In this document: positions 1 through 64,000 of the stretch, one piece after another
Numbering within the stretch: the first letter of the stretch is position 1
How the letters are laid out: each line of letters starts with the position of its first letter
Virus record (IMG/VR): IMGVR_UViG_3300021963_000021
Location: 248,001-312,000 of that record
Reading direction: 5' to 3' (one strand)
Length of the DNA: 64,000 nucleotides
Program-made: the position numbers and the translations under genes
The notes under the pieces: generated by a model
Told to the model about the DNA's origin: nothing
The model's database searches: none
What the model saw: the letters and a program-made list of their open reading frames with translations, nothing else

Positions 1-10
1 TTTAACAGTT

Positions 11-1150
11 TCATGTCTTAAGACCTCTAATCTGATCTATGAAAAATATTTTACTATCTACTCTATTAGGATTCTGTTTTTTGTATTGTTCTATGTATTC
101 GTAGAACAAAGGATTTGCGTCTTTTAATGTTTCTTGCCTCAGAAAATCTAACTTGGTATGTGCGTTTATAAAATGCTCGAAATGATCTTCGGCATCTTGA
201 TCTAAGAAATTTAAAATCTCAGCGTATTCATTGCCGTATGCTTCGACGATGGGTCTGATTATCTTTTTATAATCAGCAGGCAAATGATTGATAGAAAGAT
301 AGTTAGGCCACATCAGCAATCTTCTGGTATGTTTGAATCTAGGAAAATTCGTTTCGGTGAATGTTTTTATAGGTGCTAAAAGATTAACATTATATGCGCT
401 GACTGTGGTATGTAATTGTATTTCAGTTAGCCCAGTTCGTTGATCAAATAGACTGTCAAACACTTTCATGATTTCGCAAGACGACTCAAAATCAGCACCA
501 CTTCTAAAATAATCGTTGATGCCTCCATGACCATCTATACTCAATGTTATCCAAAGGTCTTTGGCTCCCCTAAAAATTTCCATCCATCTCTCTGAAGGGA
601 CCACTGTACAATTCGTGGATATTCCTAGGAAGATATTTTTAAGTTTTCCCTGCTGTAACAAATCATACATGAAGTTTTCGGCTTTTTTGCTTAGGAGAGG
701 TTCTCCTCCTGAAAGATTAATTTCAGCCAGTTCACTGTAATCTAAATTTTCTTGATATGTGCTAGTGACATACTTTGTGTCAATGAAAGTCTCACCGTAG
801 AGTTCTTTTTCATCTTCAAATATTAAATGGCTGTTAGTGCTGACACAGCCTCTACATTTGAGATTACACACATTGTCAAAACTGATGTCTAAAACTTTTA
901 GTTTAGATTTGTAGGTAACACCATATTTTTTAATATAGTCAGTACGTCTAGAATCTTTACCATGCTCTTCGTCATGGTAGCATTGAGCGCAGTTGGGAAC
1001 ACGCTCTCCATTGATCATTGCCTGTTTTACTTTTTCAAAATCTACAATGCCTGTGATTTCGTCGTGTGCCCAATAGCAACAGGGTGCTACTAGATTAGGC
1101 ACTACATTAAGACCGATCCACGGAAATGGACAATATGTATTAGAAGTCAT
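11..1150 (-). CDS. Radical SAM protein with N-terminal twitch-type Cys cluster
   Basis: CxxxCxxC (CNLKCRGC), GGEP motif, N-terminal YCPFPW...CC...CAQC. Confidence 0.9.
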   Translation of the reverse strand: MTSNTYCPFPWIGLNVVPNLVAPCCYWAHDEITGIVDFEKVKQAMINGERVPNCAQCYHDEEHGKDSRRTDYIKKYGVTYKSKLKVLDISFDNVCNLKCRGCVSTNSHLIFEDEKELYGETFIDTKYVTSTYQENLDYSELAEINLSGGEPLLSKKAENFMYDLLQQGKLKNIFLGISTNCTVVPSERWMEIFRGAKDLWITLSIDGHGGINDYFRSGADFESSCEIMKVFDSLFDQRTGLTEIQLHTTVSAYNVNLLAPIKTFTETNFPRFKHTRRLLMWPNYLSINHLPADYKKIIRPIVEAYGNEYAEILNFLDQDAEDHFEHFINAHTKLDFLRQETLKDANPLFYEYIEQYKKQNPNRVDSKIFFIDQIRGLKT

Positions 1151-1965
1151 TAATAACTACCTAAGTTTCCTATGCCGATTTTATTTCTAAAATCGTCTGT
1201 GAATTTACAATCAATCCTTAGACCATATTCTTGCTCTAGGCTGTGTTCCCCGCCATGCCAATCTTGATCATTCCAGAAAGCAGCGTGTGAGTTCACATAG
1301 TGCTTATCTTGTGTGTCTGGATCCCATATATAGAATCCACGTTTTGTACGATATCTAATGTGTATAAATTCGTTGTTATGTGGTGTATAGTAGTCGTTCT
1401 CGAATACACCATTCTTGGCATCTAGATCTCTGTGTTCAAATGCCTTGCCGTTGTGATCGCATAAGAAGAATATCACACGACCTATTCTGTCTATGATATT
1501 CTGCTGCTGTAGATTTTCCACCCAACGTACTACGTTAGGAAAATGTTGGCTTTCTTCGGTCTTTTGGCGTTCGGAATTACGTTCATTCCAATCTCCCTCA
1601 TTCCACAAGAAGTAATATATGTAAGGGTCATTGGCACCTAGTGCTGATTTAAGATATCTAGTAAACAGATTTCTTTGTTTGTAGTCTTTGAAATCTTTAG
1701 GGTATATTTCTTTTCCCTGTACTTTGATAGGATGGTCGTCTGCTAATGCTAGGTATTCTTCATGTGCTTTGTATATTGGTTTCCAGTCCCATTTGTAACT
1801 GCCACGGCTTTGATCAAAGCCCGGCGCCATCCAAGTTCCTTCTTTGGCATAATCTCTAGCCAACGCAAGGCCTTTACATATCTCAGGATGTAAATCTATG
1901 AACCCTTGTATGTCCAAATAAGGGTCTAAATTAATATAAGGGTGTCCACCAATACCGCGAATCAT
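1150..1965 (-). CDS. Putative 2OG-Fe(II)-type oxygenase (Asp/Asn hydroxylase-like)
   Basis: HxD (HRD) and distal WH motif with DSBH-like spacing; lies in an oxygenase-rich cluster. Confidence 0.55.
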   Translation of the reverse strand: MIRGIGGHPYINLDPYLDIQGFIDLHPEICKGLALARDYAKEGTWMAPGFDQSRGSYKWDWKPIYKAHEEYLALADDHPIKVQGKEIYPKDFKDYKQRNLFTRYLKSALGANDPYIYYFLWNEGDWNERNSERQKTEESQHFPNVVRWVENLQQQNIIDRIGRVIFFLCDHNGKAFEHRDLDAKNGVFENDYYTPHNNEFIHIRYRTKRGFYIWDPDTQDKHYVNSHAAFWNDQDWHGGEHSLEQEYGLRIDCKFTDDFRNKIGIGNLGSY

Positions 1966-1991
1966 ACAACTACTTATTCGCTATATACGAT

Positions 1992-2687
1992 ATGAACAAC
2001 GACTTTGAATATTACTATAACAATGTTCCGGGCAAAGGTCTCTGTCGGAATAATCTAATCTATACCAGTTTTATCAACAAAGAAAGAACGGTATTTTGCC
2101 AAAGGTATCACAACGACACTGATTATCATCGTGGACAGAATCAAGTAGTAGATCCATCATTGATGGAAGAAAAATGGTTACGTGAAGTAAACTACATTAC
2201 ACAAATGCGTAACGTTTATCCTGATCTAGTACCAAGAATTTTAAATATAAAACTTCAAGAACGTGAGCTGTATTTTGAAATACAAGGTGTTGATTTTTGG
2301 CAACAGACCTTAGACAACAACTGCTCATACGATGACATACTGCCTGACTGGCGTGAACAGATGCTGGACATATTTAAAGCCCATAAAAGTTTAGGCATTT
2401 ACAAATACAGTTTACATCCTAGCAGCTACTTTATTGTTGACGGACAACTTAAAAGTATTAACTACTTCTTTTGTTATAACAACTTAAGTGCCCCTATAAG
2501 CCTACGTAGTGTAATGAGTCACATCAGCGAAGACCGACAAGCTGACTTGTTTCCTAAAATGGCTGCGATGGGTATCAATGTAGATGCTCCTACACCCCAC
2601 AGTCAAATACAACAGTTGGCATTTGAAAGTTTTAAAACAAACTTCCCCACTGACTTCATGGACGAATGTAAAAAGCTGTATGTATAA
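1992..2687 (+). CDS. Protein kinase-like fold protein (degenerate catalytic motifs)
   Basis: alphaC-like REVNY, LVPRIL, GIYKYSLHPSSYFIVDGQLKSINY; aligns with 13515-14222. Confidence 0.5.
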   Translation: MNNDFEYYYNNVPGKGLCRNNLIYTSFINKERTVFCQRYHNDTDYHRGQNQVVDPSLMEEKWLREVNYITQMRNVYPDLVPRILNIKLQERELYFEIQGVDFWQQTLDNNCSYDDILPDWREQMLDIFKAHKSLGIYKYSLHPSSYFIVDGQLKSINYFFCYNNLSAPISLRSVMSHISEDRQADLFPKMAAMGINVDAPTPHSQIQQLAFESFKTNFPTDFMDECKKLYV

Positions 2688-3234
2688 GATTGTACCTTGG
2701 TCGGAAGATTTAGACTTAACTGAGTTCTATGCGGAAGCAGAAAGCCGTGGCTTTGCTAACAATGCTAGCCAGAAGGTAATGATTGATTGTTTTCGCAACG
2801 AGCCAGAATGGGCAGCATGGATACTATACAAAGACGACAAGGCTGTCGGTAGTGTGGCCGCACATTCATTTAATGTAATGGGAACAAATTGTTATCGTGT
2901 ACTAGCACGTACTTGTACGTTCGGCGAAGCAAGGCAGAATGGCGGACTGATTACGCCTAAGAAGTTAATTGCCGAACATCAGAACTTAACGGATCAGTTC
3001 TTGTTGCCTGTGTGTTTAGGGTGGACTGGAAATAATCGTGTGTTTGCCACCAGCAACGAAAGCCAAGTAGCAAGTCAACGACTTGTACATAGACATTACT
3101 TTCCTACGCTAGAGAAGTTAGGCATTGTAAGTCGTGTAGGTGATATGGTATATCGTAATACTGAACAAACTGTCTGGGAAATACATCCAGACGCTTTCCT
3201 TGAAAACTTAGAACGATATCCTAGATGGATCTAA
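2680..3234 (+). CDS. GNAT-like hypothetical protein
   Basis: Start reassigned to ATG 2680 (overlaps the upstream stop); WILYKDDKAVGSVAAH and YRVLARTC resemble GNAT beta strands. Confidence 0.4.
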   Translation: MYKIVPWSEDLDLTEFYAEAESRGFANNASQKVMIDCFRNEPEWAAWILYKDDKAVGSVAAHSFNVMGTNCYRVLARTCTFGEARQNGGLITPKKLIAEHQNLTDQFLLPVCLGWTGNNRVFATSNESQVASQRLVHRHYFPTLEKLGIVSRVGDMVYRNTEQTVWEIHPDAFLENLERYPRWI

Positions 3235-3795
3235 TCCTGGATTGATTCGTTTTAATTCACGATAGACAAATGGTGTTAACTTCCAAACAAATTCCATCTG
3301 TCTAATATTTGTGTTGTTGATCCAAAAATTTACAGCACCTATTATTTCATCGTATTTGATGGTCCAGTCACTGGTAAATGCTTCCGGATCGTTTTGATTT
3401 ATTTCTGTGCTTTCTATAAAACTAAGATCCAGGTGTAGCACATCTGGTCCATATGGATCTATGCTAATCAAGCGACAGGCTTCTGCTAGTTCTTGTTTAT
3501 CGTGTACATACTGTGTAGGAATAAGATCCGGATAAAATCTACTAACAGATCCCATGACTATGATCCTAGGCACATAGTCTTTGACTGCTAACAATAATTT
3601 TGTCTGCTGCTGGTCTCGGTAAGCATTATTGATAAACAAATCGCAGCCTTTGATTTCTTCTACAACTCGATCAAAGTCTTTGTCTATGTCGTAGCCGTTT
3701 GATCTACTGAGTCCTTTGACTTCTGCTCGCTCGTAGAAAAATTCCCAAAGGGCTTTTCCTATACCGTGAGTGTGACCTGTTATTACGACTTTCAT
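3208..3795 (-). CDS. Short-chain dehydrogenase/reductase-like protein
   Basis: ITGHTHGIGKAL Rossmann motif, FINNA, YxxxK (YVHDK). Confidence 0.8.
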   Translation of the reverse strand: MKVVITGHTHGIGKALWEFFYERAEVKGLSRSNGYDIDKDFDRVVEEIKGCDLFINNAYRDQQQTKLLLAVKDYVPRIIVMGSVSRFYPDLIPTQYVHDKQELAEACRLISIDPYGPDVLHLDLSFIESTEINQNDPEAFTSDWTIKYDEIIGAVNFWINNTNIRQMEFVWKLTPFVYRELKRINPGLDPSRISF

Positions 3796-4280
3796 TTGTA
3801 AGTAACGTTGAATTTAACTGTAATGATGCTGGGATTGTCTAGCCAAAAGTCTACTAGATTGATTACAGATTTTTTGTCTTTGTATGAACTGCTGGTTAGT
3901 TTAATTAACATGAGGTCAGTGTCTACATTCTTTTCTTTGGACAGAGTTTCGCACAAGTCATCTAATTCTTTTTTATGTTGACTGTATTCTGGTCTATCTG
4001 GGTCTGGGTATTCGCTGGCTACGCTGCCGCAGACAACCATGCCCTGTACCTTGCCAAACAATGCTTTAACTAAAGGTATCTGTGCTCCGTTAGCATAGGC
4101 ATTGTTAATGAACAGATCGCAGCCCTTTGCCACTGATGCTATTTTGTCAACATCCTTTTCTATGTCCCAACCGTTGCTGCGAGAAAATCCCTGTACTTCC
4201 CAACCTATATCTACAAAGTAGTCGTAGAGGGCTTTACCTAGCCCGCTAGTATGCCCAGTTATAAAACAAGTCTTATTCAT
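3792..4280 (-). CDS. Short-chain dehydrogenase/reductase-like protein (paralogue of neighbour)
   Basis: ITGHTSGLGKAL, FINNA, YxxxK (YSQHK). Confidence 0.8.
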   Translation of the reverse strand: MNKTCFITGHTSGLGKALYDYFVDIGWEVQGFSRSNGWDIEKDVDKIASVAKGCDLFINNAYANGAQIPLVKALFGKVQGMVVCGSVASEYPDPDRPEYSQHKKELDDLCETLSKEKNVDTDLMLIKLTSSSYKDKKSVINLVDFWLDNPSIITVKFNVTYK

Positions 4281-4941
4281 AATTTACTTTGAACTCCGGC
4301 GTTACAAGTTGTTTAAATTCATCTAACAACTCTCGCTCTAATTTAAATTTTAAACTAAATGTGTTATGGGCAAAGTCTGCTAACTTGTATTTCTGATTGG
4401 CACGATTTAAGAACGGGCTAAAGATTTTATCGAACTTGTATCTAAAGTCGTGTTGTTCATATGCTGGCTCCATACTAATGCTGACTAAGTCTACAGGCTG
4501 ACGACTACGGCGTAGTGGTTCGCGTACTACTAACTGTAGTCGTGAAATTGATCCGTAGTTTGTTGCCGCATGTATGCGACTAGCATCCATATACGCCCAA
4601 CGATTATCTCTCTCACATTTGTACATAACTTCATTGTCTAAATCAATCAAGTATGCTTGCTCACCTGTTAAGTTTAAGTGCCACCGATTGTCTATATCAG
4701 CATGTGCCATATAACTCTCACCAGGTTCCATTTTAATAATACGTGCTTGTCCAATAGTCATTGGCATAGAGTCTAATACTTGTTGCCAAAGTGTATCTTT
4801 GTACAAGTCTTTAATTTGCCAGCTATCGTAAAAGAAATCACCTGTTGGTTCATTAAGAACAACACTGCCCGTAATAGGATGCTCTTTTAGTGCTTGCTCT
4901 ATGAGACCTTCTGGGCAGGTCCATATCTGTTTAGTAATCAT
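4273..4941 (-). CDS. Aspartyl/asparaginyl beta-hydroxylase-like 2OG oxygenase
   Basis: ARIIKMEPGESYMAHADIDNRWHL...IHAATNYG...RLQLV. Confidence 0.75.
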   Translation of the reverse strand: MITKQIWTCPEGLIEQALKEHPITGSVVLNEPTGDFFYDSWQIKDLYKDTLWQQVLDSMPMTIGQARIIKMEPGESYMAHADIDNRWHLNLTGEQAYLIDLDNEVMYKCERDNRWAYMDASRIHAATNYGSISRLQLVVREPLRRSRQPVDLVSISMEPAYEQHDFRYKFDKIFSPFLNRANQKYKLADFAHNTFSLKFKLERELLDEFKQLVTPEFKVNYE

Positions 4942-4970
4942 GAAATATTTATGTGCTACTATAACCCGTG

Positions 4971-4976
4971 TAAATA
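4971..4976 (+). promoter_or_regulatory. T4-type late promoter core TAAATA
   Basis: TAAATA 4 nt before ATG 4981 in a divergent intergenic gap; the motif recurs before many genes. Confidence 0.5.
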
Positions 4977-4980
4977 CTTC

Positions 4981-5742
4981 ATGAATTCATTCACAGTAAA
5001 TGATGTTGAAATACCCTTTGATCACAATTGGTCCAGTGTTGCCATAAGCCTCAGTGGAGGTGCTGACTCTGCGCTATTAGCATACCTTTTATGCGATCAT
5101 GTTCGACAGAATCACATAGAACCATTTACCGTACACATCATAAGTCATACACGTATGTGGAAAACCAAACCATGGCAAGAGCATGACAGTTTGGCTGTGT
5201 TTAGGTGGCTGTTAAACAAATTTACACATATCACATTTCATAGGCATACTAACTTCATAGCACCTGAATTAGAATGGGGAGACAAAGGCCCGACTATAGT
5301 AGACGAATATGGTAAACTAGTCAGCGGCGACAATGTTGAACTCAGAGCATTTGGAGAATACGTCTGCCATCATAACAAGGTAAATGCCTATTATAACGCA
5401 GTCACTAGAAATCCAAAAAATGTCAGCTTCAAGGGCATGCCAACTAGAGATATAGATCCAACCGATGATAATCAACATCTTAGGATAATGGAACACATGG
5501 GTGTGATGGCCTGTCATCCATTTAGATTTGTTGATAAAAGTTGGGTGGTTAAGACTTACAATAAATTAAACCTACAAGATCTATTCTACATGACTCGTAG
5601 TTGTGAAGGTGACAACTCAACTAGACCGGAAGTATTTTTAGATTTAGATTACAAAACATACAAGCCAGGGCAACCAGTACCAATTTGCGGTCGTTGTTTT
5701 TGGTGTAAAGAAAGGGCATGGGCAATTGAACAGTCAAAGTAA
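4981..5742 (+). CDS. QueC-like PP-loop ATPase (7-cyano-7-deazaguanine synthase-like)
   Basis: SLSGGADS PP-loop and C-terminal C...CGRCFWC Zn motif; start reassigned to ATG 4981. Confidence 0.7.
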   Translation: MNSFTVNDVEIPFDHNWSSVAISLSGGADSALLAYLLCDHVRQNHIEPFTVHIISHTRMWKTKPWQEHDSLAVFRWLLNKFTHITFHRHTNFIAPELEWGDKGPTIVDEYGKLVSGDNVELRAFGEYVCHHNKVNAYYNAVTRNPKNVSFKGMPTRDIDPTDDNQHLRIMEHMGVMACHPFRFVDKSWVVKTYNKLNLQDLFYMTRSCEGDNSTRPEVFLDLDYKTYKPGQPVPICGRCFWCKERAWAIEQSK

Positions 5743-6994
5743 AACATTTTGTATGCACCCTTTCACAGGGCTAGCAACACGCGAAGATGGCGCTGTTAAA
5801 GTCTGTTGTCGCAGCCACCCTGTTGGCTTTATACAAGACTCCAGTCTAGAAGATATATGGAACAACGATAATATGCGTCGGATACGCAGTCAAGTATTGT
5901 CTGGAGAACGTCCGCCTGAATGCGAACCTTGCTTTAGTTTAGAAGATCAAGGAGTTGAAAGTCTTCGCCAGCGACATATCAAAGGTGAAATACCAGAAGC
6001 ACGTATTAACCTGTACCCTCGAGCATTTGAGAATCTACATCCAGAGATGACTATGCCGTTTGAAATTCCTACTATGGAAATCAAACTCAATAACCTGTGT
6101 AATTTAAAGTGTCGCATGTGTCATCCAATGGACAGCACTAGTTGGAATGATTGGGATCAAGTAGAGAAATTCTATAAGAAAGAAAACAATTATCTAGTGC
6201 CAGTCATTGATCGACTAGGTTTAAAAACCAACAAGTATCTGTGTCCTTTCGAAGACAGTGATAATTGGTGGTCTAGTTTTGAGAAACTATTACCACACTT
6301 TAGGCGTGTAGAATTTGCTGGCGGTGAACCTCTAATGGATCCACAGCATTATAAGATATTAGATATGTTAAAGCCCTATGGTGCTAACATAGAAATCAAA
6401 TATGCCACTAATGGCACAACACTAGGAATCAGCAAAGGAAGGACTATTCATGACTATTGGCCACATTTTAGATCAGTTGCCGTTAATGTCAGCATTGACG
6501 GCATTCATGATGTTTACAATTACATACGCGGCAACGGCAATTTTAATGACATTGAAAAGAACGTTAAAGAGATCAAAAGTATCCCAAATGTAAGTCGTGT
6601 AGTTGGTGCGTTCACAGCACAGGCAGGAAATATATTACAGGCAGCTGAGTGTATAGAATACTTTACAGAAACAATGGGTATAATTTTTTACAGTCATAGA
6701 GTCAGCTATCCTTCCTGTCTATCAGCACAGGTGTTACCGGAGCCATTAAAAGAGCTAGCCTACAGCAGATTAGAAGCAGTAAAAAGTAAATTACAAAACT
6801 TTAGTTCTGTAAAAAATAATCCTAAGTTGGGAAATTTCTTAGAAGGGCAGATTCGAGATAATCAAAACTATCTACGTGCCAAGGACCAGAATCATCTATG
6901 GAAAGATTTTGTAGAGTTTAATCACAACTTAGATAAAACTAGGAAACAAGGACCATTGGAAATAATAGTTCCGGAGTTTGCTAACTATGTATAA
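5726..6994 (+). CDS. Twitch-domain radical SAM protein
   Basis: FCMHPF...CC...CEPC; CNLKCRMC; FAGGEP. Confidence 0.92.
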   Translation: MNSQSKTFCMHPFTGLATREDGAVKVCCRSHPVGFIQDSSLEDIWNNDNMRRIRSQVLSGERPPECEPCFSLEDQGVESLRQRHIKGEIPEARINLYPRAFENLHPEMTMPFEIPTMEIKLNNLCNLKCRMCHPMDSTSWNDWDQVEKFYKKENNYLVPVIDRLGLKTNKYLCPFEDSDNWWSSFEKLLPHFRRVEFAGGEPLMDPQHYKILDMLKPYGANIEIKYATNGTTLGISKGRTIHDYWPHFRSVAVNVSIDGIHDVYNYIRGNGNFNDIEKNVKEIKSIPNVSRVVGAFTAQAGNILQAAECIEYFTETMGIIFYSHRVSYPSCLSAQVLPEPLKELAYSRLEAVKSKLQNFSSVKNNPKLGNFLEGQIRDNQNYLRAKDQNHLWKDFVEFNHNLDKTRKQGPLEIIVPEFANYV

Positions 6995-7886
6995 AATTAC
7001 TAGTGCGTGGCCTCACCAGGATCAACTTAAAGTAGAATGGAACCTTGGCAAACGCTGTAACTACGATTGTAGCTATTGTCCTAGCAGCATACACGACAGT
7101 CATAGTCCCCATACAGATATAAACATACTCGAAGCCACTGTAGACAAACTCTGTCAAATAGAAAAACCATTGCGAATAAGTCTAACCGGCGGTGAGCCCT
7201 GTGTTCATCCTGACATAGAAGACCTGTTTGAATACATGAAACGCAAAGGTGTATTTTGGTTGAATGTAACTACTAATGGGACTAGAGCAGCTAAATGGTA
7301 TGCTGACAATTCAGAATTTTTTCAACATCTAGTAATTAGTTTACATTTTGAACATGACTGGAAACGTGTGTTGACTACGATCCATGACCTACACTTCATG
7401 GCTGGGAATTTAGATTTTTTTGTAAATGTCATGGCACATCATAACTACATGGAAGAAGCAAAAATAGCCGTAGATCAGTTAACACGCATTGGTGTGAAGT
7501 TTGCGGTCAGACGTGTACGCTGGACCGAAGGTGATCACAATGTCTTTGATGACATGCGCTATGACGGTAATGACCTACAATGGATATTGGATAATGATGC
7601 CACAGCGAAACCCAATGTTCGCATAGACGACACACAAATCATACACGCCAATGATGTTATTAAAAAGCATTTAAATCAGTTTAACGGATGGACATGCAGC
7701 GCCGGTCTCGAAAGCCTCATGATTAATTGGGATGGGGAAGTACATCGTGCTACTTGTAGAGTAGGAGGTAGCTTGGGCAACATATACCACGGTACGTTTG
7801 TTGTACCCAACGAACCCGTTATATGTACTAGAGACTGGTGTACATGCGCTGCTGACATTCCTCTTACAAAGATAAAAAATGATTGA
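6987..7886 (+). CDS. Radical SAM protein with C-terminal SPASM/twitch Cys cluster
   Basis: CNYDCSYC; TGGEP; C-terminal C...C...CTRDWCTC. Confidence 0.92.
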   Translation: MYKITSAWPHQDQLKVEWNLGKRCNYDCSYCPSSIHDSHSPHTDINILEATVDKLCQIEKPLRISLTGGEPCVHPDIEDLFEYMKRKGVFWLNVTTNGTRAAKWYADNSEFFQHLVISLHFEHDWKRVLTTIHDLHFMAGNLDFFVNVMAHHNYMEEAKIAVDQLTRIGVKFAVRRVRWTEGDHNVFDDMRYDGNDLQWILDNDATAKPNVRIDDTQIIHANDVIKKHLNQFNGWTCSAGLESLMINWDGEVHRATCRVGGSLGNIYHGTFVVPNEPVICTRDWCTCAADIPLTKIKND

Positions 7887-8985
7887 TACTGAAGCCATAC
7901 GTTTAAGAAATCCTGAACCTTTTCTAGTCACTTGGGAAATACTAAGAAGGTGTAATCTAGACTGTACTTATTGTGAAAGCACTAGGCACGATAATCACAG
8001 TCCATTGCCTAGCATAGAGGAACTCAAGTGGACATTTGATTTTATTAAAGATTACACTTCTCTATATCTTAGCAAGAAAAAAATGAACAGAGGAGTGTTC
8101 ATAGATTTTACAGGTGGCGAGCCAACAGTAAACCCTGCGTTTTGGGAACTGCTAGATTACATTAGACAGCATCCAGACTTTGGCATGACGCTAACTACCA
8201 ACGGAACTTGGGGTAAAAATTTTACAGAAAAGATTGCCGACAATTTCAAACACGTTACCATAAGCTGGCATGCCGAGGCAAAGCCAGAACTTAAAGAACG
8301 TACTGTAGATAACATCCTAGCGTTACACGACATGGGAGTTTCTGTACAGGCTAATATTATGCTTCATGTTGACTACTTTGACGAAGCCAAAGAACTGTGT
8401 CAACGATTAAGAGCCTATGGGATACGTGTACATCCTACTCCCATAGGTGACGGAAATATTTTACGCAAGGGTTGGTTTGTTGACACAGATGGCACTAACA
8501 GAAGGACCAGCCACGAATACACTACAGAACAACAAAATTGGTTTTTTGAGTTTCAAGGGCTACCTAAGAAAATTGATGTTGTACAAGAAGGCACTAATGT
8601 AGGTAGAGCCTGCTGTGGCGGACGATGTACTCAAGGGCTAGTAAACGAAAAGTGGCAGGACGTTAAATTAGTCAACACATTTTTCAAAGATTGGTACTGT
8701 ATGATCAATTGGTTTTTCTTACATATTGATCAACAATCAGGAAACATCTTTCATCACCAAACTTGTAAGGCCACGTTCGAAGGAATAGGTCCCATTGGAC
8801 ATATATCTGATCCTACAAGTTTGTTAAAGAAAACATACGACTTATTGTCGCAGGAATCTATAAAGCCTATCGTGTGCCCTAATCAGAGATGCGGCTGCGG
8901 CATGTGTGCGCCTAAGGCAAAGAATTTAACAGACTTTAAGGTGCTTTGGAATAATTCAGTAAATGTTCCAATTCAGGAAACGTAG
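7879..8985 (+). CDS. Radical SAM protein
   Basis: CNLDCTYC; TGGEP; C-terminal CPNQRCGCGMC. Confidence 0.92.
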   Translation: MIDTEAIRLRNPEPFLVTWEILRRCNLDCTYCESTRHDNHSPLPSIEELKWTFDFIKDYTSLYLSKKKMNRGVFIDFTGGEPTVNPAFWELLDYIRQHPDFGMTLTTNGTWGKNFTEKIADNFKHVTISWHAEAKPELKERTVDNILALHDMGVSVQANIMLHVDYFDEAKELCQRLRAYGIRVHPTPIGDGNILRKGWFVDTDGTNRRTSHEYTTEQQNWFFEFQGLPKKIDVVQEGTNVGRACCGGRCTQGLVNEKWQDVKLVNTFFKDWYCMINWFFLHIDQQSGNIFHHQTCKATFEGIGPIGHISDPTSLLKKTYDLLSQESIKPIVCPNQRCGCGMCAPKAKNLTDFKVLWNNSVNVPIQET

Positions 8986-10336
8986 ATTTAAAATCTGTTC
9001 CCCTTAGAGTTTCCATACGTTCTATGTATTCACGGAACGCAGGCAATAAATGAGTATGATCCTCGCTGTCCATAAATTTTAACACAGCTTGCCAACGCTG
9101 CCAACCGTAGGGATTTTCTTTCCAGAAATCCTCATCCTGTCTATAATTTATATACAGCCAGTTTGCCAACATAGCAAAGTTTTCTCTAACCTCAGCTTTG
9201 TCCTCGTCGGGTAACGCCTTGATGCTTAAGAATGTAGGTATGTATAATAAGTGCATATTAAACAATCCACCGCCTGCTTGTATGCCTCCAGTGACATTTT
9301 CAAAATTAATTTTTTTGAAACCTTCACGCACTTTCCATTTGGCAAGATCGGGTAAGTGTTTAATATTCAATATCTGTATAGCTGTGGCAATACTAGCCTG
9401 TATGTTGGCCGGAGCCTTGTCGAGCTTGTGTAGATTTTTTACCACAGTGTCCCAATCAGTAGGAAACCGTATATAACGATTTTTCTCTCCTACTGCGTCG
9501 ATGCTTACACCGACCTTAACTAATCTAAACTTAGACCAAAGATCGATTATCTCGTCATCTATGAGTAGACCGTTAGTATTGTATCTAACTAATATTTTAT
9601 CAGCATATCCTTGACGTATGATTTCTTCTAAGAACAGTTTATGTTCTTTAATCATCAAGGGTTCGCCACCTGCGAAGTATACCTGTTTTAGATTAGGAAT
9701 CTGCGCATACATTTCTTTCCAGAAGTCTGGATTCTCGTGCCAAAAATTATTGAAGTCTCCACGACCCCAGGCCATTTGTTCTTTTAACTCTTTGGCTTGG
9801 AATAACGGATAGACTTTCTTGTGATCCGCTACCCACTGACTGCTGTCGTGTGGACTACACATAATACATTTTAAATTACAGGTATGCCCTAGTCTAAGAT
9901 CTAGGTAAATTAACTGTTCTGGTACTGTGCCATCTTCTTCAGTTTGTTTAACTAGTTCTTCTAGGTCTATACCTTCCTCAACCCATGTACCTGTTTCCCA
10001 AATGCGCTTGCTGGCTACACCGCGACTTTCTTCTTTATAACACTTGGCACAACTGGCTGGAATGTTGCCGTCTAGCATGGTTAGGCGCACATCCTTCATA
10101 TAGTCGTTGTTCCAAGCACTCATAGGAGTTTCCCGACCAAAGTTAGCAGGTTTGCCTGTTTCGTTTTTTACTAGCCCTATCTCATGATCTGTGCCTGCGC
10201 CGCTGCTGTTAGAATTACAGCACAACCTCATATCACCGTTTGGTCTTGTGGCAAAGTGTATCCATGGTAATACACAGAAAGTTTTACTGCCAGTCAACTG
10301 CTCAATCTTGTCTTGCCAATGTTTGATTTTATCCAT
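8936..10336 (-). CDS. Twitch-domain radical SAM protein
   Basis: FCVLPW...LCC...CAKC; CNLKCIMC; FAGGEP. Confidence 0.92.
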   Translation of the reverse strand: MDKIKHWQDKIEQLTGSKTFCVLPWIHFATRPNGDMRLCCNSNSSGAGTDHEIGLVKNETGKPANFGRETPMSAWNNDYMKDVRLTMLDGNIPASCAKCYKEESRGVASKRIWETGTWVEEGIDLEELVKQTEEDGTVPEQLIYLDLRLGHTCNLKCIMCSPHDSSQWVADHKKVYPLFQAKELKEQMAWGRGDFNNFWHENPDFWKEMYAQIPNLKQVYFAGGEPLMIKEHKLFLEEIIRQGYADKILVRYNTNGLLIDDEIIDLWSKFRLVKVGVSIDAVGEKNRYIRFPTDWDTVVKNLHKLDKAPANIQASIATAIQILNIKHLPDLAKWKVREGFKKINFENVTGGIQAGGGLFNMHLLYIPTFLSIKALPDEDKAEVRENFAMLANWLYINYRQDEDFWKENPYGWQRWQAVLKFMDSEDHTHLLPAFREYIERMETLRGTDFKSTFPELEHLLNYSKAP

Positions 10337-11324
10337 TACAGTTCTTTGCGCATACCCACGGCTTGTCTTGGCTAGCCCATAGGTCTGACAAATTTCTCCA
10401 CTCGATGTCTTTTATGTTAGTATTCTCTAAATTAGCGATGCCCACGTCTTTGAATTTTTCTTTGGTATCGCTGACCAATGTGTTTCTCAATTTACGCAGT
10501 TCTGTATTTTCTTCGATAGACTCTTCGATCCAATCACTGCCCACCCAACAGCAAGGAAATACATTGCCACGGGCGTCTACGTAAACCTCATTGCTTTGTT
10601 TACACTTAGGGACTATGTTTACGTTTTTTGTCCATTGCTCAGGACTCCTAATTATTTCATCGATGTTAACTTTTGATACTGTTTTAATAGAACTAGGTTC
10701 AAGTCTATATTCTATATTTCCGTCTGTGTTCTGTACAGGAAAACTTTCCATGTTATAGAAACGACCTGTGTATTTAAAATTAATTTTACTAACGCCAAGT
10801 TTTTTTAAAAATATTTCTAGAGCTTCTACTTGATGTTCGTTGTGCTTGAACACTAGACAGTCAACAACAGCAACACCGCCAGTATGAATAAAGTCTACCA
10901 TGTTATCTATGATCCTAGACCAATTGGTATTTCTTCGATACAGCTTGTGTGTATCTTCAAACCCATCTATACCAAATGACACTTCTACTTTTAACCTTGC
11001 TAGAGACTGCCACCAGTCTGCCGTCCTAGCACTGCCATTAGTGTGTATAGATAGTCGTGCTGTGGGATTTACTTCTCGTACATATTCAAATATTTCTAAA
11101 CAGTCTCTGGCTATTATAGGATCACCGTAATTGCCACAGGCATAGAAGTTTTTTAAATCCCTAAGAAACGACGGCCCGAACCATTTTTTAAATTTGTCTA
11201 GAGTAATTTCATGCTGACCTACAAAGGCACGTTCAGCGCCGCCGTTGTAATTTCTAGCACACATAGGGCAGCTGGCCTGACACTGGTCTGTGAGTTCTAT
11301 ATGTAGGTCTGTGATTTTATACAT
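10329..11324 (-). CDS. Radical SAM/SPASM protein
   Basis: CQASCPMC; CGNYGDP; C-terminal C...PCCW...CAKNC; ATG 11324 overlaps the upstream TAA. Confidence 0.9.
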   Translation of the reverse strand: MYKITDLHIELTDQCQASCPMCARNYNGGAERAFVGQHEITLDKFKKWFGPSFLRDLKNFYACGNYGDPIIARDCLEIFEYVREVNPTARLSIHTNGSARTADWWQSLARLKVEVSFGIDGFEDTHKLYRRNTNWSRIIDNMVDFIHTGGVAVVDCLVFKHNEHQVEALEIFLKKLGVSKINFKYTGRFYNMESFPVQNTDGNIEYRLEPSSIKTVSKVNIDEIIRSPEQWTKNVNIVPKCKQSNEVYVDARGNVFPCCWVGSDWIEESIEENTELRKLRNTLVSDTKEKFKDVGIANLENTNIKDIEWRNLSDLWASQDKPWVCAKNCNG

Positions 11325-11860
11325 TACCAAAAATTCAAAATGTACTTGGGTGTTAGGCCGCAGTTAGTTCCAGCATGCCACAGCTTTCTGCTAGACCATT
11401 CATAGGTAGCACCTTGCGGCTGATTATATAAACATTGATGCCCGACTATAAACACATGACCAAATGCTGGCTGACCTATATGACAATGATATCTTTTAAC
11501 ATCAGGCATTTTAGATTCATCGTCCATGACATCCCAATGCTGTGGAGCAAAGTATCCTGGCCATATCCTGCTGATCCATGCTGTGGTATATTTTTCTACT
11601 CTAACAAACTCAGCGAATCTATCGGCGATCTTAGGATCAAAGTTGTCTCCGGGAAAGAACATGTCCCATGATACTGTTCCGCCATCCTGTTTGGTTTTGT
11701 ACCCTGCTTGTTGCCATAGGTCTGTGACTTCTTTTAATTCAGGAATAGGATCGCCGGCTTTATGCTTGGGTCCTATGTAAGCAGGCTTTTGAGATTCGAG
11801 ATCTTTTACAACGAGATCCCAATTTATCAACGGAGCACAGTTACCAATGTAGTTAATCAT
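11324..11860 (-). CDS. 2OG-Fe(II)-type oxygenase-like protein
   Basis: HWD...WHAGTNCG; paralogue of 12950-13534. Confidence 0.65.
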   Translation of the reverse strand: MINYIGNCAPLINWDLVVKDLESQKPAYIGPKHKAGDPIPELKEVTDLWQQAGYKTKQDGGTVSWDMFFPGDNFDPKIADRFAEFVRVEKYTTAWISRIWPGYFAPQHWDVMDDESKMPDVKRYHCHIGQPAFGHVFIVGHQCLYNQPQGATYEWSSRKLWHAGTNCGLTPKYILNFW

Positions 11861-12774
11861 TTTATGATACTTTCCCACACGTCAATGGTCCTGTCTAGCC
11901 CTTCGTCTAAACTTACCTTAGGTGCCCACCCAGTGACTTTGGTTATTAGATTGTGATTGCTGTTTAACCAATATATTTCGCCGGGTCTAAATAATTTAGT
12001 ACCCCATTTTATTTCGCCATTCCAGTTTAGCTTTTTAGCTATCTTTAATGCGTAGTCTCTGATCTTGATAGGATCGTCTGGACCTATAGTAAAGATATAT
12101 CCATCATTAACTAACTCGGGATTGTTAATCACAGTCATCCAAGCATCTAATAAATCATCAATGTAGATAAAATTACGATACGGCTCTGCGTATCCAAACC
12201 CTACTTGGTTAGGATTCTCTAACATTTGACTTATGATCTGTTCTGTAACAAAAAACTTGTTGTCTTTGCGACCGTAGCTGTTAGTCTGTCTAATAGCAGT
12301 GAACGGTAGATTCAAACAACGGTGTGCGTATTCTAGATACTTCTCACAGCCATACTTGGCCACAGCATACGGTGCGTTGGGATTAGGCTGTGTGTTTTCG
12401 TCAAACGCTACAAACTCTTTAGGAATGATGTTGTTCTTGACTTCATCACTGATTGGTTGCCATCCATAGACTTCCATGGTGCTAGCAAACACAAAGTTTT
12501 TTAAATTCTTTACTCGAGCAGCACCTTCTATTAGATTGACTGTGCCTACATAATTAATTTCACTGAAGGTCAGCTGTTCATAGAAACTCTGTTCTACTTC
12601 AGTTCTAGCGGCCAAGTGAACAATGATATCCGGGGATACCGCTACTACTTCTAACTGTACTGCTTTGTGATCTCTTAGATCGCTTTTTAAATGATATACT
12701 TCATGATCCTGTTCTAACAGTGGAGTTAGATGCGATCCTATGAATCCCGAAGAGCCTGTCATTAAAATTTTCAT
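11857..12774 (-). CDS. NAD-dependent NDP-sugar epimerase/dehydratase
   Basis: GSSGFIG, HLAA, YxxxK (YAVAK), RNFIYIDD. Confidence 0.93.
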   Translation of the reverse strand: MKILMTGSSGFIGSHLTPLLEQDHEVYHLKSDLRDHKAVQLEVVAVSPDIIVHLAARTEVEQSFYEQLTFSEINYVGTVNLIEGAARVKNLKNFVFASTMEVYGWQPISDEVKNNIIPKEFVAFDENTQPNPNAPYAVAKYGCEKYLEYAHRCLNLPFTAIRQTNSYGRKDNKFFVTEQIISQMLENPNQVGFGYAEPYRNFIYIDDLLDAWMTVINNPELVNDGYIFTIGPDDPIKIRDYALKIAKKLNWNGEIKWGTKLFRPGEIYWLNSNHNLITKVTGWAPKVSLDEGLDRTIDVWESIIK

Positions 12775-12953
12775 CGAGGCGCCCTTTCAAGCTCATCAAA
12801 AAAATCTATGCCAAACTCTTTTTCTACTTGTTCTTTTAATTGAGGGTTCTGTTGTATGTTATAGAGTTTACGCCATAGCACAATATTTTGCTGCTGTATC
12901 TCCATAAATTTTTTTACATAAAACGGTTCTGTTAAAACTGGTTCTTCAGTCAT
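12771..12953 (-). CDS. Hypothetical protein
   Basis: 60-aa ORF with ATGA-type overlaps on both sides. Confidence 0.6.
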   Translation of the reverse strand: MTEEPVLTEPFYVKKFMEIQQQNIVLWRKLYNIQQNPQLKEQVEKEFGIDFFDELERAPR

Positions 12954-13534
12954 CTAGGTCTTCCTAAAAAATGAAATAGATAATATGGCTCACTGCCACA
13001 ATTGGTTCCTGCGTGGTGTGACCTATAGGAATCCCAAACATATAACTCGTTTTGAGGCACGTTATAAAAACACTGTTCTTCTAATATCAAGACATGACCA
13101 AACTTTGGCTTGTCTATAAAACAAACATATCTGACCAAGGGTCCTTGTGCCAGCCATTCTTTTTCTTTGTCTTCGACGTCCCAGTGATAGGGCACACAAG
13201 CACCCGGCATTACTTCGCTGACAAATACACGTAGGGGATCTGCGTTAACTAGATTAGCAAACTTGGTCTGTATGTCTATGGGGAAATGCTCTCCGGGGTA
13301 ATAGTCCCACCATTCAATTTTAGTAAGGTCGTAACCAGCCTTTTCCCAAGTACTGATAATTCCTCTATAGGAATTTAAAAGTTCCTGATCGCCTACGGCT
13401 TCTGCTTCGGATCTATCGACTACAGATGTAACAGTATTGTGATCACCTGTTCTAGGAGTGATGGCACCTAGGACTGTGTCCCAATCTATTACTCCTTTAG
13501 TTGTTCCAATATGCTTAGGCATCTTCAGTTCCAA
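12950..13534 (-). CDS. 2OG-Fe(II)-type oxygenase-like protein
   Basis: HWD...HHAGTNCG; paralogue of 11324-11860. Confidence 0.65.
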   Translation of the reverse strand: MELKMPKHIGTTKGVIDWDTVLGAITPRTGDHNTVTSVVDRSEAEAVGDQELLNSYRGIISTWEKAGYDLTKIEWWDYYPGEHFPIDIQTKFANLVNADPLRVFVSEVMPGACVPYHWDVEDKEKEWLAQGPLVRYVCFIDKPKFGHVLILEEQCFYNVPQNELYVWDSYRSHHAGTNCGSEPYYLFHFLGRPR

Positions 13535-14222
13535 ACATTTTAACGTATAACCAATTAAGATTTTCTTCGCCCCATTGAACGTGTGTGCTCATAGAACGTT
13601 TGAACATCTTTTCTAGATTATAATATGTATCATTGCTGTCAGTTTCGTCTAGTCTAAATCTAGCAGTTTCGTGTACGATCCCGTCCATGGCATATTTAGG
13701 AATCCACGGACTATCTGTATCTACGCAGCCATACATATCGAAGGTCTTGAGTTGCCCATCGTAGATATAATGACAATGCGGATACATTGTTAGTTTATAT
13801 GAACCTAGATTATAACAGTCAGTCATAATACATTGTAACTGATTTTTCCATTCTGGGCAATAGTCTTGTAAAGATTTGCCGCTGTAGATAATTTCGTTAC
13901 AGGTATCTCCCTGCCATTTGAAAAATATATGTAGGTGCGTTGTATCAATGTCAACGATTTCTGGACACCACGGCTGGTTTTGAAATTTTAGAAAATGCTT
14001 GATTTCATTGTCAAAGAACCAATCTACGACTTCTTTGGTGTATCCTTCGCGAGCTTGATACTTGTTGTTATAGTCGTAGTTGGCACAGAACAATTTCTTA
14101 TCTTGACTGATAAGAGGTTCGTAGGTCTGTTGTGCCATAGCACGTTGACCTAATTCGTTTAGTTTATAATAGGGAGTCCACTTAGAAGTTTCTAGGATCA
14201 TACCCCACCCTCGGTCTATCAC
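13515..14222 (-). CDS. Protein kinase-like fold protein (degenerate)
   Basis: NEIKHF, WCPEIVDI, GSYKLTMYPHCHYIYDGQLKTFDMYG; start may be 14201. Confidence 0.5.
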   Translation of the reverse strand: MIDRGWGMILETSKWTPYYKLNELGQRAMAQQTYEPLISQDKKLFCANYDYNNKYQAREGYTKEVVDWFFDNEIKHFLKFQNQPWCPEIVDIDTTHLHIFFKWQGDTCNEIIYSGKSLQDYCPEWKNQLQCIMTDCYNLGSYKLTMYPHCHYIYDGQLKTFDMYGCVDTDSPWIPKYAMDGIVHETARFRLDETDSNDTYYNLEKMFKRSMSTHVQWGEENLNWLYVKMFGTEDA

Positions 14223-14997
14223 TAAAGAAGCAACTGGCTATCCATTTAGTACCTTTGGTAATAAGTTTGCTTTCGTGGATAGTACTCCAATTAGTTTCTT
14301 CGTCATAGCCCTGTTCGAAATACAGCAAGGAACCAGTTTTAGGTTTTATCTCAACTCCTAGTTTAGGAAACAGAGTTTCTCCGCCCTCAAAGTCGTCATT
14401 GAAATAAAATATACCTGTACCTACTCTATCACCGCCATACTTGTAATAATGTATCTGTTTTGGATCGTAGGGATAGTCGTGGTGTAGATCTAAAAACTGT
14501 CCTGTTTCGTAATTATAGACATCAATGGCTTCTATGTGACTATAAGGTACACGAGCATATGTTGTTATAGCAGTGGCCAGGACATCATAGTCGTAGGGGT
14601 CGACTCCGAGACTGATTCCTCTATTCTCTACTAGTTCTGTTACCTGAGCATACGACTCTGTTCGAGACTGACCGCCTGAATTAGGATTCATGCCCGCAGA
14701 TGAATGTTTGGCAATTATGCTGGCACAATACTCAGGAGTTAAAACATTTTCAAAAACAGAAATACGTGGTCGAGCAAAATGCTTTACTTCCTGTACTGTA
14801 GATCTTACTTTGCTAGCCCTTACAGGTATGCCGGGAGAAAATACTCTAAAGAATTCTATTGGCTGTAATTCAAACACAACCTTAGGGTCATCTAAAATAT
14901 CTTCTTTGGTTATCAGCAGGTCAGCCTGATCTAAGTCTGCGGTTATGAATCCGTAGCCTTTAGCATCATTGTACCATTTTACTTTTCCTGTTTCCAT
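14182..14997 (-). CDS. Cold-shock domain / prolyl-4-hydroxylase-type 2OG-Fe(II) oxygenase fusion
   Basis: N-terminal GKVKWYNDAKGYGFI (RNP-1); C-terminal HHD...YFNDDFEGGETLF...IH...KGTKWI. Confidence 0.85.
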   Translation of the reverse strand: METGKVKWYNDAKGYGFITADLDQADLLITKEDILDDPKVVFELQPIEFFRVFSPGIPVRASKVRSTVQEVKHFARPRISVFENVLTPEYCASIIAKHSSAGMNPNSGGQSRTESYAQVTELVENRGISLGVDPYDYDVLATAITTYARVPYSHIEAIDVYNYETGQFLDLHHDYPYDPKQIHYYKYGGDRVGTGIFYFNDDFEGGETLFPKLGVEIKPKTGSLLYFEQGYDEETNWSTIHESKLITKGTKWIASCFFSDRPRVGYDPRNF

Positions 14998-15959
14998 TAT
15001 CTACTCTTTGGTATCTTGCTGTCTGCTGAACTAACACAACTAGGAGTCGCACATTTTTTAGATTCTTTAAACAACTCAAATCCATCAGTTAGTGTGCCTA
15101 GCGGCTCGTCGTGACAACTATACCCTCTTTTAACTTCATTGCTTCTAATGATTAAACTTTGATAACCAGCATTACAATTCCATCCTTGGAATTTATTAAA
15201 TTCAAAAGCATTAAATCTCTCTGCTTGATCAATGTAGTAATCTTTAACACCATCGGACAATCTTATCTGATATACATCTTGATCTTGTGATTTCTGTGGA
15301 AACCCTTGTCGCATGATATCTATCATTTCTTGTGTGTAACCACTGACTATCTGACTAGCAGTTTCGTTGCTCTGTGGTTTAAGTGTTACGTTGATACCAC
15401 GTTTGTGAAATCGTTCCATGCGTTCATACAGTTCATAAAACTTTTCTGGCACCATTACTTGATTGATTGTAACATGTACCAGTTCATATTGTAACTGTAG
15501 ACACTTGTCTCCAAACTCTTGCTCTTTGGCAAACTCATCGTGATAACTGGCTGTGATACTACGGCGTTGTAACAGGCTAGTATTGTTACACCATGTGTTC
15601 CACCACTTGCTGCCGGGCGACAGGTTAGTAGTCATGTGTACGCTTTGATAGCTGCTTTCTGTTTCGTCTAGATGTTTGATTAGATCTAACAGATGTTTGT
15701 AGGCTGTTGGTTCTCCGCCACTGAAACTCCAATGGAAAGCATTGAACCCATTTAGTCTAGCCTGTCTTTTTATTTCATCAACTGTTTTGATATAGACATC
15801 TAAGTCTTGATAGTCGAGTTGATCGCTTCTGGCATATGGCCAGCAGTAAGAGCACTTGTAGTTACAGAACCTGCCTAGTATCCAACTTACGTTAAACAAC
15901 TGCTGGTCTAACATAGTCTGCTGCCCAAAGGATTTTATTTCATCAAATGGTACTTTCAT
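14997..15959 (-). CDS. Radical SAM protein
   Basis: CNYKCSYC; SGGEP; C-terminal C...C...CATPSC. Confidence 0.92.
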   Translation of the reverse strand: MKVPFDEIKSFGQQTMLDQQLFNVSWILGRFCNYKCSYCWPYARSDQLDYQDLDVYIKTVDEIKRQARLNGFNAFHWSFSGGEPTAYKHLLDLIKHLDETESSYQSVHMTTNLSPGSKWWNTWCNNTSLLQRRSITASYHDEFAKEQEFGDKCLQLQYELVHVTINQVMVPEKFYELYERMERFHKRGINVTLKPQSNETASQIVSGYTQEMIDIMRQGFPQKSQDQDVYQIRLSDGVKDYYIDQAERFNAFEFNKFQGWNCNAGYQSLIIRSNEVKRGYSCHDEPLGTLTDGFELFKESKKCATPSCVSSADSKIPKSR

Positions 15960-16627
15960 ATATAGGGTCTGTGTACTATCCGGCCCTGTTTGATAGATTC
16001 TAAATTTTGGTATATCATTTTTAACAACTTATTAAACTGTGGGGTTTGATAAAGCAGAGAATAGTAGTCGGCTAAGTATCCGTCCTCTTTCACTGCTTCG
16101 TCTATGTTATTCATTTTGCTTAGGGCACCTTCACCATATTTGCGATTAAGATTGTGTGCTATATTTACAGCATAGGCAAACATCTCATCCGGATCAATAT
16201 AGTATTCGATTCCATTATCGTCATCTCTATATTTGTCAGGATCGTAGTATCTAGCCGAATACTGGTATCTATGTATGCTTTCGTGGCAGAGCGCATCAGC
16301 GACTTCGGTGATGAGATGATGATATATTTTTTCATCCATAGTGAAGCGTTTTTTGTAGCTGCTACACATTAGGGTTATTATTATGGATTTTTTGAGTTGA
16401 TCGTCAAACAGTCCATGTACAACGAAGCAATCTTTGAAACCGCCAGATCGACGATAATTGATACGGACCCCTTTGATCCGTTTACACATTTTTTTTATTA
16501 TTTTAAGAGTGTCCTCGGCATTGACATTTTTTCTAGGAAGATGATTCAAAAGATATCTAATGACCCAGTTCGGGTCAATGATGTCATTTTCTGAAAACGA
16601 TTCTTCCTTTAGAGAGGTCATATACAC
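15956..16627 (-). CDS. HExxH-motif (zincin-like) protein; start uncertain
   Basis: [10 protein letters not shown] with downstream DEMFAYA. Confidence 0.5.
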
Positions 16628-16799
16628 TCATTTCCATTTTAACACTATCGCCTAACAATACTTTAATATTGTGTTGACGCATCTTACCGCTTAGGTGTGC
16701 TAGAATTTTTTGTCCTGTTTCTAGCTCTACCTTGAAAGTAGTATTCGGCAATACCTCTACTACTTTCCCTTCCATCAAGAGAATATCTTCTTTAGCCAT
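16584..16799 (-). CDS. infA: Translation initiation factor IF-1
   Basis: MAKED...[10 protein letters not shown]...AHLSGKMR...[21 protein letters not shown]. Confidence 0.97.
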
Positions 16800-17371
16800 T
16801 ATGACAACAAATGATCGGCAACGCCTAGTTGGATTACTTCCTCAGCAGACAAATATACATCGCTAGCTGGCAGCAGCTTTTTTCTAATAACACTTGGTGC
16901 TAGTCCAGTAGCGTCTTTTAAAATTCCTATCATTTTGTCATTACAAAGGTCGTTCTCTTTCATAGTGGCTTTGAGATCGTGATACTTATTATCCATGGCT
17001 TCCGTAAACTGATGGCACATAAAACTGGTATTTTTGGCCGCATATCTTTCGCCTTTGTCTCCGCTGGCAAATATCAAAAATGCTGCGCTCATTACAGCGC
17101 CAACGCCAATAGTTCTAACTACGTGTTGACTAGAATGCATAACATCTATCAACGCAAATGCTTGATACAAATCACCGCCGGTTGAATTAACATACAACGT
17201 TAATACCTTTTCTTTAGAATCAAGATTTTCGTAGGTTATCCATTTGATAGCAGAACCGATATTATCTTCAGAAATTTCCCCCGTAAGGAAGTGAATTGAA
17301 TTTTCCAGCAATTTTAAGTCAATCCGATCTTCGGCGTTAAATTCGTCGATCTTTTTCAATCTATGCTCCAT
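16799..17371 (-). CDS. clpP: ClpP protease proteolytic subunit
   Basis: [12 protein letters not shown] (catalytic Ser), MCHQ (His), DVYLSAEE...LG. Confidence 0.92.
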
Positions 17372-17388
17372 GGTTTACTGTGTACTTA

Positions 17389-17757
17389 TCAAAACAACAA
17401 CCATACTATCCATACGTATGTTAGAGAATGTAAAAGTTGATCTAGCCCTAACCACATCCAAAATTGATGTTGTTCTACGGTATAATTCCAAATCCTATTA
17501 ATGTTTATCTTTGCCCAATCTATATGATAGTGAATAACTCCATCAATTAGACTAATTAACGCTGCTACTTCAAATCCAATAAACGTCCACAGCATCAAAC
17601 CAGTTCCTATGGCATGTTGTAAGGAATGTTCTATTCCTTTTAGATGACCATAGGTTCCTTTGTGTTTGACGTGATCGCTGGTCTGGAAAACAAAATCAAC
17701 TAAGAAATGTTTTATAAACAGCAACGCCAAAATAATTGGCAAATCAACGTATGACAT
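17389..17757 (-). CDS. DUF3307-like membrane protein
   Basis: HFLVDFVFQ...HSLQH...HYHIDW...LDQLLH pattern in TM helices. Confidence 0.8.
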   Translation of the reverse strand: MSYVDLPIILALLFIKHFLVDFVFQTSDHVKHKGTYGHLKGIEHSLQHAIGTGLMLWTFIGFEVAALISLIDGVIHYHIDWAKININRIWNYTVEQHQFWMWLGLDQLLHSLTYVWIVWLLF

Positions 17758-17759
17758 TA

Positions 17760-18509
17760 TTAGTCCCTTATTGATTTATTATACGCTAATATCGTTTTCA
17801 GGAAAACATTGTCTTTAGCCAAGTTACTAACCGCAGCTACATCTTTGGGCAAACATTTTCCGCCAAAACCAAATTGTCCATCTGGTCCAGGTACCATAGT
17901 CTGGCCAGTGCCAATACGAGGATCTGCTCCGATCGACAACCGAACCATTTCCCAGTTAGCACCGCTGGCCTCACTGATTTCATGTATGGCATTGAAGGTA
18001 GCCACTTTGGCTGCTAGAGCTGTGTTCAAACCTAGTTTGATAACCGCAGCAGTAATTACATCAGTAACTGCCCATTTGGCTACACCGCCGTGATTAAGGC
18101 TTTCTAGATCTGCCCGGAATGTTTCTGTGAGATAGCTGGTACCGCCTAGCACAACAAGACCGGGTCTTGTACAGTCGTAGGTTGCAGTGCGTTCTCTTAA
18201 GAATTCAGGCCAATAAAGAACGCTGTGATATCGTGTGGTTAATTTTGAAATATAATCTGGCTCGCAGGTGCTGCGAACCACGAGAACTCCTTTGAAGTTC
18301 TTGCTTTCTAAATCTGCTAACACAAAGTCTATGGCACTGTGATCCAAACCTTTTCCGGTCGTAGGTGTTGGAACGCAGACAACTGCGTAATGATAATCAA
18401 CAAAATCGTTGATAACGAATCCCTCTCCGTAGTCGTGGATGTCTGGGTCCTCAAATATCTTAGCTGTGTTCCCGCCAACAATACCATGCCCAATTATGGC
18501 AACTTTCAT
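17760..18509 (-). CDS. ugd: UDP-glucose/GDP-mannose 6-dehydrogenase family
   Basis: GHGIVG, CVPTP, RST, PEFLRE, GFGGKCLPKD. Confidence 0.92.
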   Translation of the reverse strand: MKVAIIGHGIVGGNTAKIFEDPDIHDYGEGFVINDFVDYHYAVVCVPTPTTGKGLDHSAIDFVLADLESKNFKGVLVVRSTCEPDYISKLTTRYHSVLYWPEFLRERTATYDCTRPGLVVLGGTSYLTETFRADLESLNHGGVAKWAVTDVITAAVIKLGLNTALAAKVATFNAIHEISEASGANWEMVRLSIGADPRIGTGQTMVPGPDGQFGFGGKCLPKDVAAVSNLAKDNVFLKTILAYNKSIRD

Positions 18510-18904
18510 ACAGATTCCTTTCTAGATCTATTGTAGTCGAACCAGCCCACCACTGTGCTTGGTTCATTTTTCTCAATTAACTTTGAGACATGTTCTTTCA
18601 TGATTCTCTTGAGGTAGGGATATAATGGACTACCATCTACCCTACTATCCCAAGCCCGAGTGTTAAAGGCACCGGCATAATAAAGAATTTCGTAATTCTT
18701 TTCCATAACTGTTTTCATTTCAGGAGTAGGATAAATTCCAAAATATTCCATGGCCATACATAATGCCATACTGTGCGGCATCACAACGCCATTCCAATAC
18801 ACTATATAGTCGTCATGATTGTCTAGATACAACAATACAGGTTTAGGATCAATTAGACTCCAGCTTTGTTCAGAACGCATTGTGATAGTCTCCATCGATT
18901 TCAA
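18506..18904 (-). CDS. Hypothetical protein
   Basis: ORF in tightly packed operon. Confidence 0.6.
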   Translation of the reverse strand: MKSMETITMRSEQSWSLIDPKPVLLYLDNHDDYIVYWNGVVMPHSMALCMAMEYFGIYPTPEMKTVMEKNYEILYYAGAFNTRAWDSRVDGSPLYPYLKRIMKEHVSKLIEKNEPSTVVGWFDYNRSRKESV

Positions 18905-19538
18905 ATTCCCATTTTGCCACAGGATTATTTTGGATAGCTTCTAAAGTACCTTCCACTGGTCGATATCCATACGTCCAATATTTGGTCAAACGCTTAAGAG
19001 CATCTGGTTGTAGTGGCATACGGAATCGTAGATTTTTTTCACGGATATCTTTGGCTGTGTGCTCGCCTAGAGATAGAGTGTTGCCGTCAGTGACCAGTCT
19101 ACATACAGTTATGTCAAAGCTGTCAATGACATCTTGTGGACTATTAAAAAACCTACGTTTAATAATCTGTAAAGTCCAATTCTGTTCGCCGTTGTGTGAG
19201 GTGTAACTCAATGTGGTGGCATTTTCACTTTCAAACTTTGTAGTATATCGCCCGTAGCCTTTAATACTCTGTATTACCTGATCTGCTTGTTGAGCAGAAG
19301 AACAGAAGATATCAATATCACTTTCGCCGACTGGTTGATTTTGATACCAGCGTAGCACAGCACCCCCGGCAATCCATGGTCCTGTCTGCCAGTTTGGTTT
19401 AATAATATTCACAGGCTCGCGATCAGTTACGTGAACACTGCGACAGCTTTCTGATGGTGGCGCAACAGTTCCACCAGATTTCCAACTAGTTACTTCTTGA
19501 ATGTCATCTAAGAAATCAAACAGCGTTTTCGTTTTCAT
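18870..19538 (-). CDS. Nucleotidyltransferase (CCA-adding/poly(A) polymerase head-like)
   Basis: IAGGAVLR...SDIDIF...IDSFDITVC. Confidence 0.7.
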   Translation of the reverse strand: MKTKTLFDFLDDIQEVTSWKSGGTVAPPSESCRSVHVTDREPVNIIKPNWQTGPWIAGGAVLRWYQNQPVGESDIDIFCSSAQQADQVIQSIKGYGRYTTKFESENATTLSYTSHNGEQNWTLQIIKRRFFNSPQDVIDSFDITVCRLVTDGNTLSLGEHTAKDIREKNLRFRMPLQPDALKRLTKYWTYGYRPVEGTLEAIQNNPVAKWEFEIDGDYHNAF

Positions 19539-19989
19539 CTTTGGCCTTTGAAAGTTGACACATTAATATAAAATGTTCATAGGCTTTACGAACACTTTCA
19601 TTGCTCATCATTTTATCTGCTTCTAGTTCCATTGCTCGAACGCCAGCTTCGGCAATGTCTCGAGCACTGCTTATGTTCAATGTAGCAAGCTCGTCACCAA
19701 ACTCTTTGGCCAGTTTCTGCCAAGCCTTGCGTTGGCCGTCTGTGATAGGAGTTTGCCGTGGACGTAGTTCGCTGGCTGCTTGAATAGCTCGACACATAGC
19801 ATCTTCAGCAACACGACCAGCGGCAATCATTGCCGCATAGTTTGGATTGATTCTAAATCTACGACTAGAGCCGCCCGGGTAGACACTGACCAAGTGATCA
19901 CCTTTTGGGAAGCTGTCTAGTAGGTCATTGTCATATTCCGCTACAGGAACATACCTACGACCTACTTTTTCGTAGAAGATTTTTTTCAT
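19516..19989 (-). CDS. Hypothetical protein
   Basis: ORF in operon. Confidence 0.7.
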   Translation of the reverse strand: MKKIFYEKVGRRYVPVAEYDNDLLDSFPKGDHLVSVYPGGSSRRFRINPNYAAMIAAGRVAEDAMCRAIQAASELRPRQTPITDGQRKAWQKLAKEFGDELATLNISSARDIAEAGVRAMELEADKMMSNESVRKAYEHFILMCQLSKAKDENENAV

Positions 19990-20258
19990 TGTAGTTTACG
20001 AGTTCGGGGCATACCCATTTTTTCAAGTTCAGATAATTCTTCCTCATCGCAGAAGTGTTCGGCTAACTGAGCAAGCACTTCTGGCGGAAGCTCGTCAGGG
20101 TCTACAATTCTGCCCTCAGCTTTAATTTCTTCATGAGTCTTGCCCTCAAACATTTGGGTGACTTCTTTGATCAATTGATCTAGTTCTTCCTGTGTGCCTT
20201 CAAAACTATCAAAGGCGCCCGGGGCAAATTCAACCTTAACGATTTCTTTTTTAGTCAT
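19986..20258 (-). CDS. Hypothetical acidic protein
   Basis: ORF with ATGA overlaps. Confidence 0.7.
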   Translation of the reverse strand: MTKKEIVKVEFAPGAFDSFEGTQEELDQLIKEVTQMFEGKTHEEIKAEGRIVDPDELPPEVLAQLAEHFCDEEELSELEKMGMPRTRKLQ

Positions 20259-20776
20259 AGTGATGCTTTCTGTATAGCGTGACGTAGTGCTTCCTCTACA
20301 AACTGATTAAACGTTTGATCACGTTGATGTGCCATTATCATGTATTCTAGCAGTTCTTCGTCTGTGAAATCCACAGGAACACTTACACGAGTGTCGTAGT
20401 CTTCTTCATTAGCGATAGCGCGAGCTTTTTCTAACCAATCTTCTTCAACTTCAAGATCAGTGTACTGGACTGGAGATCCATCATCACGTTCCCATGCCAT
20501 ATCGTCGATCCCTCGATCTTGGACTTCGTCTTCGAAGTCTTGCTTAAACTCTGGATTTGTAAACCGATAAGCACGTTCGTTCTTATAGTCGATGGCTTCT
20601 ACCTGATACACTGCTTGTGTGCGAGTGTCAAACAGAATACTAAGTGTGTGACCATCTTGATCACCGTTCCAACTATCTAGACGATATGCGTCTGGGCCAA
20701 AACACTGCCAACCATATTCGCTACCTTCAGTGATGCGATAGTTACAGGTATCCATAAACTGTTTAAGGGTAATCAT
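20255..20776 (-). CDS. Hypothetical protein
   Basis: AAGGAG RBS and upstream sigma70 promoter. Confidence 0.75.
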   Translation of the reverse strand: MITLKQFMDTCNYRITEGSEYGWQCFGPDAYRLDSWNGDQDGHTLSILFDTRTQAVYQVEAIDYKNERAYRFTNPEFKQDFEDEVQDRGIDDMAWERDDGSPVQYTDLEVEEDWLEKARAIANEEDYDTRVSVPVDFTDEELLEYMIMAHQRDQTFNQFVEEALRHAIQKASL

Positions 20777-20805
20777 TGGAGAGCTCCTTTAGCTGTTGAT
20801 ACTAC

Positions 20806-20834
20806 ATTATAGCAAAGGATAGAGATTTTGTCAA
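20806..20834 (-). promoter_or_regulatory. sigma70 early promoter
   Basis: TTGACA-17 nt-TATAAT exact consensus. Confidence 0.9.
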
Positions 20835-21079
20835 ATAAAAATTTTGGATTCCTGCTCTTTTTGATAACGTTCTTTGAACATTTCTCCGCAGGCTTTTTTG
20901 ACTTCAATTGGGATATCTGGATGCCAGTGAGCATCGCGACAGTCGTAGACCACTACACGGCCGTCTCTTCCAAAATCTGTAAAAATTAAAAAGAATATAC
21001 AAGCAATAGCTACTACAGTCAAAATTATCTTATCTCGATGTAGTAGTGCCCAATCGATAATTTTAAAAATATATCTCAT
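20831..21079 (-). CDS. Hypothetical membrane protein
   Basis: Single TM helix. Confidence 0.65.
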   Translation of the reverse strand: MRYIFKIIDWALLHRDKIILTVVAIACIFFLIFTDFGRDGRVVVYDCRDAHWHPDIPIEVKKACGEMFKERYQKEQESKIFI

Positions 21080-21089
21080 TAAGTAATTA

Positions 21090-21491
21090 TCACTTAAATG
21101 GTTCTAAAGCATCTTGATCGACGTTTTCGGTCATGTGTAACATGAAGCGATAAGCGTCCCAGGCTTTTTTCACAGCATCGTTTTCGCTGAGCTCTGTAGG
21201 GAACATATCAACCCAAATGCTGTTCTCTGGCTGTTTGTGACGATGAATACCTTCACGACGAGGTTGGATTAGTTTATTGCTGTTCCAAAGACTACGGGCA
21301 ACACGCTTACATTCTTCTTCATCTAATCCGTAAAGATAATCACTGCGTAACATATAATCTTCAATGACACGATCTAACTGTTCTTCTTCACGGATACAGG
21401 TAGCACCAATGATAAAAGCAACCTCATCTTCGCTGATCTTGCCCATAACGATATCGCGGACACAGCGACCAAGACTAAAACCGATTTTCAT
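21090..21491 (-). CDS. Hypothetical protein
   Basis: ORF in operon. Confidence 0.7.
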   Translation of the reverse strand: MKIGFSLGRCVRDIVMGKISEDEVAFIIGATCIREEEQLDRVIEDYMLRSDYLYGLDEEECKRVARSLWNSNKLIQPRREGIHRHKQPENSIWVDMFPTELSENDAVKKAWDAYRFMLHMTENVDQDALEPFK

Positions 21492-21670
21492 AGAGAGACC
21501 TGTCCAATCATTGAAATTAACATATACAAACTAAACAAACCTAGCGCCATACTAAATGCTAAAAATCTACCAGACGGCTTGTCTTCGATCTTACTGATTC
21601 GATAAGCAGTCCAAAACATTCCGCTTTGGAACATCATTATGGAACCCAAAGTCAAATAAATCAAAATCAT
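21488..21670 (-). CDS. Small membrane protein
   Basis: Two hydrophobic helices. Confidence 0.6.
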   Translation of the reverse strand: MILIYLTLGSIMMFQSGMFWTAYRISKIEDKPSGRFLAFSMALGLFSLYMLISMIGQVSL

Positions 21671-21701
21671 TTTTGAACCTAATTAGTAGTTTCTATAATA
21701 T

Positions 21702-21730
21702 AGTATAGCACCAATTTAGGATTTTGTCAA
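21702..21730 (-). promoter_or_regulatory. sigma70 early promoter
   Basis: TTGACA-17 nt-TATACT. Confidence 0.85.
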
Positions 21731-22770
21731 GCTGGTTGTTCTTGCCAGGTGTAATCAAATGTTCTAGAATGGACAACATTACCATCATCGTCCTTTAGTT
21801 GTATTTGATATAGATCGTTGCGCAATCGTAGTTCGGTTGCTACCTGTTTACGAGTCTGCGATGTATCTATGTCAGCTACTACAGGAAATCCTATGCCAAG
21901 CATTTTATCATTGATATCAAAATCATTCTGCTTGAGCCATTTTTTAAATTTCTTACTGATCTTTGCTTCTGGCTTGATTGGAAGATTAACAACAAACTCT
22001 CCAGTTAAGTATTTCCAACTGCTGATATTATTTTTATCTATATGTTCGTCTTTATCGTTAAAGGCATCTAGGTGAGTTTTTCCTAGTTGTGCGTAGTAAA
22101 TGAACACATTGCCCCAATGGTATTGATCAGTGAAACATTCGTACTGTTCCAGTGTGATTTCATCTTTCTGTTTGTTTAAAAAATATCTGCCATCAAAGTC
22201 TGGACAGTTCATACCCACGTTAATAGACATGCCCGGATGAAGATCAAAGAAAGGGATCATGTTCAACATCTTCTGTTCATTTATAGCTGCGACTATGCCT
22301 TCGATCTCGTGACAGTAGTTGTTCAACATACGTATAGACATACGGGTAGTTTCATCTGCTTTTTGATACCATTCGCTGATATTCCAACTCTGCCCAATCA
22401 ATATCTCGAAGTGATGATGTATGTCATTCATCAGCTGTTGGTATTGTTTAGACATCAGCTTTTCTACAGTGAACTCTAAATCAATATGCGGATACCCGTG
22501 TTCTTTCATTCTGTAGTTGACAAAATTTATAGCACCATTGAGCTTTTCGCAGATGTAGTGTAGATTCCTTGGAGAGTTAGATTCCCAGGTAGTCTGCCAG
22601 CCGTGTAGACTGTAAGGTTTTTCAATAGGATGGCCAGTGGTTAGAAGATTCTTTATTAGCAGATCAGTCCAGTGCTGTGCTAGACTGTTGTCTCGTATAT
22701 TGAAGTTGAGATCATACGTATCATGTATGTTGTTAGTATCTCTGAATACCAGTGTCAGTTTCATGCCCAC
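21727..22770 (-). CDS. Hypothetical protein
   Basis: 347-aa ORF, no recognised motif. Confidence 0.75.
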   Translation of the reverse strand: MGMKLTLVFRDTNNIHDTYDLNFNIRDNSLAQHWTDLLIKNLLTTGHPIEKPYSLHGWQTTWESNSPRNLHYICEKLNGAINFVNYRMKEHGYPHIDLEFTVEKLMSKQYQQLMNDIHHHFEILIGQSWNISEWYQKADETTRMSIRMLNNYCHEIEGIVAAINEQKMLNMIPFFDLHPGMSINVGMNCPDFDGRYFLNKQKDEITLEQYECFTDQYHWGNVFIYYAQLGKTHLDAFNDKDEHIDKNNISSWKYLTGEFVVNLPIKPEAKISKKFKKWLKQNDFDINDKMLGIGFPVVADIDTSQTRKQVATELRLRNDLYQIQLKDDDGNVVHSRTFDYTWQEQPA

Positions 22771-23030
22771 CTCATAGCAAACATTGTAGCATCATGTTCA
22801 TTTTCAAAATACCAAATTCTACCATGTTGGTCGCTGAGATCTCTAAACTTATTTTGACAGTGTTCTAAACACCATGTGAGTTTATCTGAAAAATAGTCAT
22901 CATTGGTTATCAGCACAGAGTGATATGATTCTAATAATTCCATCAGTCGACTATCAGTCTTTAGTGACTGCTCTGATTGAAATGGTTTGAACAGCGTACT
23001 AGTTCTTGCCTCGTATGGAGTCCTGCTCAT
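22761..23030 (-). CDS. Small paralogue-family protein (WCxExC...F..E.DA..F.LRW)
   Basis: TWCLEHC...WYFENEHDATMFAMRWA. Confidence 0.7.
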   Translation of the reverse strand: MSRTPYEARTSTLFKPFQSEQSLKTDSRLMELLESYHSVLITNDDYFSDKLTWCLEHCQNKFRDLSDQHGRIWYFENEHDATMFAMRWA

Positions 23031-23485
23031 TTATCTCCGTACCTTAACAACCATTCTGTTAGAGCAGGGCCCATTAGTTTAGCTCGGATCTGATATTGGT
23101 ATCCGTAGCTCATTGGGTCTGCCATTCTGTACCACGTCGGCGTGTCTGCAGCATTTTTCATAATCCACTGTCCCTGATCACTTTTTTCCCATTCGTACAA
23201 GGGCTGGGCAGCATACAGGTCTGGGTCCTCTACATCTCCCAATGAAAATTGATGAACAACAACTTCTTTACATTCTTCCACACGATCTCCTACGATGTTG
23301 TACTTATAACGTGGTGGTGTATGAGTATATGGAGAATGATGTTTAAAATAAGAATCAGCCAAATACTGATTAACACTGGCAGATCTATCCGGCCCATTTG
23401 GCCACATTATGCTCTCTTTGACTTTACCCACGTAAGCCCCATGCCATAATAAACAGCAGTGCTTCTCGACTGTCTTCGAACACAA
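23027..23485 (-). CDS. Hypothetical protein (true start probably downstream)
   Basis: ORF overlapping its neighbour; possible divergent member of the paralogue family. Confidence 0.6.
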   Translation of the reverse strand: MCSKTVEKHCCLLWHGAYVGKVKESIMWPNGPDRSASVNQYLADSYFKHHSPYTHTPPRYKYNIVGDRVEECKEVVVHQFSLGDVEDPDLYAAQPLYEWEKSDQGQWIMKNAADTPTWYRMADPMSYGYQYQIRAKLMGPALTEWLLRYGDK

Positions 23486-23690
23486 ACTTTCTGCCTACAT
23501 GATGATAACCTGAATTACAGTTTGCTTCACACCATTCTAGGATGTTTATTGATCGCTTTCTGCTGCCAAGGGTTTCTAGTACAACTGATTGCCAACCAAT
23601 CTCTTTGTAAAGTTCAAACAGTATTTCCGCATCTATTTCTTTGGCTATTTCTTTGCCTAGTTGTTCTGTTATTTGTTCTTCTAGGTTCAT
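23424..23690 (-). CDS. Small paralogue-family protein
   Basis: EWCEANC...FVFEDSREALLFIMAWG. Confidence 0.7.
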   Translation of the reverse strand: MNLEEQITEQLGKEIAKEIDAEILFELYKEIGWQSVVLETLGSRKRSINILEWCEANCNSGYHHVGRKFVFEDSREALLFIMAWGLRG

Positions 23691-24121
23691 AGTCTGCTCT
23701 CCAACTCTTTTTCAAAAATACCCCACCCTAGTCTACTCTTCGGTGTATTTTTTCTAGCCTGTACACACAGATATCCTTCATTATCTACAGTAACATCCCA
23801 TCTATAATATTGTTCACTGTATAGGTAATCTTTAAGGTCTCGTAACAATCTTATCGGATAAACAAAATCTATATCTATAGTCGATAAAGCACTGTTCCTT
23901 TTTCCTTTTAGGATATCTAACAGTTTAAGTTTCTCTAGATTTTTTTCATTTAATGGCTCGAACGATACACGGTCGTAGAGAGCATAACCATCATAATGCT
24001 GCCCCAATGCTTCATCTTTGATTTTATTAAAGTCATATTCGCGGATGATGACTTTTCTTCGTAGTGTTCTTATCGCCATTTTAATATAAAGATAGTTCTG
24101 TCCATTTCGCTGCGAAACCAA
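23687..24121 (-). CDS. Hypothetical protein
   Basis: ORF in operon. Confidence 0.6.
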   Translation of the reverse strand: MVSQRNGQNYLYIKMAIRTLRRKVIIREYDFNKIKDEALGQHYDGYALYDRVSFEPLNEKNLEKLKLLDILKGKRNSALSTIDIDFVYPIRLLRDLKDYLYSEQYYRWDVTVDNEGYLCVQARKNTPKSRLGWGIFEKELESRL

Positions 24122-24513
24122 AACTTGCGATTATTAGCGTACCAACGCTGCTCAGGTTCTGGCGCTTTGTTTTCTGCCCATATAGAATGTTCCGCTGATC
24201 CGAACATCTCTACACACCATTGTTCCATTTCATGCCAATCACCGCCGAGAGGTTCTGCGGTGTAATATCTAGCACCGTAGACTTTTCCTTCAGACAGTCG
24301 TATATCGATCAGTGGCTGTGAGTACACATCCTGGAATAAACGATTAAGAGCATTCAAAGCACTTTTGCCCATTTGTCGTCCAGTAATCTGAACCACTCCT
24401 TTGCCTTTGTATTGTGCCATCTTATCTAATAAGTCTTTCTGCCAAGGTTGTATATTCATGACGACCAACGTAAACAGAACATCATAAACTCTTTGCCGTC
24501 TTTGAAACACCAA
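24070..24513 (-). CDS. Paralogue-family protein with N-terminal extension
   Basis: QWCVEMF...FWFRSEMDRTIFILKWR. Confidence 0.65.
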   Translation of the reverse strand: MVFQRRQRVYDVLFTLVVMNIQPWQKDLLDKMAQYKGKGVVQITGRQMGKSALNALNRLFQDVYSQPLIDIRLSEGKVYGARYYTAEPLGGDWHEMEQWCVEMFGSAEHSIWAENKAPEPEQRWYANNRKFWFRSEMDRTIFILKWR

Positions 24514-24686
24514 GTATTAGTATCACTGTTGTAATACCAATTGGGTTCATAGTAGCCACCGTGATAGAGCTTTTCTTCGCACCAACGATAAATGTCATCA
24601 CTGTTACCTTTGGCACGAGTTTGGAAAGGCCAAATTGACTTGTTCATAACTCTCATTTCAACTTGTTGCCTTCTGCTGTGGCCCAA
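24456..24686 (-). CDS. Small paralogue-family protein
   Basis: RWCEEKL...WCFKDGKEFMMFCLRWS. Confidence 0.65.
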   Translation of the reverse strand: MGHSRRQQVEMRVMNKSIWPFQTRAKGNSDDIYRWCEEKLYHGGYYEPNWYYNSDTNTWCFKDGKEFMMFCLRWSS

Positions 24687-24916
24687 CGAAGCATAAACAT
24701 CGTAGCATCGTAGTCATCTTCGAACTGCCAATACAATGCGTGATAAGTTTCTTGTCGCCATAATCCGTTACAGTTTTCTTCACACCATGATTTCATTAAT
24801 TCGACAGTTTCGTATCCGACCGTTTCAAAATTAACTCGATGACTAAAGGTGGCACGAGCTCTTGTTGCCAAGATCTCGTTCACACTACCAACCTTTAATC
24901 CTCTACTCATAACCAT
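24653..24916 (-). CDS. Small paralogue-family protein
   Basis: SWCEENC...WQFEDDYDATMFMLRWA. Confidence 0.7.
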   Translation of the reverse strand: MVMSRGLKVGSVNEILATRARATFSHRVNFETVGYETVELMKSWCEENCNGLWRQETYHALYWQFEDDYDATMFMLRWATAEGNKLK

Positions 24917-25170
24917 TTCAACATAAACAGTTCACAAGTTGCTTCATCTTGAAAAATGATAGCCCATTCTTCTCTGGCCTTTATAGTAACACAGTTCCAA
25001 TCTTTTTGATATGTGTGGCCACGTTCTTCCATCCATTCATGTATGGGCGGAATTGGGTGTAGCTGCTCAAAGCCTGTTTCGTAGTAAAGTACATCATACA
25101 CTTCCGGAGCGGTAAGAATCAGCGCATACGGACACTTACCAGTCCATGTATTTCTGTATACCACAGGCAT
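24907..25170 (-). CDS. Small paralogue-family protein
   Basis: EWMEERG...IIFQDEATCELFMLKWL. Confidence 0.65.
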   Translation of the reverse strand: MPVVYRNTWTGKCPYALILTAPEVYDVLYYETGFEQLHPIPPIHEWMEERGHTYQKDWNCVTIKAREEWAIIFQDEATCELFMLKWL

Positions 25171-26024
25171 TACACTTCCAATATAAGATTGTCGTCATAG
25201 CCAGTTTGCTCGCTGTATCCTTCATTTTCATAACCACGTGGATTACAGACAACTCTAGTGTCGCCGATCATGTAATCAAAACAGTGATGCGTGTGGCCGT
25301 GTGTCCACAGTTTGATCTGAGGATGATCCATGATAAACTCGCTGAGTTCGCTATGATAACCACCGTTCATCAGTGTGTCGTGTGCGTACTGCGGATGTAT
25401 ACTTTGATGGCTAGGACTGTGATGACCGACTACAACACATTTACTATCTTTGTTATCAGCTAACACCAATTTAAAATACCGTAGAGTCTTGACATGCCGT
25501 TCAAAGATATCCTGTGTAGACATAGGAGCGTAGCCACGATGTTCGTTGCGAATGATGCGGAAGTCGTTCATCATATCTTTCAAAGCGTGCATAGTCAGTG
25601 GGTCGTGCTTGTTACAGTCAGTCCACAGTGTGGCACCTAAGAACAACACATCGTCGATTTGTTTGACTTCGCGCTCTAAGAAATAGACGTTAGGGAATTT
25701 GTTACATTCTTCTCGTAGATAATCTAGGCCAGCATGAAACTTGCCATGATAGAACTCGTGATTGCCAGCCACGTAGATCACGTGAGGAAACTGAAAACTC
25801 ACACGCTTCAAGAAATCACGAAAGCGTAGAGCAGCGGCCTGCCTGCGTCCAAGACCTGCTAAGTCCACGTGAGAATACATACCGTACTCCATGTGTGGAT
25901 GGTCATGGAGATCCTGTGCGACCATGATGTCGCCGCTGAGAATTAACACATCGTAGTTGTGATTGTTTGGGACATTGAAGTCACTGAATTCTAGATGTAT
26001 GTCCGATACTAATTTGATTTTCAT
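25170..26024 (-). CDS. Calcineurin-like metallophosphoesterase
   Basis: SDIH, GD, GNHE, GHH, HGHTH motifs; start reassigned to MKIKLVSD. Confidence 0.92.
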   Translation of the reverse strand: MKIKLVSDIHLEFSDFNVPNNHNYDVLILSGDIMVAQDLHDHPHMEYGMYSHVDLAGLGRRQAAALRFRDFLKRVSFQFPHVIYVAGNHEFYHGKFHAGLDYLREECNKFPNVYFLEREVKQIDDVLFLGATLWTDCNKHDPLTMHALKDMMNDFRIIRNEHRGYAPMSTQDIFERHVKTLRYFKLVLADNKDSKCVVVGHHSPSHQSIHPQYAHDTLMNGGYHSELSEFIMDHPQIKLWTHGHTHHCFDYMIGDTRVVCNPRGYENEGYSEQTGYDDNLILEV

Positions 26025-26040
26025 TTTTAATTCTTTCTGT

Positions 26041-26271
26041 CTAAGTAGACTGTTCGATACGAGCTCGAATACTAGCGTCAACGCAAGTACCTTCCATTAC
26101 TGTGATAGTGGCATTTTGCTCTGCTTCTTTAACTAACTCACGCATATGTTCTTTTTGTCGTTCTAGGGATGATCGACATTGTTCTTCATGTAAGAAATAA
26201 GTCTTGGCCTGCATAAACTCGCAATGAGTATTAACACAGATCCATAATATTGGAATAAAGATTTCAATCAT
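26041..26271 (-). CDS. Hypothetical protein
   Basis: 76-aa ORF. Confidence 0.6.
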   Translation of the reverse strand: MIEIFIPILWICVNTHCEFMQAKTYFLHEEQCRSSLERQKEHMRELVKEAEQNATITVMEGTCVDASIRARIEQST

Positions 26272-26849
26272 TCTTCTAGTCCGTTTTGTTTTGCGTAGGC
26301 AGCTCTGGCCTCTTCACGCTTGATTTCGCATGGCGCACAGATAGTACGAATCCATCCTTGGCCGCCTGTGGTAGCTGGATTACCGCATTCTTCGCAGGTA
26401 CAGCCGCTCATGCTTTCTGCCATACGAACCATGCCGTTGATATGATCGTCACCGCCTGTGTAATAGAAGCGCAGTGTGCCAAACTTCTCTTTGACTTGAT
26501 CTACAGTGACCTGCGGTACGATAGGGCGCACATCACGGAATCCTCTTTCAAGAGTTTCTTTCATACGGTCATCTGCGTCCAGCCAGCCACCGTAGTATTT
26601 TTCAAGCTCAGTGATATCCCCGGCCATGGCCGCAGCGATCATTTCATTGTACTTGGTATCGCTGTTATAATTTTTAACACTCCAATCGATGTGATGTTGG
26701 ATGTTAGAGCACAGGCTACGAAGTATGTTATACCAACCATCGCCACACTCGAATCCCCAACACATACAAGTTTCAGTCATAGACTTGCGTCTGTTTACAA
26801 ACAGCTTGGGGAAATCACTACAGAGTTTTTCATCTAGTTCTTGACGCAT
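26268..26849 (-). CDS. Hypothetical protein (QVKEKFGTLRFY...CEECG motif)
   Basis: Start reassigned to ATG 26849 after GGAG; the track start lies in the promoter. Confidence 0.75.
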   Translation of the reverse strand: MRQELDEKLCSDFPKLFVNRRKSMTETCMCWGFECGDGWYNILRSLCSNIQHHIDWSVKNYNSDTKYNEMIAAAMAGDITELEKYYGGWLDADDRMKETLERGFRDVRPIVPQVTVDQVKEKFGTLRFYYTGGDDHINGMVRMAESMSGCTCEECGNPATTGGQGWIRTICAPCEIKREEARAAYAKQNGLEE

Positions 26850-26880
26850 AGGAGCTCCGGATATGGGATAATATGCTATT

Positions 26881-26909
26881 ATTATAGCACCGACTGGTTT
26901 CTCTGTCAA
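26881..26909 (-). promoter_or_regulatory. sigma70 early promoter, divergent from a plus-strand TAAATA late promoter (26914-26919)
   Basis: TTGACA-17 nt-TATAAT exact. Confidence 0.9.
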
Positions 26910-26946
26910 CGGTTAAATACACATATAACAACTGTTGGAGCGAAAA

Positions 26947-27228
26947 ATGGGCGACATCTTTAAAATTATAGGCGATTTGGGTATGCCAATCGCAGCAGCG
27001 TTAGCAGGCGGGTATTTTGTATACTTAACAATCAAGCTGCTTTTACAGGGCGTTTTAGGCAGTATAAAAGGCATGGCCGGTATTATTACTGCGTTGGACA
27101 ACCGTGTAAAAACAATGAACCACGATGTTGTACGTATTGATACTATTGTATCCAACGCACTAGGATTGCGCCCAGATGTAGATCGTATTGCTAGAGCGGA
27201 TGGAAAGAATGATGCGAGAAGGGACTAA
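26947..27228 (+). CDS. Single-TM coiled-coil membrane protein
   Basis: TM followed by ALDNRVKTMNHDVVRID; similar to 27570-27944. Confidence 0.75.
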   Translation: MGDIFKIIGDLGMPIAAALAGGYFVYLTIKLLLQGVLGSIKGMAGIITALDNRVKTMNHDVVRIDTIVSNALGLRPDVDRIARADGKNDARRD

Positions 27229-27230
27229 AA

Positions 27231-27431
27231 ATGTTATATTTTGATTACAATTGGGATTTAAGCCCTGCTGGAATAAGGCTCGACGAGGAACTCGATACAG
27301 ATAATCTAGGTTGGAAGGGCGGCGACTATTTTCAACTGGTAAACATAAACGGTAAACAGATGTTGAAACGAGTCGATCCGTTGGTTAAATTTATTAAAGA
27401 TGGAGAAAAGGTAAATGTTCAAACCAAGTAA
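27231..27431 (+). CDS. Hypothetical protein
   Basis: 66-aa ORF in plus-strand operon. Confidence 0.6.
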   Translation: MLYFDYNWDLSPAGIRLDEELDTDNLGWKGGDYFQLVNINGKQMLKRVDPLVKFIKDGEKVNVQTK

Positions 27432-27570
27432 ATTGGAGAGTTGGTATGACAGTTTACCTGCCCATACAAAAGAATATATAAAGAACCAACCAGTATGGCA
27501 TGATAGAGACATCTATAAAGCACTTGCTATAGGATTTTTTGTAGGATTAATTGTTGGAGTGATGTTATAA
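27415..27570 (+). CDS. 51-aa membrane protein missing from ORF track
   Basis: MFKPSKLESWYDSLPAHTKEYIKNQPVWHDRDIYKALAIGFFVGLIVGVML*; stop overlaps the next ATG (TAATG). Confidence 0.7.
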   Translation: MFKPSKLESWYDSLPAHTKEYIKNQPVWHDRDIYKALAIGFFVGLIVGVML

Positions 27571-27944
27571 TGGATGTAGTAGAGTTAGTTAATAAGTATG
27601 GTTTTCCGATTGTCATGGCAGTGGGCCTTGGCTTCATTATTAAATATGTTTGGACATGGGCCACCACTGAAGTTAAGCCGGTAATCTCAGATGCTAATAC
27701 TGTGTTGATCGCTCTGATTGATCGCATTCGTATGTTAGACAATGATTTGATTCGTTTAAATCAAAAAGTAAACACAGTATTACATCTGCGTGGTAAGATG
27801 ATTGAAAGTGACCGCGTTATGGAAACAGCATTAGTCGAAGCACAGGCAAATAAGAAATTTCACGAAGCCATGGACGAAGCGGATAAAATATCAAAGAAGC
27901 CAGAAACTTCAGATGACAAAGAATCAAAGAGCGGAAGCTCATAA
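27570..27944 (+). CDS. Single-TM coiled-coil membrane protein
   Basis: TM followed by ALIDRIRMLDNDLIRLN; paralogue of 26947-27228. Confidence 0.75.
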   Translation: MDVVELVNKYGFPIVMAVGLGFIIKYVWTWATTEVKPVISDANTVLIALIDRIRMLDNDLIRLNQKVNTVLHLRGKMIESDRVMETALVEAQANKKFHEAMDEADKISKKPETSDDKESKSGSS

Positions 27945-27947
27945 AGA

Positions 27948-28034
27948 ACACACCTTAGGACCCGTTTAATTACGGTGTGTGTGCCCGGCTGCTGGGCGAG
28001 GATGATAGTAGGAGTCGTGCCCGAGGGCATCCTC
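27948..28034 (+). ncRNA. Candidate structured RNA / leader
   Basis: Three consecutive stems: ACACAC/GTGTGT with inner CCGT/ACGG; GCCC/GGGC; GAGGATG/CATCCTC. Confidence 0.45.
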
Positions 28035-28060
28035 AAGTGAGCTTTATGAAAGGATCGGAA

Positions 28061-28711
28061 ATGAAAGGCAAAATCGCACTATTCATTCATCACCCTAAGT
28101 GTTCAATTGAATGTGGTAACGGAATTCTAGAAGCCCTTCAACCGTATTATAAATTTAAAATATTCACACGCTGGCATCTTGATGCCAATTTTTTTGACGA
28201 TGTCGATATGATAGCAGTGCCCGGAGGCATCGGAGATTCAGATAGCCACGAAGCACTCTTTAGAGAAAACGGAGAACGTGTACGTAACTTTGTAAAAGGT
28301 GGTGGCAAGTATCTAGGAATATGTATGGGAGCATACTGGGCGGATCAGTATTATTTTGATCTGTTCAAAGACATACGTGCTAGCCAATACATCACTCGCC
28401 CTGGCACAGATACAAAAAGACCCCATGCCAAGGCGCAGCGAGTGTTATGGAAAGGTCAAGAAGAACTCATGTACTTCTACGATGGCTGTGCTTTCCATGG
28501 AGAAGGTTTAGATACAGCAGATATCTATAGCCTTTATCCAAACGGAGATCCTATGGCAATAATACAGGATAATGTAGGTGCTATAGGATGTCATCCAGAA
28601 AGTGAAATCAGTTGGTATACAGAATATCACAGTTGGATGAAGCCCTATTATCACGGTGGGCGACACCATGAATTATTGCTAGACTTTGTTAACGATTTAT
28701 CCAAGCGATAA
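28061..28711 (+). CDS. Class I glutamine amidotransferase-like (BPL_N-type) protein
   Basis: VPGG, YLGICMGAY nucleophile elbow, HPE; start reassigned to ATG 28061. Confidence 0.8.
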   Translation: MKGKIALFIHHPKCSIECGNGILEALQPYYKFKIFTRWHLDANFFDDVDMIAVPGGIGDSDSHEALFRENGERVRNFVKGGGKYLGICMGAYWADQYYFDLFKDIRASQYITRPGTDTKRPHAKAQRVLWKGQEELMYFYDGCAFHGEGLDTADIYSLYPNGDPMAIIQDNVGAIGCHPESEISWYTEYHSWMKPYYHGGRHHELLLDFVNDLSKR

Positions 28712-28718
28712 ATATTTC

Positions 28719-29432
28719 ATGGATAAAATTATAGCAACGTTAGTGATGACGCACATCACGATAATCGCAGTTACCTTATATCTACATAGAAGTCAGGCAC
28801 ACAGAAGTGTAGAGTTTCACCCTGCGGTTAATCACTTTTTTAGATTCTGGTTATGGCTAACAACAGGCATGACTACTAAGGCTTGGGTAGCAGTACACCG
28901 CAAACATCATCAAAGCACAGATGTAGAAGGTGATCCACATAGCCCACATATCTTTGGTATATGGCGACTATTAACAGGCGGCTGGAGTCTGTACCACGAA
29001 GCTACCAAAGATCCTAGATTCGTTTTAAAATACGGAGTAGGAACTCCTAAAGATAAGATAGAAACATTCTACACTAGATATCATCGCCACGGCATTCTCT
29101 TAATGTTAGTCATAGACTTGTTATTATTTGGGCCGTGGGGTTTTCTAGTGTGGGGTGTACAGATGATATGGATACCATTTTGGGCTGCTGGCTTTATCAA
29201 CGGTATAGGACATTGGTGGGGATATCGCAATGGACACACTGATGACCACAGTCGCAATGTAAGTCCTTGGGGCATATTGATTGGTGGGGAAGAATTACAC
29301 AACAACCATCATTTAAATCCAGCAAGTCCTAAACTAAGTCGTCGATGGTTTGAATTTGATGCTGGTTGGTTTTGGATTAAGGTTTTAAGTTTTGTAGGGC
29401 TTGCAAAGGTTAGAAATCTTAACACCGTTTAA
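28719..29432 (+). CDS. Acyl-CoA (delta-9-type) fatty acid desaturase
   Basis: His boxes HRSQAH, HRKHH, HNNHH; TAAATA at 28709-28714. Confidence 0.93.
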   Translation: MDKIIATLVMTHITIIAVTLYLHRSQAHRSVEFHPAVNHFFRFWLWLTTGMTTKAWVAVHRKHHQSTDVEGDPHSPHIFGIWRLLTGGWSLYHEATKDPRFVLKYGVGTPKDKIETFYTRYHRHGILLMLVIDLLLFGPWGFLVWGVQMIWIPFWAAGFINGIGHWWGYRNGHTDDHSRNVSPWGILIGGEELHNNHHLNPASPKLSRRWFEFDAGWFWIKVLSFVGLAKVRNLNTV

Positions 29433-29561
29433 ACTAAAAGTCTTTAGGTAAGTTTCCATGTCGCTGTTATATGCGATCATCTTGGCTGGTGCCATAAATT
29501 TAAATTGTAGCATCAGCCAAACCGAATAATCAATCCACCAATCTATTGGAGTGTACATCAT
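29385..29561 (-). CDS. Small hypothetical protein
   Basis: MMYTPIDWW start overlaps the cyclase stop (ATGA). Confidence 0.45.
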   Translation of the reverse strand: MMYTPIDWWIDYSVWLMLQFKFMAPAKMIAYNSDMETYLKTFSLNGVKISNLCKPYKT

Positions 29562-31609
29562 TTTTCGTGAGCGATAAATTCGCCCTGCCAGTTTGGACCT
29601 AGATCTTGTTGCTTCATAAACTCGCAACGTTCGATCCAGATCTTGTAATACTTGTCCATTTGTCCACCGAATGTACCTTTTAACTTAGAACACATGTCGG
29701 CTGCTTCGTCGAACTTCTTAGCTTTATATAACGCTTGCATTTCGTTGTACTTTGCTAAATCTTTACTCCAGTCTGCTCCGTTAGGACGTAGTGCTGTATA
29801 GATTAAGTCTGCCACTGACTTGCCCTTAGGTTGTAAGTTATCAATCATCAAATAGAAGAAATCATCTTTAGTTCTGTTGTAAGTTTCGGCACCGATAATA
29901 CATAGCACACCATAAGCCTTACAACGTGCTTCTAGTCGAGCGGCTGTTGAAACCATGTCACCTAGAATGTCATAGCTATGTCTGTCAGTTGATCCCATCT
30001 CACCAATAAAGCCAATACCTGTATTACAGCCCCAACCCATTGCGGCTGGTGGTAAGCCTTGTGCTTCCATTTCTTTTGTATAAGCATCAACAGCGTCTAA
30101 CATCTGTAAGCCAACAGCAACAATAGTTCTAGCATGATTAGGATCTTCGATAGGAGCACCATGTATGTGCATTGACGCATCGCCTACATACTTGATAACC
30201 ATACCTTTGTTGTCCATAATAGGACGACTGATAGCATCCATGTAGCCGTTCATATACTTGCCTAGTCCAGCAACGTCATCACCGTAGTGTTCACCAATTG
30301 GAGTAAAGCCACGTAGGTCACTGAACATGACTGATACGTCTTTACGCACACCACGTTTGATTAGGTCTGGATCTTTTTGTAGCATCTCTACTACTTCTTT
30401 AGAGCAATAACCAGCAAACTGTTTCTTGATAGCTTGCTTCTGTAAGAACTCGCTTACAAACTTAACGCCATAACAATGAAGAGCAACGAGCCCAAGGCCA
30501 ATCGAGATCGCAGTCGCGTCTCCCAAGACAAGCCAATTACTGAAAGCGTACATAGTACCAGGAATAACGGCACCAATAATAACCACAGTAGCACCAATGC
30601 CAACATAAGTCCACCTCGATAAGAAAATTAATAATAAACCAAATGCTGCCAATGCTAGTATTTCAACACCGTCGGCATAATCCGGACGCTGTATAACCAC
30701 TCCATTAATCATAGTTGTAATAACCGCAGCCTGTAGTTGATGCGGAAATACTGCGCCCACTGCTGTTGGTACTGGATTGCTGATACCTGCGGCAGTAGGA
30801 CCTACTACAACAACGGCACCTTCAAAGTCTTTAGGCAAATTAGTTAAATTGTACGACTTGTTGGTTTGACTCCAATCAATCCATACACGGCCTAGATTGT
30901 CTGTGGTAACAGGACCAAATTTAGGCACACGCATTTTCTCAACGCCGCCTTCGAATAGTTTTACTTGGAACGTAGTGTCACCTGCGGCTACACGTAGGGT
31001 TTCCATAGCTAGGCTAGGATATAATTTTTCATCAACAGCAACGATCAGCGGCATACGACGATTAACACCATCTACTTCTGGTAGTGTGTTTACAATTCCA
31101 ACACCAGCTGCGGCACTTTCTAATTGTGGTACGTTAGCAATAAGTCCCGGATATGCGACGATTTGATCTAACCATTCTGGACCTAATACAGCACTACCCG
31201 GAACACGGGGTGTATTTTTTGTTTTATCGCTGGGGATACTAGGAAGTATTACTGGATAATTTTTAAGAGCGGCTCCAAGATCCCTATCTCCACCAGTGCG
31301 ATCGCGATCAGCCATGAGCACATTGAGAACAACAAGGCCAGCGTTACGATGATACAGGTCTTCAATAATTTCAGCATAGTTAACCCTCGGTAGTGGCCAT
31401 TGACCATATTTGTCTAATGCTGCTTCGTCTATGTTTACTGTAACAATATTATTTGGAGCAGCAACTTCTTTTGGTTGTGTGATTAGTGTATCGAAGTAAC
31501 GTAGTCTTACGCTTTCGACAAATGTGGGGTCTGCTACACGTATGCCCACTACTAAGGCTAGCGTTAGTAGAGCAGTCCAAGGGCTTAAAAGGATTTTTTT
31601 TAGCATCAC
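29558..31609 (-). CDS. CHASE2-domain class III adenylate/guanylate cyclase
   Basis: CHASE2 (IDEAAL..YGQWPLPR), 3 TM helices, FSDLRGFT, KYVGDA, GDMVSTAARLE. Confidence 0.95.
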   Translation of the reverse strand: MMLKKILLSPWTALLTLALVVGIRVADPTFVESVRLRYFDTLITQPKEVAAPNNIVTVNIDEAALDKYGQWPLPRVNYAEIIEDLYHRNAGLVVLNVLMADRDRTGGDRDLGAALKNYPVILPSIPSDKTKNTPRVPGSAVLGPEWLDQIVAYPGLIANVPQLESAAAGVGIVNTLPEVDGVNRRMPLIVAVDEKLYPSLAMETLRVAAGDTTFQVKLFEGGVEKMRVPKFGPVTTDNLGRVWIDWSQTNKSYNLTNLPKDFEGAVVVVGPTAAGISNPVPTAVGAVFPHQLQAAVITTMINGVVIQRPDYADGVEILALAAFGLLLIFLSRWTYVGIGATVVIIGAVIPGTMYAFSNWLVLGDATAISIGLGLVALHCYGVKFVSEFLQKQAIKKQFAGYCSKEVVEMLQKDPDLIKRGVRKDVSVMFSDLRGFTPIGEHYGDDVAGLGKYMNGYMDAISRPIMDNKGMVIKYVGDASMHIHGAPIEDPNHARTIVAVGLQMLDAVDAYTKEMEAQGLPPAAMGWGCNTGIGFIGEMGSTDRHSYDILGDMVSTAARLEARCKAYGVLCIIGAETYNRTKDDFFYLMIDNLQPKGKSVADLIYTALRPNGADWSKDLAKYNEMQALYKAKKFDEAADMCSKLKGTFGGQMDKYYKIWIERCEFMKQQDLGPNWQGEFIAHEK

Positions 31610-31631
31610 ATATTTATTGATAAATTACTGT

Positions 31632-32438
31632 ATGATTCTAAGAATAGTTGGTGACAGTTTTGCGTCCACAGAAATGGGCGGCTACGGCAAAGATCGTACT
31701 TGGTTCTCGCAGCTAGGCGAAATGCTAGGTGCGGAAGTTATGAATAACAGCATGATTGGTGCTCCGCAGGATTTCTCCTGGTATAGTCTACATGACTGGG
31801 CACCGTTCGTTTCGCCAGATGATTATCTTGTTATTATACTAACACACCCTGCGAGATTTTGGTTTGTGGAAGATGATCCTACTATGGGCAAGGCAGATCA
31901 TCTTAGAGAGTTTGCTTTTAAGTACGGACAGGGAGTAGCCGATGCCGCAGGACTTTATGTTACCTATCTACAAAGACCTAAACTAGATACAGTATTCCTA
32001 GAAAATCGCTTAGGTTGGTTGGCCTATAATGCTCACTATCGAGGTTGGCGCAGACCTTTAGTGATCAAAGCATTCCCACAGACTATGCCTATGGCCGAAG
32101 AATACCCTATATTAAATCTATCCAAAGGTGACCTTACAGAAGTATCGAGTAGGGAAATCATTGGTAGAGATTTTAATAAATGGTGTAAAGGCTACGACAT
32201 TAGATTCAATCACTTGTGTATGAGGAATCATACAGTATTAACAGACAAAATCTATCACAGTCTAACCACAGACACGCAGTTAGATCTAACCACCGGTTTC
32301 CATGAAGATTTTTTAGATGAGACTGTTTTTAAAAATGAAAAATTCTTAGAAGCAGAATGTTCATTAGAAGCGGTTGATCGTAGAAAGAGGGAGATGAAAG
32401 CCACCTCCCTCGGTCTGTTTAACTTCCTAAAAAATTAA
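31632..32438 (+). CDS. SGNH/GDSL-like hypothetical protein
   Basis: N-terminal IVGDSF and late NH; start reassigned to ATG 31632. Confidence 0.5.
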   Translation: MILRIVGDSFASTEMGGYGKDRTWFSQLGEMLGAEVMNNSMIGAPQDFSWYSLHDWAPFVSPDDYLVIILTHPARFWFVEDDPTMGKADHLREFAFKYGQGVADAAGLYVTYLQRPKLDTVFLENRLGWLAYNAHYRGWRRPLVIKAFPQTMPMAEEYPILNLSKGDLTEVSSREIIGRDFNKWCKGYDIRFNHLCMRNHTVLTDKIYHSLTTDTQLDLTTGFHEDFLDETVFKNEKFLEAECSLEAVDRRKREMKATSLGLFNFLKN

Positions 32439-34486
32439 AATCTAATAATACCGCGTAGGCTTATAGTATTATTATTGATATTGTTGCCTTGCTGTGTTGC
32501 CGCTGTTAAAGCAATAGAACCTTTCTTTGTTGGAGCATAAGCAATAGTAGCAGCACCTGTTGTTACAGAGTCTGTTGTTGTGCCAATATCACCAATTAAG
32601 CGGAAATCGTTAATTGCTTTTTCGTAACGTACACCGGCTTCACCGTATGTGTAGTTGTCTGTAGTTTTAGCTACAGTTCTAGCACTTTGGATGTCACCAG
32701 CTTCTGTGTAACCACCTATTGTCGAACGACCAACAGTAACACCAGCGTAAGGACGGAATCCTTTTGTATCTGGAGCATACACTCTGTTGTTCAACCACAC
32801 ATTGTCACCCTTAGCAGAATGACTGTTGTTAAACACATTTTCTACAGTACGATTGCCTTTGATGTTATTGTCAGCATAACCTAAGTTGTTGACAATAGTT
32901 GCGCCATTTTCTAAGTTGTAAACTGAAAACAATCCAACGTGATTTTTGTCTTGTGCTGTTTTAGAATCTGTGCCATCCATTGTTGTGTTAACACGATTGT
33001 ATTGAGCACCTAGTCTCCAGTTCGGCTTGATTTCTTTTTCAACGCCTAGACCATATATTTGACTATTCGCGTTGTAGCCGTTGTTAATGTTTGCCTTAGC
33101 GCCACTGGCATTTACATACATTGTTATTTTCTTTTCTTCGTCAGTATAACCATCTGTACGGAAAGCATCCATGTTCAATCCACGATCTAACTGTTTGTTT
33201 AGATTGTTCAAGTATGCCATTTGATCAACACGACCACTGAAACTATCGTTAGCAACACTAGTATTAACACTGTTAGACAATGTTGTGTTAGATGTTGTAG
33301 CACTATCAGAGGTTGTTGTAGTACCATCACTCCATGTAGTTGTTGTTCTTACTTTAGTTACTACAGTACGCTCCATTGGAGTAGTTACATTTGTTGTTGT
33401 TTCGCGAGCAATAGTCTGCTTGCCACCAGCTTCGCTGGCATCGTGATGCGCTAGGCTAGCTGTGATCACAGGCAATGTTGTGCTGACTGCTGTTGTATCG
33501 CTGACTGTAATAATTGCTGTTGATGTTCCTGTTACTGTTGGGGTAGCAGGTGTTGTTGGTGCTGACGCTGCTGATGTAGCACTACCAACGTCAACTAATG
33601 TACCGCCACCAGGAGCCGCACCAGGAGTACCGCCACCAGCACCACCGTCAATAGCATAGGTAGCTGCTGCAAAAGCACTTGGTCCAAATATGTAAGCATA
33701 GTTCCAAGTAAGTATGTCGCCTACTGATACGTTAGCAGCATAAAAACCAATACCAATAGTGTCATCAGCTCGTTTAACATCAACTGTGCCGCCACTGTAG
33801 TAATTTTTAGGATCGCTGGTCCAACCTTGTATAGCAGTATTGACGTTGCCGGATTGCGATGAATATAATCCTAAAGCATAGCGGCTCACAGTTGCTTCTG
33901 AGAACACTACGTTAGTCTTAGGAATAACACCGTAACCACGAACGTTGTCAGTTGCTGAACTATCGCCAGGTGCTGCTACAGCATCTGGATCAATGTAACG
34001 ACCAAAATATAAATGTGGCATTGCTGTTTTAGCATCTAGTCGTGTAGTAATGTCTAGATATTTCTGTGCTGAAGGTAAACTGTATGTATGACGTATATCA
34101 AATTCTGTAGCACTACCAGCCCATACTGCTGAGCTTGCTGTAGGTGTTCCTACCCAAGCACCTGATACAGCAGTATTGCCATCCATTTGAAATCCGGCAT
34201 TATTATTACCGTACAGTTTGAGTTTTGTTCCTGTTGAATCATCAATTCGCACAGCCCAACCCTCATAAGGTGAACCTGGCGTTAGATAATCGTAGCTAGG
34301 GTTAAATGTTCCAGTTCCTGTATTGTCATACTGTAGTCCTGGTTTAGTGTTTCCACCACTTCCAAGTGTACCTGTCGTTTCGTTTACACCTGCTTTGATG
34401 TATTCATTCTGTAGTATTGAATTGCCGGCCAAAGCAGACGTTGATATAATTGTGGCCAAGAGACCACTTATAATAGTTTTTTTCAT
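32435..34486 (-). CDS. Autotransporter-like outer-membrane beta-barrel protein
   Basis: Signal peptide, Thr-rich linker, C-terminal amphipathic strands ending in Phe. Confidence 0.7.
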   Translation of the reverse strand: MKKTIISGLLATIISTSALAGNSILQNEYIKAGVNETTGTLGSGGNTKPGLQYDNTGTGTFNPSYDYLTPGSPYEGWAVRIDDSTGTKLKLYGNNNAGFQMDGNTAVSGAWVGTPTASSAVWAGSATEFDIRHTYSLPSAQKYLDITTRLDAKTAMPHLYFGRYIDPDAVAAPGDSSATDNVRGYGVIPKTNVVFSEATVSRYALGLYSSQSGNVNTAIQGWTSDPKNYYSGGTVDVKRADDTIGIGFYAANVSVGDILTWNYAYIFGPSAFAAATYAIDGGAGGGTPGAAPGGGTLVDVGSATSAASAPTTPATPTVTGTSTAIITVSDTTAVSTTLPVITASLAHHDASEAGGKQTIARETTTNVTTPMERTVVTKVRTTTTWSDGTTTTSDSATTSNTTLSNSVNTSVANDSFSGRVDQMAYLNNLNKQLDRGLNMDAFRTDGYTDEEKKITMYVNASGAKANINNGYNANSQIYGLGVEKEIKPNWRLGAQYNRVNTTMDGTDSKTAQDKNHVGLFSVYNLENGATIVNNLGYADNNIKGNRTVENVFNNSHSAKGDNVWLNNRVYAPDTKGFRPYAGVTVGRSTIGGYTEAGDIQSARTVAKTTDNYTYGEAGVRYEKAINDFRLIGDIGTTTDSVTTGAATIAYAPTKKGSIALTAATQQGNNINNNTISLRGIIRF

Positions 34487-34545
34487 ACCGATTTCGCTCC
34501 CGGTTAGTATAGTTATTTAAAGGGAAGGCAGAAAAAATTAAACTA

Positions 34546-35643
34546 TCACTTTTGAGTTATGCTGATGGTACTGGTAGCACCTTTATTAACCTGTTGAACA
34601 ACCTGTTGGCCGTCTTGGTTAATACTCAAGGTAGTATTTTGAGTAGTGGGTAGTGTAACTGTGGCATTATGATTTGTTACACGATATAATGTTATCTTAC
34701 TTTGGTCTTCGTTAAAGTAATAGAGTAAACCACTGGAGGCATTGTAGTTAGGTAGCAAGGCAACATCTATTTCATTGCTTAATAGTGTTTTGTTTTGTGC
34801 GTCAAGTTCATTCCAACTATAAAATGCCAATAGGTCAGCATTAAGGTCATTTCTATCTAATGCTCTGTTGTCGTCAAGTTTATTTTCATCTAGTTTGGTG
34901 AACTTTAATAGATCAACATCTAGTTTATCAAAATCTAATAGACCTCTTTCTTTCAATGCTTTTCTATGTTCGTTACCGTCGTCTTGTATTTCTGGTGGCT
35001 TGCTGATAATCAGCATATTGTTTATGTTAGCTTGATCTAGTTTTACTACCACAGGCTGGCTAGGAGTCTGATAAGCAGACACAACCATAGTTGCCTGATA
35101 GGGTACATCTAATATCACGACTCCGCCTTCGTTGCGTACTTCAATGGCACCTGTCACACAGCCTTTGCTGTCGCAGCTAGGTAACAGCACTATTAGACTG
35201 CGACCCATTTCGTCTACGGTCATAGAGAAGTCTGTACCACGAACACCTACACTGGCTGTGGGAGTGTTGATTGCTACCTGTTGTGGATTGTTTTTAGCTA
35301 TCTGTCCACTGGCATACCGAGCTGTGCCTAGTGTTAATTTCATAGCCAGTTTACCTGATCCTTTGTTAGGATCGTAGACGAAATCATCTATGACTATCTT
35401 ACTGTGTTCGTTTATTTTCACAGTGGTTTTATCGTCAAAGGTCAGCTGTGCTGTAGCCTTGGCAGTTGAAATTGCGTCATTCATTTCAACTGCCGTGTTT
35501 AGGCTAGATGCTATAGATTTTTTAGACCTTAATATTTCCGTTGGGCCAGTTTGTTCAGTTACTTTACCTACACCCGCCCAGAGATTAGTCTGACTGAGTG
35601 ACAGAAATATTAACGCCAGCGCCTGAGCTAGTGATATTCGCAT
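34546..35643 (-). CDS. FecR-domain protein
   Basis: Signal peptide; LTFDDKTTVKINEHS; TPTASVGVRGTDF; C-terminal curlin-like INQ/ITQ strands. Confidence 0.88.
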   Translation of the reverse strand: MRISLAQALALIFLSLSQTNLWAGVGKVTEQTGPTEILRSKKSIASSLNTAVEMNDAISTAKATAQLTFDDKTTVKINEHSKIVIDDFVYDPNKGSGKLAMKLTLGTARYASGQIAKNNPQQVAINTPTASVGVRGTDFSMTVDEMGRSLIVLLPSCDSKGCVTGAIEVRNEGGVVILDVPYQATMVVSAYQTPSQPVVVKLDQANINNMLIISKPPEIQDDGNEHRKALKERGLLDFDKLDVDLLKFTKLDENKLDDNRALDRNDLNADLLAFYSWNELDAQNKTLLSNEIDVALLPNYNASSGLLYYFNEDQSKITLYRVTNHNATVTLPTTQNTTLSINQDGQQVVQQVNKGATSTISITQK

Positions 35644-36247
35644 TCTTCGCAGTCGCTCCCGATTGTGTTAGGACTATTTGATTAGGTGATGAAACAGTCG
35701 ATGTGCTAGTAATAGCAATTTCACCTCTGTGAGCTCCTGCTCCTGTTTGTGTATGCGAAACGGTGTTGTAGTTTCCAACGATATCTATTTTGCTGAAATA
35801 GGCACCAGACCCTGTTAGAGTCTGTGTTACCGCGTTATTATCACCTAATATGTCTTGTCTAATTACGGACGCATTACATGAAGCATTTAGAGCAGTACCG
35901 CACTCTACAGTTGACACGTTGTCACTGCCTAACTGATTGATAGTTAGGGCTGTACCTGTGCCTACACCGCCTAGATTAGGATTGTTCAATGATAGTGATA
36001 TCAAGTTACCGACACCAACTTGTTGTATATTAACGGTATTGCCACCACCACCGATATATGCGTTGTCGCCTGTGTTTAACCCTTCTATCTTATTACTGGC
36101 ACCATCCTGAAGGATAGTCACAGCCGTATCGTCACCGACTTGCTCGATATAAAGGTCATTGGCTAACGATACTCCTGAGAATAGTAATGTTGCCATCAAG
36201 GCAATTGTGCTAGGTTTGCCTATTATACCCGTCATTCTTTTTTTCAT
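35585..36247 (-). CDS. Curlin-repeat (CsgA/CsgB-like) protein
   Basis: Signal peptide and repeated I-x-Q-x-G-x-x-N units. Confidence 0.8.
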   Translation of the reverse strand: MKKRMTGIIGKPSTIALMATLLFSGVSLANDLYIEQVGDDTAVTILQDGASNKIEGLNTGDNAYIGGGGNTVNIQQVGVGNLISLSLNNPNLGGVGTGTALTINQLGSDNVSTVECGTALNASCNASVIRQDILGDNNAVTQTLTGSGAYFSKIDIVGNYNTVSHTQTGAGAHRGEIAITSTSTVSSPNQIVLTQSGATAKNANITSSGAGVNISVTQSD

Positions 36248-36278
36248 TTCGCTCCACCTTGATCATCTGCTGATCTTG

Positions 36279-37406
36279 TTATTTTTTCACTTCTAGTTGT
36301 ATGCTTTCTCTCTTAACATATCCTTTCTTGCCGTCCTCGGCAATGATCTTAATCCACTCCCCTTGCTCTTCTTCTACTTGTATTGCTGTGTTCTTTGTAA
36401 ACAACCAAACTCGGGTCGAGGTTTCGTTAGGTTCTCTCCTAACATAATGCGTGTCCTTCATTACTGCTTTTTTACCTACTAGTGTGTCTGTGTTCTTTTT
36501 TTCTGCGGCAGGAGTCTCTCCCTGCTTATCTAACGTTGGGAATCGAACCCAATCATCTTTTTTATCTTCTGTCTTCAAAGGAAATTCCTGGCTTGCGGAA
36601 CTTTCGGAAACTGCGGGGTGTTGACGCATAGGAGTTTTAAAACGCCAAATTCCTTTTTTCTCACCTTCGATAATCATATCAAATACTGCCTGTTCAATTG
36701 CTACACGAACAGCATAAGTTGTTGGTTCATTTAACGCAGCACCATTTTCCAATTCAACTGCTTTAGTACCTGCGTCCACAAATCGTAGTACACCTACGTT
36801 ATGCTGTGTACTGTAAATTGTTTTGCTCACTGAAGTAGTCAATAGCACTTCGCCTGAGCTTACGCTTATTAGACGTATAGAAACTACTATCTCATCAACG
36901 CGGTATTGTTGGCTTCCACCTATGCCTAGGAATCTTGCTCCACTACCGCCCGAGCGGATGTTGCTGTCAAATCCTATAATGCCTCCCTCGATCATAGCAC
37001 CTGCTACGGTCATTGGCTTTAAAGGTTTGGCATCCTTGCCTTCATAAACTTCACGTTGATTGCGTATCAGCTGACGTTCTTTGATAAGATTATCTAAGCC
37101 CACACGCTCTACTACACGGAACCAACTAGGAGTATCCTGTAGACTTTTAATTAAAAATACTTCAGCACCCTGTGTTACTGCTTTACTAAAAACAGCTAAC
37201 CTATCGTTGGGTTTCATTTGTCCTGTTTTATCAGTGAACCCGTATACCGCAATGGTCATTGGCGGTCCTTCTAGGGGAGGTATCCTGTTGTATAGATTTT
37301 CTTTTGGCTTAACAGCTATCGGTTCTTCTTTGACCAATTCCATTTGTACACTGGCACACCCAGATAACAAAGTAGCTATCAGCGATAATAAAATTAATTT
37401 TTTCAT
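36279..37406 (-). CDS. csgG: CsgG curli secretion channel with C-terminal SH3-like domain
   Basis: Lipobox LLSGC; AVYGFTDKTGQ; FRVVERVGLDNLIKERQLIR; C-terminal VRREP...GEWIKI...GYV. Confidence 0.9.
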   Translation of the reverse strand: MKKLILLSLIATLLSGCASVQMELVKEEPIAVKPKENLYNRIPPLEGPPMTIAVYGFTDKTGQMKPNDRLAVFSKAVTQGAEVFLIKSLQDTPSWFRVVERVGLDNLIKERQLIRNQREVYEGKDAKPLKPMTVAGAMIEGGIIGFDSNIRSGGSGARFLGIGGSQQYRVDEIVVSIRLISVSSGEVLLTTSVSKTIYSTQHNVGVLRFVDAGTKAVELENGAALNEPTTYAVRVAIEQAVFDMIIEGEKKGIWRFKTPMRQHPAVSESSASQEFPLKTEDKKDDWVRFPTLDKQGETPAAEKKNTDTLVGKKAVMKDTHYVRREPNETSTRVWLFTKNTAIQVEEEQGEWIKIIAEDGKKGYVKRESIQLEVKK

Positions 37407-37852
37407 TAGAACGCAAAGCTCGCTATAGGTACAGTAATTTCTGTACGACTACCATTTGACTCAATGATAGTTAAAGTAACTTCAGTTCCGGTTTTAACCC
37501 AGCTGATGTTTGTTCCCTGGAAATTCATAGTTCCGTTGCTTGCTCCGCCCTCAGCAAATAACTGATCAGCTAACTGTTTAGATAACTGCGCATATATCCT
37601 TGCTTCAACGTTGACCAAGAACTTAGATAAGTTGCTGTTCTTTTTGGCCAATTCAGCTGCGTCAGCAGCGGCTTTGGCGTCATCTTTGATTTTTTGTCTG
37701 CGCTGGGATTCTAGCTGCTCGATAGCCAATACGTGAGAAGAGTACCCGTTACCTGGTATAAACGATGGGCTTTGGAAAGTATGTACTAGTTCAGCAGCAC
37801 TGGCATTAGATAAGCATACTACCGCTAGTAAGATACCGATTTTCTTATACAT
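37406..37852 (-). CDS. csgF: CsgF-like curli assembly protein
   Basis: Signal peptide then ELVHTFQSPSF; RIYAQLS..L..QLF; adjacent to csgG. Confidence 0.8.
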   Translation of the reverse strand: MYKKIGILLAVVCLSNASAAELVHTFQSPSFIPGNGYSSHVLAIEQLESQRRQKIKDDAKAAADAAELAKKNSNLSKFLVNVEARIYAQLSKQLADQLFAEGGASNGTMNFQGTNISWVKTGTEVTLTIIESNGSRTEITVPIASFAF

Positions 37853-37932
37853 TTAGACGCTCCCGGCAATACTATAATTGTATTTAAACCGAAAGCGTCA
37901 AAAGTTAAGTATTGAGTTTAACCTAGATTAAA

Positions 37933-39009
37933 TTAAGGTGTATAGACCTGTACACCCTGTTGTTGGCTTGAATAAAAGCCATATGATATGTCTACTTTTT
38001 CAGCAAACAATTCCGGACTGTCAACATATGTTACTGTCATCTTTTGTGAATTAAACAAGAACATGCCAGCAAATTTAGATTCAGCTTGATAATAGCTATA
38101 AACGAATTGTTTTAGATAGGCTTTGAAATTGGCCCAATTAACTACTCCATTACCGTCGATCGTACTGTGGAATCCTGCCAGTTGGTCTCTAGATATGCTA
38201 GGATACAAACTGGTAATAATATGTGTCATAGCATCTACTATAAGATTGCGAACTTCGGCATGGTTTACACCCATCTGTACGATCTGAGGACCCATTGAGT
38301 ACAAATTAGACTTGGGACCTAACACTACTTTGATTGTTTTAGGATCTAGATCTAACTTGCGTTCTTTGATAAAAACAGCAACTTCTGTCTGAGCTGCTTT
38401 AATTCCGGGCTCTACCTTACCGTAGGCAGCACTGCTACCGTACATTCTTCCTTCGTTGTCCTTGACTTCAAACCCCTTGCCAGCAATAGTAATATCGCCA
38501 GCACCGCCAATAAGAATTTCAGGACTTAGTAATGCTAGGAAAAATTCTCCCTTGCCGCGATTAAGTGTCTTTTCTTTTACTTGAAATTTTCCAGCTATAG
38601 ACATCAGCGTAGGAGCAATGTCTTGATAAAGTGTTGGATAGTTTGTAACAACAAGAGTTTCGATAGACTGTGTTTTACCCGGAGACATCAACAGTCCAAC
38701 ATCAATAATTCCAGTTTCTGATAGCTCTTTGGCAAAACCAATCTTCTCATCGACAGAAGCTGGTGAATTTACAATAGCGTGTGACAGTGTACTCTGTACG
38801 CTGCGCAGATCTGGGTCTCGTTGGAATATAGCATCAAAGCCTTTACCGATATCAATTTTGCTTACATAGCTGAAAATTTGATTCAGTTCTTTGATGTCAA
38901 ATATTCTGGAAATTTTAGACTGTATCTTTGCCTGTACAACTGAAGGATTTGCTCCCTGTGTAGTAGCAGCGTTAGACAGTTTTTCAAATAGGAATTCAAA
39001 TGCTCTCAT
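37933..39009 (-). CDS. Late protein with PD-(D/E)xK-like motif; possible internal head protein
   Basis: TAAATA at 39015-39020; starts MRAFEFLFE; GKGE...GD...EVK. Confidence 0.5.
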   Translation of the reverse strand: MRAFEFLFEKLSNAATTQGANPSVVQAKIQSKISRIFDIKELNQIFSYVSKIDIGKGFDAIFQRDPDLRSVQSTLSHAIVNSPASVDEKIGFAKELSETGIIDVGLLMSPGKTQSIETLVVTNYPTLYQDIAPTLMSIAGKFQVKEKTLNRGKGEFFLALLSPEILIGGAGDITIAGKGFEVKDNEGRMYGSSAAYGKVEPGIKAAQTEVAVFIKERKLDLDPKTIKVVLGPKSNLYSMGPQIVQMGVNHAEVRNLIVDAMTHIITSLYPSISRDQLAGFHSTIDGNGVVNWANFKAYLKQFVYSYYQAESKFAGMFLFNSQKMTVTYVDSPELFAEKVDISYGFYSSQQQGVQVYTP

Positions 39010-39017
39010 GCGTATAT

Positions 39018-39698
39018 TTACCTGATTTCTGGAAACAGACAATCCTGTATAAACACACTTACATCGTCTTCGCTGAGCCCTAGACTAACCATTACACGCG
39101 GTGTGTGCGGGTTTTGCTTTTGATTTTGAGCGTAGAAGTTTTGCTCAAATGTAGTGTCTGCTACTTTGTTGTTAGTTTCGCCTACAGTTTCTAGATAATG
39201 ATTTATCAGTATATGTGCTAGGCTACTGATCTGTGCTAGTTCGTGTTCGTCACTGACATTGCCAGCAGCTATCATACTGGTACTGAATATGCGCTGCGCC
39301 CAGTCTGGAAGCTCTCTTTTTTTGATCCATTCATATCTGCTGACTTCTTCAGCAAAATATTCTATCATAGGATGTGTACGATCTGCGGTAGGGCTGTAGT
39401 CAATAAAACAGCCCGTGATCTTATTTTTTCCTGCGATCACATCGAACCCAAAAATAGGTGCCGGGTTATGGGTATGCGGGAATATACAACAGTGCATCAT
39501 CCAGAGGCCCTTTGTGGATCGGGCGTCAACTACATCGACGTGAGCTCTTCGATAATTTTCACTAGTCCAAACACGGTTAACCCATCCCGGCTGATTGAAT
39601 CGCGACATCCCGGGCTCGTGTACTTCAACACCCGTTTTGCCAAATTGATCTTCCAACAGGTGTTGGATATCAATTAGAGTTGACCAAACTTGACTCAT
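39018..39698 (-). CDS. pcyX: Ferredoxin-dependent bilin reductase, PcyX type
   Basis: Counted residues D55, M67, H69, C71, D86 plus C-terminal NPH match phage PcyX as recalled; adjacent heme oxygenase. Confidence 0.85.
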   Translation of the reverse strand: MSQVWSTLIDIQHLLEDQFGKTGVEVHEPGMSRFNQPGWVNRVWTSENYRRAHVDVVDARSTKGLWMMHCCIFPHTHNPAPIFGFDVIAGKNKITGCFIDYSPTADRTHPMIEYFAEEVSRYEWIKKRELPDWAQRIFSTSMIAAGNVSDEHELAQISSLAHILINHYLETVGETNNKVADTTFEQNFYAQNQKQNPHTPRVMVSLGLSEDDVSVFIQDCLFPEIR

Positions 39699-40227
39699 TC
39701 AATTCCTTCATGATAGCAATAGCATGATCAAATGCTACATTGGCTTCTTCACCTAGACTGTCGTCGATCTTAGTTCTAATCTTAGCGACTAGTTCGTCTT
39801 TGTTACGGAATTGATAAAACTTACCGGAACCAGGAACCCGTTTGGCAATCATCTGCCCGCCATATAGGTCGCCCATGTGACGAACATAAAGGTGTGCCAT
39901 TAATAAATGACAACGGTCTGGATCTGTACCGAGTTCGTTGAGATATTTGATGTAGGCAGTTGTGGCAGGAACTAGAGTTAATTGGTTTTGTGGAATTTCT
40001 AGTTCTTCGAGATCTTCGTAGATCGCCATTACTCTAGGAAGGCCGGATAGTTCTGTGAACAATCCGTTTGTTGCTGCCTGATATTCTAAGGCACTATAGA
40101 CTTCCAACATCTGTAACAGATATTGAGCATAGTGTTCTTTACTGATACTGCCGCTCAATAAAAGTTTAGCAAATGCTGTTCGCTCCGCATCGTGATGTTT
40201 CTCTGCGGTTAATTCTTTAAGACTCAT
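39670..40227 (-). CDS. hemO: Heme oxygenase
   Basis: LKELTAEKHHDAE (proximal His), AHLYVRHMGDLYGGQMI. Confidence 0.95.
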   Translation of the reverse strand: MSLKELTAEKHHDAERTAFAKLLLSGSISKEHYAQYLLQMLEVYSALEYQAATNGLFTELSGLPRVMAIYEDLEELEIPQNQLTLVPATTAYIKYLNELGTDPDRCHLLMAHLYVRHMGDLYGGQMIAKRVPGSGKFYQFRNKDELVAKIRTKIDDSLGEEANVAFDHAIAIMKELNESSLVNSN

Positions 40228-40247
40228 AAGGACTCCCTTCCTAATTG

Positions 40248-40511
40248 TTAGCGATATTTATTAGGATACTTCAGGAGCCAAAATAAAAGATCTCTTTCTT
40301 CTTGGAAGCGAATGATCGGACGTTCGCCATTGGCAGTCCATGTCCAGCGAGTACCTTCCGGACCAAACATAGACTCCATAGTAGATACTAGATTTTTATT
40401 TTTCTTTTTACGTGTTTCACCTTCAATAAGACCTTCTACAGTGATCCAGTGTGTAAACCGGCGACCTGTATAAGAATTATATTTTAGCGTGTTAATCTCT
40501 TGTAGATTCAT
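40248..40511 (-). CDS. Hypothetical protein, distant member of the small paralogue family
   Basis: C-terminal IRFQEERDLLFWLLKY. Confidence 0.6.
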   Translation of the reverse strand: MNLQEINTLKYNSYTGRRFTHWITVEGLIEGETRKKKNKNLVSTMESMFGPEGTRWTWTANGERPIIRFQEERDLLFWLLKYPNKYR

Positions 40512-40810
40512 TCTTCCTCAACACGGATCTGTAACGGAAATCCGTTTTCCTGTGCTAGTTTAGTTGCTTCAACACCTTTGTGTTCTGCGATTTCAAAAGT
40601 GTATACTCCGGCAACAGCAGAACCTTCATTGTGAATTTCCATAGTCAATTGTTGTGCTGTAGATTCACTGTGTTTAAAAATACCCATTAGTAGTTCGATA
40701 ACAAATTCCATAGGTGTGTGGTCATCATTTAAAAAGATTACCTTCCACATTTTTGGCGGTTGAAGTTCAATCTTAATTTTGTTATCAATTTGGATATCTG
40801 TAGTTGCCAT
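40508..40810 (-). CDS. clpS: ATP-dependent Clp protease adaptor ClpS
   Basis: WKVIFLNDDHTPMEFV...IHNEGSAVAGVYTFEIAE. Confidence 0.96.
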   Translation of the reverse strand: MATTDIQIDNKIKIELQPPKMWKVIFLNDDHTPMEFVIELLMGIFKHSESTAQQLTMEIHNEGSAVAGVYTFEIAEHKGVEATKLAQENGFPLQIRVEEE

Positions 40811-40825
40811 TTTATGCTCCCTAGT

Positions 40826-40845
40826 TGGGGGAGTTGCCTCCCCCA
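40826..40845 (-). other. GC-rich hairpin with GCAA tetraloop between hsp20 and clpS
   Basis: TGGGGGAG-GCAA-CTCCCCCA; no U-tract on the coding strand. Confidence 0.6.
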
Positions 40846-40855
40846 GTTTACACTA

Positions 40856-41296
40856 TTACTTAACCTCAACCACTTCAATAATACGTGGTTTCAGCTCTTC
40901 TGGGACGATTCTTTCCAGTTTAACTGTTAAGATCCCGTCTTTGATTTCTGCGCCTTGTACTTTGATGTGCTCAGCAAGCGGAAATACTCTGTTAAAATTA
41001 CGTGAAGCTAGCCCACGATGTAGATACTGGATTTCAGCATTTTCATCGATCTCAGCTTTTTCGCCTTTAATGGTAAGCTCGTTATCTTCCAAAGAAACGG
41101 TTACTTCATTCTTGGCAAAGCCGGCCACAGCTACTTCGATCAAGTAAGTGTTCTCACCTGTACGAATTATGTTGTGTGGAGGATAGTTGTTAGATACTTG
41201 ATTTGCGAAACGACGCTCGAGTTGATCGAACATAGTATCAAAACCAATTAGTGCTCTATTTAGAGCGTTTGGGTCGAAACGATTAATTGCATTCAT
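40856..41296 (-). CDS. Small heat shock protein (Hsp20/IbpA family)
   Basis: NYPPHNI, IEVAVAGF, YLHRGLASRNF, A...DGILTV; start reassigned to ATG 41296 with AAGGAG. Confidence 0.95.
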   Translation of the reverse strand: MNAINRFDPNALNRALIGFDTMFDQLERRFANQVSNNYPPHNIIRTGENTYLIEVAVAGFAKNEVTVSLEDNELTIKGEKAEIDENAEIQYLHRGLASRNFNRVFPLAEHIKVQGAEIKDGILTVKLERIVPEELKPRIIEVVEVK

Positions 41297-41352
41297 GTTT
41301 ATCTCCTTATGATTAAGCAAGAGTTTCATGAAGGCCCCACCTGGGCACCTTC
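41297..41352 (-). promoter_or_regulatory. ROSE-like RNA thermometer of hsp20
   Basis: UCUUGCUU pairs with AAGGAGA leaving a bulged G; upstream hairpin GAAGG-UGCCCAGGUGGG-G-CCUUC. Confidence 0.7.
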
Positions 41353-41363
41353 ATTATAATAAT

Positions 41364-41392
41364 ATTATACAATCTCTGTGTGTGTTTGTCAA
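41364..41392 (-). promoter_or_regulatory. sigma70 promoter of hsp20
   Basis: TTGACA-17 nt-TATAAT exact. Confidence 0.88.
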
Positions 41393-43263
41393 TCTGTTTG
41401 TTTGAAGTCAGCATCCACTACAGTTTCACCTTCTGTTTTGGATTCTTCTTTTTTGGCTTTCAAATCAAACAATGGCTTGGTGGCAGCAAACAAGTCACTG
41501 ATCTTTTCAGATATTTTGTCCTTGTCGGTTCCTTTGAGTTCTTCTTCAAGAGCCTTAACAGCATCTTCAAGTTTGCTTTTTTCTTCTTCAGATAACTCGG
41601 AACTAAACTGCTCAATATCTTTCTTGATAGAATGGATCTGTGCTTCTGCTTGATTTTTAGTTTCAATCAGATCACGTGCCTTCTTATCTTCCTCGGCATT
41701 GATTTCTGCGTCACGGATCATATTTTGGATCTCTTCGTCAGACAATCCGCTGTTGGCTTTGATCGTGATCTTGTTTTCTTTGCCTGTGTTTTTGTCCTTG
41801 GCACTTACTTTTAAAATACCATTAGCATCAATATCTAGTGTAACTTCGATCTGTGGAGTACCACGAGGTGCCGGAGCAATACCTTCTAGATTAAATTCGC
41901 CTAAGAGTTTGTTGTGTTGTACAAGCTCACGCTCGCCTTGGAACACTTTGATTGTAACAGCAGGCTGATTGTCGTCAGCTGTTGAGAATGTCTGTGACTT
42001 CTTAGTTGGGATCGTTGTGTTCTTGTCAATCAACTTGGCCATTACACCGCCCATTGTTTCAATACCTAGGCTCAATGGAGTAACGTCAAGTAACAGAACG
42101 TCTTTGCGATCGCCTGCTAGAACAGCACCTTGGATGGCAGCGCCGACAGCAACTGCTTCGTCTGGGTTAACGTCTTTACGTGGTGCTTTGCCGAACAGTT
42201 TCTCAACTGCTTCCTGTACCTTAGGCATACGTGTCTGTCCACCAACAAGAATAATCTCATCAATGTCAGCTGGAACAACACCAGCATCTTTCATAGCAGT
42301 ACGGCAAGGAGTCAACGAACGCTCAATGAGATCTTCGACTAGGCTTTCTAACTTGCTGCGTGTAAGTTTAACAATCAAATGCTTAGGACCACTAGCGTCA
42401 GCAGTGATGTATGGCAAGTTAACTTCTGTTTGATTGTTGCTAGACAATTCAATCTTTGCTTTTTCAGCTGAATCTTTCAAACGCTGTAATGCCAGTGTGT
42501 CATTCTTAAGATCGACACCTTGTTCTTTCTTGAACTCGTCGACCAAATAATCCATGATACGTTGGTCAAAGTCTTCGCCGCCCAGGAATGTATCACCGTT
42601 GGTGCTCAGTACTTCGATCTGTTTGTCGCCATCTACGTTAGCAATGTCGATGATACTAACGTCAAATGTACCACCACCAAGATCGTATACAGCAACCTTA
42701 CGATCCTTGCTGTCACGCTTGTCTACTCCATATGCTAGAGCAGCCGCAGTTGGCTCATTGATAATACGTAGTACTTCTAGGCCAGCAATCTTACCAGCAT
42801 CCTTGGTTGCCTGTCTTTGGCTGTCGTTAAAGTAAGCAGGTACTGTGATAACAGCCTGTGTTACTTCGTGGCCCAGATAGTCTTCAGCTGTGGACTTCAT
42901 CTTGCGAAGAACTTCTGCTGAAATTTGTGGGGGTGCTAAATTATTGCCCTGTGCTTCAATCCAAGCATCACCGTTCTTTGCTTCAGTGATTTTGAATGGC
43001 ATTAGGTCTATGTCTTTTTGTACAGCCTGTTCTTTGAACTTACGTCCGATTAAACGCTTGGCTGCGTAGATAGTGTTCTTGGCATTAGTCACTGCTTGAC
43101 GTTTTGCTGGAGCACCTACTAGGATTTCATCGTTAGCGTAGGCAACGATACTAGGCGTAGTTCTTGCGCCTTCTGAGTTTTCTAATACTTTGGGGATTCC
43201 GTTTTCAATAACGGCTACACATGAATTTGTGGTACCCAAGTCGATACCGATGATTTTACTCAT
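41389..43263 (-). CDS. dnaK: Chaperone DnaK (Hsp70)
   Basis: [42 protein letters not shown]; full length. Confidence 0.98.
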
Positions 43264-43332
43264 AATTTTTCTCCTTAATTAAGCGAGTAGGTTGGGCAAC
43301 TGCCCTGTAAACAGCCCACCTGGGCACTGTCT
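43264..43332 (-). promoter_or_regulatory. ROSE-like RNA thermometer of dnaK
   Basis: CUCGCUU-AAUU-AAGGAG with bulged G; upstream hairpins include the same GUGCCCAGGUGGG as the hsp20 leader. Confidence 0.65.
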
Positions 43333-43339
43333 ACGAATT

Positions 43340-43347
43340 TATTTATA
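43340..43347 (-). promoter_or_regulatory. T4 late promoter TATAAATA upstream of dnaK
   Basis: Exact TATAAATA. Confidence 0.7.
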
Positions 43348-43632
43348 TCAGATAATCTCTAAATTCTCAATTTTTGACCATTTTTGTAACTTAGCGATTT
43401 TATTATCAGCAGCTATGCTGATCTGCTCACTGCCTACTATGTTAAATTTAATACATAGATCAATCATGGCCTGTAGATCGCCTAGCTCTTCAGCTAAATG
43501 CGCCCTGTTTGTTTTGGGCTTACCTGGCTTGACGTTGTCTAGCCCAAAACGGTGACACTTGCTAATAGCCTGTATCACTTCCGCACATTCTTCGGAAAGA
43601 ATGTTCATTACTTCGCGTTCTTGTTCGTTCAT
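43348..43632 (-). CDS. MazG-like nucleotide pyrophosphohydrolase
   Basis: EECAEVIQA...LAEELGDL. Confidence 0.85.
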   Translation of the reverse strand: MNEQEREVMNILSEECAEVIQAISKCHRFGLDNVKPGKPKTNRAHLAEELGDLQAMIDLCIKFNIVGSEQISIAADNKIAKLQKWSKIENLEII

Positions 43633-44210
43633 TTGAATTCCTTAAAGGGCTGGATCATTTCGCCGTTGAACATAGTCGACGAACGTAATCTTTTGAGAAC
43701 ATTTTGTACACCCACTGCTTGGCTATAAGCATCTTGTAGAGCATGATGTTTTAGTACGTCAGGGCGATGATTTTCAATCCCCAGGTCAAAAATAGTTCGT
43801 GTGTCTCTGACCTGCCAAAAATTCCAAGGAACAGCTTTGCTGACTTTCCTAAAGATATTTTCACAGATAGGAACATCAAAGCCTGCGCCATGACTCCATA
43901 CACGTTTGGCACCCCAACAGAATTTGTAGAGTTGATTCATCGCTTCGTGTACTGGCAAGCGACCTTCTGAACCAAATGCTTCGTCCTGGGCTTCTTGTGC
44001 CTGCTGTGACCACCAGCGAAGTGTATCATCGCTGACTTCTAGTCCAATGGCGTCGCAACTGTCTAAGTCAACTTTGACATAGAAGCTTTCTGCCGATGGC
44101 TCTTTCATTTCATCACCAAATGGGTCAAACCTAACGGCACCTATAGTCAGTACTGCTGCGTTTGGAGTGGTGGCAAGGGTTTCTAAGTCGATCATGATGT
44201 CTGTATTCAT
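43629..44210 (-). CDS. DEDDh 3'-5' exo(ribo)nuclease (Rv2179c/DexA-like)
   Basis: MIDLETL, WSHGAGFD, RDTRT, HHALQDA. Confidence 0.9.
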   Translation of the reverse strand: MNTDIMIDLETLATTPNAAVLTIGAVRFDPFGDEMKEPSAESFYVKVDLDSCDAIGLEVSDDTLRWWSQQAQEAQDEAFGSEGRLPVHEAMNQLYKFCWGAKRVWSHGAGFDVPICENIFRKVSKAVPWNFWQVRDTRTIFDLGIENHRPDVLKHHALQDAYSQAVGVQNVLKRLRSSTMFNGEMIQPFKEFK

Positions 44211-44216
44211 AATATC

Positions 44217-44245
44217 AGTATAACAGAGTAATTAGATCGTGTCAA
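44217..44245 (-). promoter_or_regulatory. sigma70 promoter, probably giving a leaderless mRNA
   Basis: TTGACA-17 nt-TATACT with the ATG 7 nt downstream and no SD. Confidence 0.8.
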
Positions 44246-44490
44246 TAGTTTTTTGGTGGTAATTCTTGAGAACGGATATATTTTTTCCAGCGAGCCTTGG
44301 CTGCTGATTTTTTACGCTTGCGAATGCTGGTAGGTTTTTCATAGAACTCTTTGGCTCGTAGAGTTTCCATGAGTTTACTGTCTTGGATTTTCTTCTTGAG
44401 TTTACGAATGGCTTTTTCAACAGGCTCGCCTTCTCTTAGAGTGACGATCATACCTTTTACCATTCTATTGTTTTGAAAATTGTCTTTCAT
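44242..44490 (-). CDS. rpsU: 30S ribosomal protein S21
   Basis: EPVEKAIRKLKKKI...EFYEKPTSIRKRKKSAAKARW. Confidence 0.9.
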   Translation of the reverse strand: MKDNFQNNRMVKGMIVTLREGEPVEKAIRKLKKKIQDSKLMETLRAKEFYEKPTSIRKRKKSAAKARWKKYIRSQELPPKNY

Positions 44491-44866
44491 ATGTGTTTAC
44501 GGCTTCTCCTAAAAGTTTATAACAAGTATCTACATCAAATAAAGCACGGTTGTTAATAGGTTCAAGTTCACGCAATATTCCAAAATAATAACTGTTTGGC
44601 TGCGCAGCCATGTACCCCATTAATTCTGGACTAAGATTGTCAGCATCAAAAATAATAATATCACTCTTTTGCTTCTTATCAAATAACCAACCACGGTCTT
44701 CTCCTCTGTTCCAAACGTAGACTACAGTAGTTGGCACAGATTCCAATCTAGTTAGTGCGGTTGATACTCTTTCTGAATTTACTTGATCAAGTCCCACTAA
44801 CAGTATTCTAAACCCATCATCTAGGATATCATCAGGAGCAGTAACTAAGGTTAGTTTATTTGTCAT
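44465..44866 (-). CDS. Hypothetical protein
   Basis: ORF in operon. Confidence 0.7.
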   Translation of the reverse strand: MTNKLTLVTAPDDILDDGFRILLVGLDQVNSERVSTALTRLESVPTTVVYVWNRGEDRGWLFDKKQKSDIIIFDADNLSPELMGYMAAQPNSYYFGILRELEPINNRALFDVDTCYKLLGEAVNTYERQFSKQ

Positions 44867-44938
44867 TCTTTTCTTTTGATTCTTTTATCTTTGCCCATAG
44901 TGTCGAAGCATTCTGTTCAGAATTTTGTTCATAGCCCT

Positions 44939-46372
44939 TTAATCTTCTTTGAACTGTTTCGTCACTTGATCCTTGCCTATCTTCTCTATGTAGGTTGATG
45001 TCTTTTTTTTTAGGTCTGAAAGTTTTGTAGATATTCCTGTGCTTTCGTTTTCTACAACTTCAGTGAGATCAGGTTTGTATCGATCGTCTGCCTTTAACTG
45101 TGCTTCTAGGTCTGGAAAAATTTGATATCCTTTTGCGATATCTTCTGGTGTTGATGCCTCAGCTGGCCAATATTTTTCATCAGTCCATGGTAGTGTGTCT
45201 ATGGTTCCGTTTTCAAATAGTTTGCGTTGAAATTTTAGACTGCCTTCTGGATGATCGATTTTCCACGATCTCATAGCTATCTTTTCTTCGCTGGTAGCCG
45301 AGTCTAAAACTTCGTCATCGTCTTTGGCTACTTCTTCGCTGGCTGCTTTTTCTGCTTCAGCAATCATTTTGTTCCATTGTTCCAGTGGTAATTCCTCTAC
45401 TACTGTTTCTGGCTTTTCCTCTACTACTGTTTCTGGCTTTTCCTCTTTGAGTAGGGCATCTAGCTCTTCTTGTGTGACTGCGGCAGAAGGAGTGACTTTC
45501 ACTTCTGGTTCTGGCTCGGGAATATATTCTTGCGGTTGTGGCACGAAGTCGTTGATACTCACCTGCTTAACAGGGATATCTTCTTCCTCTTCTTGTTTGC
45601 GGAACCACTGGAAGCTGTATTGACTGGCTAACAATAATACCACAGCCAGCGGATCAAAGATAACCACAATTAATATGATAACAGCTCGTACTGCTTTTTC
45701 TAATAGGTCTTCTCCGGGATTGTCTCCGTACAACAGAGCTGCGATATATTTGATTGGGCCAACCTCTGCTTCTACTTTACGTAGTTCTTTGGCAATTGGT
45801 GCTCTTTCTTCATTGAGCTTGGCAATTATTTCTTGTGCTCTAGATATATCTTTTTGTAGAGCTTCACGTTCTTTGGCCTGGGTTCGTCTTATCTGTACAG
45901 CACGTTCTGTGCCTTTGGTGTCGTTGCTACGACTGATAGTTTCGTTGACCTGAGCATCCATTTGAGCTAATGCTTTTTTAGATGCGTCAATGTTGTCTCG
46001 TTGTGTCTTAATCTTTTCATCAATCAGTGCGACTTTGTCTGCGACATCGCCTGTGGGCACAGATTGATCTAAATGTGCTTTACTTAGGTATCCAAAAATA
46101 CCCATCGATGTGATCATCATTAAAATGAGCACAGCAATCATTAGGTATGCTCGTATGAGCTTAGGTGCTATGGACCAATTCTGTTTTAACCAAACAGTGG
46201 CCACTAGTTTGCTGACTTCAAGTGTTACACCCATTATCATGATAGGTATAGCAGCGGCAGCAAAGATTGAAACCAAACCAGCTACAGAATAATAAACGGC
46301 CACTGCCGAAATTGACAGGCCGCTTATAAGTGCTAGATAGGCTATGAATTTATCGCTAATAGTTATTCTCAT
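44939..46372 (-). CDS. Membrane-anchored coiled-coil protein with acidic tail (DUF4407-like); candidate -1 frameshift extension to 44856
   Basis: 3 N-terminal TMs, coiled coil, fourth TM, acidic tail; TAAATA at 46379-46384. Confidence 0.75.
   Translation of the reverse strand: MRITISDKFIAYLALISGLSISAVAVYYSVAGLVSIFAAAAIPIMIMGVTLEVSKLVATVWLKQNWSIAPKLIRAYLMIAVLILMMITSMGIFGYLSKAHLDQSVPTGDVADKVALIDEKIKTQRDNIDASKKALAQMDAQVNETISRSNDTKGTERAVQIRRTQAKEREALQKDISRAQEIIAKLNEERAPIAKELRKVEAEVGPIKYIAALLYGDNPGEDLLEKAVRAVIILIVVIFDPLAVVLLLASQYSFQWFRKQEEEEDIPVKQVSINDFVPQPQEYIPEPEPEVKVTPSAAVTQEELDALLKEEKPETVVEEKPETVVEELPLEQWNKMIAEAEKAASEEVAKDDDEVLDSATSEEKIAMRSWKIDHPEGSLKFQRKLFENGTIDTLPWTDEKYWPAEASTPEDIAKGYQIFPDLEAQLKADDRYKPDLTEVVENESTGISTKLSDLKKKTSTYIEKIGKDQVTKQFKED
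45392..45446 (-). repeat. 24-bp in-frame tandem duplication (KPETVVEE x2)
   Basis: ttcctctactactgtttctggctt present twice plus a partial third copy. Confidence 0.9.
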
Positions 46373-46381
46373 GGCAAGTAT

Positions 46382-46828
46382 TTAGTAAGTTTTAACCCAC
46401 TCCCATTGGTTTTGATAGTTGTCATGACAGGCCAACCCTGTGAACGTTTCTTCTATGTTAAACGCAAACACCTTCGACATCAGCACTCGACAGGTCTTGT
46501 CGCTAGACACTACCCTGGTTTCTAACGGTACTGAGTATCCAGACGCATCGCCCTTGACCCATTCTACACGTTGTCCATTTTGAGCCTGTCCTAGAGCAAC
46601 GATCTGGGAATCGAAGTACAACTTAGTCTGTTCCTCGGTTAGAGTTTTAAACCAGCCAAGACTTAACCTTTTAACAGATTGATATCTGCGCTTCTCTTGG
46701 TACTCAGTGGCATCAAATGCCACAGCAACATTAACGATACATGTCGCCAGTAAACAGCCTAATATTGCCTTTGTTATCAATTTCACAAGCGACTCCTTTG
46801 AATCGTACTTCACCAATTTGATGGCCAA
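46382..46828 (-). CDS. Surface-antigen-like (RT0821/Lpp0805-type) protein
   Basis: ALGQAQNGQRVEW...CR...GLAC...W. Confidence 0.55.
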   Translation of the reverse strand: MAIKLVKYDSKESLVKLITKAILGCLLATCIVNVAVAFDATEYQEKRRYQSVKRLSLGWFKTLTEEQTKLYFDSQIVALGQAQNGQRVEWVKGDASGYSVPLETRVVSSDKTCRVLMSKVFAFNIEETFTGLACHDNYQNQWEWVKTY

Positions 46829-47057
46829 GATATTCTCGGCAACGGGTTTTGTCTATTCCTGGTTGTGTTTTAGCTACTTGAACTACTGGACTGTCGTCAC
46901 ACTCTACTACAGTTTTACTGGAGACGTTAGTCCCGTCTACTACAGACACTGTTTTTTGAGTGTAGCAATACTGTGCGGTAGGCCTATAAGAAGTAGGTGC
47001 TGTCGAACAACCAGACACTGCTATAAGGAGAAATACTAGACATATAACAGTCCACAT
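46731..47057 (-). CDS. Putative lipoprotein
   Basis: Lipobox VSGC; GGAG RBS before ATG 47057. Confidence 0.7.
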   Translation of the reverse strand: MWTVICLVFLLIAVSGCSTAPTSYRPTAQYCYTQKTVSVVDGTNVSSKTVVECDDSPVVQVAKTQPGIDKTRCREYLGHQIGEVRFKGVACEIDNKGNIRLFTGDMYR

Positions 47058-47083
47058 GATCTCCTTTACACGGTAGGAGTTCA

Positions 47084-47560
47084 TTATTGCCCCTTAGACT
47101 TGGCTTCTTGTATCAGTTGCTCAAAAGTATCTTTAGGCATCTCGAGTCGAACAAACGTGTAGTGACGTCCGCCCATTGTGAAATGACCTTTTTCGGTTTT
47201 GACATGTTTACGGATAGACGTGTTATCTACTTTGTAAGAAATTACTGTACGAGTAGATTTCTTGTCGTCTTTGATGTCGATGGTAGTTTCGCTGTTCACT
47301 GTGCCGTTGATGCGTTTGGCAAAGTTATTCATAGCGATAGCGTCCATCTGTTCTTCTGCGGCCTGCGAAAAAGCTGACTCACCTGCGCCACAGGCATAAA
47401 CATAATCTTTGGACCACCAGAACCAACCTTTAACGCCTTCTTGTGCGCAGTCTGAATACCAACTGGGCTGAGCGTAGGTTTTACGTTCTTGAACTTCTTT
47501 CATGCCAGCGCAGCCAACCAAGGTTGCAACCAGCGGAGCGATTAATAGTGCCTTTTTCAT
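47084..47560 (-). CDS. LPP20-like lipoprotein
   Basis: MKKALLIAPLVATLVGC lipobox; QPSWY. Confidence 0.75.
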   Translation of the reverse strand: MKKALLIAPLVATLVGCAGMKEVQERKTYAQPSWYSDCAQEGVKGWFWWSKDYVYACGAGESAFSQAAEEQMDAIAMNNFAKRINGTVNSETTIDIKDDKKSTRTVISYKVDNTSIRKHVKTEKGHFTMGGRHYTFVRLEMPKDTFEQLIQEAKSKGQ

Positions 47561-47597
47561 GTGTGCCTTTCTGTGTGTGTGAATTACAACAATATAA

Positions 47598-47626
47598 AGT
47601 ATAACACCTTGGCTAACCAAAGTCAA
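47598..47626 (-). promoter_or_regulatory. sigma70 promoter
   Basis: TTGACT-17 nt-TATACT. Confidence 0.8.
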
Positions 47627-47643
47627 CCAAGGTGTTTACCAAA

Positions 47644-47961
47644 TTATTTAAAAAATATCAATGCCACTAATGCTGCCTGTAAAATGAAACCAAACCCAAT
47701 GGTTACCAAATTAAGCATGTCTTTGAGCACTGCGGCTCTAACAAACAATAGTGTAAGTCCTGTCCAAACTAGCAGTACCATATCTAATGGAGGCATACGA
47801 TCTGTAAAGCCTCCCATTACAGCAACTAGACTAGGAACAGTTGCCGCATGTAATAAAAGTATTGCTAGCCACCCTAGCGTTTCGCTAGACACATGACTGA
47901 TCTTTTCTGAAACAAAGTTTTTAAGATTGCTCAAATCAAAATTAAAATTAAATTCTTTCAT
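47644..47961 (-). CDS. Multi-pass membrane protein
   Basis: 3 hydrophobic helices. Confidence 0.7.
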   Translation of the reverse strand: MKEFNFNFDLSNLKNFVSEKISHVSSETLGWLAILLLHAATVPSLVAVMGGFTDRMPPLDMVLLVWTGLTLLFVRAAVLKDMLNLVTIGFGFILQAALVALIFFK

Positions 47962-48508
47962 TTGTGTCTTTGCCTTTATAAAAAACGTGGGCACCTATTT
48001 TTCCAATTTTTGGTAAGCCCCAACGAGGGTTAACGTACTCAGCATGATAATACAATGCGTCTTTCAAAATGTCAAGTCTAAAGTTTTCTAACAAAACTTT
48101 TTTAGCTACTTCATAACTTTCGTTATAAGCTACCTTGTTAACAGGTCGTGTCTTGACAGCACTGTCGCAGAACCATGAGAACTGGCAAACGACTTTGTCC
48201 ATAATGACATTTTTTTGGTAGATAACACCGCAGATGTCTTTGGGAAATTGCGGATGATTAACACGGTTCATTGTAACCTGTGCGACTGCGACTTTACCTT
48301 CGAACGGCTCTGAGCCAGCTTCACGGTAAATGTTCATAGCCAAGCAGTCTAATTGCTTTTCACGGGTTTTGATTGAAACAACGTCTGCGCTGTAAAGAGC
48401 ATTGTCGTTTTTGAGTTTGACTATCTTAGCTTGAGTGATAGCCGATACAAAAGTCATACAGCAAGCAAAGCCGATGGCGGCAAGACTGTATCTAATAAAT
48501 TTTTCCAT
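47948..48508 (-). CDS. Cell wall hydrolase, SleB/Hydrolase_2 family
   Basis: CLAMNIYREAGSEP..G..AVAQVTMNRV...FP..IC.VIYQ...QFSW; ALYYHA...HVFY. Confidence 0.93.
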   Translation of the reverse strand: MEKFIRYSLAAIGFACCMTFVSAITQAKIVKLKNDNALYSADVVSIKTREKQLDCLAMNIYREAGSEPFEGKVAVAQVTMNRVNHPQFPKDICGVIYQKNVIMDKVVCQFSWFCDSAVKTRPVNKVAYNESYEVAKKVLLENFRLDILKDALYYHAEYVNPRWGLPKIGKIGAHVFYKGKDTNERI

Positions 48509-48790
48509 AGTGTCCTCCTTTCACTTGGTGTCGCTTTATATCAAAATGATATTATACGACATTACATTAAGGGAGTTAACTTCACGAGGCTCTAATGATG
48601 AACCCTGGGTTCGTGTAGTTGATCTCCATTGGACGCATGATCTCATAAATCATGTGCCTTTGGCGAGCATGGCTTCCCGAATCTCACGGGTTTCTCATTG
48701 GCCAAGACTCGCGGGTTTGGTCTTTTACAAATCGCTCCGACCAAACCAACTATCTTAGTTTCTTGCGAAACGTATTTTATATAGTTCATT
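48509..48790 (-). ncRNA. Candidate long structured leader/ncRNA upstream of the SleB gene
   Basis: About 6 consecutive stems; extended -10 TGnTATAAT near 48798-48806. Confidence 0.55.
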
Positions 48791-48818
48791 TTTAAGATTA
48801 TAACATCAAAACCGGTAA

Positions 48819-49211
48819 TTATCGACGCATTTTGGCAATTTCTGTAGCCTGCTCTTCATTCAATACCGGAACAGCGTTGCTTTTATGCATAGTTGCGATG
48901 CCCTTGATCAGTGTACCTGTGTATACAGGACTAGGCTTTTTGGCAGCAACACCGCAGCTATCTGGACTGTTCAAACTAGGATAATGCGGAGTCTGTCGCT
49001 GATAGCTAGGAGATGACTGATAAGGAGGAGCTTTCAGGCCTCTTTCTTTTCGAGTGTTCTCCAAATTGATCTTATGTTTCTTTAACAGTTCTTCCCAAGA
49101 CTTCGCTGCTTCTAAAGCCTTGGCTTTGTGTTCTGCGCTTTTAAACTTTGGCTTCTTGCGCTTTTTGGTATTGGTTGTTGACAACCACGGACCTTCTAAG
49201 TGCATTGACAT
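48819..49211 (-). CDS. Basic hypothetical protein
   Basis: GGAG RBS before ATG 49211; C-terminal IATMHKSNAVPV. Confidence 0.75.
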   Translation of the reverse strand: MSMHLEGPWLSTTNTKKRKKPKFKSAEHKAKALEAAKSWEELLKKHKINLENTRKERGLKAPPYQSSPSYQRQTPHYPSLNSPDSCGVAAKKPSPVYTGTLIKGIATMHKSNAVPVLNEEQATEIAKMRR

Positions 49212-49242
49212 TATTATCTCCAAAATACAACAAACAGTTACT

Positions 49243-49271
49243 AGTATACGCTCTTTCAAAGATAAAGTCAA
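49243..49271 (-). promoter_or_regulatory. sigma70 promoter
   Basis: TTGACT-17 nt-TATACT. Confidence 0.8.
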
Positions 49272-49294
49272 GAAAAAGCCCACCGAAGTGGGCT
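49272..49294 (-). terminator. Rho-independent terminator of pqqA
   Basis: AGCCCAC-UUCG-GUGGGCU followed by a U-tract. Confidence 0.9.
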
Positions 49295-49312
49295 CTTGTA
49301 TGATAAGAACAA

Positions 49313-49384
49313 TTATCTGTTCATTACATACATGGTTACTTCAAATCCGTAACGCATTTCAACTGCTTCTGGTTTTGTCCACAT
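49313..49384 (-). CDS. pqqA: PQQ precursor peptide PqqA (23 aa; not in ORF track)
   Basis: Hand translation MWTKPEAVEMRYGFEVTMYVMNR*; MW.KP...R.GFEVTMY signature; AAGGAG RBS; own terminator. Confidence 0.93.
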   Translation of the reverse strand: MWTKPEAVEMRYGFEVTMYVMNR

Positions 49385-49510
49385 AGTCGTTCTCCTTTGT
49401 TCAACAAATTTAAAAACATACTGTCTGTGTAACTGTATGTATCTATATTGTATAGGAAAAAACGTCTATTTCACATACAGAAGATCATTAAAAGATACTA
49501 GCTAGGCTCT

Positions 49511-50074
49511 TTAGAATCTAACCAAGTATCCGACGTTGGCGCCTGTGTAATCTGAATCACCACGTGCTCTGTCGATTCCAAAAATCACTGCCTGTGTCTT
49601 AGACACAGAGTATTCGGCACCTAGCTTCCATGTACGTGTTAGGTCAGCATTAGCAGTTGGGTCAAAGGCATCGCGGAAACGATAACCAACCTTGACAGCT
49701 AGTGCTGGACTCACAGCGTACTTAACGCCAGGCTCGACTGAGTAGTATGCGAACTTGTCGCCAGGAATAAACTTTTCACCAGCAGCCACACGAGCATAAG
49801 CAGTGATTCCATAGTTGAAATCAACACTAGGTGTTAGGCCAAGTTCCAAACGAGTTTGGTTGGCGCCATTGCCGTCTGTGAAAAGCGATTCACTGAACAC
49901 GTCTGCCTTTAAACCTTTGACAACATCTGTGCCAAAGTTTACTTGATAGCCCTGACGATTGGCTGCGCCACCGACAGGATCTTCAAAACGGTAAGACATG
50001 CTAGCAAAGCTGTCTGCGAAAGCAGGAGCAGCAGATACTAGAGCGAACAAAGTTGCGATCAAAATTTTCTTCAT
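49511..50074 (-). CDS. Outer-membrane beta-barrel (porin-like) protein
   Basis: Signal peptide APAFA, alternating strands, C-terminal YLVRF. Confidence 0.8.
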   Translation of the reverse strand: MKKILIATLFALVSAAPAFADSFASMSYRFEDPVGGAANRQGYQVNFGTDVVKGLKADVFSESLFTDGNGANQTRLELGLTPSVDFNYGITAYARVAAGEKFIPGDKFAYYSVEPGVKYAVSPALAVKVGYRFRDAFDPTANADLTRTWKLGAEYSVSKTQAVIFGIDRARGDSDYTGANVGYLVRF

Positions 50075-50129
50075 AATATTTCCTTTTGTGTGTGTTTAGT
50101 CTCTAGAATAAAGACCAACACAATATATA

Positions 50130-50489
50130 TTAAGCCTGTCGAGTTAGATAGCTAATTCTGACATTATCTGCGCCAAAATATTCCATAACGCTGGCTTCAC
50201 AGACTTCTATGGCAAATTCCTTACAACTAAAGATATCGATGTAAGCATGTCCAAAACTAGGAACGAAATGCCCAGTGATACTGGAAGTCTCGATTAACTG
50301 TACCAAACTGTAGCCTGCCTTGGCAGGATCATGTTCGGCAAAATATTCGATAATGGGCTCACCGTAGGCCTTCATATCGATACGGCTAACCAATCTCTTA
50401 ACAAAGGCTTCGATGTTTTCTCGATCGTTGATAAGATCGACATCGCAACCTGAACAGTCTAACATCAAATGATAACCCCAATATGCCAT
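50130..50489 (-). CDS. speD: S-adenosylmethionine decarboxylase family proenzyme
   Basis: GYHLMLD, IETSSITGHF self-cleavage region, YIDIFSCK. Confidence 0.9.
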   Translation of the reverse strand: MAYWGYHLMLDCSGCDVDLINDRENIEAFVKRLVSRIDMKAYGEPIIEYFAEHDPAKAGYSLVQLIETSSITGHFVPSFGHAYIDIFSCKEFAIEVCEASVMEYFGADNVRISYLTRQA

Positions 50490-50511
50490 TTCTTTCTCCT
50501 TTTGGCAAATG

Positions 50512-50537
50512 GAACAGGCTACCGAAGTAGCCTGTTC
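50512..50537 (-). other. 11-bp C(UUCG)G hairpin downstream of tmRNA
   Basis: GAACAGGCTAC-TTCG-GTAGCCTGTTC; no U-tract. Confidence 0.75.
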
Positions 50538-50539
50538 TG

Positions 50540-50830
50540 GAAGTTTCTGTTGCTAGGTATTCCTACCCCAGGCAGGGTTTAAGCTGCCAATGCGTAAACG
50601 TTGTCGTTTGCGTTTAGTTTGTTTGCTTGATTTAGGGTCATCGCCTACCCTGCTGTCCACTTTGATACTCAATACCCTGTCGAACCTAATTCAGGCCCAT
50701 CAAAAGCACTTCTCGATTTACATTCCCCCGAATACATCATTTCTGGTTCGGCTAATACGCAAATGCTTTTGGTGGACCTGGCCGGTACTGCCCCGGCGTC
50801 CAGAACACCTTTTTCATTGCTTCACACAGC
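50540..50830 (-). ncRNA. ssrA: Circularly permuted (two-piece) tmRNA; outer ends approximate
   Basis: T-arm GCCGG-GGCAGTA-CCGGC then CAGGTCC-A-CCA ending 50770; 5' end GGGCCTG at 50698 gives G3:U70; tag ANDNVYALAA* at 50611-50579. Confidence 0.92.
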
Positions 50831-50870
50831 AATAATACTATTTAACAGTCTTTGTTGACAGTTGTCAACC

Positions 50871-51497
50871 TTAAATTTTGAGTTCACTATTTCCGCCTGG
50901 CCCAATTATGCCTCTTGGAAATACATTGAAAGCCAAACTGTAACGATTCTCTTTGGAAAGATTTTCTAAAACACTGTGATTTAACAGAGATGGAAATAAC
51001 AATAATGTATTGTTTTCGGGAGATATGCCCATGTCCGAATTGTACTCTGTGTCTTTGCCGTTGTCAATACAAAAAGTATCACGCCAGAGATTGGTATGTC
51101 CTCTTTCTCTATGGAAACAGATAGCACCCGAATTGGCAGGAACTTTTGGGTACCAAACTCCACTGATCATGCTGTTGCTGTGCCAGTGCATGTCATGTTT
51201 GCCGCCAGTCATTGCTAGATTTAACCAACTGGTCGTAATTTCCCAGCGTTGGTCACGTGTGGCACCTATTACTTCGTGTACGAAATAGTCTATGTGTTTC
51301 TGTATCTGAGACTTGAGTCCTTTCAATTGAGAAGCGTCAAGCAGAGTTCGTTTCGGTGATTCGAGGTGCGTATAACTCGTTTCGTCAAAGTTACTGACTT
51401 CGAGATTCATGAGGTACTCAAATGCTATAGGATCTATGCTGTCTGTCTTGGTCTGATAGACAGGTATAGGCCAAAGATTGTGTACCTTATAGTTCAT
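50871..51497 (-). CDS. Putative 2OG-Fe(II) oxygenase (TIGR02466-like)
   Basis: SWLN...HWHSNSMISGVWY...LLFPSLLNHSV...RYSLAFN. Confidence 0.85.
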   Translation of the reverse strand: MNYKVHNLWPIPVYQTKTDSIDPIAFEYLMNLEVSNFDETSYTHLESPKRTLLDASQLKGLKSQIQKHIDYFVHEVIGATRDQRWEITTSWLNLAMTGGKHDMHWHSNSMISGVWYPKVPANSGAICFHRERGHTNLWRDTFCIDNGKDTEYNSDMGISPENNTLLLFPSLLNHSVLENLSKENRYSLAFNVFPRGIIGPGGNSELKI

Positions 51498-51904
51498 TTC
51501 AACCAGCCTACTTTTTCTCCACTGTCGAGTCTGCGTTGGTGTTCTTCAACGCTCCCAGGAAAACGCCAAGCCCAAACGGCAACAAGGGCCATAAAGCCAG
51601 CAGTACTGATAATTCCAATTGGTTTTACTCCTGTGAAAAACATAATGATCAAACTAGTCGACATCATGAATAACATAAAAAATTTCATCTTAGTTGGAAA
51701 TACTCTACGCTCATTCCAGTTAGTAAGGAATGGTCCGAACAGTTTGTGATTGTAGATCCATCTGTGCATGCGTTCGCTACCTTTGCTAAAGCAGTATGCG
51801 GCAAACACCACAAAAGGACTATAGGGTATTCCTGGAGTGATAACTCCAATATAGGCCATGCCCAGAGACAAGAAACCTAATGTTGTCCATAATAATTTTT
51901 TCAT
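51494..51904 (-). CDS. YbaN/DUF454 membrane protein
   Basis: LGMAYIGVITPGIPYSPF...CFSKGSERMH.W...LFGPFL..W. Confidence 0.88.
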   Translation of the reverse strand: MKKLLWTTLGFLSLGMAYIGVITPGIPYSPFVVFAAYCFSKGSERMHRWIYNHKLFGPFLTNWNERRVFPTKMKFFMLFMMSTSLIIMFFTGVKPIGIISTAGFMALVAVWAWRFPGSVEEHQRRLDSGEKVGWLK

Positions 51905-52155
51905 TATCCACCTATAATAATATCTGTGTTGCCCGATATTACAGCGTGTCCAACATCAGTTTCATCGCTCTCTCGAGCTACTGCCTTATCGTTGATTATT
52001 ACAGTAGTCGATCCGTGTAGTATACAAGAACCAGAAGCTGTGATAGATCCAGCAGTGGCCACGTAAGCATCATTTATGATCACGTTATCAGAACCACTTA
52101 ATATGGTAGCATCTGCTGAATCAAAATTAACACGAGCAATAGCTTTATCAGTCAT
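51904..52155 (-). CDS. PAAR-like protein
   Basis: Duplicated GS..VIIND..VA units; AR..D...GH..ISG...IIIGG. Confidence 0.6.
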   Translation of the reverse strand: MTDKAIARVNFDSADATILSGSDNVIINDAYVATAGSITASGSCILHGSTTVIINDKAVARESDETDVGHAVISGNTDIIIGG

Positions 52156-52157
52156 TA

Positions 52158-52814
52158 TTAGCCACCAGTTTTTGCTTTAACTTCAGTTTCAGTCTTAAGA
52201 GCATTAGCATTTGATTTTTGGTTCGTTGTGTTAATGCCAATTGCCTCTAATCCGCTTTCGAATTTCTTTTTAATCCAACCTGTTCCTGCTTTTAGTCCAG
52301 CTGTTACACCTGTGACATTACCAAGATAAGAAGCAGTACCTGCTATAGCACTAGTCACTGCTCCACCTGCTGCCGCCGCTGCCGCCACATTAGTCGCACC
52401 GGTCACTGACTTATTAATCTGAGTTTGAAGATTAGGAGCTGGTACTGTAACTTCTGGCAAGTTATTTCTCTTAAGTGCTGCCTGTGTAGCAGCTTTGTCA
52501 AATTCGTCTTTGTCTATCTGTTGTGCTACTGCGATCTGCTGAGTGGCTAACATCTGTGCTAGTATAGCATTTGTTATTTGAAGACTAGCATCCAAATCAG
52601 CTATAGCAGATTGAATAGAAGTTAGACTTTCGGTTCCGGTATTTTGTTGGTTGTTTACACCAACTAATGCGGTTGCTATAGCATTTAACGATGCGGCTGT
52701 AGATCCAGGAATGCCTTTTCCTAACGCTCCCATTGACTCTCTAATTGCCAACGGAGCATCATCGGCAATTACAAAGGTACCTGGACCTCCTGTAAAATTT
52801 GCTGTAGTTGTCAT
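52158..52814 (-). CDS. Ala/Thr-rich hypothetical protein
   Basis: 218-aa ORF. Confidence 0.7.
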   Translation of the reverse strand: MTTTANFTGGPGTFVIADDAPLAIRESMGALGKGIPGSTAASLNAIATALVGVNNQQNTGTESLTSIQSAIADLDASLQITNAILAQMLATQQIAVAQQIDKDEFDKAATQAALKRNNLPEVTVPAPNLQTQINKSVTGATNVAAAAAAGGAVTSAIAGTASYLGNVTGVTAGLKAGTGWIKKKFESGLEAIGINTTNQKSNANALKTETEVKAKTGG

Positions 52815-52824
52815 TTATGGTCTC

Positions 52825-53121
52825 CTATAGTGCCAACTTAATGCCTGTAGTATTTTGTATGTACGCATCGGCAAATGATTTGTCTGTGGCTTCCATGATC
52901 ACTAACACTGATCTTGATATCTTTACTGTCTTATCGGGATTAACTGTGAAAAGGTAGGGCATCAATCCAGGACCCTGTTGGCCCATGGCCACTACCATTG
53001 GTTTGGACATCTTTATATGACAGTCTGCTGATTCGTCTTCCAATTTACCAATAATTTCTTCACCTGAGGTCAATTTTATAGTAACGACTTCGCCTACTGC
53101 TACACCCTTATCAATTAACAT
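52825..53121 (-). CDS. Sm-like fold hypothetical protein
   Basis: VVTIKLTSGEEIIGK...P. Confidence 0.6.
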   Translation of the reverse strand: MLIDKGVAVGEVVTIKLTSGEEIIGKLEDESADCHIKMSKPMVVAMGQQGPGLMPYLFTVNPDKTVKISRSVLVIMEATDKSFADAYIQNTTGIKLAL

Positions 53122-53122
53122 A

Positions 53123-53365
53123 TTATCCCTTTAATGTTTCAAAAAAATCTTCTGGTTTACCTGCTAAACCCTGATACCCGCCTGGTAGTAGTACACCGTC
53201 TTTGAAAACTTGCGGTACTGAACGCAGTCCTTGATCAACAAGGAATTCACGAGCATCGGGTTCGTCTTCGATATTTACTGTTTTAAATCCTACGCCCTTT
53301 GATTCTAGGAGAGCCTTAGCTCTATCGCAAAATGGGCAGTTATTCTTTGAATAAATTGTAATCAT
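53123..53365 (-). CDS. Glutaredoxin
   Basis: CPFC; RSVPQVF; GGY. Confidence 0.95.
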   Translation of the reverse strand: MITIYSKNNCPFCDRAKALLESKGVGFKTVNIEDEPDAREFLVDQGLRSVPQVFKDGVLLPGGYQGLAGKPEDFFETLKG

Positions 53366-53374
53366 ATTTGTCTC

Positions 53375-54475
53375 TTATAATGCTGGTAATTCGTCATAGT
53401 CAATGGTATCGCTCATGACACCTATAACATAATTAGTCGACTCGTTCTCTTGGAGCGCAGTTTGTTTCTTATGGGTATCACTGTGTTTATTGAACCAAGG
53501 TATTGGTGTTGTTTTTGGAGCAGGCTGTTGATACTTGATGCCAATATCTTTTAGGGCGGCCGCAGCAGTATAGTCTACGAAGTCTTTTAGAATGTTAGCA
53601 TTAAGTCCAATAACAGGACCTTTCTTGAACAAGTAGTCTGCCCATTCTTTTTCTTCACGGATAACATCTTCATAGAGAGCATAAACTTCAGCTTCACATT
53701 CTTCTTTGGCTTTGACAAATCTAGGATCTTCTTTGACTACCTGATTGATCAAATAAGCAGTCCAACCTTTGTGTAGCAGTTCGTCTTGTAGGATCAAGCT
53801 GATGATGTTGCCATTACCAATAAAGATCTTGTTCTCTACCATTGCCAAACTTGTGGCAAACGACACCATAAAGCGGAACGCTTCTAGAGCATAGCTGGCA
53901 TGTAGTGCTAGCCAAATTGCTTTGATGTGTGTTGCTTCATTGATTTTTTCGCCTGTTTCTTTACGGCAGTTAATCAAATGTAAATCATCGTAATAACGGC
54001 CGACACTTGATGCCATGTCTACAATTTCTTTAGTGTCGTGGATTGTGTTAAACACTTCCTTAGGCACGTTGTATATGTTACGGATGATATGGCTGTATGA
54101 ACGACTGTGGATGTTAGTCTCAAAGAAACCCCAGTTATACATCAGTGCTTCTACTTCCGGTAAACTACATACAGGAGTAAACACCTGAGTTGGTCCACGA
54201 CCCTGGATACTGTCCAAGGCTGTCTGTCTTAATAGGTTACTGGTAAAGATATGTTTAACAGCATCGCTAGAATCTTTAAAGTCGCTGGCATCTTTGGACA
54301 AACTGATCTCTTCAGGTACCCAAAAGAACCCACGTGCGGTTGTTTCAAAATTCTGTACCTTAGGATACTTGACTTCTTCAAATCGTTGAATAGTCACTGG
54401 ACCCTCTGGATCCAAGAACATCTTACGACTTAGGTAGTCTGTTTTAGTGGTTAGATTGTATTGTGCTGTACTCAT
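53375..54475 (-). CDS. nrdB: Ribonucleotide reductase class Ia beta subunit
   Basis: LDSIQ, ETNIHSRSY, LEAFRF, DELLH iron ligands and radical Tyr. Confidence 0.97.
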   Translation of the reverse strand: MSTAQYNLTTKTDYLSRKMFLDPEGPVTIQRFEEVKYPKVQNFETTARGFFWVPEEISLSKDASDFKDSSDAVKHIFTSNLLRQTALDSIQGRGPTQVFTPVCSLPEVEALMYNWGFFETNIHSRSYSHIIRNIYNVPKEVFNTIHDTKEIVDMASSVGRYYDDLHLINCRKETGEKINEATHIKAIWLALHASYALEAFRFMVSFATSLAMVENKIFIGNGNIISLILQDELLHKGWTAYLINQVVKEDPRFVKAKEECEAEVYALYEDVIREEKEWADYLFKKGPVIGLNANILKDFVDYTAAAALKDIGIKYQQPAPKTTPIPWFNKHSDTHKKQTALQENESTNYVIGVMSDTIDYDELPAL

Positions 54476-54738
54476 TGTTTATCCTGTTTTGTTAATTCAG
54501 TAGTATTCCAAATATTTCTATTATGAACAACCTTGTCTTTTAGTATTCTTATAACTTTCTCTTTCTCAGTTTCGGTCCATATAAAATGTAAACTATTTAA
54601 CGGCGGTCTACCTGTTGTTTCATCGTACAAAGACTTATGTTGGTAGTATGATTTTAACCACACCCATTGTCCACTAGTGACTTTGACAGGCTTCCATGCA
54701 AATAGTTTACTTTCCATAATTTCCAGAAGCCAGAACAA
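54472..54738 (-). CDS. Hypothetical protein
   Basis: FAWKPVKVTSGQWVWLKSY. Confidence 0.6.
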   Translation of the reverse strand: MFWLLEIMESKLFAWKPVKVTSGQWVWLKSYYQHKSLYDETTGRPPLNSLHFIWTETEKEKVIRILKDKVVHNRNIWNTTELTKQDKQ

Positions 54739-55369
54739 TCTTACAAATGTGTTCTAATCTTTCAATATGTTCGTACGCTCGCCACGGAGTCGTATCGATA
54801 GCAACTACACCGTGTCCTTTAATGCCTACAATATCGTAGGCAACATTACCGTCTCTATCTAGTTGAAGATTCGTGTGGCACTGATCCGCAAGCTCTTGAC
54901 TAATAGGCGGAACATCTCCGACATTGGGTGCTACTCGAGTATAACGGTTAAGCTCCGGAAAAGCATCACTGATAGTACTAAGGTCGATACCGGCATGCAT
55001 AGCCGCAATACTGTAAGTAGGATGTACATGTACAACTACTCTTACCTCGTCCTTATGCTGACCCATTTCTTTTTGTAGACCAAAATGTAATGGTATCTCT
55101 CCGCTAGGTACTAGATTTTTACTGATGTCAGTATAGGGTACATCTTCCCAAGAGTAGTTGAATGCCGCTGTTCCATATCCACTATGGATGCTTCTGTGTA
55201 TAGCTATCTTCTTAAATTGGTCAGGTTGTAGTGTTTGCTTACGCACACCGCTTGGAGTAATGTAGAAGTGATCACGATCATGATGACGGATGCTGACGTT
55301 GCCATCACGACTGGTAATCCAATTACGCTTATAAGCGTCTACCATAATATCACATATCGTTTCTAACAT
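54707..55369 (-). CDS. Class II aldolase/adducin family protein
   Basis: DGNVS, ITPSG, PSGEIPLH, HVHP, GHG. Confidence 0.92.
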   Translation of the reverse strand: MLETICDIMVDAYKRNWITSRDGNVSIRHHDRDHFYITPSGVRKQTLQPDQFKKIAIHRSIHSGYGTAAFNYSWEDVPYTDISKNLVPSGEIPLHFGLQKEMGQHKDEVRVVVHVHPTYSIAAMHAGIDLSTISDAFPELNRYTRVAPNVGDVPPISQELADQCHTNLQLDRDGNVAYDIVGIKGHGVVAIDTTPWRAYEHIERLEHICKIVLASGNYGK

Positions 55370-55901
55370 TTACATAATCCCAGTTTATTATTTTCCATTG
55401 ATTTTCTAAATACTTTTTCTTGTCGTGTTGATAATCCAACGCCCAAGCATGTTCCCACCAATCAACTAATACTACTATATCTTTTTTTATTTCGTGATTC
55501 TTTATAGTTTTAATTTCGCCAGACTTAGAAAGATATACCCACCCACTACCTTGTATGCTCATGGCCACTTTGGTAAATTCTTCTTTAAACTTATCAAAGG
55601 ATTTAAATTTTTCTTCAATAAGTTCTAGGGTCTTGCCGGATGGCTTATTGCTAGATTTTGGTGCTTGATATTGTTGGAACAGTATGTTATGTAAGAACAC
55701 GCCAGCTTCATTGAAGTCAGGGTCACCTTCGCCTTTGTTGTATCTGTCAGCATAGGTATGAGCTAGTTTACCATAGTGATAATCGATAGTATCCTCTGAT
55801 ATCGACGGATCTAGATCATCCTTGTCGTATGGCAATGCTTTGATTTCTAATTTCTCAGCTTTGCCCTCTAACAGAAAATTTCGTATAAAGTTATAGGTCA
55901 T
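55350..55901 (-). CDS. sod: Fe/Mn superoxide dismutase
   Basis: LPY...IS..TI.YHY; FLHN; GSGW; DWWEHAW. Confidence 0.9.
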   Translation of the reverse strand: MTYNFIRNFLLEGKAEKLEIKALPYDKDDLDPSISEDTIDYHYGKLAHTYADRYNKGEGDPDFNEAGVFLHNILFQQYQAPKSSNKPSGKTLELIEEKFKSFDKFKEEFTKVAMSIQGSGWVYLSKSGEIKTIKNHEIKKDIVVLVDWWEHAWALDYQHDKKKYLENQWKIINWDYVNVRNDM

Positions 55902-58234
55902 AACTTACACGCCTCGCAATCATCTTCTAGTTCTTCGTTATGATACCCGTTGACTTCTTTTTCTACATAAGCAGGTTCAGCATCCTGTGCCTTAGATCCA
56001 TGCTTGTTGATCAAGCTGTAATAGAATGTCTTCAATCCCCACATCTGTGCTTGCATTAAATTCTTAGCAATCAATGTGGTAGGAACTTTTCTGTCAGCGA
56101 ACCAAGCAGGATTGTAGAATGTGTTTGTAGAAATACTTTGGTCAACATATGCTGCCAATACTGCGGCAGTTTTTAGATATCCAACGCAGTCTTTCTGTTC
56201 CCACATTAATTGATACTTGTTCTTTAACTTGTGATAGTCTGGTACTACCTGTGTAAATGATCCTGCCTTTGATTCCTTAGTAGAAATCAAACTCATCGGA
56301 AGTTCAATACCATTGGTAGAATTAATAACCACACTACTGCTTTCCACAGGAGCAATAGCCATAAGTGTCGCATTTCTAACACCATACTGTTTCATGTCCT
56401 TTCTTAGAGGTTCCCAATCTAGTTCAGGTTTGAAGTTAGTAAGCTCATTAACGCCTTTGGCACGTAGTTCCCAAGGAAACTTGCCTTGACCGTATCGTGT
56501 CTTATCGCTGTCTTTACATGGGCCACGTTCTTTGGCCAATTCAACTGTAGCTTCAGTGAGATAGAACGCTTGGTGTTCCATCCAAGATTTAACATCTTGT
56601 AGAGCATCCTTGTCACCGTAACGTAGTCCACGTTTGGCATGCCAGTAGGCTAAGTTTGTAACACCAATGCCCAGTGGTTGTATCTCATCGTTAGACAGTT
56701 TGCTCTGTATCGACAGGAAGTCTTGATAGTCTAGAATATTACATAGACTACGCTGTAATATGCGACATGCTCTACGCATGTCTTCTGGGTTACGGAACGC
56801 ACCCCAGTTAATGGATCCCAGTGTACATAACGCTATGCGCCCCTCCGCGTCGTCTAATCTCTTAAATGGACGGGTTGGTAATAAGATCTCACAGCACAAG
56901 TTACTTTGATAGATGGTATGATACTCAGGATCGAAAGGACCTTGATTCATGACATTATCAATAAACACCAAATAGATGCGACCTGTGTCTGTACGTTCCT
57001 TCAAGATGCCGCTTTTGAATACTTCTTCAGCTGACATTGTTTTCTTGCGTAGGTCTTTACGCTTTTCATACTCTGTGTATAGTTTTTCAAAACGTTCTGT
57101 ATTTTGATAAAACGCTTCATATAGTTCTGGTACTTCGTTAGGGTCGAAGAATGTTATGTTTTCTTTATTCCTGAATCGTCTCCAGAAAAATGCTGACAAA
57201 ACAACTCCGTAATCCATATGTCGTACCCGTGTTTCGTCTGTGCCTTGATTATTCTTAAGAACAATAAGATCATCAAACTGATAATGCCAAATGGGATAAA
57301 ACACAGTAGCACTAGCATTACGGATTCCTCCCTGTGAGCACGAACGCAGATCACCAAACCATTTTTTAAGGAACGGAATCATGCCAGTGTGCATAATTTC
57401 ACCACCTCTGATGGGGCTACCCAATGGACGTAGTCTGCCAATCTCCAAACCAATGCCAGCACGTTTGCTGGCATACTTGGCCATCATTTCGCCACTAGCA
57501 AAAATGGAGTCAAGATCATCATCACTACGAATGAGTACACAGCTACTGAACTGCTTAGTGGGAGTCCCAAGGCCAGCAAGAACAGGAGTAGCGAGAGTAA
57601 ATAGACCGTCTGAAGCCGCATTGTAGTATTCCTTGATAAATTTCATTCGAGCACTGTTAGGCTCTTCTTTGTGAAACACTGTAGCCGCAGCTACCATATA
57701 ACGAACCTGTGGTGTTTCGTAAATTTCTTTAGTAGCACGATTGCGTACTAGATATTTTTCTATTAGTTGTTCAATGCTGGCATAACCGTACTGCTCATCT
57801 TTTTCGTGATCGAGCATGGCATCCATTTTATCCCAATCGTCTTCGCTGTACCAAACAAGAAGTTCAGGAGTATAAAGACCTACTTCAATATTCTTTTTAA
57901 TGATGTCGTAGAGGCGCGGAGGGGTATAGGTTCCATATACATCTTTTCTCAGCATACTAAGACGTTGCTTACCTGCTACATATTGGTAATTGGTATGTCC
58001 TACACCCGGATTAGATTCTACATCAATTAGGTCTACTATGGCTCTTAATGTTAGAGAATCAATTGCTTGTGTTGTGATGCCATCATAAAAATGCGGACTT
58101 GCTTTGATTTCTATCATTGACTGACTGACGTCAGCTATACCTTTACATACTTTTGCTACCTGCGCTTGCCACTTTTCGATCATTAGTGGTTCTTTTGTTC
58201 CATCTCTTTTAATTACTGTGATAATGTCGTTCAT
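55898..58234 (-). CDS. nrdA: Ribonucleotide reductase class Ia alpha subunit with ATP cone
   Basis: VIKRDG ATP cone, SSC, SNLCCEI, KTFYY, C-terminal CEAC. Confidence 0.98.
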   Translation of the reverse strand: MNDIITVIKRDGTKEPLMIEKWQAQVAKVCKGIADVSQSMIEIKASPHFYDGITTQAIDSLTLRAIVDLIDVESNPGVGHTNYQYVAGKQRLSMLRKDVYGTYTPPRLYDIIKKNIEVGLYTPELLVWYSEDDWDKMDAMLDHEKDEQYGYASIEQLIEKYLVRNRATKEIYETPQVRYMVAAATVFHKEEPNSARMKFIKEYYNAASDGLFTLATPVLAGLGTPTKQFSSCVLIRSDDDLDSIFASGEMMAKYASKRAGIGLEIGRLRPLGSPIRGGEIMHTGMIPFLKKWFGDLRSCSQGGIRNASATVFYPIWHYQFDDLIVLKNNQGTDETRVRHMDYGVVLSAFFWRRFRNKENITFFDPNEVPELYEAFYQNTERFEKLYTEYEKRKDLRKKTMSAEEVFKSGILKERTDTGRIYLVFIDNVMNQGPFDPEYHTIYQSNLCCEILLPTRPFKRLDDAEGRIALCTLGSINWGAFRNPEDMRRACRILQRSLCNILDYQDFLSIQSKLSNDEIQPLGIGVTNLAYWHAKRGLRYGDKDALQDVKSWMEHQAFYLTEATVELAKERGPCKDSDKTRYGQGKFPWELRAKGVNELTNFKPELDWEPLRKDMKQYGVRNATLMAIAPVESSSVVINSTNGIELPMSLISTKESKAGSFTQVVPDYHKLKNKYQLMWEQKDCVGYLKTAAVLAAYVDQSISTNTFYNPAWFADRKVPTTLIAKNLMQAQMWGLKTFYYSLINKHGSKAQDAEPAYVEKEVNGYHNEELEDDCEACKL

Positions 58235-58286
58235 TCTCGCCTCAATACGTACAAATTTTTTTATAGTGAGAGTATTTATGGTACTC

Positions 58287-58691
58287 TTAGATTGACCAAA
58301 TCTTAATTGAATTAGACGGCAGTTTGTCTATAGTAGACACTTCTCTGTAATCTAAATTCAAGACCGCTTGGTTATCCACTACAAGATTATATCGCCTCTC
58401 GCTGGGCGACATAGACATATGTATCTCGTATTTGGACTCCTTAAAGCGACTAGTTAATTGTAAAGTGTAGCACATTCCTAATGCGATAGCAAGATCGCAA
58501 AAGCGGTTATCCATGATTAATCGCCATGGATCAGGCCAATCTTTAGGATTGTAAGGGTCTAGATATTTGCTAACAAATGGAGCCTGCGCCCAAAAGACTG
58601 CTACATCATTCAAAGGATCGGGAGAAGTTTCTAGAGTGTCTCTAAACTCTTTCCAGGCTTTTAGTTTTTCTGTATAATGGAGATCAAACAC
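58287..58691 (-). CDS. Hypothetical late protein
   Basis: ORF adjacent to tailspike-like gene. Confidence 0.7.
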   Translation of the reverse strand: MFDLHYTEKLKAWKEFRDTLETSPDPLNDVAVFWAQAPFVSKYLDPYNPKDWPDPWRLIMDNRFCDLAIALGMCYTLQLTSRFKESKYEIHMSMSPSERRYNLVVDNQAVLNLDYREVSTIDKLPSNSIKIWSI

Positions 58692-60276
58692 CGTAGTTAA
58701 CGAAATAGGTTATCTTATGTGAGCCAGCTAACACAGGGTTTTTATATTTTAGAATCATAGATTCAGAACCTGCGGTTGAGTCACTTCGGTCTACTAACGT
58801 TACTGAAAATTCCAATGCTTCAAAATCCGACGATGGTGCCACCGATGGTGGAAACGCAGCATCATCTTGTGAAACAGAGTAACTGTCGGTTAGTATAGGA
58901 TCCATAAGATTATCACCTACCGTTATAGTCAGTGTGCCATATCTTGAATTACCTGTACTGAACGTCACAATATAATTTAGTATTGTCTTACGGTTCAGTG
59001 TGGAGAACATGGCTAGTGGAGTTGGGGTTATCTGTTGATACAGTGTCTGTGTGATTTCGTCATTGATATAGACATTGCCTGCGTTGAGTACTTCAGGATA
59101 TGCTACTCGCTCATCGCCAATGATGACATCGGAGTAAGCATTTTGTTGTCTGTTAAATGAACAGTTTTCTACTATGTTGTTACCAGGTTGTTCAAATACC
59201 ACAACACTCTGTTCTGGATTAGAAGCAAGGTTGGCGTTATTTCCGCAGTCAATGAACCTACTGGTTAAAATTTTAGTACCTGTGCCGTAGTCGGCGGTAA
59301 AAGCTCTGCCAGCTATTTCTTGGAATTCACAACCGTCAAATGTCCATTGGTTAACTTGATCAACTACACCGTTGATCTCAACGCCGCCAGTTAACACATG
59401 GAAGTGACAGGTATTGAAAGCTACTTTAGATTCATATGCGTCGACTTGTGTAAAGTTAACTGCTCGATATGCTTTTTCAAAAGTACAGTTATCAAACTCT
59501 AAGTGATCAACTGTTGTGCCGATCTTTTCTGAATTCTCAAAATATACCAGTGCGTTTCCGCTGAGTGTTTGAGCTGCTGTGCCAAGGTTAGATATAGGGC
59601 CCTGGAAGGACACATATTCAAACTCACTGTTTTTGATACCAGATAGATCTATATGACCTGTGGTAAATCTAAAACTTAAATTTCTAACTAGGATATTTGT
59701 CGGACGGTCAGAGCTTTCAAATGCTGCTTTCAGCGTACCGTCTGTGGATTGTAGTTCTACTGTTGAGCTGTTTACTAACAGTACAGATCCAAACTGTGAT
59801 TCACCGTCTAGGATAGCGTATGATGGTATTCTTAGAGTTCCGGCGATTCTATAATGTCCAGTCGGTATGAACAACTGCTTGCGGAATTCTGTGCTGGTGT
59901 TTCTATATAACTGATCTAAGGCTGTTTGAAATGATTCAGTGTCGTCAGTGCTGCCGTCGCCTGTGGCGCCAAAATCTTTGACGTTAACACGATCGTCTAA
60001 CTTTTGTTGTAGTGTTCTAAAAACAGAACCCGTGATGCTAGGCTCACTTCGACCCCAACGATAACTTTCGATAAGTTCTAGTAGGTTATCGTGTTCTGTT
60101 AGTACTTTGGTATTTCCAACATACGGAGACCCGTCTGCGACGGCTCCATTACCAATGTAAAGTTCTTGAGAATCTAAAGCCCAGGCAAGTTCGCCGCTGG
60201 ATAGTTGCGGGATTCCTGATTCACCATTTTTTCGTCCTCTGCGGACTTGTATTTTCGATATCTGTACGACAGCCAT
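58684..60276 (-). CDS. Virion tailspike/fibre-like protein with pectate-lyase-type beta-helix
   Basis: N-terminal QISKIQVRRG...GEL.W..D...LYIG; VNVKDFGATGDGSTDDT. Confidence 0.75.
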   Translation of the reverse strand: MAVVQISKIQVRRGRKNGESGIPQLSSGELAWALDSQELYIGNGAVADGSPYVGNTKVLTEHDNLLELIESYRWGRSEPSITGSVFRTLQQKLDDRVNVKDFGATGDGSTDDTESFQTALDQLYRNTSTEFRKQLFIPTGHYRIAGTLRIPSYAILDGESQFGSVLLVNSSTVELQSTDGTLKAAFESSDRPTNILVRNLSFRFTTGHIDLSGIKNSEFEYVSFQGPISNLGTAAQTLSGNALVYFENSEKIGTTVDHLEFDNCTFEKAYRAVNFTQVDAYESKVAFNTCHFHVLTGGVEINGVVDQVNQWTFDGCEFQEIAGRAFTADYGTGTKILTSRFIDCGNNANLASNPEQSVVVFEQPGNNIVENCSFNRQQNAYSDVIIGDERVAYPEVLNAGNVYINDEITQTLYQQITPTPLAMFSTLNRKTILNYIVTFSTGNSRYGTLTITVGDNLMDPILTDSYSVSQDDAAFPPSVAPSSDFEALEFSVTLVDRSDSTAGSESMILKYKNPVLAGSHKITYFVNYGV

Positions 60277-60300
60277 AGATGTTTACCCTTGTTAGAGTAT

Positions 60301-61002
60301 TTATCTGGCAGCGTTATAGTATTCCTCTACCTTATTGAGCCACAGATCTTGATATTTGTTAAAGTCCTGCGGCAGTAGATCAAATTGCTGATACTCAAAA
60401 GCACGACTACACATAAAAACGTGCCCTTCACGAATGTCAGTTCCGTAGACTTCATTATGTGCTAAGATATATGCTATAAGTTGTAATTTGTAATCTTCAA
60501 CCCATTCTTCTTTTTTGGGTTTGTTAGTCTGCTTGTAGTCACAGACGCTGGGATTGTCTTTGTAGACAGCTACTAGATCAGTGGTTCCTGAATACAGACC
60601 TGGGAAGTAAAGACTCTGTTCCATGGCCCAAACTTCATTAACGTGTGCTAGGCCATTTTTAATAATCTCGTCTGCCATTTTGTTAGCCTGGACGTGAACA
60701 GGATTGTTGCCAGGCTGTCGCTGTATGCCTGCGATAAATCTTTCTAGATTGGCGTGCATAGCAGTTCCAACGCCCGCAGCCTCAGTGGTTATCTGTTGTG
60801 CTTTTTGTTCACCAATACGTTTCTTCCATTCGTTTAAATGTGTCATGTCCTTGGTTGCTGAAAGGATCGTTGTGACACTAGGAAGACTTTCTCCGTCCGG
60901 AGTAAGATATACACGTTTACGTGTTACAGGGTCATTGACCTGCTTACACTCTTTGTACTGTATTTTTTGGACGTACGGTGGTGGTTGGATTTCTATTAGC
61001 AT
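60301..61002 (-). CDS. PD-(D/E)xK exonuclease
   Basis: LPSVTTIL, GT.MH, SGTTDL, DYKQ, QLIAY. Confidence 0.88.
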   Translation of the reverse strand: MLIEIQPPPYVQKIQYKECKQVNDPVTRKRVYLTPDGESLPSVTTILSATKDMTHLNEWKKRIGEQKAQQITTEAAGVGTAMHANLERFIAGIQRQPGNNPVHVQANKMADEIIKNGLAHVNEVWAMEQSLYFPGLYSGTTDLVAVYKDNPSVCDYKQTNKPKKEEWVEDYKLQLIAYILAHNEVYGTDIREGHVFMCSRAFEYQQFDLLPQDFNKYQDLWLNKVEEYYNAAR

Positions 61003-61011
61003 ATTAGATAC

Positions 61012-61040
61012 ATTATAAATTAAAGTTATTAAGTTGTCAA
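61012..61040 (-). promoter_or_regulatory. sigma70 promoter
   Basis: TTGACA-17 nt-TATAAT exact. Confidence 0.88.
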
Positions 61041-61381
61041 GCAGTCATTTGCTTATAGGCATTTGCCGCAGCAGTCTGATTGACATTGTCTTTAGATTTA
61101 TCTATATCTGAACCTGGCTCTTCTCGATCCCGGCTTGTACCAGGTACTTTGAGTTCTATGCCACGTGGAGTGAAATTTCTAACCATGTTTTGGATCATAG
61201 GTGAAGCATCATAAATGCCCTTGAAAGTTTCCTGATCCAATTTGATACCCTGGCGGGCTAACACTTGATTGAGGTATTCCCAATTGATGTTTGCTGGCTG
61301 TCCGCGACTACCTGATCGTCCTATAATATTCTTTAGGACAAGAGCGACCTGCGAACCATCATCGAATTCATATAATCTCAT
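61037..61381 (-). CDS. Hypothetical virion-type protein
   Basis: Starts MRLYEF. Confidence 0.65.
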   Translation of the reverse strand: MRLYEFDDGSQVALVLKNIIGRSGSRGQPANINWEYLNQVLARQGIKLDQETFKGIYDASPMIQNMVRNFTPRGIELKVPGTSRDREEPGSDIDKSKDNVNQTAAANAYKQMTA

Positions 61382-61860
61382 TTTAATCCAGCATTTTGTT
61401 TTAATCCTGCTAGGGCTTTTTCAAGTTCTGCTACTTGCCCTGCTAGATTACTTTGATAGTCTTGGTGTGCTTGTGCTACCTGTGCTACCTGTTGTACTGC
61501 CTGTTGATTTGGTTGTTGTGCCTGTGCTGTGCTACTGCCGCCTGTGCTACCACCACTGCTTGGTGATGTTAGTTTGTCTACGGCTTTGGTAGCCAGATTT
61601 GATACTACATCTTTGCCTATGTTTTTTGCTCCCTGTACTGCTGCCTGACCAACTGATCGAGCACCAGACGCTGCTGCGCGGCCAGCAGCAGAAGCTGCTG
61701 AACTCACACCTCTACCTACAGCAGATGCTGCAGTACCAAGGCCTCTAAGAGCAGTTCCACCTACTGCTACTGCGCCTCTACCGATAGCGCCGAGCACAGC
61801 TGGCAATATTTCATCTAACTTCTCTTGTTCCTTGTTAGAAACAATTTCGTCTAATCTCAT
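61378..61860 (-). CDS. Ala/Gly-rich virion-type protein
   Basis: MRLDEI...LDE-ILPAVLGAIG. Confidence 0.65.
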   Translation of the reverse strand: MRLDEIVSNKEQEKLDEILPAVLGAIGRGAVAVGGTALRGLGTAASAVGRGVSSAASAAGRAAASGARSVGQAAVQGAKNIGKDVVSNLATKAVDKLTSPSSGGSTGGSSTAQAQQPNQQAVQQVAQVAQAHQDYQSNLAGQVAELEKALAGLKQNAGLK

Positions 61861-62687
61861 CCTGCTAATACTTTTAGTAAGTTGCCTGAACGATCAATGC
61901 TTTCTCTTTTTGCGCGGCCTGCTTCTTCTGGTCCGCCTGCTGCTGGTTCTGCTGCGGCAAATGCGTCTTCACCTTCGTCGCCCATAGCAGCATCTGGATT
62001 CATAGCATCTGGTTCTGCTGGAGCACCTAGATCATCTGGAGCACCCATGTCAGCTGCTGGATCTGGTGTTTCTGCTCCAAGCATTTCTTCCGGCTGTTCT
62101 TCGCCAGTTAGACCACGCACACCAGATGATAGTGTTTCACGTGTTTGCTTGAGTGTTTCTAATGCTGCTTGAATAGCTGGAGCCACTGCGCTTAAGAATG
62201 CCTTAGCTTGTTGTTGTCCCATTTCGTCACGGATGGTATCACCTAGTTCTAATAGCTGATCATTTTCCATGCCGGCTAGTTCTTCAATCCAGCGACCTAC
62301 TCTATCTACCATCGTTTTGGCAGTTACCACTGCGCTGGCTTTATCAGTGGCGCTTTCTTGAACTCTAGTTGTCATATCTTCTTCCTTTGTTGTTTCGTCG
62401 GTTTCCTGGATTTCTTCGCCACCCACAATGTTCTCACCGCGCTCAGAAATCTCTGCGTTGATCGCATCTAGCATCCATTGTGCTTTAGTGTAAGCATCAT
62501 TCTCTACAGTTTCGTTAAAGCTAGAACTTTGCTTGTACTGATGTACTTGTGTGCGAAGTCTGTTTCTAGCGTCTTGTAATTGCTCTAGAGTGTATGATTC
62601 TAAGTTGAGCTTCTGCCCAAACGTTTTTTCAATGGTTTCGTTGATTTTGCGAGAATCAACTTTCTTAAAAATGTCTGTTGTTTTCAT
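61857..62687 (-). CDS. Acidic virion-type (scaffold/internal-like) protein
   Basis: Repeated (I/L/V)xE sites; Pro/Ala/Asp-rich tail; TAAATA at 62714-62719. Confidence 0.65.
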   Translation of the reverse strand: MKTTDIFKKVDSRKINETIEKTFGQKLNLESYTLEQLQDARNRLRTQVHQYKQSSSFNETVENDAYTKAQWMLDAINAEISERGENIVGGEEIQETDETTKEEDMTTRVQESATDKASAVVTAKTMVDRVGRWIEELAGMENDQLLELGDTIRDEMGQQQAKAFLSAVAPAIQAALETLKQTRETLSSGVRGLTGEEQPEEMLGAETPDPAADMGAPDDLGAPAEPDAMNPDAAMGDEGEDAFAAAEPAAGGPEEAGRAKRESIDRSGNLLKVLAG

Positions 62688-62723
62688 GAGTCCTCATCCA
62701 GGAGTTATTGTTATATTTAGTAG

Positions 62724-63167
62724 TTATCTTGCCAAAAGCTCAGCCTGAGATTTCCAGTGGGCAGCAGTGTCTTTGGCATAGCACAGTCTAGCTAGATACA
62801 GATCGATGCGAAATTGATCTTGATCTACCCTAGCCTTATGATACTTATCTTTGAATAATTGATAGTCATCAAGGGCTTGGCCAAATTTAGTATCTGCGTC
62901 TATTAGATTACGGATTTTTTCCTGATATTTCATAGGACTCAATGCTATAAAGTTTGCTACTTTGATTGCTACTTTATTCAGAGAAATGTTTCTATAAAGT
63001 AATTCACCATTTTGGTATAGGTTTTTTATAGGACCTTGACTTTCGATCAAGACGCTGCCTACAAGGATACCTTGCTCTGTTTTTACAGGTACGAGGAATT
63101 CTTTTTTAGCTAGATCTTTGTGTACTTTGGAAATTACACGATCTAACTGTCTTTTAATTTCAGTCAT
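62724..63167 (-). CDS. Hypothetical protein
   Basis: 147-aa ORF. Confidence 0.7.
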   Translation of the reverse strand: MTEIKRQLDRVISKVHKDLAKKEFLVPVKTEQGILVGSVLIESQGPIKNLYQNGELLYRNISLNKVAIKVANFIALSPMKYQEKIRNLIDADTKFGQALDDYQLFKDKYHKARVDQDQFRIDLYLARLCYAKDTAAHWKSQAELLAR

Positions 63168-63190
63168 AAAAAAAGGACCTATGGTCCTTT
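63168..63190 (-). terminator. Rho-independent terminator
   Basis: AAAGGACC-ATA-GGTCCTTT followed by a U-run. Confidence 0.7.
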
Positions 63191-63207
63191 ATTTAAGTAT
63201 GTATATT

Positions 63208-63543
63208 TTATAGACCAAAGAACTTGATAATCGTGTGTATGTTAAGCTGTCCTGTCATTCCTAGTCCTGCTAAAAATGCCATACCAATCATTCCATACAT
63301 CATCATTTTGTCTTTGGATTTTTCTAATTCTTTGATTTTTCCAGCTAGCTCGTTGTGCTGGGCTGTGGATTCTACTCTCATATCACCGAGCGTCTTACTC
63401 AGTGTCTCGCCTGTGCGGTCCAAGCAGTCGTGCATCTCCTTCACGTCTACTTTGATATCATCTAGTTTATTATCTAAATTAGCAACCTGTACTTCTACAA
63501 CGCTAACTCGCTCTGCTACTGTAGGCATCTGGGCCATCTCCAA
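63208..63543 (-). CDS. Coiled-coil protein with C-terminal TM helix
   Basis: Heptad region then hydrophobic tail; start uncertain. Confidence 0.7.
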   Translation of the reverse strand: MEMAQMPTVAERVSVVEVQVANLDNKLDDIKVDVKEMHDCLDRTGETLSKTLGDMRVESTAQHNELAGKIKELEKSKDKMMMYGMIGMAFLAGLGMTGQLNIHTIIKFFGL

Positions 63544-63632
63544 TGTTATAAGTCAAGTGCTCGCTCCGAGCCATGTGCCTAATGTATGATTGAATGCCTA
63601 ATAATGTTTGCCTATATGTTTTATTTATATCA

Positions 63633-64000
63633 CTAGTACAGTTTTTGGATTATGGTATTAAATTTGTCACCCTTGGTTTTGAATACAGGAACATCAAAAT
63701 TGGTACTATTATTTAATCCATCTACTATTGGAACACCGTCTAGATCGTCTAGTAATAGGCCAAAAGGCGATAGGTCGTTGGCATAAGATTCGGATCTTTC
63801 TACTTCAAACTCATAGGTCCAATACCTAGCTTTGCCTTTCCACGGTTCGGGCAATCGTCCCTCGTCAGATATAGGATCTCGATCAGCTGCCACTATGCCA
63901 CGTAGATTTATGGCCTGTAGTAGAGCGTTGAAGTTTGATTGTTGTGCGTGTTTAAGTTCACTAGGGTCACTCCTGTGCGGTCGTGTCCGTGTGATGTCTA
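63633..64000 (-). CDS. Hypothetical protein, 5'-truncated by window end
   Basis: Frame stays open upstream of the track start at 63893 to the window edge. Confidence 0.7.
   Translation of the reverse strand, partial: DITRTRPHRSDPSELKHAQQSNFNALLQAINLRGIVAADRDPISDEGRLPEPWKGKARYWTYEFEVERSESYANDLSPFGLLLDDLDGVPIVDGLNNSTNFDVPVFKTKGDKFNTIIQKLY

What the first reader, a model, noticed from the sequence alone, without database searches (positions are those of the whole stretch)
11..15959. Radical SAM / 2OG-oxygenase tailoring mega-cluster in a phage
Seen in ~16 kb: 7 radical SAM genes with intact CxxxCxxC motifs (three in an overlapping run on the plus strand converging on two on the minus strand), most with extra twitch/SPASM Cys clusters. 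Also 5 HxD...H oxygenases, 2 SDRs, a QueC-like PP-loop protein, a GNAT-like protein, 2 kinase-like proteins and an NDP-sugar epimerase, with UDP-glucose dehydrogenase just downstream. Start/stop overlaps suggest translational coupling. Established: these families carry out base hypermodification, RiPP maturation and sugar tailoring. Inference: a multi-step pathway acting on phage DNA, virion proteins/glycans or the host surface. No precursor peptide or DNA-modifying transferase is evident here, so the product is unknown.
Basis: partly seen in the sequence, partly recalled or inferred. Interest (0 to 1): 0.72.

Follow-up and report, generated by a model that had tools for sequence, protein, structure and literature searches.

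The report
Radical-SAM sugar-tailoring island in jumbo phage
A giant freshwater phage carries a conserved block of about 30 genes packed with radical-SAM enzymes, oxygenases and a streptomycin-type amidinotransferase; it most likely builds or decorates an unusual amino sugar or glycan, and related blocks occur in a few cultured phages and, greatly expanded, in predatory Bdellovibrio-like bacteria.

Summary
All seven radical SAM (rSAM) genes are confirmed, each with CxxxCxxC plus four further conserved Cys. The five HxD...H proteins, the NDP-sugar epimerase/dehydratase, the PP-loop protein and the kinase-like pair are supported. The "GNAT" is not, and the UDP-glucose dehydrogenase is truncated.

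The island runs off the window start. It spans about 25.5 kb and about 30 genes (genome 238.5-264.0 kb), with nine rSAMs from three families. Upstream lie a PLP aminotransferase, a possible glycosyltransferase and a close homologue of StrB1, the streptomycin inosamine-phosphate amidinotransferase (E 9e-92).

The genome is a complete 364-kb jumbo myovirus with a T4-type capsid, from an uncultured freshwater/brackish clade. Relatives keep the rSAM core (12-16 rSAMs per record) and shuffle the accessory genes.

The same families form islands in Bdellovibrionota chromosomes (10-20 N-terminal-twitch rSAM paralogues per genome). Smaller homologous modules, interleaved with glycosyltransferases, occur in Campylobacter phage CP220 and Synechococcus phage S-SCSM2R.

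Best reading, at about 0.5: a multi-step pathway tailoring an amino sugar, aminocyclitol or glycan. Peptide and nucleic-acid targets are less likely but not excluded. This is an expanded variant of a known, uncharacterised kind of phage module.

The parts
1..14 (-). First codons of a third cupA/cupB-type 2OG-oxygenase paralogue. The gene spans genome 247520-248014 and runs off the window start.
   Evidence: Family HMM, 114 bits. PF05118 match on the upstream part. 4-nt overlap with the next gene.
11..1150 (-). Radical SAM, N-terminal-twitch family (NF033640), here called RS3nt.
   Evidence: PF04055 33 bits. NF033640 205.8 bits against a cut-off of 170. CNLKCRGC motif. 39% identical to the upstream paralogue.
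1150..1965 (-). Putative 2OG/Fe(II) oxygenase (cup271).
   Evidence: H178, D180 and H237 are invariant in 16 homologues. Weak HMM link to the AspH-like family. No Pfam or PDB match.
1992..2687 (+). Protein-kinase-like fold protein (kinA), a paralogue of kinB.
   Evidence: BLASTP to kinB, E 4.6e-12. The Atlas result for kinB applies by paralogy.
2680..3234 (+). Conserved protein of unknown fold. The listed ORF starts at 2584; the conserved start is M33.
   Evidence: Alignment of 12 homologues. No hit in Pfam, NCBIfam, PHROGs or the PDB.
3208..3795 (-). Short SDR-like protein (sdrA, 195 aa).
   Evidence: TGxxxGxG and YxxxK motifs. 39% identical to sdrB. Only sub-threshold SDR hits.
3792..4280 (-). 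Short SDR-like protein (sdrB, 162 aa).
   Evidence: adh_short 19.3 bits, below the cut-off of 26.6. Motifs visible.
4273..4941 (-). AspH/LpxO-type 2OG oxygenase (AAH3).
   Evidence: PF05118 22.7 bits against a cut-off of 22.6. HMM links to the AAH1 and cupAB families.
4981..5742 (+). PP-loop ATP pyrophosphatase, QueC-like. The listed ORF starts at 4894; the conserved start is M30.
   Evidence: Invariant SGGxDS and a C-terminal C..CxxCxxC motif. PF01171 19.2 bits. phrog_1550 'QueC-like' 29.5 bits. PDB profile search gave only weak PP-loop hits.
5726..6994 (+). Radical SAM, N-terminal-twitch family (RS4nt).
   Evidence: NF033640 316.4 bits. N-terminal SPASM-type match at residues 9-69.
6978..7886 (+). 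Radical SAM with a C-terminal four-Cys domain (RS5).
   Evidence: PF04055 43.4 bits. C240, C260, C283 and C288 conserved at 92%.
7879..8985 (+). Radical SAM with a C-terminal four-Cys domain (RS6).
   Evidence: PF04055 50.6 bits. Paralogue of RS5 and RS9. Conserved Cys.
8936..10336 (-). Radical SAM, N-terminal-twitch family (RS7nt), the best-conserved core gene.
   Evidence: NF033640 408.5 bits. 61-96% identical in 42 phage loci. 45-49% identical in Bdellovibrionota. AF2 model with pLDDT 92 has only generic rSAM structural neighbours.
10329..11330 (-). Radical SAM, third family (RS8).
   Evidence: PF04055 40.2 bits. C260/261, C327 and C331 conserved. 32% identical to upstream uRS1. Family also present in CP220.
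11324..11878 (-). Small AspH-like 2OG oxygenase (cupA).
   Evidence: Invariant H-x-D...H. Paralogue of cupB.
11857..12774 (-). NAD-dependent NDP-sugar epimerase/4,6-dehydratase. Accessory: seen in 7 related loci.
   Evidence: PF01370 1.2e-36 and PF16363 7e-36. Nearest NCBIfam models are LegB and dTDP-glucose 4,6-dehydratase, both far below cut-off.
12771..12953 (-). 60-aa ORF that exactly fills the gap, with 4-nt overlaps at both ends.
   Evidence: ORF list. Not Cys-rich. Conservation not tested.
12950..13534 (-). Small AspH-like 2OG oxygenase (cupB).
   Evidence: AF2 pLDDT 94. Foldseek top hits are AspH, proline hydroxylases, P4H and Cpz10. H117, D119 and H174 invariant. Family also sits beside the amidinotransferase in S-SCSM2R.
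13515..14222 (-). Protein-kinase-like fold protein (kinB).
   Evidence: ESM Atlas neighbours are RIO1, WaaY, Kdo-kinase and APH clusters, with structural TM 0.62-0.67 to kinases.
14182..14997 (-). Prolyl-4-hydroxylase-type 2OG oxygenase with an N-terminal cold-shock-domain fragment.
   Evidence: PF13640 41.5 bits and CSD 27.9 bits over residues 3-29. PDB: B. anthracis P4H at E 5e-23, also Chlamydomonas and PBCV-1 P4H.
14997..15959 (-). Radical SAM with a C-terminal four-Cys domain (RS9).
   Evidence: PF04055 48.6 bits. About 50% identical to Bdellovibrionota orthologues. Tight shared clade in the tree.
15956..16627 (-). Unknown 223-aa protein at the downstream edge. Overlaps RS9 by 4 nt.
   Evidence: No Pfam or NCBIfam hit. 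Found in 9 related loci.
17760..18509 (-). Truncated UDP-glucose/GDP-mannose dehydrogenase-like protein (249 aa), downstream of ClpP.
   Evidence: PF00984 58.8 bits and a partial PF03721 34.3 bits. No C-terminal domain.

Best explanation
The finding is the larger part of a conserved island of about 25.5 kb and about 30 genes (genome 238.5-264.0 kb). I propose that it works as a multi-step pathway on a carbohydrate-type scaffold: an NDP-sugar, amino sugar or aminocyclitol, either free or already part of a glycan.

Shown: the enzyme families present, their conservation as a block, and their recurrence next to glycosyltransferases elsewhere.

Inferred: the chemistry and its order.
1. A hydroxyl group is oxidised by a short SDR or by a twitch-type radical SAM dehydrogenase. 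Alternatively an NDP-hexose is 4,6-dehydrated.
2. The keto group is transaminated by the PLP enzyme.
3. The intermediate is phosphorylated by the kinase-fold proteins.
4. The amine is converted to a guanidine by the StrB1-like amidinotransferase.
5. Further C-H positions are hydroxylated by the seven or eight AspH/P4H-type 2OG oxygenases. The nine auxiliary-cluster radical SAM enzymes remodel other positions by epimerisation, deoxygenation or C-C bond formation.
6. A QueC-like PP-loop enzyme amidates a carboxylate.

The product is then either attached by GT-A-type transferases to a surface or virion glycoconjugate, or released as a small molecule. The tandem paralogues suggest that the lineage diversifies this product.
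For: Conservation as a block.
- The RS7nt, RS4nt, RS5/6/9 and RS8 families are present in 39-44 of 44 related phage loci. Accessory families are present in 15-36.
- Whole relatives carry 12-16 rSAMs, mostly clustered; in the complete relative (G001) all 13 lie within about 22 kb.

Carbohydrate-type families in the island.
- NDP-sugar epimerase/dehydratase.
- StrB1 inosamine-phosphate amidinotransferase homologue: full length, E 9e-92, GGFHCTTLD motif. It is 63-64% conserved beside the rSAM island in 4 of 5 relatives.
- PLP aminotransferase fold.
- Fusion of two 'sporadic carbohydrate cluster' families, both below cut-off.
- Possible GT-A domain in u403.
- Kinase fold nearest WaaY, Kdo-kinase and APH clusters.
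- Several SGNH/GDSL families in relatives and in phage RsoM2USA.

Homologous modules interleaved with glycosyltransferases in three independent settings.
- S-SCSM2R: 2OG oxygenase, three GTs, aminotransferase, rSAM, GT, a cupAB-family oxygenase, amidinotransferase, GT2.
- CP220: RS8-family x3, RS5/6/9-family, amidinotransferase, two nucleotide-diphospho-sugar transferases, PAP2 phosphatase.
- Halobacteriovoraceae: six or seven rSAMs, four GT2s, a QueC-like protein and an AspH-like protein.

From established knowledge, not tested here: the characterised single-auxiliary-cluster (twitch) rSAMs BtrN and HygY act on aminocyclitols or sugars. BtrN pairs with an aminotransferase, as in the minimal cellular operon of rSAMs plus a PLP-type gene (281 aa; its family assigned by my clustering and one member's fold, no Pfam hit on record).
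Against: - No enzyme here has been assayed, and none of the three rSAM families has a characterised member.
- Structural neighbours of RS7nt are generic (TM 0.3-0.36) and include peptide-modifying enzymes.
- The phage island has no unambiguous glycosyltransferase. The u403 GT-A signal is weak (pTM 0.50). The only Pfam GT2 hit in the genome is weak and 220 kb away.
- I identified no nucleotidyltransferase or sugar-phosphate cyclase to make the scaffold.
- The P4H and AspH families are best known as protein hydroxylases.
- The epimerase, amidinotransferase and several other sugar-type genes are accessory, not core.
- The kinase-fold proteins lack an obvious catalytic HxD motif on inspection.
Confidence: 0.5

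Rival explanations
1. Protein or peptide modification. The hydroxylases and rSAMs modify a ribosomal peptide or a phage or host protein, for example by Pro/Asp hydroxylation followed by glycosylation, or by radical cross-links as in RiPPs.
For: - The P4H is a clear homologue of peptidyl-prolyl hydroxylases.
- AspH is the top structural match of cupB.
- The nearest solved rSAM structures include CteB, SkfB, anSME and SuiB.
- Some island proteins in Bdellovibrionota and related phage loci fuse an AspH-like domain to the u403-type domain, recalling the collagen hydroxylase-glycosyltransferase PLOD.
- In S-SCSM2R an amidinotransferase and a prolyl dihydroxylase were detected in the virion proteome (PMC12801897).
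- A tenth rSAM lies just downstream of a tail-fibre-like gene.
Against: - No precursor-like gene: the island is tightly packed, and its only small ORF (60 aa) is not Cys-rich.
- No RRE/PqqD domain and no C-terminal seven-Cys SPASM domain.
- No collagen-like G-x-y repeats in any predicted protein.
- An amidinotransferase, aminotransferase, NDP-sugar dehydratase and SDRs are not expected in a peptide pathway.
Confidence: 0.2
2. Nucleic-acid hypermodification. The enzymes modify phage DNA bases or the phage's own tRNAs.
For: - The PP-loop protein is QueC- or TilS-like.
- The island borders a 28-tRNA array, and tRNA arrays lie near the island in some relatives.
- From my own knowledge, not tested here: Campylobacter Firehammervirus phages, which carry homologous rSAM modules, are reported to have non-canonical guanine replacements.
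- rSAMs take part in known thymidine and 7-deazaguanine pathways.
Against: - No TGT/DpdA transglycosylase and no ThyA-type hydroxymethylase in the complete genome, while ThyX is present.
- QueE models score 24-36 bits against cut-offs of 206-260.
- Of the 80 loci drawn from prokaryotic genome assemblies, only L050, probably a misbinned phage contig, has a tRNA array; 11 others have one or two tRNAs.
- No match to known tRNA-modifying rSAM families.
Confidence: 0.12
3. No joint pathway. The region is a hyperplastic dump of independently acquired auxiliary genes, each acting alone on host metabolites.
For: Accessory gene content varies strongly between relatives. Timms et al. (PMC2853527) called the CP220 and CPt10 modules interchangeable and probably non-essential.
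Against: - The same three rSAM families stay adjacent in phages and in Bdellovibrionota, with the RS8-type, RS7nt and RS9-type genes in conserved order.
- Start/stop overlaps run through the whole block.
- Each paralogue has its own orthologous clade across phages and cells.
- The cupAB-amidinotransferase-rSAM sub-module recurs in a distant cyanophage.
Confidence: 0.1

Closest known systems
Central radical-SAM module of Campylobacter phages CP220 and CPt10 (Firehammervirus; Timms et al. 2010, PMC2853527)
   Same: A T4-type myovirus with 11-12 rSAM genes in the genome. Its module of five rSAMs plus an amidinotransferase belongs to the same RS8, RS5/6/9 and amidinotransferase families by my family HMMs (96-107, 79 and 219 bits). 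The function is unknown. The authors likewise concluded it was acquired en masse.
   Different: CP220 has no N-terminal-twitch rSAMs, and my family HMMs found no AspH/P4H oxygenases, PP-loop, kinase-fold or SDR genes in the stretch scanned (L135). It has two GT-A transferases and a PAP2 phosphatase that the present island lacks. Identity is low: 22-29% for the amidinotransferase and 22% for RS9 against a CP21 rSAM.
Synechococcus phage S-SCSM2R, ORF301-310 ('antibiotic synthesis genes', PMC12801897)
   Same: It has the same amidinotransferase family (34% identity, 260 bits), a cupAB-family 2OG oxygenase directly upstream, an RS5/6/9-family rSAM and a PLP aminotransferase, all in a T4-type phage.
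   Different: It has only one rSAM and five glycosyltransferases in the operon. Its aminotransferase is of the AHBA_syn/DegT type rather than the class I/II-like form seen here.
Aminocyclitol steps of aminoglycoside biosynthesis (streptidine: StrI, StsC, kinase, StrB1; 2-deoxystreptamine: BtrS, BtrN)
   Same: The same set of reaction types is encoded: an alcohol dehydrogenase (SDR or twitch rSAM), a PLP aminotransferase, a kinase-fold protein, a StrB1-type amidinotransferase (E 9e-92) and an NDP-hexose 4,6-dehydratase.
   Different: I found no inositol-phosphate or deoxy-inosose synthase. The rSAMs are not BtrN relatives (TM about 0.3). The aminotransferase is not of the StsC/BtrS family. No product is known. 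This is a resemblance in enzyme set, not membership.
NCBIfam NF033640, twitch domain-containing radical SAM protein (N_Twi_rSAM)
   Same: Five proteins of this genome score 204-409 bits against a cut-off of 170.
   Different: The family is only a sequence model and has no characterised member. I found no paper on it.
Radical SAM/SPASM RiPP maturases (sactisynthases, anSME and others)
   Same: They share the rSAM core plus an auxiliary Fe-S Cys cluster. They are the top, though weak, structural neighbours.
   Different: Here the auxiliary Cys motif is N-terminal, or is a four-Cys C-terminal motif. There is no RRE and no precursor gene.

Membership tests
Radical SAM superfamily (PF04055) | HMM score above the gathering cut-off, plus a CxxxCxxC motif. 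| tested here: met
   Seven window genes score 33-54 bits against a cut-off of 29.5. Two upstream genes score 53.6 and 36.8 bits. The motif is visible in all window translations and is 99-100% conserved in the RS5/6/9 and RS8 families and invariant in 60 N-terminal-twitch sequences.
NF033640 N_Twi_rSAM | Whole-protein score of at least 170 bits. | tested here: met
   Scores are 205.8, 316.4 and 408.5 bits for the three window genes, 209 bits for the upstream gene and 346 bits for the gene at 151.7 kb. The other rSAMs score 28-50 bits and are not members.
NF033640 N_Twi_rSAM | N-terminal Cys motif able to hold an auxiliary Fe-S cluster, placed before the rSAM core. | tested here: met
   C21, C39/40, C96 and C99 are invariant or at least 90% conserved in 60 diverse members. 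There is a SPASM-type Pfam match at residues 9-69. Cluster binding itself cannot be tested with these tools.
RiPP biosynthetic cluster with an rSAM/SPASM maturase | An adjacent precursor peptide gene. | tested here: not met
   The genes overlap throughout. The only small ORF is 60 aa at 12771-12953 and is not Cys-rich. ORFs under 60 aa were checked only in window 12700-13000 and those under 70 aa were not called in related loci.
RiPP biosynthetic cluster with an rSAM/SPASM maturase | An RRE (PqqD-like) domain or a C-terminal seven-Cys SPASM domain. | tested here: not met
   No PqqD/RRE hit. The auxiliary motifs are four Cys, either N-terminal or C-terminal.
7-deazaguanine DNA modification (FolE, QueD, QueE, QueC, DpdA) | A DpdA/TGT-family transglycosylase. 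| tested here: not met
   PF01702 has no match in the complete genome but matches all 14 control genomes.
7-deazaguanine DNA modification (FolE, QueD, QueE, QueC, DpdA) | QueE and QueC at equivalog level. | tested here: not met
   QueE models score 24-36 bits against cut-offs of 206-260. The PP-loop protein has only sub-threshold PP-loop and QueC-like hits.
Thymidine or cytosine hypermodification through 5-hydroxymethyl pyrimidines | A ThyA-family dNMP hydroxymethylase. | tested here: not met
   PF00303 has no match in the genome. ThyX is present.
Amidinotransferase (StrB1 / AGAT type, pentein fold) | Full-length homology and the catalytic GGxHC(x)T Cys motif. | tested here: met
   The match to 1BWD has E 9e-92 over residues 3-350 against 4-346, with GGFHCTTLD aligned to GGFHCATLD. 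H227, D229, H335 and C336 are invariant in the family. The substrate was not tested.
Prolyl 4-hydroxylase (2OG-FeII_Oxy_3) | HMM score above cut-off, and the HxD...H triad. | tested here: met
   PF13640 scores 41.5 bits against a cut-off of 27. PDB P4H matches at E 5e-23. An HHD motif is present.
NDP-sugar epimerase/dehydratase (extended SDR) | Epimerase/GDP_Man_Dehyd HMMs above cut-off. | tested here: met
   E 1.2e-36 and 7e-36. No equivalog-level assignment is possible: LegB scores 120 bits against a cut-off of 475.
GNAT acetyltransferase | Any GNAT-family sequence or profile match. | tested here: not met
   No hit in Pfam, NCBIfam, PHROGs or a PDB profile search. The fold was not modelled.
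CP220/CPt10-type phage rSAM + amidinotransferase module | Several rSAM genes of the RS8 and RS5/6/9 families next to a pentein-fold amidinotransferase in a T4-type phage. | tested here: met
   My family HMMs hit CP220 gp080-087. The present island contains the same three families.

The most novel reading that the evidence does not exclude
The island makes a free, guanidinylated amino sugar or aminocyclitol metabolite, in effect an aminoglycoside-like compound made during infection. The tandemly expanded homologous islands of predatory Bdellovibrionota (10-20 N-terminal-twitch rSAMs per genome) make a diversified family of such compounds. On this reading, phages and bacterial predators would share a radical-SAM-based chemical toolkit used against the cell they consume or against competitors.
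Probability: 0.12. Interest if true: 0.9.

Novelty: new variant of a known kind. Interest (0 to 1): 0.68.

Why it matters
Most phage genomes carry few or no radical SAM genes. This clade carries 10-16 per genome in one block.

Modules of this kind have been noted in Campylobacter phages since 2010 and in a cyanophage in 2025, but no function has been assigned. The present analysis adds three things:
- It ties these scattered observations into one family-level picture: three rSAM families, small AspH-like oxygenases and a StrB1-type amidinotransferase.
- It shows their repeated association with glycosyltransferases.
- It links them to a large, apparently unreported expansion in Bdellovibrionota. 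79 of 301 sampled genomes have the N-terminal-twitch family, against 0 of 14 model organisms.

This turns an open question into a testable one, because cultured systems exist: CP220/CPt10 on Campylobacter, S-SCSM2R on Synechococcus and RsoM2USA on Ralstonia.

If the product is a new glycan decoration or a phage-made metabolite, it would define new radical SAM chemistry on carbohydrates and a new class of phage auxiliary metabolism in abundant freshwater phages.

Tried and rejected
- Close DNA relatives among 50,697 deposited phage records: none. Protein searches there found only distant hits.
- PHROGs: eight of ten island proteins have no family.
- Literature on N-terminal-twitch rSAMs or on Bdellovibrio rSAM islands: nothing found. 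The 'moraphage' paper describes a different lineage.
- Structure search of RS7nt against the PDB: only generic rSAM folds, with no informative nearest neighbour.
- PDB profile searches for cup271, the 'GNAT' protein and fam14: nothing. The PP-loop family gave only weak PP-loop hits.
- Collagen-like substrate for the P4H: no G-x-y repeats in any predicted protein.
- Riboswitches in the phage island or six cellular islands: none at Rfam gathering thresholds.
- Bdellovibrionota as host: rejected as unlikely. The phage DnaK is 54-62% identical to theirs, against 65-70% to the best DnaK matches in the phage collection, which lie in records named for Pseudomonas, Acinetobacter, Salmonella and E. coli. 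The tmRNA fits the betaproteobacterial model.
- tRNA modification as the target, suggested by the adjacent tRNA array: apart from L050, probably a misbinned phage contig, the loci from prokaryotic genome assemblies have no such arrays.
- Promoter and terminator scans: not informative.
- One context look-up failed because the start codon did not match a recorded gene.
- Complex prediction and the representative-library search were not used.

Full report
WHAT THE SEQUENCE IS

The window is bases 248,001-312,000 of a single-contig virus record of 363,943 bp that CheckV rates as complete.

- It encodes a T4-type Gp23 major capsid protein (E 9.5e-82).
- That capsid is 69-73% identical to those of jumbo myoviruses: Vibrio phage 2.275.O, Sinorhizobium phage Phosso, Pseudomonas PA5oct, Serratia BF and Yersinia fHe-Yen9-04.
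- No deposited phage record is close at the DNA level.
- The phage belongs to a large uncultured clade. One rSAM gene alone has more than 3,800 metagenomic homologues (the 120 listed are 79-95% identical). There are 44 related IMG/VR loci.
- Near-identical sequence occurs in runs labelled marine (possibly the source sample), freshwater, riverine and estuarine.
- Its tmRNA fits the betaproteobacterial Rfam model. Its DnaK is closest to DnaK sequences in phage-collection records named for Pseudomonas, Acinetobacter, Salmonella and E. coli. The host is therefore probably a freshwater proteobacterium.

CHECKING THE OBSERVATION

Radical SAM genes. All seven pass the Pfam gathering threshold and show CxxxCxxC. 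They fall into three paralogous families.
- N-terminal-twitch family (NCBIfam NF033640, 204-409 bits against a cut-off of 170): 11-1150, 5726-6994 and 8936-10336. Four N-terminal Cys are invariant or nearly so in 60 diverse members.
- C-terminal four-Cys family: 6978-7886, 7879-8985 and 14997-15959.
- A third family: 10329-11330. Both of these last two families carry four conserved extra Cys.
So every rSAM here probably holds one auxiliary cluster.

HxD...H proteins. All five are supported, to different degrees.
- 14182-14997 is a clear prolyl-4-hydroxylase homologue.
- 4273-4941 is AspH/LpxO-like, at the cut-off.
- 11324-11878 and 12950-13534 have an invariant triad and a confident double-stranded beta-helix model whose top structural matches are AspH, proline hydroxylases and Cpz10.
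- 1150-1965 has an invariant triad only.

Other genes.
- The NDP-sugar epimerase/dehydratase is solid.
- The two SDRs are short and sub-threshold but keep their motifs.
- The PP-loop protein keeps SGGxDS and a QueC-like Cys tail.
- The kinase-like pair has a protein-kinase-like fold according to the ESM Atlas.
- The 'GNAT' found no support anywhere.
- The downstream UDP-glucose dehydrogenase is a 249-aa truncated form.

THE ISLAND IS LARGER THAN THE FINDING

A genome-wide rSAM search showed two more rSAMs just upstream of the window. The upstream 9.5 kb (locus L045) contains, in genome order:
- an unannotated 190-aa ORF;
- a fusion of two 'sporadic carbohydrate cluster' families, a 2OG oxygenase plus an LIC12192-type domain, both below cut-off;
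- an RS8-type rSAM;
- a StrB1-type amidinotransferase;
- an unknown 383-aa protein;
- a PLP aminotransferase-fold protein (Atlas score 0.99, TM 0.72-0.91);
- an AspH-like oxygenase;
- a 403-aa protein with a weak GT-A signal;
- a fourth N-terminal-twitch rSAM;
- a third cupA/cupB paralogue that straddles the window edge.

The island thus spans about 238.5-264.0 kb. It holds about 30 genes: nine rSAMs and seven or eight 2OG oxygenases. A 28-tRNA array lies immediately upstream.

A tenth rSAM, also N-terminal-twitch, lies at 151.7 kb. It sits behind two genes with a D-x-D motif and a tail-fibre-like gene.

CONSERVATION

Across the 44 related loci, families are present as follows:
- N-terminal-twitch, RS5/6/9, RS8 and RS4nt-type rSAMs: 39-44 loci;
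- cupA/cupB, AAH3, kinase-like and PP-loop: 29-31 loci;
- P4H, SDR, cup271 and the unknown 'GNAT' protein: 15-18 loci;
- the epimerase: 7 loci.
Many loci are truncated, so these counts are minima.

Five whole relatives have 12-16 PF04055 matches each. In the complete 357.6-kb relative, 13 lie within 22 kb. The amidinotransferase is present, 63-64% identical and next to the rSAMs, in four of these five.

So the core is stable and the periphery is shuffled.

Contigs from two freshwater metatranscriptomes cover much of 5726-11330 at 97-99% identity. DNA carry-over cannot be excluded.

RELATIVES OUTSIDE THE CLADE

Bdellovibrionota. Scanning one genome per prokaryotic species with the N-terminal-twitch alignment returned loci that come overwhelmingly from Bdellovibrionota, including chromosomes of 1.9-3.0 Mb.
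- The family sits in rSAM-dense islands, with up to about 13 rSAMs in 21 kb.
- These islands also hold RS8-type and RS9-type rSAMs (about 50% identical to the phage proteins), the aminotransferase, AspH-like, amidinotransferase and u403 families, and often GT2 glycosyltransferases and a QueC-like gene.
- Five such genomes have 10-20 paralogues each, some in runs of seven.
- 79 of 301 sampled Bdellovibrionota genomes have the family, against none of 14 model organisms.
- In a tree of the RS5/6/9 family, RS6 and RS9 each form a phage clade whose nearest rows are from Bdellovibrionota and other MAG contigs, so the gene set as a whole is shared. RS5 forms a phage-only clade.
- A few 'cellular' hits on short MAG contigs are probably misbinned phage.

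Cultured phages. Homologous modules exist in three.
- CP220/CPt10 (and the Firehammervirus CP21) have RS8-family and RS5/6/9-family rSAMs plus the amidinotransferase, followed by two GT-A transferases and a PAP2 phosphatase. Timms et al. described this in 2010 as an unusual, interchangeable five-rSAM module (PMC2853527).
- S-SCSM2R has an operon of a 2OG oxygenase, three GTs, an aminotransferase, an rSAM, a GT, a cupA/cupB-family oxygenase, the amidinotransferase and a GT2. Its authors called three of these 'antibiotic synthesis genes' (PMC12801897).
- RsoM2USA has an N-terminal-twitch rSAM flanked by three SGNH-like genes.

HOW IT MOST LIKELY WORKS

Shown: the families, their linkage, and their recurrent embedding among glycosyltransferases in three independent settings.

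Inferred: a carbohydrate-type scaffold is processed in steps.
1. Oxidation, by an SDR or a twitch rSAM, or 4,6-dehydration of an NDP-hexose.
2. PLP-dependent transamination.
3. Phosphorylation.
4. Amidination by the StrB1-like enzyme.
5. Hydroxylation by the 2OG oxygenases and radical remodelling by the rSAMs.
6. Carboxylate amidation by the PP-loop enzyme.
The product is then transferred to a glycoconjugate or released.

This order follows textbook streptidine and 2-deoxystreptamine logic. That logic is my knowledge, not a test.

I put about 0.5 on a carbohydrate-type substrate. Within that, I cannot say whether the product ends up on the host surface, on the virion or as a free metabolite.

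Weaknesses:
- no unambiguous GT in the phage island;
- no scaffold-forming enzyme found;
- no characterised member of any of the three rSAM families;
- P4H and AspH are classically protein hydroxylases.

RIVALS

- Protein or peptide modification (0.2). Favoured by P4H and AspH homology and by the rSAM structural neighbours. Disfavoured by the lack of a precursor gene, an RRE, a SPASM domain or collagen repeats, and by the sugar-type enzymes.
- Nucleic-acid modification (0.12). Favoured by the QueC/TilS-like enzyme and the tRNA neighbourhood. Disfavoured by the absence of DpdA/TGT and ThyA-type enzymes and by sub-threshold QueE scores.
- An unconnected set of auxiliary genes (0.1). Disfavoured by conserved adjacency, gene overlaps and per-paralogue orthology across phages and cells.

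NOVELTY

This kind of locus, a multi-rSAM plus amidinotransferase module in T4-type phages, is on record but uncharacterised.

What is new here:
- the scale: nine rSAMs in the island and ten in the genome;
- the N-terminal-twitch family and the AspH-like expansion;
- the family-level link between the Campylobacter-phage, cyanophage and jumbo-phage modules;
- the large expansion of the same families in Bdellovibrionota.

I rate it a new variant of a known kind, with interest 0.68.

Noticed in passing
L045 6282-6746 (-), genome 234282-234746, upstream of the window: A GOLLD RNA (Rfam RF02032, 211.6 bits against a gathering score of 150) sits inside the 28-tRNA array (L045 4111-9855). It overlaps the odd ARAGORN call 'tRNA-Asn(att)' at 6610-6681.
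   Followed up: partly
window 50488-50888 (-): Phage-encoded tmRNA with tag peptide ANDNVYALAA. Among standard tmRNA models it fits the betaproteobacterial one (RF01850, 120.5 bits; a shorter stretch also matches the permuted-tmRNA model RF04321 at 137.2 bits). This hints at a betaproteobacterial host.
   Followed up: partly
window 41389-43263 (-): Full-length DnaK homologue. It is 65-70% identical to its best DnaK matches in the phage collection (records named for Pseudomonas, Acinetobacter, Salmonella, E. coli) and 54-62% identical to Bdellovibrionota DnaK.
   Followed up: partly
window 16799-17371 (-) and 17389-17757 (-): ClpP protease (PF00574, 6.8e-30) and a DUF3307 protein lie between the island and the truncated UDP-glucose dehydrogenase.
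   Followed up: no
window 14182-14270 (-), N-terminus of the P4H gene: The first 30 or so residues are a cold-shock-domain fragment with a KGYGFI motif, fused to the prolyl hydroxylase. Homologues in relatives are mostly about 242 aa long. This may be a recombination scar or a mis-called start.
   Followed up: no
L131 7140-10085 (+), genome 150140-153085: A second small locus holds two paralogous genes with an invariant D-x-D ('VDGDN') motif, possibly GT-A transferases, followed by a fifth N-terminal-twitch rSAM. It lies downstream of a tail-fibre-like gene with a Peptidase_G2/intramolecular-chaperone domain and next to ThyX.
   Followed up: partly
window 29558-31609 (-) and 32435-34486 (-): Two ORFs of exactly 683 aa lie close together. 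The first matches phrog_35576 (unknown function) at E 5.8e-186. The second has no PHROG match.
   Followed up: no
window 53375-54475 (-) and 55898-58234 (-): Class Ia ribonucleotide reductase small and large subunits. A tail-spike-like protein lies at 58684-60276.
   Followed up: no
genome 16798-20016 and 44084-44977 (outside the window): A further weak GT2 match and two more epimerase/dehydratase-family genes, one in a 528-aa ORF. These suggest a second sugar-nucleotide locus in the phage.
   Followed up: no
L133 7976-12011 (Ralstonia phage RsoM2USA gp200-203): In this cultured jumbo phage an N-terminal-twitch rSAM (235 bits to my family HMM) is flanked by three SGNH/GDSL-like genes. All are annotated as hypothetical.
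   Followed up: partly
L050 (MAG contig labelled Neisseriaceae), also L047/L051 (Crocinitomicaceae), L052/L114 (Rickettsiales) and L119 (Betaproteobacteria TMED41): L047 is a short contig (4.9 kb) and the others are mid-size (13-47 kb). They carry the rSAM island families, and L050 also carries 12 tRNAs. They look like phage contigs binned into bacterial genomes, so their taxonomic labels should not be read as cellular occurrences.
   Followed up: partly

What the first reader, a model, noticed from the sequence alone, without database searches (positions are those of the whole stretch)
29558..37852. Curli-like secretion cluster linked to a FecR protein and CHASE2 adenylate cyclase
Seen: a contiguous minus-strand set csgF, csgG(+SH3), curlin, FecR, autotransporter-like barrel, then a CHASE2 cyclase, with TAAATA late promoters at 37881, 34514 and 31611. 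The FecR protein ends in curlin-like strands (SINQDG...ISITQK). Established: CsgG/CsgF export curli amyloid; FecR and CHASE2 are periplasmic signalling domains; csgF/G homologues have been reported in some marine T4-like phages. Inference: a trans-envelope module in which surface curlin assembly signals through FecR to a cAMP output, for example host aggregation, superinfection exclusion or lysis timing. The SH3 (peptidoglycan-binding-like) fusion on CsgG is unusual.
Basis: partly seen in the sequence, partly recalled or inferred. Interest (0 to 1): 0.65.

Follow-up and report, generated by a model that had tools for sequence, protein, structure and literature searches.

The report
Phage curli secretion cluster with FecR–CHASE2 cyclase
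A 364-kb T4-like freshwater phage carries the curli-secretion, FecR and adenylate-cyclase gene cassette already described in marine SAR11 and OM43 phages, in a variant form, and comparison with bacteria suggests that the FecR protein is the periplasmic partner of the cyclase's CHASE2 sensor rather than an iron regulator.

Summary
The genes are real: csgF, a csgG lipoprotein with a C-terminal SH3 domain, one curlin, a secreted FecR-domain protein, an autotransporter and a CHASE2 class III cyclase. The set is not contiguous: a plus-strand phage ORF (31635-32438) splits it. The cassette is already published for pelagiphages and phage Melnitz (PMC7029224, PMC9004378, PMC9599517, which names FecR and the cyclase). 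About 25 distinct related viral contigs keep csgF-csgG-curlin-fecR in order. All 16 distinct loci with enough room downstream except one have the cyclase 0-5 kb further on. The slot between fecR and the cyclase varies, so the autotransporter is not a core part.

Points not found in the papers searched:
- The cyclase sensor is CHASE2.
- In 151 alphaproteobacterial genomes, at least 38 of 163 CHASE2 genes have a FecR gene within 7 kb (about 2 expected), and none lies near csgG.
- The CsgG-SH3 fusion marks this freshwater lineage.
- TAAATA is a genuine signal, found at two distinct spacings from start codons.

Best reading: FecR couples the type VIII secretion (T8SS) and outer-membrane part to cAMP synthesis. 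This is a variant of a known kind, of moderate interest.

The parts
37406..37852 (-). csgF: secreted T8SS accessory protein, 148 aa, with a signal peptide. The mature N-terminus keeps an F-Q-x-P-x-F type segment like the CsgG-binding end of E. coli CsgF.
   Evidence: Pfam CsgF E 4.7e-18; phrog_35372 E 1e-47; 49-50% identical to the HTVC008M and Melnitz CsgF; hydrophobic N-terminus
36279..37406 (-). csgG-SH3: outer-membrane channel lipoprotein with a lipobox (L-S-G-C at residues 14-17). The CsgG domain spans residues 1-259. A linker of about 60 residues follows, then a bacterial SH3 domain at residues 319-369 (DNA 36300-36452).
   Evidence: Pfam CsgG E 3.3e-52, SH3_3 E 1e-8; E. coli CsgG structures E 9e-48 over residues 3-259; long form in about 18 of 28 aligned relatives, SH3_3 significant in 11
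35585..36247 (-). Curlin-repeat protein, 220 aa, with a signal peptide, Q-x-G-x-x-N type repeats and two invariant Cys. It is the only curlin gene in the 364-kb genome.
   Evidence: Profile against PDB 8C50 E 1.5e-7; Pfam Curlin_rpt below cut-off; alignment A6; single match in the own genome
34546..35643 (-). Secreted FecR-domain protein, 365 aa. It has a signal peptide and an N-terminal FecR beta domain (residues 24-187) with an invariant Cys pair. A conserved Leu/Asp-rich linker (residues 203-295) leads to a small C-terminal beta domain (residues 305-364) bearing a curlin-like motif. The gene overlaps the curlin gene by 59 nt.
   Evidence: Pfam FecR E 2e-12; phrog_37870 E 9e-90; AlphaFold model and Foldseek match to the PupR and BDI_1681 anti-sigma periplasmic domains, E 1.5e-5 to 1e-4; alignments
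32435..34486 (-). Autotransporter, 683 aa: signal peptide, passenger of about 300 residues of unknown fold, Thr/Ser/Ala/Pro-rich linker, and a C-terminal beta-barrel ending in Phe. It occupies the variable slot and is not a conserved member of the cassette.
   Evidence: Pfam Autotransporter E 6.7e-13; no likeness to the Melnitz or HTVC008M slot genes; slot survey; passenger fold failed, pLDDT 49
31635..32438 (+). Opposite-strand ORF, 267 aa, with G-D-S-F near the N-terminus and no signal peptide. It belongs to a family of viral hypothetical proteins, has homologues in the same slot of L005, and interrupts the cluster.
   Evidence: no Pfam or PHROG match
29558..31606 (-). CHASE2 class III adenylate cyclase. 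One transmembrane segment precedes a periplasmic CHASE2 domain (about residues 27-312). Three more transmembrane segments, the cytoplasmic cyclase domain (about 423-581) and a conserved C-terminal extension of about 100 residues follow. The start is revised to the ATG at 31606.
   Evidence: Pfam; phrog_35576 E 6e-186; 46% identical to the Melnitz cyclase over the full length; catalytic residues; hydrophobic segments
37874..37907 (-). Promoter-like motif upstream of csgF. A TTAACT-like element sits about 16 nt before TAAATA (37881-37886), followed by a GGGAGCG ribosome-binding site. TAAATA lies 28 nt before the ATG.
   Evidence: the same layout occurs upstream of csgF in 10 or more relatives
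34487..34545 (-). Second copy of the same motif (TAAATA 34514-34519, 27 nt before the ATG) upstream of the slot gene. It suggests a separate transcription unit.
31607..31616 (-). TAAATA 4 nt before the cyclase ATG, with no Shine-Dalgarno sequence. It is conserved 3-5 nt before the start in relatives, often just after a terminator hairpin. A leaderless transcript is possible.

Best explanation
This is the freshwater jumbo-phage version of the phage T8SS-FecR-cyclase cassette known from pelagiphages and Melnitz.

Shown:
- One transcription unit encodes an outer-membrane channel (CsgG lipoprotein, here with a periplasmic SH3 domain), its cap CsgF, one curlin subunit and a secreted FecR-domain protein.
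- A variable slot follows, here holding an autotransporter and an opposite-strand ORF. After it comes an inner-membrane adenylate cyclase whose periplasmic sensor is a CHASE2 domain.

Inferred:
- The cassette joins two bacterial modules that are separate in bacteria. One is a minimal curli system. The other is a FecR/CHASE2 sensor pair of the kind found next to each other in Alphaproteobacteria, Burkholderiales and Acidobacteria, with cyclase, kinase or HD outputs.
- In the phage, fecR has moved into the T8SS operon.
- The FecR domain stays in the periplasm and modulates the CHASE2 domain.
- The C-terminal half of the FecR protein (conserved linker plus curlin-like beta domain) engages the CsgG/CsgF/curlin machinery. 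The state of the outer-membrane apparatus or fibre would thereby set cAMP synthesis in the infected cell.
- The phage encodes no cyclic-nucleotide-binding protein, so cAMP would act on host CRP-type receptors.

What the cell then does (aggregation, exclusion of other phages, timing of lysis) is not known.
For: - Domain identities.
- Same gene order in Melnitz and HTVC008M.
- In the related viral loci csgF-csgG-curlin-fecR is invariant. All 16 distinct loci with at least 6 kb of room downstream except one (L028) have the cyclase 0-5.2 kb further on.
- fecR overlaps the curlin gene by 59 nt and shares its promoter motif, while the slot gene and the cyclase have motifs of their own.
- FecR-CHASE2 pairing in bacteria without T8SS:
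  - The two bacterial FecR relatives found by similarity (Acidobacteria) are each followed directly by a CHASE2-HD protein.
  - In 151 alphaproteobacterial genomes there are 163 CHASE2 and 236 FecR matches. At least 38 pairs lie within 7 kb against 2.0 expected.
  - 39 of 40 of the best CHASE2 proteins are cyclases.
  - Published operons: LysM-FecR plus CHASE2 kinase (PMC5192318); cyaD1 region with smc02177 (PMC5498481).
- No CsgG lies near CHASE2 in bacteria: 0 of 40 loci, and none of the CsgG matches outside the phage-like contigs of G003 lies within 100 kb of a listed CHASE2 match.
- FecR is not a Fec-type anti-sigma. It has a cleavable signal peptide instead of an anti-sigma domain, and the phage has no ECF sigma or TonB receptor.
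- Across 13 loci, FecR distances track CsgG (r 0.96) and the CHASE2 half of the cyclase (r 0.64), but not its catalytic half (r 0.15).
- A precedent for outer-membrane barrel to CHASE2 cyclase to cAMP to CRP-type regulator is the S. meliloti system NsrA, CyaD1/D2/K and Clr (PMC13001267, PMC7529298).
- Contigs of three freshwater metatranscriptome libraries cover csgF, csgG, curlin, fecR and the slot genes at 89-99% identity.
Against:
- Gene neighbourhood is not binding.
- In bacteria fecR sits beside the CHASE2 gene. In the phage it sits beside the curlin gene, with a variable slot and separate promoters before the cyclase. The cyclase is inverted in four loci. All this fits loosely coupled or independent modules equally well.
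- The distance correlations could follow from physical linkage alone.
- The cyclase has Ser where class III cyclases have the ribose-orienting Asn (G-D-M-V-S in place of G-D-x-V-N), so its activity is uncertain.
- The curlin likeness of the FecR C-terminus is weak.
- CsgE and a second curlin are lacking, so fibre formation itself is unproven.
- RNA-library contigs do not prove transcription.
Confidence: 0.45

Rival explanations
1. Two independent modules sit side by side in a hypervariable island. The T8SS makes fibres or a pore on its own. The FecR/CHASE2 cyclase is a self-contained sensor, taken as a pair from a bacterium, that manipulates host cAMP in response to some periplasmic or external cue unrelated to the T8SS.
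For: - The FecR-CHASE2 pair exists widely without T8SS in bacteria.
- There is a variable slot with separate promoter motifs, and the cyclase is inverted in some loci.
- One locus (L028) has T8SS and fecR but no cyclase within 8 kb.
- PMC9599517 reports that the cyclase is not always present.
Against: - fecR is always the fourth gene of the T8SS unit, overlapping the curlin gene, and never sits next to the cyclase unless the slot is empty.
- The linkage has survived in myoviruses, podoviruses (PMC9599517) and this jumbo lineage despite heavy turnover around it.
- FecR carries a conserved curlin-like C-terminal domain.
Confidence: 0.27
2. This is the pore reading (Buchholz et al., PMC9004378). 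CsgG/CsgF is used as a gated outer-membrane pore for lysis timing or uptake, not for fibres. The cyclase and FecR time or gate it.
For: - There is no CsgE, and only one curlin gene in this genome.
- The constriction residues differ from E. coli: Tyr51 and Asn55 are replaced and Phe56 is kept.
- The SH3 domain could fix the pore to the cell wall.
Against: - A curlin-repeat gene is kept in every relative, directly after csgG.
- CsgF, which is needed for fibre anchoring and not for pore assembly, is always kept.
- An outer-membrane pore alone does not depolarise the inner membrane.
Confidence: 0.12
3. FecR is an iron-responsive regulator that ties T8SS expression to iron supply. This is the reading offered in PMC9599517.
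For: The Pfam family name, and the role of FecR in ferric-citrate signalling in E. coli.
Against: - The protein has a cleavable signal peptide and no cytoplasmic anti-sigma domain or membrane anchor.
- The phage has no ECF sigma or TonB-dependent transducer.
- Its bacterial relatives pair with CHASE2 sensors, not with Fec genes.
- The strongest FecR matches in Alphaproteobacteria (anti-sigma type, 320-500 aa) are not the ones next to CHASE2.
Confidence: 0.04
4. The cyclase is catalytically weak or dead, and the CHASE2 protein works as a scaffold or decoy.
For: Asn is replaced by Ser at the ribose-orienting position in the window and in most relatives.
Against: - Both metal-binding Asp residues (D431, D477), the substrate Lys473 and Asp547, and Arg558 are invariant across 16 sequences.
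- A subset of relatives carries a swapped-in catalytic domain with the canonical Asn, which argues that output matters.
Confidence: 0.1

Closest known systems
Pelagiphage and Melnitz T8SS (curli) cluster with FecR and adenylate cyclase (Zaragoza-Solas 2020 PMC7029224; Buchholz 2022 PMC9004378; Wittmers 2022 PMC9599517; HTVC008M gp014-019, Melnitz gp99-104)
   Same: Same order csgF-csgG-curlin-fecR-(slot)-cyclase. Proteins are 25-50% identical: CsgF 49-50%, CsgG 48%, FecR 40-44%, cyclase 35-46%, curlin 25-28%. No CsgE. The phages are T4-like.
   Different: The genome is 364 kb, from freshwater and estuary samples, against 141-147 kb marine genomes. CsgG carries an SH3 domain. The second curlin-repeat gene is replaced by an autotransporter plus an opposite-strand ORF. 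No histidine kinase was recognised upstream. There is only one curlin gene.
E. coli curli system (CsgA, B, C, D, E, F, G; type VIII secretion)
   Same: CsgG lipoprotein channel (E 9e-48 to solved structures), CsgF, and a curlin-repeat subunit.
   Different: CsgE, CsgC, CsgD and a separate nucleator are lacking. The constriction residues are changed. SH3, FecR and a cyclase are added. The curlin has two invariant Cys residues.
Sinorhizobium meliloti NsrA - CyaD1/CyaD2/CyaK (CHASE2 cyclases) - Clr cascade, with the FecR-domain gene smc02177 (PMC5498481, PMC7529298, PMC13001267)
   Same: CHASE2 class III cyclase in the inner membrane. An outer-membrane beta-barrel protein is needed for perception. 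A FecR-domain periplasmic protein is part of the system. cAMP is read by a CRP-type regulator. Removal of CHASE2 makes CyaD1 constitutive.
   Different: It is a bacterial system without T8SS. Its signal is an extracellular protein (ribosomal uL2). smc02177 is described there as a Clr target, and a direct role in sensing was not shown.
Burkholderia 'BiofilmReg' operon and P. aeruginosa PA4035/PA4036-type pairs (response regulator, LysM-FecR protein, CHASE2 histidine kinase, DUF4136; PMC5192318)
   Same: A secreted FecR-domain protein is encoded next to a CHASE2 sensor. A peptidoglycan-binding domain is part of the system (LysM there, OmpA in locus L051, SH3 on CsgG here). It is linked to biofilm formation.
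   Different: The output is a histidine kinase rather than a cyclase, and the peptidoglycan-binding domain is fused to FecR itself. There is no T8SS.
FecA-FecR-FecI cell-surface signalling (anti-sigma factors such as PupR)
   Same: The fold of the periplasmic FecR domain (Foldseek 6OVK E 1.5e-5, 4M0H E 9e-5). The logic of relaying an outer-membrane event inward.
   Different: There is no anti-sigma domain, membrane anchor or STN-binding subdomain. The phage has no ECF sigma or TonB transducer.

Membership tests
Type VIII secretion (curli) system | CsgG outer-membrane lipoprotein channel | tested here: met
   Pfam E 3.3e-52; lipobox L-S-G-C; E. coli CsgG structures E 9e-48 over residues 3-259
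Type VIII secretion (curli) system | CsgF accessory protein | tested here: met
   Pfam CsgF 66 bits against a cut-off of 25.8. There is no direct match to solved CsgF by single-sequence search.
Type VIII secretion (curli) system | Secreted subunit made of curlin repeats | tested here: met
   Single-sequence Pfam is below the cut-off (12.4 against 20.7 bits). A profile of 17 homologues matches curlin-repeat protein 8C50 at E 1.5e-7. The Q-x-G-x-x-N repeats are invariant.
Type VIII secretion (curli) system | CsgE periplasmic adaptor, and a separate nucleator (CsgB) beside the major subunit | tested here: not met
   No CsgE match in the 364-kb genome and only one curlin-family gene. Alphaproteobacterial curli systems also lack CsgE (PMC9599517).
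Type VIII secretion (curli) system | Formation of extracellular amyloid fibres | not testable with these tools
   Needs Congo-red binding or electron microscopy of expressing cells.
Phage T8SS-FecR-cyclase cassette (PMC9599517) | Order csgF-csgG-curlin-fecR with a cyclase downstream, in a phage genome | tested here: met
   phage identity
Phage T8SS-FecR-cyclase cassette (PMC9599517) | Second curlin-repeat gene between fecR and the cyclase; histidine kinase upstream (reported for podoviruses) | tested here: not met
   The slot holds an autotransporter and a plus-strand ORF with no likeness to the Melnitz or HTVC008M slot genes. The upstream 369-aa ORF has no Pfam match even at E 10.
FecR/CHASE2 two-gene sensor module | Secreted FecR-domain protein together with a membrane protein whose periplasmic CHASE2 domain is flanked by membrane segments | tested here: met
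   The bacterial pairing is quantified.
FecR/CHASE2 two-gene sensor module | Physical and functional coupling of the FecR and CHASE2 domains | not testable with these tools
No solved CHASE2 structure was found by sequence.
Class III adenylate cyclase | Two metal-binding Asp, substrate-specifying Lys plus Asp or Thr, and transition-state Arg | tested here: met
   D431, D477, K473, D547 and R558. D431, D477, K473 and R558 are invariant in 16 sequences; position 547 is Asp or, in five relatives, Thr. Aligned to CyaB 3R5G and Cya2 2W01.
Class III adenylate cyclase | Ribose-orienting Asn in the G-D-x-V-N motif | tested here: not met
   Ser at this position in the window and in 10 of 15 relatives. 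Five relatives have Asn together with Thr in place of D547.
Fec-type anti-sigma factor (iron signalling) | N-terminal cytoplasmic anti-sigma domain with membrane anchor, and a cognate ECF sigma and TonB-dependent transducer | tested here: not met
   A cleavable signal peptide is present instead. No Sigma70_r2 or TonB receptor match in the genome.
Type Va autotransporter (slot gene) | Signal peptide, passenger, and C-terminal beta-barrel ending in an aromatic residue | tested here: met
   Pfam Autotransporter E 6.7e-13 at residues 464-638, and a terminal Phe. The passenger function is unknown.

The most novel reading that the evidence does not exclude
The FecR protein is a trans-outer-membrane tether.
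- Its folded FecR domain is retained in the periplasm against the CHASE2 sensor.
- Its conserved linker passes through the CsgG/CsgF channel.
- Its curlin-like C-terminal domain seeds or caps the single-curlin fibre outside.

Occupancy of, or pull on, the fibre (contact with neighbouring cells, debris of lysed cells, or a superinfecting phage) would then be converted directly into cAMP in the infected cell. This would be a phage-built surface sensor, analogous to RTX adhesins held in their pore by a retention module.

Observations that do not exclude this reading, and hint at it:
- Four of ten alphaproteobacterial FecR neighbours of CHASE2 cyclases are N-terminal FecR domains fused to cadherin, Big_9 or RTX adhesin repeats.
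- The C-terminal domain has a weak fold match to an RTX-adhesin surface-anchoring domain (5IX9).
Probability: 0.1. Interest if true: 0.8.

Novelty: new variant of a known kind. Interest (0 to 1): 0.42.

Why it matters
Phage curli genes are abundant in the ocean, at about 0.1% of assembled viral proteins according to PMC9599517, and the papers describe their function as unclear or mysterious. This window extends the cassette to a freshwater jumbo T4-like lineage with thousands of metagenomic relatives. The comparison gives a concrete, testable wiring. FecR would be the periplasmic partner of a CHASE2 cyclase rather than an iron regulator. The cassette would be a phage-made fusion of a minimal T8SS with a bacterial FecR/CHASE2 sensor pair. 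The ligand and the partners of CHASE2 domains are a long-standing unknown in bacterial signalling. The quantified FecR-CHASE2 neighbourhood, and the compact five-gene phage version of it, offer a tractable system in which to study that question.

Tried and rejected
No binding evidence exists either way.
- Fold of the autotransporter passenger: pLDDT 49 from a six-sequence alignment, too poor to search. The Atlas feature search gave only unnamed clusters.
- Near-identity DNA search in the phage collection: no match.
- Canonical T4 late promoter TATAAATA: only 2 in the window, none in the cluster, fewer than chance.
- Sigma-70 and terminator scans of the region: not above shuffles for promoters. 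One TTGACG-16-AATTAT candidate overlaps the csgF motif.
- Genome-collection scan with the FecR profile: only 8 loci. Five are phage-like contigs binned into MAGs of unrelated taxa, so they say nothing about bacterial hosts.
- Word-based protein search with FecR: more than 5,600 hits. The 120 listed are all at least 69% identical and most are unnamed, so it shows abundance but does not reach bacteria.
- Likeness of the FecR C-terminus to curlin: weak (hhalign probability 34%). I do not call it a curlin repeat.
- The Foldseek match of the FecR C-terminal domain to 5IX9 (E 0.019) is a lead only.
- The match of the curlin profile to T4 Hoc (E 0.003) is taken as compositional.
- A cyclic-nucleotide receptor, ECF sigma, TonB receptor, CsgE, a second curlin and a second cyclase were sought in the phage genome and not found.
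- The large representative protein search was not used, because family scans had already settled the identities.

Full report
**What is there**

The window lies at 248,001-312,000 of a 363,943-bp IMG/VR virus record that CheckV rates complete. The record encodes a T4-type major capsid protein (Gp23, E 9.5e-82), ribonucleotide reductase and many radical-SAM proteins. It is therefore a jumbo T4-like phage.

On the minus strand the region holds six genes:
- csgF (37406-37852).
- csgG (36279-37406). It has a lipobox, a CsgG domain that aligns to E. coli CsgG structures over residues 3-259 (E 9e-48), a linker of about 60 residues and a bacterial SH3 domain (residues 319-369).
- A 220-aa secreted curlin-repeat protein (35585-36247).
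- A 365-aa secreted FecR-domain protein (34546-35643).
- A 683-aa autotransporter (32435-34486).
- A CHASE2 class III cyclase (29558-31606).

The curlin fails the Pfam threshold as a single sequence. A profile of 17 phage homologues matches the solved curlin-repeat protein 8C50 at E 1.5e-7.

The set is not contiguous. A plus-strand ORF (31635-32438) lies between the autotransporter and the cyclase. It belongs to a family of viral hypothetical proteins and has two homologues in the same place in locus L005.

**It is a known cassette**

Protein searches of the phage collection found CsgG and the cyclase together only in Methylophilales phage Melnitz and Pelagibacter phage HTVC008M. Their records show the same order, csgF-csgG-curlin-FecR-(second curlin-repeat protein)-cyclase.

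Identity to the window proteins is 49-50% for CsgF, 48% for CsgG, 25-28% for curlin, 40-44% for FecR and 35-46% for the cyclase. The window's autotransporter and plus-strand ORF have no counterpart there.

Three papers describe the cluster:
- PMC7029224 reported the 'curli operon' of pelagimyophages and proposed 'sibling capture'.
- PMC9004378 proposed a gated pore that times lysis.
- PMC9599517 explicitly added FecR and an adenylate cyclase to the module, in myo- and podoviruses. It showed global abundance and expression, inferred an alphaproteobacterial origin, and stated that FecR and the cyclase are not in bacterial T8SS operons.

PMC7029224 and PMC9004378 contain neither 'cyclase' nor 'FecR', and PMC9599517, the one checked for the term, does not mention CHASE2. 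No held paper links CHASE2 with phage curli or reports a phage CsgG-SH3 fusion.

**Conservation**

A scan of IMG/VR with CsgG returned 41 loci.
- In every locus that extends far enough, csgF-csgG-curlin-fecR is kept in that order.
- fecR overlaps the curlin gene by about 59 nt.
- All 16 distinct loci with at least about 6 kb downstream of fecR except one (L028) have the cyclase 0-5.2 kb further on. In four loci it is inverted.

The slot between fecR and the cyclase is variable.
- In the window's lineage it begins with a large secreted protein of 664-1445 aa that ends in Phe. Of 13 such proteins, 4 match the autotransporter beta-domain and 5 carry F5/8 type C lectin-like domains.
- In marine relatives it holds a second curlin-repeat protein.
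- In three loci it is empty.

The autotransporter is therefore an exchangeable cargo, not a core part.

The long CsgG form (354-415 aa) occurs in about 18 of 28 aligned relatives, with a Pfam-significant SH3 domain in 11. The short form (256-299 aa) occurs in the marine relatives and some others.

The FecR family is very abundant in metagenomes, with more than 5,600 hits. The stretch or close relatives occur in freshwater, riverine, estuary and 'marine'-labelled metagenomes. Contigs of three freshwater metatranscriptome libraries cover csgF, csgG, curlin, fecR, the 3' end of the autotransporter gene and the plus-strand ORF at 89-99% identity. This shows presence in RNA libraries, not proof of transcription.

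**What FecR is**

The protein has a signal peptide and four further parts:
- An all-beta N-terminal domain (residues 24-187) with an invariant Cys pair.
- A linker (residues 203-295) that AlphaFold cannot place but that has nine invariant Leu or Asp positions.
- A small six-strand C-terminal domain (residues 305-364), with block-mean pLDDT of 72-86.

The N-terminal domain matches the periplasmic domains of the anti-sigma factors PupR and BDI_1681 (Foldseek E 1.5e-5 to 1e-4). There is no anti-sigma domain or membrane anchor. The phage encodes no ECF sigma and no TonB-dependent receptor. The 'iron regulator' reading is therefore unlikely.

Its profile likeness to curlin is weak (probability 34%).

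**FecR pairs with CHASE2 in bacteria, without T8SS**

A profile scan of one genome per prokaryote species found only two truly bacterial relatives of the phage FecR. Both are Acidobacteria with GC 0.64-0.65. In both, the FecR gene (in one of them fused to OmpA) is followed directly by a CHASE2 protein with an HD output domain, and no csgG lies nearby.

I then searched 151 alphaproteobacterial genomes.
- CHASE2 gave 163 matches in 67 genomes. FecR gave 236 matches in 71 genomes. 63 genomes have both.
- From the listed rows I read 30 CHASE2-FecR pairs within 7 kb, and 8 more came from fetched loci. Random placement predicts 2.0. The lists are truncated, so 38 is a lower bound.
- The strongest FecR matches (anti-sigma type) are not the paired ones. 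The paired ones are short secreted proteins or large proteins.
- Of 40 top CHASE2 proteins, 39 carry a class III cyclase domain, and none has a CsgG gene within 6 kb.
- CsgG-family matches occur in 31 of the 151 genomes. None lies within 100 kb of a listed CHASE2 match, except on phage-like contigs of one MAG.

Published cases agree. One is the Burkholderia and Pseudomonas operons encoding a LysM-FecR protein and a CHASE2 kinase (PMC5192318). Another is the S. meliloti CHASE2 cyclase CyaD1, discussed together with the FecR-domain gene smc02177 (PMC5498481).

In S. meliloti the CHASE2 cyclases raise cAMP on sensing an extracellular protein through the outer-membrane barrel NsrA, and cAMP acts through the CRP-type regulator Clr (PMC13001267, PMC7529298).

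The phage cassette is thus best seen as a phage-made fusion of a minimal T8SS with a FecR/CHASE2 sensor pair, in which fecR has been moved into the T8SS operon.

**Further hints of coupling**

Across 13 loci, pairwise distances of the FecR domain track those of CsgG (r 0.96) and curlin (r 0.82). They track the CHASE2 half of the cyclase moderately (r 0.64) and its catalytic half hardly at all (r 0.15). CHASE2 against its own catalytic domain gives r 0.16. The catalytic domain has been exchanged between lineages while the periplasmic half stays more with the T8SS-FecR block. Physical linkage could explain this gradient too.

A peptidoglycan-binding domain recurs in these systems: LysM or OmpA fused to FecR in bacteria, and SH3 on CsgG here.

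Four of ten alphaproteobacterial FecR neighbours of CHASE2 cyclases are N-terminal FecR domains fused to cadherin, Big_9 or RTX adhesin repeats. This suggests that FecR domains can be the periplasmic end of surface-exposed proteins.

**The cyclase**

- Topology: one membrane segment, periplasmic CHASE2 (about residues 27-312), three membrane segments, then the cytoplasmic catalytic domain.
- Both metal-binding Asp residues, the substrate Lys-Asp pair (ATP type) and the Arg are present. D431, D477, K473 and R558 are invariant in 16 sequences; position 547 is Asp or, in five relatives, Thr. The ribose-orienting Asn is Ser in the window and most relatives. Five relatives carry a Lys-Thr domain with Asn. 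Activity is likely but unproven.
- The genome has no other cyclase and no cyclic-nucleotide-binding protein. Any cAMP would act on host receptors.

**Promoter motifs**

TAAATA is the rarest of its 15 letter permutations in the window (31 against 48-102). 15 of the 31 copies precede an ATG-initiated ORF within 45 nt, against 6-15% for the permutations. The spacing is bimodal: 4-6 nt in 6 cases and 21-38 nt in 9 cases.

The copies before csgF (28 nt) and before the slot gene (27 nt) lie in a motif shared with relatives. That motif has a TTAATT-like element about 16-20 nt upstream and a GGGAGCG ribosome site downstream.

The copy before the cyclase lies 4 nt from the ATG, with no ribosome site. 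The same arrangement recurs in relatives, often just after a terminator hairpin. It may mark a leaderless transcript.

The octamer TATAAATA is absent there.

**Verdict**

Three things are new here:
- The freshwater jumbo-phage variant, with the CsgG-SH3 fusion, a single curlin, and an autotransporter in the slot.
- The recognition of CHASE2.
- The quantified FecR-CHASE2 pairing, which recasts FecR as the sensor's partner.

The decisive binding and cAMP tests remain to be done.

Noticed in passing
whole window; examples 4946-4951(-), 4971-4976(+), 28709-28714(+), 39015-39020(-), 46379-46384(-): TAAATA is depleted overall but enriched before gene starts, in two spacing classes. The 4-6 nt class has no room for a ribosome-binding site, which suggests leaderless mRNAs in this phage lineage.
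   Followed up: partly
window 50510-50888 (-): A tmRNA gene. ARAGORN calls it permuted, with tag peptide ANDNVYALAA. Rfam matches both permuted tmRNA (137 bits) and the full-length Betaproteobacteria tmRNA model (120 bits). Melnitz also has a phage tmRNA. The beta-type match may hint at a betaproteobacterial host.
   Followed up: partly
window 39018-39698 (-) and 39670-40227 (-): A ferredoxin-dependent bilin reductase and a heme oxygenase lie just upstream of the cluster. These are pigment-pathway auxiliary genes in a phage whose host is unknown.
   Followed up: no
window 28686-29432 (+); L035:13225-13944: A fatty-acid desaturase gene lies next to the cyclase. An ORF with a near-identical N-terminus lies in the fecR-cyclase slot of L035, so this gene seems to travel with the cassette.
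   Followed up: no
alignment A4 (window 29558-31609 and 15 relatives): The cyclase catalytic domain comes in about four sequence types, with either Lys-Asp plus Ser or Lys-Thr plus Asn. These types are distributed independently of the CHASE2 type, which indicates domain-level recombination.
   Followed up: partly
L005:15548-15871, L014:15257-15930, L018:15206-15529, L027:14025-14366, L028:16456-16755: Small secreted proteins of about 100-113 aa recur just upstream of the cyclase in relatives. They are absent from the window.
   Followed up: no
L045-L049 (MAG contigs); genome G003: The phage cassette sits on short contigs binned into MAGs labelled Flavobacteriaceae, Rhodobacteraceae, Pelagibacter, Legionellales and Pirellulales. 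One MAG has five CsgG copies. This is probably phage DNA mis-binned, so these labels should not be read as hosts or as bacterial T8SS.
   Followed up: partly
L059:72-2891, L064:1651-5745, L074:7179-13022, L081:7471-10302: Alphaproteobacterial proteins with an N-terminal FecR domain followed by cadherin, Big_9 or RTX repeats are encoded next to CHASE2 adenylate cyclases. No held paper matched the CHASE2 + FecR search with such a pairing.
   Followed up: partly
window 11-16000: A dense run of radical-SAM proteins, with at least five ORFs matching radical-SAM PHROGs.
   Followed up: no
window 37933-39042 (-): A 369-aa ORF lies upstream of csgF and has no Pfam or PHROG match. It is conserved next to csgF in several relatives: L004, L010 and L013/L014. 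It occupies the position where podovirus cassettes are reported to have a histidine kinase.
   Followed up: no

What the first reader, a model, noticed from the sequence alone, without database searches (positions are those of the whole stretch)
41297..43347. Twin ROSE-like RNA thermometers with a shared 13-nt motif on phage hsp20 and dnaK
Seen: both leaders have U(U/C)GCU placed to pair with the AAGGAG Shine-Dalgarno, leaving a bulged G (hsp20 UCUUGCUU/AAGGAGA; dnaK CUCGCUU/AAGGAG). Both also carry the identical GUGCCCAGGUGGG (41336-41348 and 43315-43327) inside hairpins whose outer stems differ but still pair (GAAGG/CCUUC vs GACAG/CUGUU). Established: this SD pairing is the hallmark of ROSE thermometers on proteobacterial small heat-shock genes; dnaK is not a typical ROSE target. 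Inference: the phage has its own temperature-gated chaperone regulon at the RNA level, and the shared upstream hairpin may bind a protein. hsp20 has a sigma70 promoter while dnaK has a TATAAATA late promoter.
Basis: partly seen in the sequence, partly recalled or inferred. Interest (0 to 1): 0.7.

Follow-up and report, generated by a model that had tools for sequence, protein, structure and literature searches.

The report
Phage ROSE-like leaders on chaperone genes
A 364-kb T4-like phage carries, in front of its own hsp20 and dnaK genes, two structured mRNA leaders built like bacterial ROSE heat-sensing RNA thermometers; this leader type proves to be widespread and unannotated on phage chaperone genes, though its response to temperature has not been tested.

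Summary
Both leaders sit on the minus strand where stated. Each has a stable 5' hairpin (HP I) holding the same 13-mer. Each also has a weak 3' hairpin in which UCUUGCUU (hsp20) or CUCGCUU (dnaK) pairs with AAGGAG(A), leaving one G unpaired.

- **Rfam:** both score as ROSE, but below the curated cut-offs (ROSE_3 38.9 of 43 bits; ROSE_2 25 of 65).
- **Relatives:** about 30 related viral contigs keep the architecture on both genes, with strong covariation. One relative has a third copy in front of groES-groEL.
- **Wider spread:** the same leader sits on hsp20 of cultured pelagiphages, cyanophages, a methylophage and rhizobial jumbo phages. At least 120 IMG/VR contigs carry it, almost always before Hsp20 or DnaK.
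- **The 13-mer:** the exact sequence is not conserved. What is conserved is its core, Y-R-C...G-G with an unpaired purine, which mirrors the core of the SD hairpin.
- **Not shown:** temperature sensing. Predicted folding gives a marginal hairpin, and SD masking is not exceptional for this genome.
- **Rival or added mechanism:** feedback by the phage Hsp20. It is IbpA-like and keeps the arginine that E. coli IbpA needs to bind its own leader.

Verdict: a new phage variant of ROSE-like leaders, with function inferred.

The parts
41364..41392 (-). sigma-70-type promoter-like site of hsp20 (TTGACA, 17 nt, TATAAT)
   Evidence: 12 of 12 consensus match. It lies just after the dnaK stop codon and puts +1 two or three bases before HP I. 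Many relatives have no such promoter here.
41328..41354 (-). hsp20 leader hairpin I: 8-bp stem closed by U.G, unpaired G, CCC/GGG helix, AGGU loop. It contains the 13-mer at 41336-41348.
   Evidence: Folds this way at every temperature from 4 to 50 C. It aligns to stem I of Rfam ROSE_3. The homologous helix covaries in relatives.
41302..41322 (-). hsp20 SD hairpin: UCUUGCUU (unpaired G at 41318), loop AAUCAU, SD AAGGAGA
   Evidence: Sequence. Matches ROSE_3 stem II. The anti-SD octamer is invariant in 30 independent phage leaders.
40856..41296 (-). hsp20 gene (146 aa, IbpA-like small heat shock protein)
   Evidence: Pfam HSP20 7.7e-19. 47% identical to Salmonella IbpA, and the R93-equivalent arginine is kept.
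43340..43347 (-). TATAAATA, a T4-type late-promoter-like box five bases before dnaK hairpin I
   Evidence: (T/G)ATAAATA sits at the same distance in relatives. The phage has a T4-type gp23 capsid gene. The octamer is under-represented in the genome, 12 copies against about 30 in shuffles.
43307..43334 (-). dnaK leader hairpin I: GUAGACAG/CUGUUUAC stem, unpaired UG, CCC/GGG helix, AGGU loop. It contains the 13-mer at 43315-43327.
   Evidence: All 8 pairs of this helix show compensatory changes in relatives.
43294..43305 (-). dnaK leader hairpin II (GGGCAGUUGCCC)
   Evidence: Three of its 4 pairs covary (GGGC/GCCC, GAGC/GCUC and others). It is absent from the two-hairpin leaders.
43271..43287 (-). 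dnaK SD hairpin: CUCGCUU (unpaired G at 43284), loop AAUU, SD AAGGAG
   Evidence: Weak ROSE_2 match (25 bits, E 0.032). Predicted SD accessibility rises from 0.01 at 4 C to 0.58 at 37 C.
41389..43263 (-). dnaK gene (624 aa, full-length Hsp70)
   Evidence: Pfam HSP70 3.5e-261. About 68% identical to DnaK sequences in records labelled Pseudomonas and Acinetobacter phage.

Best explanation
Both stretches are 5' untranslated leaders of a phage class of ROSE-like translational control elements.

Anatomy (shown, except that the transcript start is inferred from the promoter-like boxes):
1. The transcript appears to start at the foot of a stable G+C-rich hairpin (HP I). In dnaK a second small hairpin follows.
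2. It ends in a weak A/U-rich hairpin in which UCUUGCUU or CUCGCUU pairs with the AAGGAG(A) Shine-Dalgarno sequence through a U.G or C-G pair, one unpaired G and a C-G pair.

Mechanism (inferred by analogy with the Pseudomonas ibpA thermometer):
1. At low temperature the 3' hairpin hides the ribosome-binding site.
2. The unpaired purine and the wobble pair make the helix labile, so it opens as temperature rises and the chaperone mRNA is translated.
3. HP I does not melt. It is taken to protect the 5' end and help the sensor fold.

The phage has put the same device on hsp20 and dnaK, and a relative also on groES-groEL. Its chaperone genes therefore form one post-transcriptional regulon, whatever promoter drives them.

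Shown: the anatomy, its conservation, its covariation and its restriction to chaperone genes. Not shown: the response to temperature.
For: - **Rfam.** Scanning 3.5 kb against all 4227 families gives only ROSE hits: ROSE_3 at 38.9 bits (E 1e-5) on hsp20, ROSE_2 at 25 bits (E 0.032) on dnaK. The control Salmonella ibpB leader, which I recall as a published thermometer, scores only 22.5 bits on ROSE_2. Sub-threshold scores therefore occur in leaders of this kind.
- **Relatives.** 37 viral contigs encode a DnaK relative, and 30 have hsp20 directly downstream. Nearly all carry the leader on both genes.
- **Covariation, set 1.** Over 34 distinct leaders, 98.5% of cells are paired and 12 of 20 pairs have compensatory changes. 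The score is 0.406 against 0.111 in shuffles (0 of 500) and about 0.05 with slid partners.
- **Covariation, set 2.** 30 leaders found only through the SD-hairpin pattern give 98.6% paired and 0.302 against 0.090 (0 of 500).
- **Base of the SD hairpin.** The closing pair switches A-U (17) to U-A (8), and the wobble switches U.G (31) to C-G (3).
- **Specificity.** Of 82 pattern matches in 80 IMG/VR contigs, 73 precede Hsp20 and 5 DnaK by BLAST, and one more is a truncated Hsp20. A slightly looser re-count also flags one GroES. The pattern is in 0 of 401 sampled genomes of one bacterial class, taken around a Thiomicrorhabdus genome. The own genome holds only the two copies.
- **Third regulon member.** In L036 a third copy precedes groES-groEL.
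- **Cultured phages.** Eight of them have the same leader on hsp20, three with sub-threshold ROSE_3 hits.
- **Energetics.** The SD hairpins are marginal: dG37 -0.5 to -4.0 and dG25 -2.0 to -5.9 kcal/mol.
- **Literature.** The definition of ROSE-like elements and the bulged-G and wobble mechanism are in PMC11342760. The two-hairpin Pseudomonas ibpA thermometer, where hairpin II alone suffices and hairpin I does not melt, is in PMC3669281.
Against: - No experiment shows any response to temperature.
- Both leaders fall below Rfam's curated cut-offs. The relatives' leaders give no ROSE hit at all.
- With nearest-neighbour energies the hsp20 leader of this phage is only about half masked at any temperature.
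- Across relatives the median SD accessibility rises only from 0.29 at 5 C to 0.55 at 37 C.
- In this genome dnaK and hsp20 rank 29th and 32nd of 206 genes for SD masking at 15 C, so masking itself is not unusual.
- The phage sensor lacks the G-C pairs that flank the SD core in Pseudomonas (PMC3669281).
- One clade replaces the hallmark G by A.
- The samples are lakes, rivers, estuaries and sea water. There a classical heat shock is less obviously the relevant signal.
Confidence: 0.55

Rival explanations
1. The leaders are mainly protein-controlled, with the phage Hsp20 acting like E. coli IbpA. Free Hsp20 would bind the structured leaders of hsp20, dnaK and groES and keep them shut. When unfolded or aggregating protein titrates Hsp20 away, for example during the burst of capsid synthesis, translation of all the chaperones would rise. 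Temperature would be secondary or irrelevant. This can coexist with the thermometer reading, as it does in E. coli.
For: - E. coli, Cedecea and Vibrio IbpA repress their own translation through the ROSE-type 5' UTR. R93 is indispensable for RNA binding, and IbpB lacks it (PMC10474464; bioRxiv 10.1101/2020.04.20.050740). IbpA also acts on the ibpB leader and on sigma-32 translation (same preprint; PMC10410725).
- All 18 phage Hsp20 proteins aligned keep the arginine at the R93 position, whereas Salmonella IbpB has Q there.
- HP I keeps a sequence core (Y-R-C...G-G with an unpaired purine) although its stem covaries freely.
- The unpaired purine of HP I and of the SD hairpin is the same base, G/G or A/A, in nearly all leaders.
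- The SD hairpins are so weak that a clamp would make sense.
Against: - No binding data exist for any phage Hsp20.
- R93 is common in alpha- and gamma-proteobacterial IbpAs generally (PMC10474464), so keeping it may only reflect ancestry.
- The site that IbpA recognises in its leader is not known.
- The G/A match may rest on only one or two evolutionary events.
Confidence: 0.25
2. The leaders are constitutive. HP I (and HP II) would be 5'-terminal stabilisers, or partial terminators between dnaK and hsp20. The weak SD hairpin would merely set a fixed, reduced translation rate, with no signal sensed.
For: - HP I starts at or within three bases of the predicted +1 in both leaders. A hairpin at the very 5' end is known to stabilise mRNA (discussed in PMC3669281).
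- In many relatives the hsp20 HP I follows the dnaK stop codon directly, with no promoter between.
- Predicted melting is shallow, and SD masking is common in this genome.
Against: - A fixed attenuator would not need the exact U(U/C)(G/A)CU geometry with one unpaired purine. Yet this geometry is invariant across Hsp20 proteins only about 40% identical.
- It would not be confined to chaperone genes.
- The same geometry is what makes tested ROSE-like elements heat-labile (PMC11342760, PMC3669281).
Confidence: 0.15
3. The conserved words act at the DNA level, or the resemblance is chance. For example, TTGCTTAA resembles the TGCTT core of the T4 MotA box (as I recall it), or it could be an operator for a phage repressor.
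For: TTGCTT is part of the MotA-box consensus as I recall it. The leaders lie close to promoter-like sites.
Against: - Compensatory changes keep the base pairing in three helices, which points to RNA.
- The word always lies 3 to 8 bases before the SD it complements.
- A promoter at that position would start transcription inside the gene.
- The A-type clade has TTACTT in its place.
Confidence: 0.03

Closest known systems
ROSE_3 (Rfam RF02523): short ROSE-like thermometers of Pseudomonas ibpA (PMC3669281)
   Same: - Two hairpins.
- A G+C-rich hairpin I that includes a U.G pair, an unpaired G, a short G/C helix and a tetraloop (ROSE_3 consensus GAUGCCGAAGUCGGGUC against phage GGUGCCCAGGUGGGGCC).
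- U(U/C)GCU opposite the SD in hairpin II, with an unpaired G.
- The start codon is left free.
- It sits on an IbpA-type small heat shock gene.
   Different: - 38.9 bits, below the 43-bit cut-off.
- The sensor is flanked by A-U pairs, not by G-C clamps.
- It is driven by sigma-70-like or T4-late-like promoters, not sigma-32.
- It is phage-borne.
- It is also placed on dnaK and groES.
- One clade has A in place of the unpaired G.
ROSE_2 (RF01832): enterobacterial ibpA and ibpB leaders, with IbpA autorepression
   Same: Three hairpins, as in the dnaK leader, with the SD in the last one and CUCGCU opposite AGGAG. The cognate protein is IbpA-like with R93.
   Different: Only 25 bits against a cut-off of 65, where Salmonella ibpA scores 94.9. 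The upstream hairpins have no sequence likeness. Autorepression is untested for the phage.
ROSE (RF00435) of alpha-proteobacteria, and ROSE-like and ROSE-G elements upstream of ABC transporter genes (PMC11342760, PMC12857270)
   Same: The same sensor principle: an anti-SD with an unpaired G next to a wobble pair. The ABC-transporter cases show that the device is not tied to small heat shock genes.
   Different: Classical ROSE has three or four hairpins and a longer sensor, and gives no hit here. ROSE-G has two opposed unpaired Gs, while the phage has one unpaired purine. None is reported on dnaK or groES, or in phages.
Phage-linked thermosensing mRNAs: lambda cIII (recalled) and the fourU element of SPbeta blyA (PMC10586365)
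   Same: Temperature-responsive mRNA structures encoded by phage or prophage genes.
   Different: They belong to unrelated structural classes, regulate lysis or lysogeny genes rather than chaperones, and are single cases rather than a widespread family.

Membership tests
ROSE-like RNA thermometer (as defined in PMC11342760 and PMC3669281) | Lies in the 5' UTR, with the SD in the 3'-proximal hairpin of a leader of two to four hairpins | tested here: met
   hsp20 has two hairpins and dnaK has three. The SD hairpin ends 5 to 7 bases before the AUG.
ROSE-like RNA thermometer (as defined in PMC11342760 and PMC3669281) | A conserved U(U/C)GCU motif imperfectly paired with the SD | tested here: met
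   UUGCU in hsp20 and UCGCU in dnaK. The motif is invariant in 30 independent leaders. One clade of relatives has UUACU instead.
ROSE-like RNA thermometer (as defined in PMC11342760 and PMC3669281) | A predicted unpaired G inside the anti-SD/SD helix, next to a U.G or C-G pair | tested here: met
   G 41318 and G 43284 are unpaired in the predicted hairpins. This is a prediction, not probing.
ROSE-like RNA thermometer (as defined in PMC11342760 and PMC3669281) | Translation rises with temperature, and stabilising mutations abolish the rise | not testable with these tools
   Only in-silico melting is available. dnaK SD accessibility goes from 0.01 at 4 C to 0.58 at 37 C. For hsp20 the result depends on the stretch folded: flat at about 0.5 to 0.4, or rising from 0.04 to 0.25. 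Across relatives the rise is shallow.
Rfam ROSE_3 (RF02523) | Score at or above the gathering cut-off of 43 bits | tested here: not met
   hsp20 leader 38.9 bits and dnaK leader 17.9 bits. Relatives give no hit. Cultured phages give 26.8 to 34.1 bits.
Rfam ROSE_2 (RF01832) | Score at or above the gathering cut-off of 65 bits | tested here: not met
   dnaK leader 25 bits. Controls: Salmonella ibpA 94.9 bits and ibpB 22.5 bits.
IbpA-type autoregulated leader (PMC10474464) | The cognate small heat shock protein carries the R93 arginine needed for RNA binding | tested here: met
   The arginine is present in all 18 phage Hsp20s aligned and in Salmonella IbpA. IbpB has Q there.
IbpA-type autoregulated leader (PMC10474464) | The protein binds the leader and represses its translation | not testable with these tools
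A complex prediction with RNA gives no verdict under the tool's own rules, so none was run.

The most novel reading that the evidence does not exclude
Aquatic T4-like phages may run their own protein-folding feedback circuit. In this reading the IbpA-like phage Hsp20 recognises a helix with one unpaired purine (U-R-C opposite G-G). That helix occurs twice in each leader, once in HP I and once in the SD hairpin. Hsp20 would thereby co-repress hsp20, dnaK and groES-groEL mRNAs until unfolded protein titrates it away. The matched G-to-A switch in both hairpins of all leaders of one clade, tracked by a single Hsp20 residue change (AVAGF to AVTGF), would then be RNA-protein co-evolution.
Probability: 0.18. 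Interest if true: 0.85.

Novelty: new variant of a known kind. Interest (0 to 1): 0.65.

Why it matters
Small heat shock genes are core genes of T4-like cyanophages (PMC7674155) and occur in many other aquatic phages, yet their role and control are unclear.

- **A shared handle.** The leader is carried by cultured cyanophages, pelagiphages, a methylophage and rhizobial jumbo phages. This gives a concrete, testable way to learn when these phages make chaperones: on warming, or on protein-folding stress.
- **New targets and hosts.** ROSE-type control would extend to viruses, and to dnaK and groES. One paper states that heat shock proteins other than the small ones are controlled only at transcription (bioRxiv 10.1101/2020.04.20.050740).
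- **A gap in annotation.** Curated Rfam cut-offs miss the whole class.
- **Practical use.** The short A/U-rich sensors with either G or A as the unpaired base are natural variants. They could serve to dissect how the unpaired purine tunes melting, and as compact parts for temperature-controlled expression.

Tried and rejected
- **MAFFT plus RNAalifold.** On 27 leaders this gave no structure at all, because loop-length differences shifted the SD columns. I replaced it with two small seed alignments, hand-written structures and Infernal re-alignment. Those alignments are fitted to the model, so the pair counts lean towards the structure. The slid-partner controls and a second, independently collected set answer this in part.\n- **Rfam on relatives.** No ROSE hit at the gathering level or at E up to 1 or 10. 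A 20.4-bit 'freshwater-2' match on the L010 hsp20 leader (E 3.8) is at chance level and was not pursued.\n- **Search for a bacterial donor of hsp20.** Only two distant loci were found (41% and 29% identity). Their leaders are classical ROSE or nothing, and the phage model does not hit them. Donor and host remain unknown.\n- **Thermodynamic outlier test.** SD masking of the two genes is in the top 15% of the genome but not extreme. My 'open-chain' melting temperatures are not meaningful and are not used.\n- **Metatranscriptome contigs.** In two runs contigs covering dnaK end at 43325 and 43306, with no cover over 43402-43542. This fits a start just downstream of TATAAATA. However, two other runs cover the whole region evenly, DNA carry-over cannot be excluded, and one contig runs upstream of the hsp20 -10 box. 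The evidence is weak.\n- **Phage DnaJ-like gene.** It lies at genome position 184684 on the minus strand and has no such leader.\n- **MotA-box or operator reading.** Rejected because of the covariation and the position of the word.\n- **A-core pattern census.** 41 of 96 matches are unrelated genes or short frames. That pattern is less specific than the G-core one.
Full report
**Setting**

The window is bases 248001-312000 of a 363,943-bp IMG/VR virus record. The record has a T4-type gp23 capsid gene. The genes around the finding all lie on the minus strand:
- a bilin reductase-like gene
- heme oxygenase
- an 87-aa gene with no Pfam match
- ClpS
- hsp20 (40856-41296)
- dnaK (41389-43263)
- a MazG-like gene
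- a 3'-5' exoribonuclease

Near-identical DNA occurs in marine, estuarine, riverine and freshwater metagenomes.

**The observation**

Read on the minus strand, both leaders are as described.
- The hsp20 leader runs from HP I (41354-41328) to a hairpin in which UCUUGCUU (41322-41315) faces AAGGAGA (41308-41302), leaving G 41318 unpaired.
- The dnaK leader has HP I (43334-43307), a second hairpin GGGCAGUUGCCC (43305-43294), and CUCGCUU (43287-43281) facing AAGGAG (43276-43271), leaving G 43284 unpaired.
- The 13-mer GTGCCCAGGTGGG forms the apex of both HP I hairpins. It occurs nowhere else in the genome.
- A perfect TTGACA-17-TATAAT precedes the hsp20 leader, and TATAAATA precedes the dnaK leader. 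In both cases the expected start of transcription falls at the foot of HP I.

**What known families say**

A scan of 3.5 kb against all of Rfam returns only ROSE families: ROSE_3 at 38.9 bits (cut-off 43, E 1e-5) on hsp20, and ROSE_2 at 25 bits (cut-off 65, E 0.032) on dnaK. The ROSE_3 alignment covers both hairpins, including the U.G pair, the unpaired G, the short G/C helix and the tetraloop of stem I.

Controls behave as expected:
- Salmonella ibpA scores 94.9 bits on ROSE_2.
- A Sphingomicrobium hsp20 leader scores 55.2 bits on ROSE.
- The Salmonella ibpB leader scores only 22.5 bits.

Scores below the cut-off therefore do not exclude function. By Rfam's own criterion, however, the phage leaders are not members.

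**Relatives**

- 37 viral contigs encode a DnaK 60-100% identical, and 30 have hsp20 directly downstream.
- Nearly all dnaK genes are preceded by (T/G)ATAAATA, then four to six bases, HP I, usually HP II, and UCUU(G/A)CUU...AAGGAGA.
- Nearly all hsp20 genes have HP I and the same SD hairpin.
- Sequence alignment alone failed. I therefore built two covariance models from small seeds and let Infernal align the rest.
- On 34 distinct leaders, 98.5% of cells pair and 12 of 20 pairs have changes on both sides. The covariation score is 0.406, against 0.111 in shuffles and about 0.05 with slid partners.
- All eight pairs of HP I and three of the four pairs of HP II covary.
- The SD helix is nearly invariant, as expected when one strand is the SD. 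Its closing pair still switches between A-U and U-A, and its wobble between U.G and C-G.

**A wider class**

- Eight cultured phages have the same leader on hsp20: Pelagibacter phages HTVC008M and HTVC115P, Methylophilales phage Melnitz-3, phage C48C1, Agrobacterium phage Atu_ph07, Sinorhizobium phage Phosso, Synechococcus phage Bellamy and cyanophage S-RIM12. Three of them give ROSE_3 hits of 26.8-34.1 bits.
- Of 82 instances in the 80 contigs returned, 73 precede Hsp20 and 5 DnaK by BLAST. One more is an Hsp20 cut off by the contig end. A slightly looser re-count also finds one before GroES.
- These independently collected leaders again show HP I with covarying stems: 98.6% paired, 0.302 against 0.090, 0 of 500 shuffles.
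- The pattern is absent from 401 sampled genomes of one bacterial class, taken around a Thiomicrorhabdus genome.
- In contig L036 a third copy precedes groES-groEL, which is inserted between dnaK and hsp20.
- In the own genome both models find only the two leaders. The phage's DnaJ-like gene has none.
- I found no paper in the held library that links ROSE-like elements or thermometers with phage hsp20 or dnaK.

**The 13-mer**

The exact word is not conserved. Even in L004 (DnaK 88% identical) it is kept on dnaK only, and the hsp20 apex there reads GUGCUCAUGGUGAGG.

What is conserved in HP I is a core:
- a pyrimidine, paired with G (U.G or C-G);
- one unpaired purine;
- then a C-G pair.

This is the same local geometry as in the SD hairpin.

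The unpaired purine is moreover the same base in both hairpins of a leader.
- In the dnaK-locus set it is G/G in about 29 leaders and A/A in 22.
- In the pattern census, leaders with G in the SD hairpin have HP I G in 58-60 cases against A in 1. Leaders with A in the SD hairpin have HP I A in 39 cases against G in 2.

On a DnaK tree the A-type needs two changes, and one is not excluded. The match may therefore rest on few events. Each event, however, implies parallel changes at four or more sites. One Hsp20 column follows it exactly: AVAGF against AVTGF.

**Mechanism**

The anatomy equals that of the Pseudomonas ibpA thermometer. There hairpin II alone confers heat induction and hairpin I stays folded up to 50 C (PMC3669281). 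It also carries the features shown by mutation and crystallography to make the ROSE-like helix labile (PMC11342760).

The phage SD hairpins are marginal: dG37 is -0.5 to -4.0 kcal/mol. Predicted accessibility of the dnaK SD rises from 0.01 at 4 C to 0.58 at 37 C.

The predictions are not strong, though.
- The hsp20 leader is predicted only half masked.
- The median rise across relatives is shallow.
- The two genes rank 29th and 32nd of 206 for masking.

I therefore treat the existence of a selected, chaperone-specific, SD-masking leader as well supported. Temperature sensing I treat as the most likely, but untested, input.

The main alternative or added input is the phage Hsp20 itself. E. coli IbpA represses ibpA, ibpB and rpoH translation through their structured leaders, and R93 is essential for this (PMC10474464, PMC10410725, bioRxiv 10.1101/2020.04.20.050740). 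All phage Hsp20s examined keep that arginine.

**Transcription**

Metatranscriptome contigs give weak support for a start just downstream of TATAAATA. In two runs cover of dnaK ends at 43325 and 43306, and the upstream gene is uncovered. Other runs cover everything evenly, and DNA carry-over cannot be ruled out. TATAAATA occurs 12 times in the genome against about 30 in shuffles. That fits a signal avoided elsewhere but does not prove promoter function.

**Verdict**

The element is one instance of a large, unannotated phage class that has spread from hsp20 to dnaK and groES in a lineage of large T4-like phages. It is a new variant of a known kind. Its sensing input remains to be measured.

Noticed in passing
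L036:4897-4951 (leader) and L036:4949-6864 (genes): A related 110-kb viral contig has groES and groEL (Pfam Cpn10 and Cpn60) inserted between dnaK and hsp20. groES carries its own HP I plus UCUUACUU...AAGGAGA leader.
   Followed up: yes
Leaders in L003-L039 and in the IMG/VR loci L055-L134 and L202-L281: The unpaired purine of HP I and that of the SD hairpin are the same base in nearly every leader (G/G or A/A). One Hsp20 residue tracks the type, AVAGF against AVTGF. This is unexplained: it could be shared ancestry, gene conversion or a common binding factor.
   Followed up: partly
window 39018-40810 and 43348-44210, minus strand: The chaperone genes sit among auxiliary genes typical of marine T4-like phages: a ferredoxin-dependent bilin reductase-like gene, heme oxygenase, ClpS, a MazG-like gene and an Rv2179c-like 3'-5' exoribonuclease. 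The bilin genes lie in a phage whose DnaK looks proteobacterial, and the host is unknown.
   Followed up: no
genome G000:C1 about 183860-184684, minus strand (outside the window): A 274-aa J-domain (DnaJ-like) protein follows a TTGACA...TAAAAT promoter-like site with almost no leader and no ROSE-like element. No GrpE or GroEL is found in this genome.
   Followed up: yes
whole genome G000: TATAAATA occurs only 12 times on both strands, against about 30 (range 23-38) in dinucleotide-type shuffles. Several copies lie directly before start codons. This fits a T4-type late promoter word that is avoided elsewhere.
   Followed up: partly
L089:4148-4209: In one viral contig a complete leader (GATAAATA, HP I, UCUUGCUU...AAGGAGA) precedes a 65-aa open frame with no likeness to Hsp20, DnaK or GroES.
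   Followed up: no
hsp20 leaders of L008, L012, L013, L017, L035 and L036: In the A-type clade AUUGUUC, just before the anti-SD, can also pair with GAACAAU at codons 2-3. The predicted hairpin then encloses both the SD and the AUG.
   Followed up: no
phage collection records MG065691.1, AFYI01000003.1, OQ572408.1 and others: Several records filed as phages carry bacterial chromosomal genes. For example 'Campylobacter phage A11a' has an enterobacterial ibpA with a 100-bit ROSE_2 element. These hits are not phage chaperone genes.
   Followed up: partly
window 44217-44245, minus strand: A second near-perfect sigma-70-type site (TTGACA, 17 nt, TATACT with an upstream TG) lies before the exoribonuclease gene.
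   Followed up: no
window 41327-41329, minus strand: The longest open frame of hsp20 starts at an in-frame AUG inside HP I (157 aa). The SD spacing and the N-termini of all relatives support the start at 41296 instead (146 aa).
   Followed up: yes
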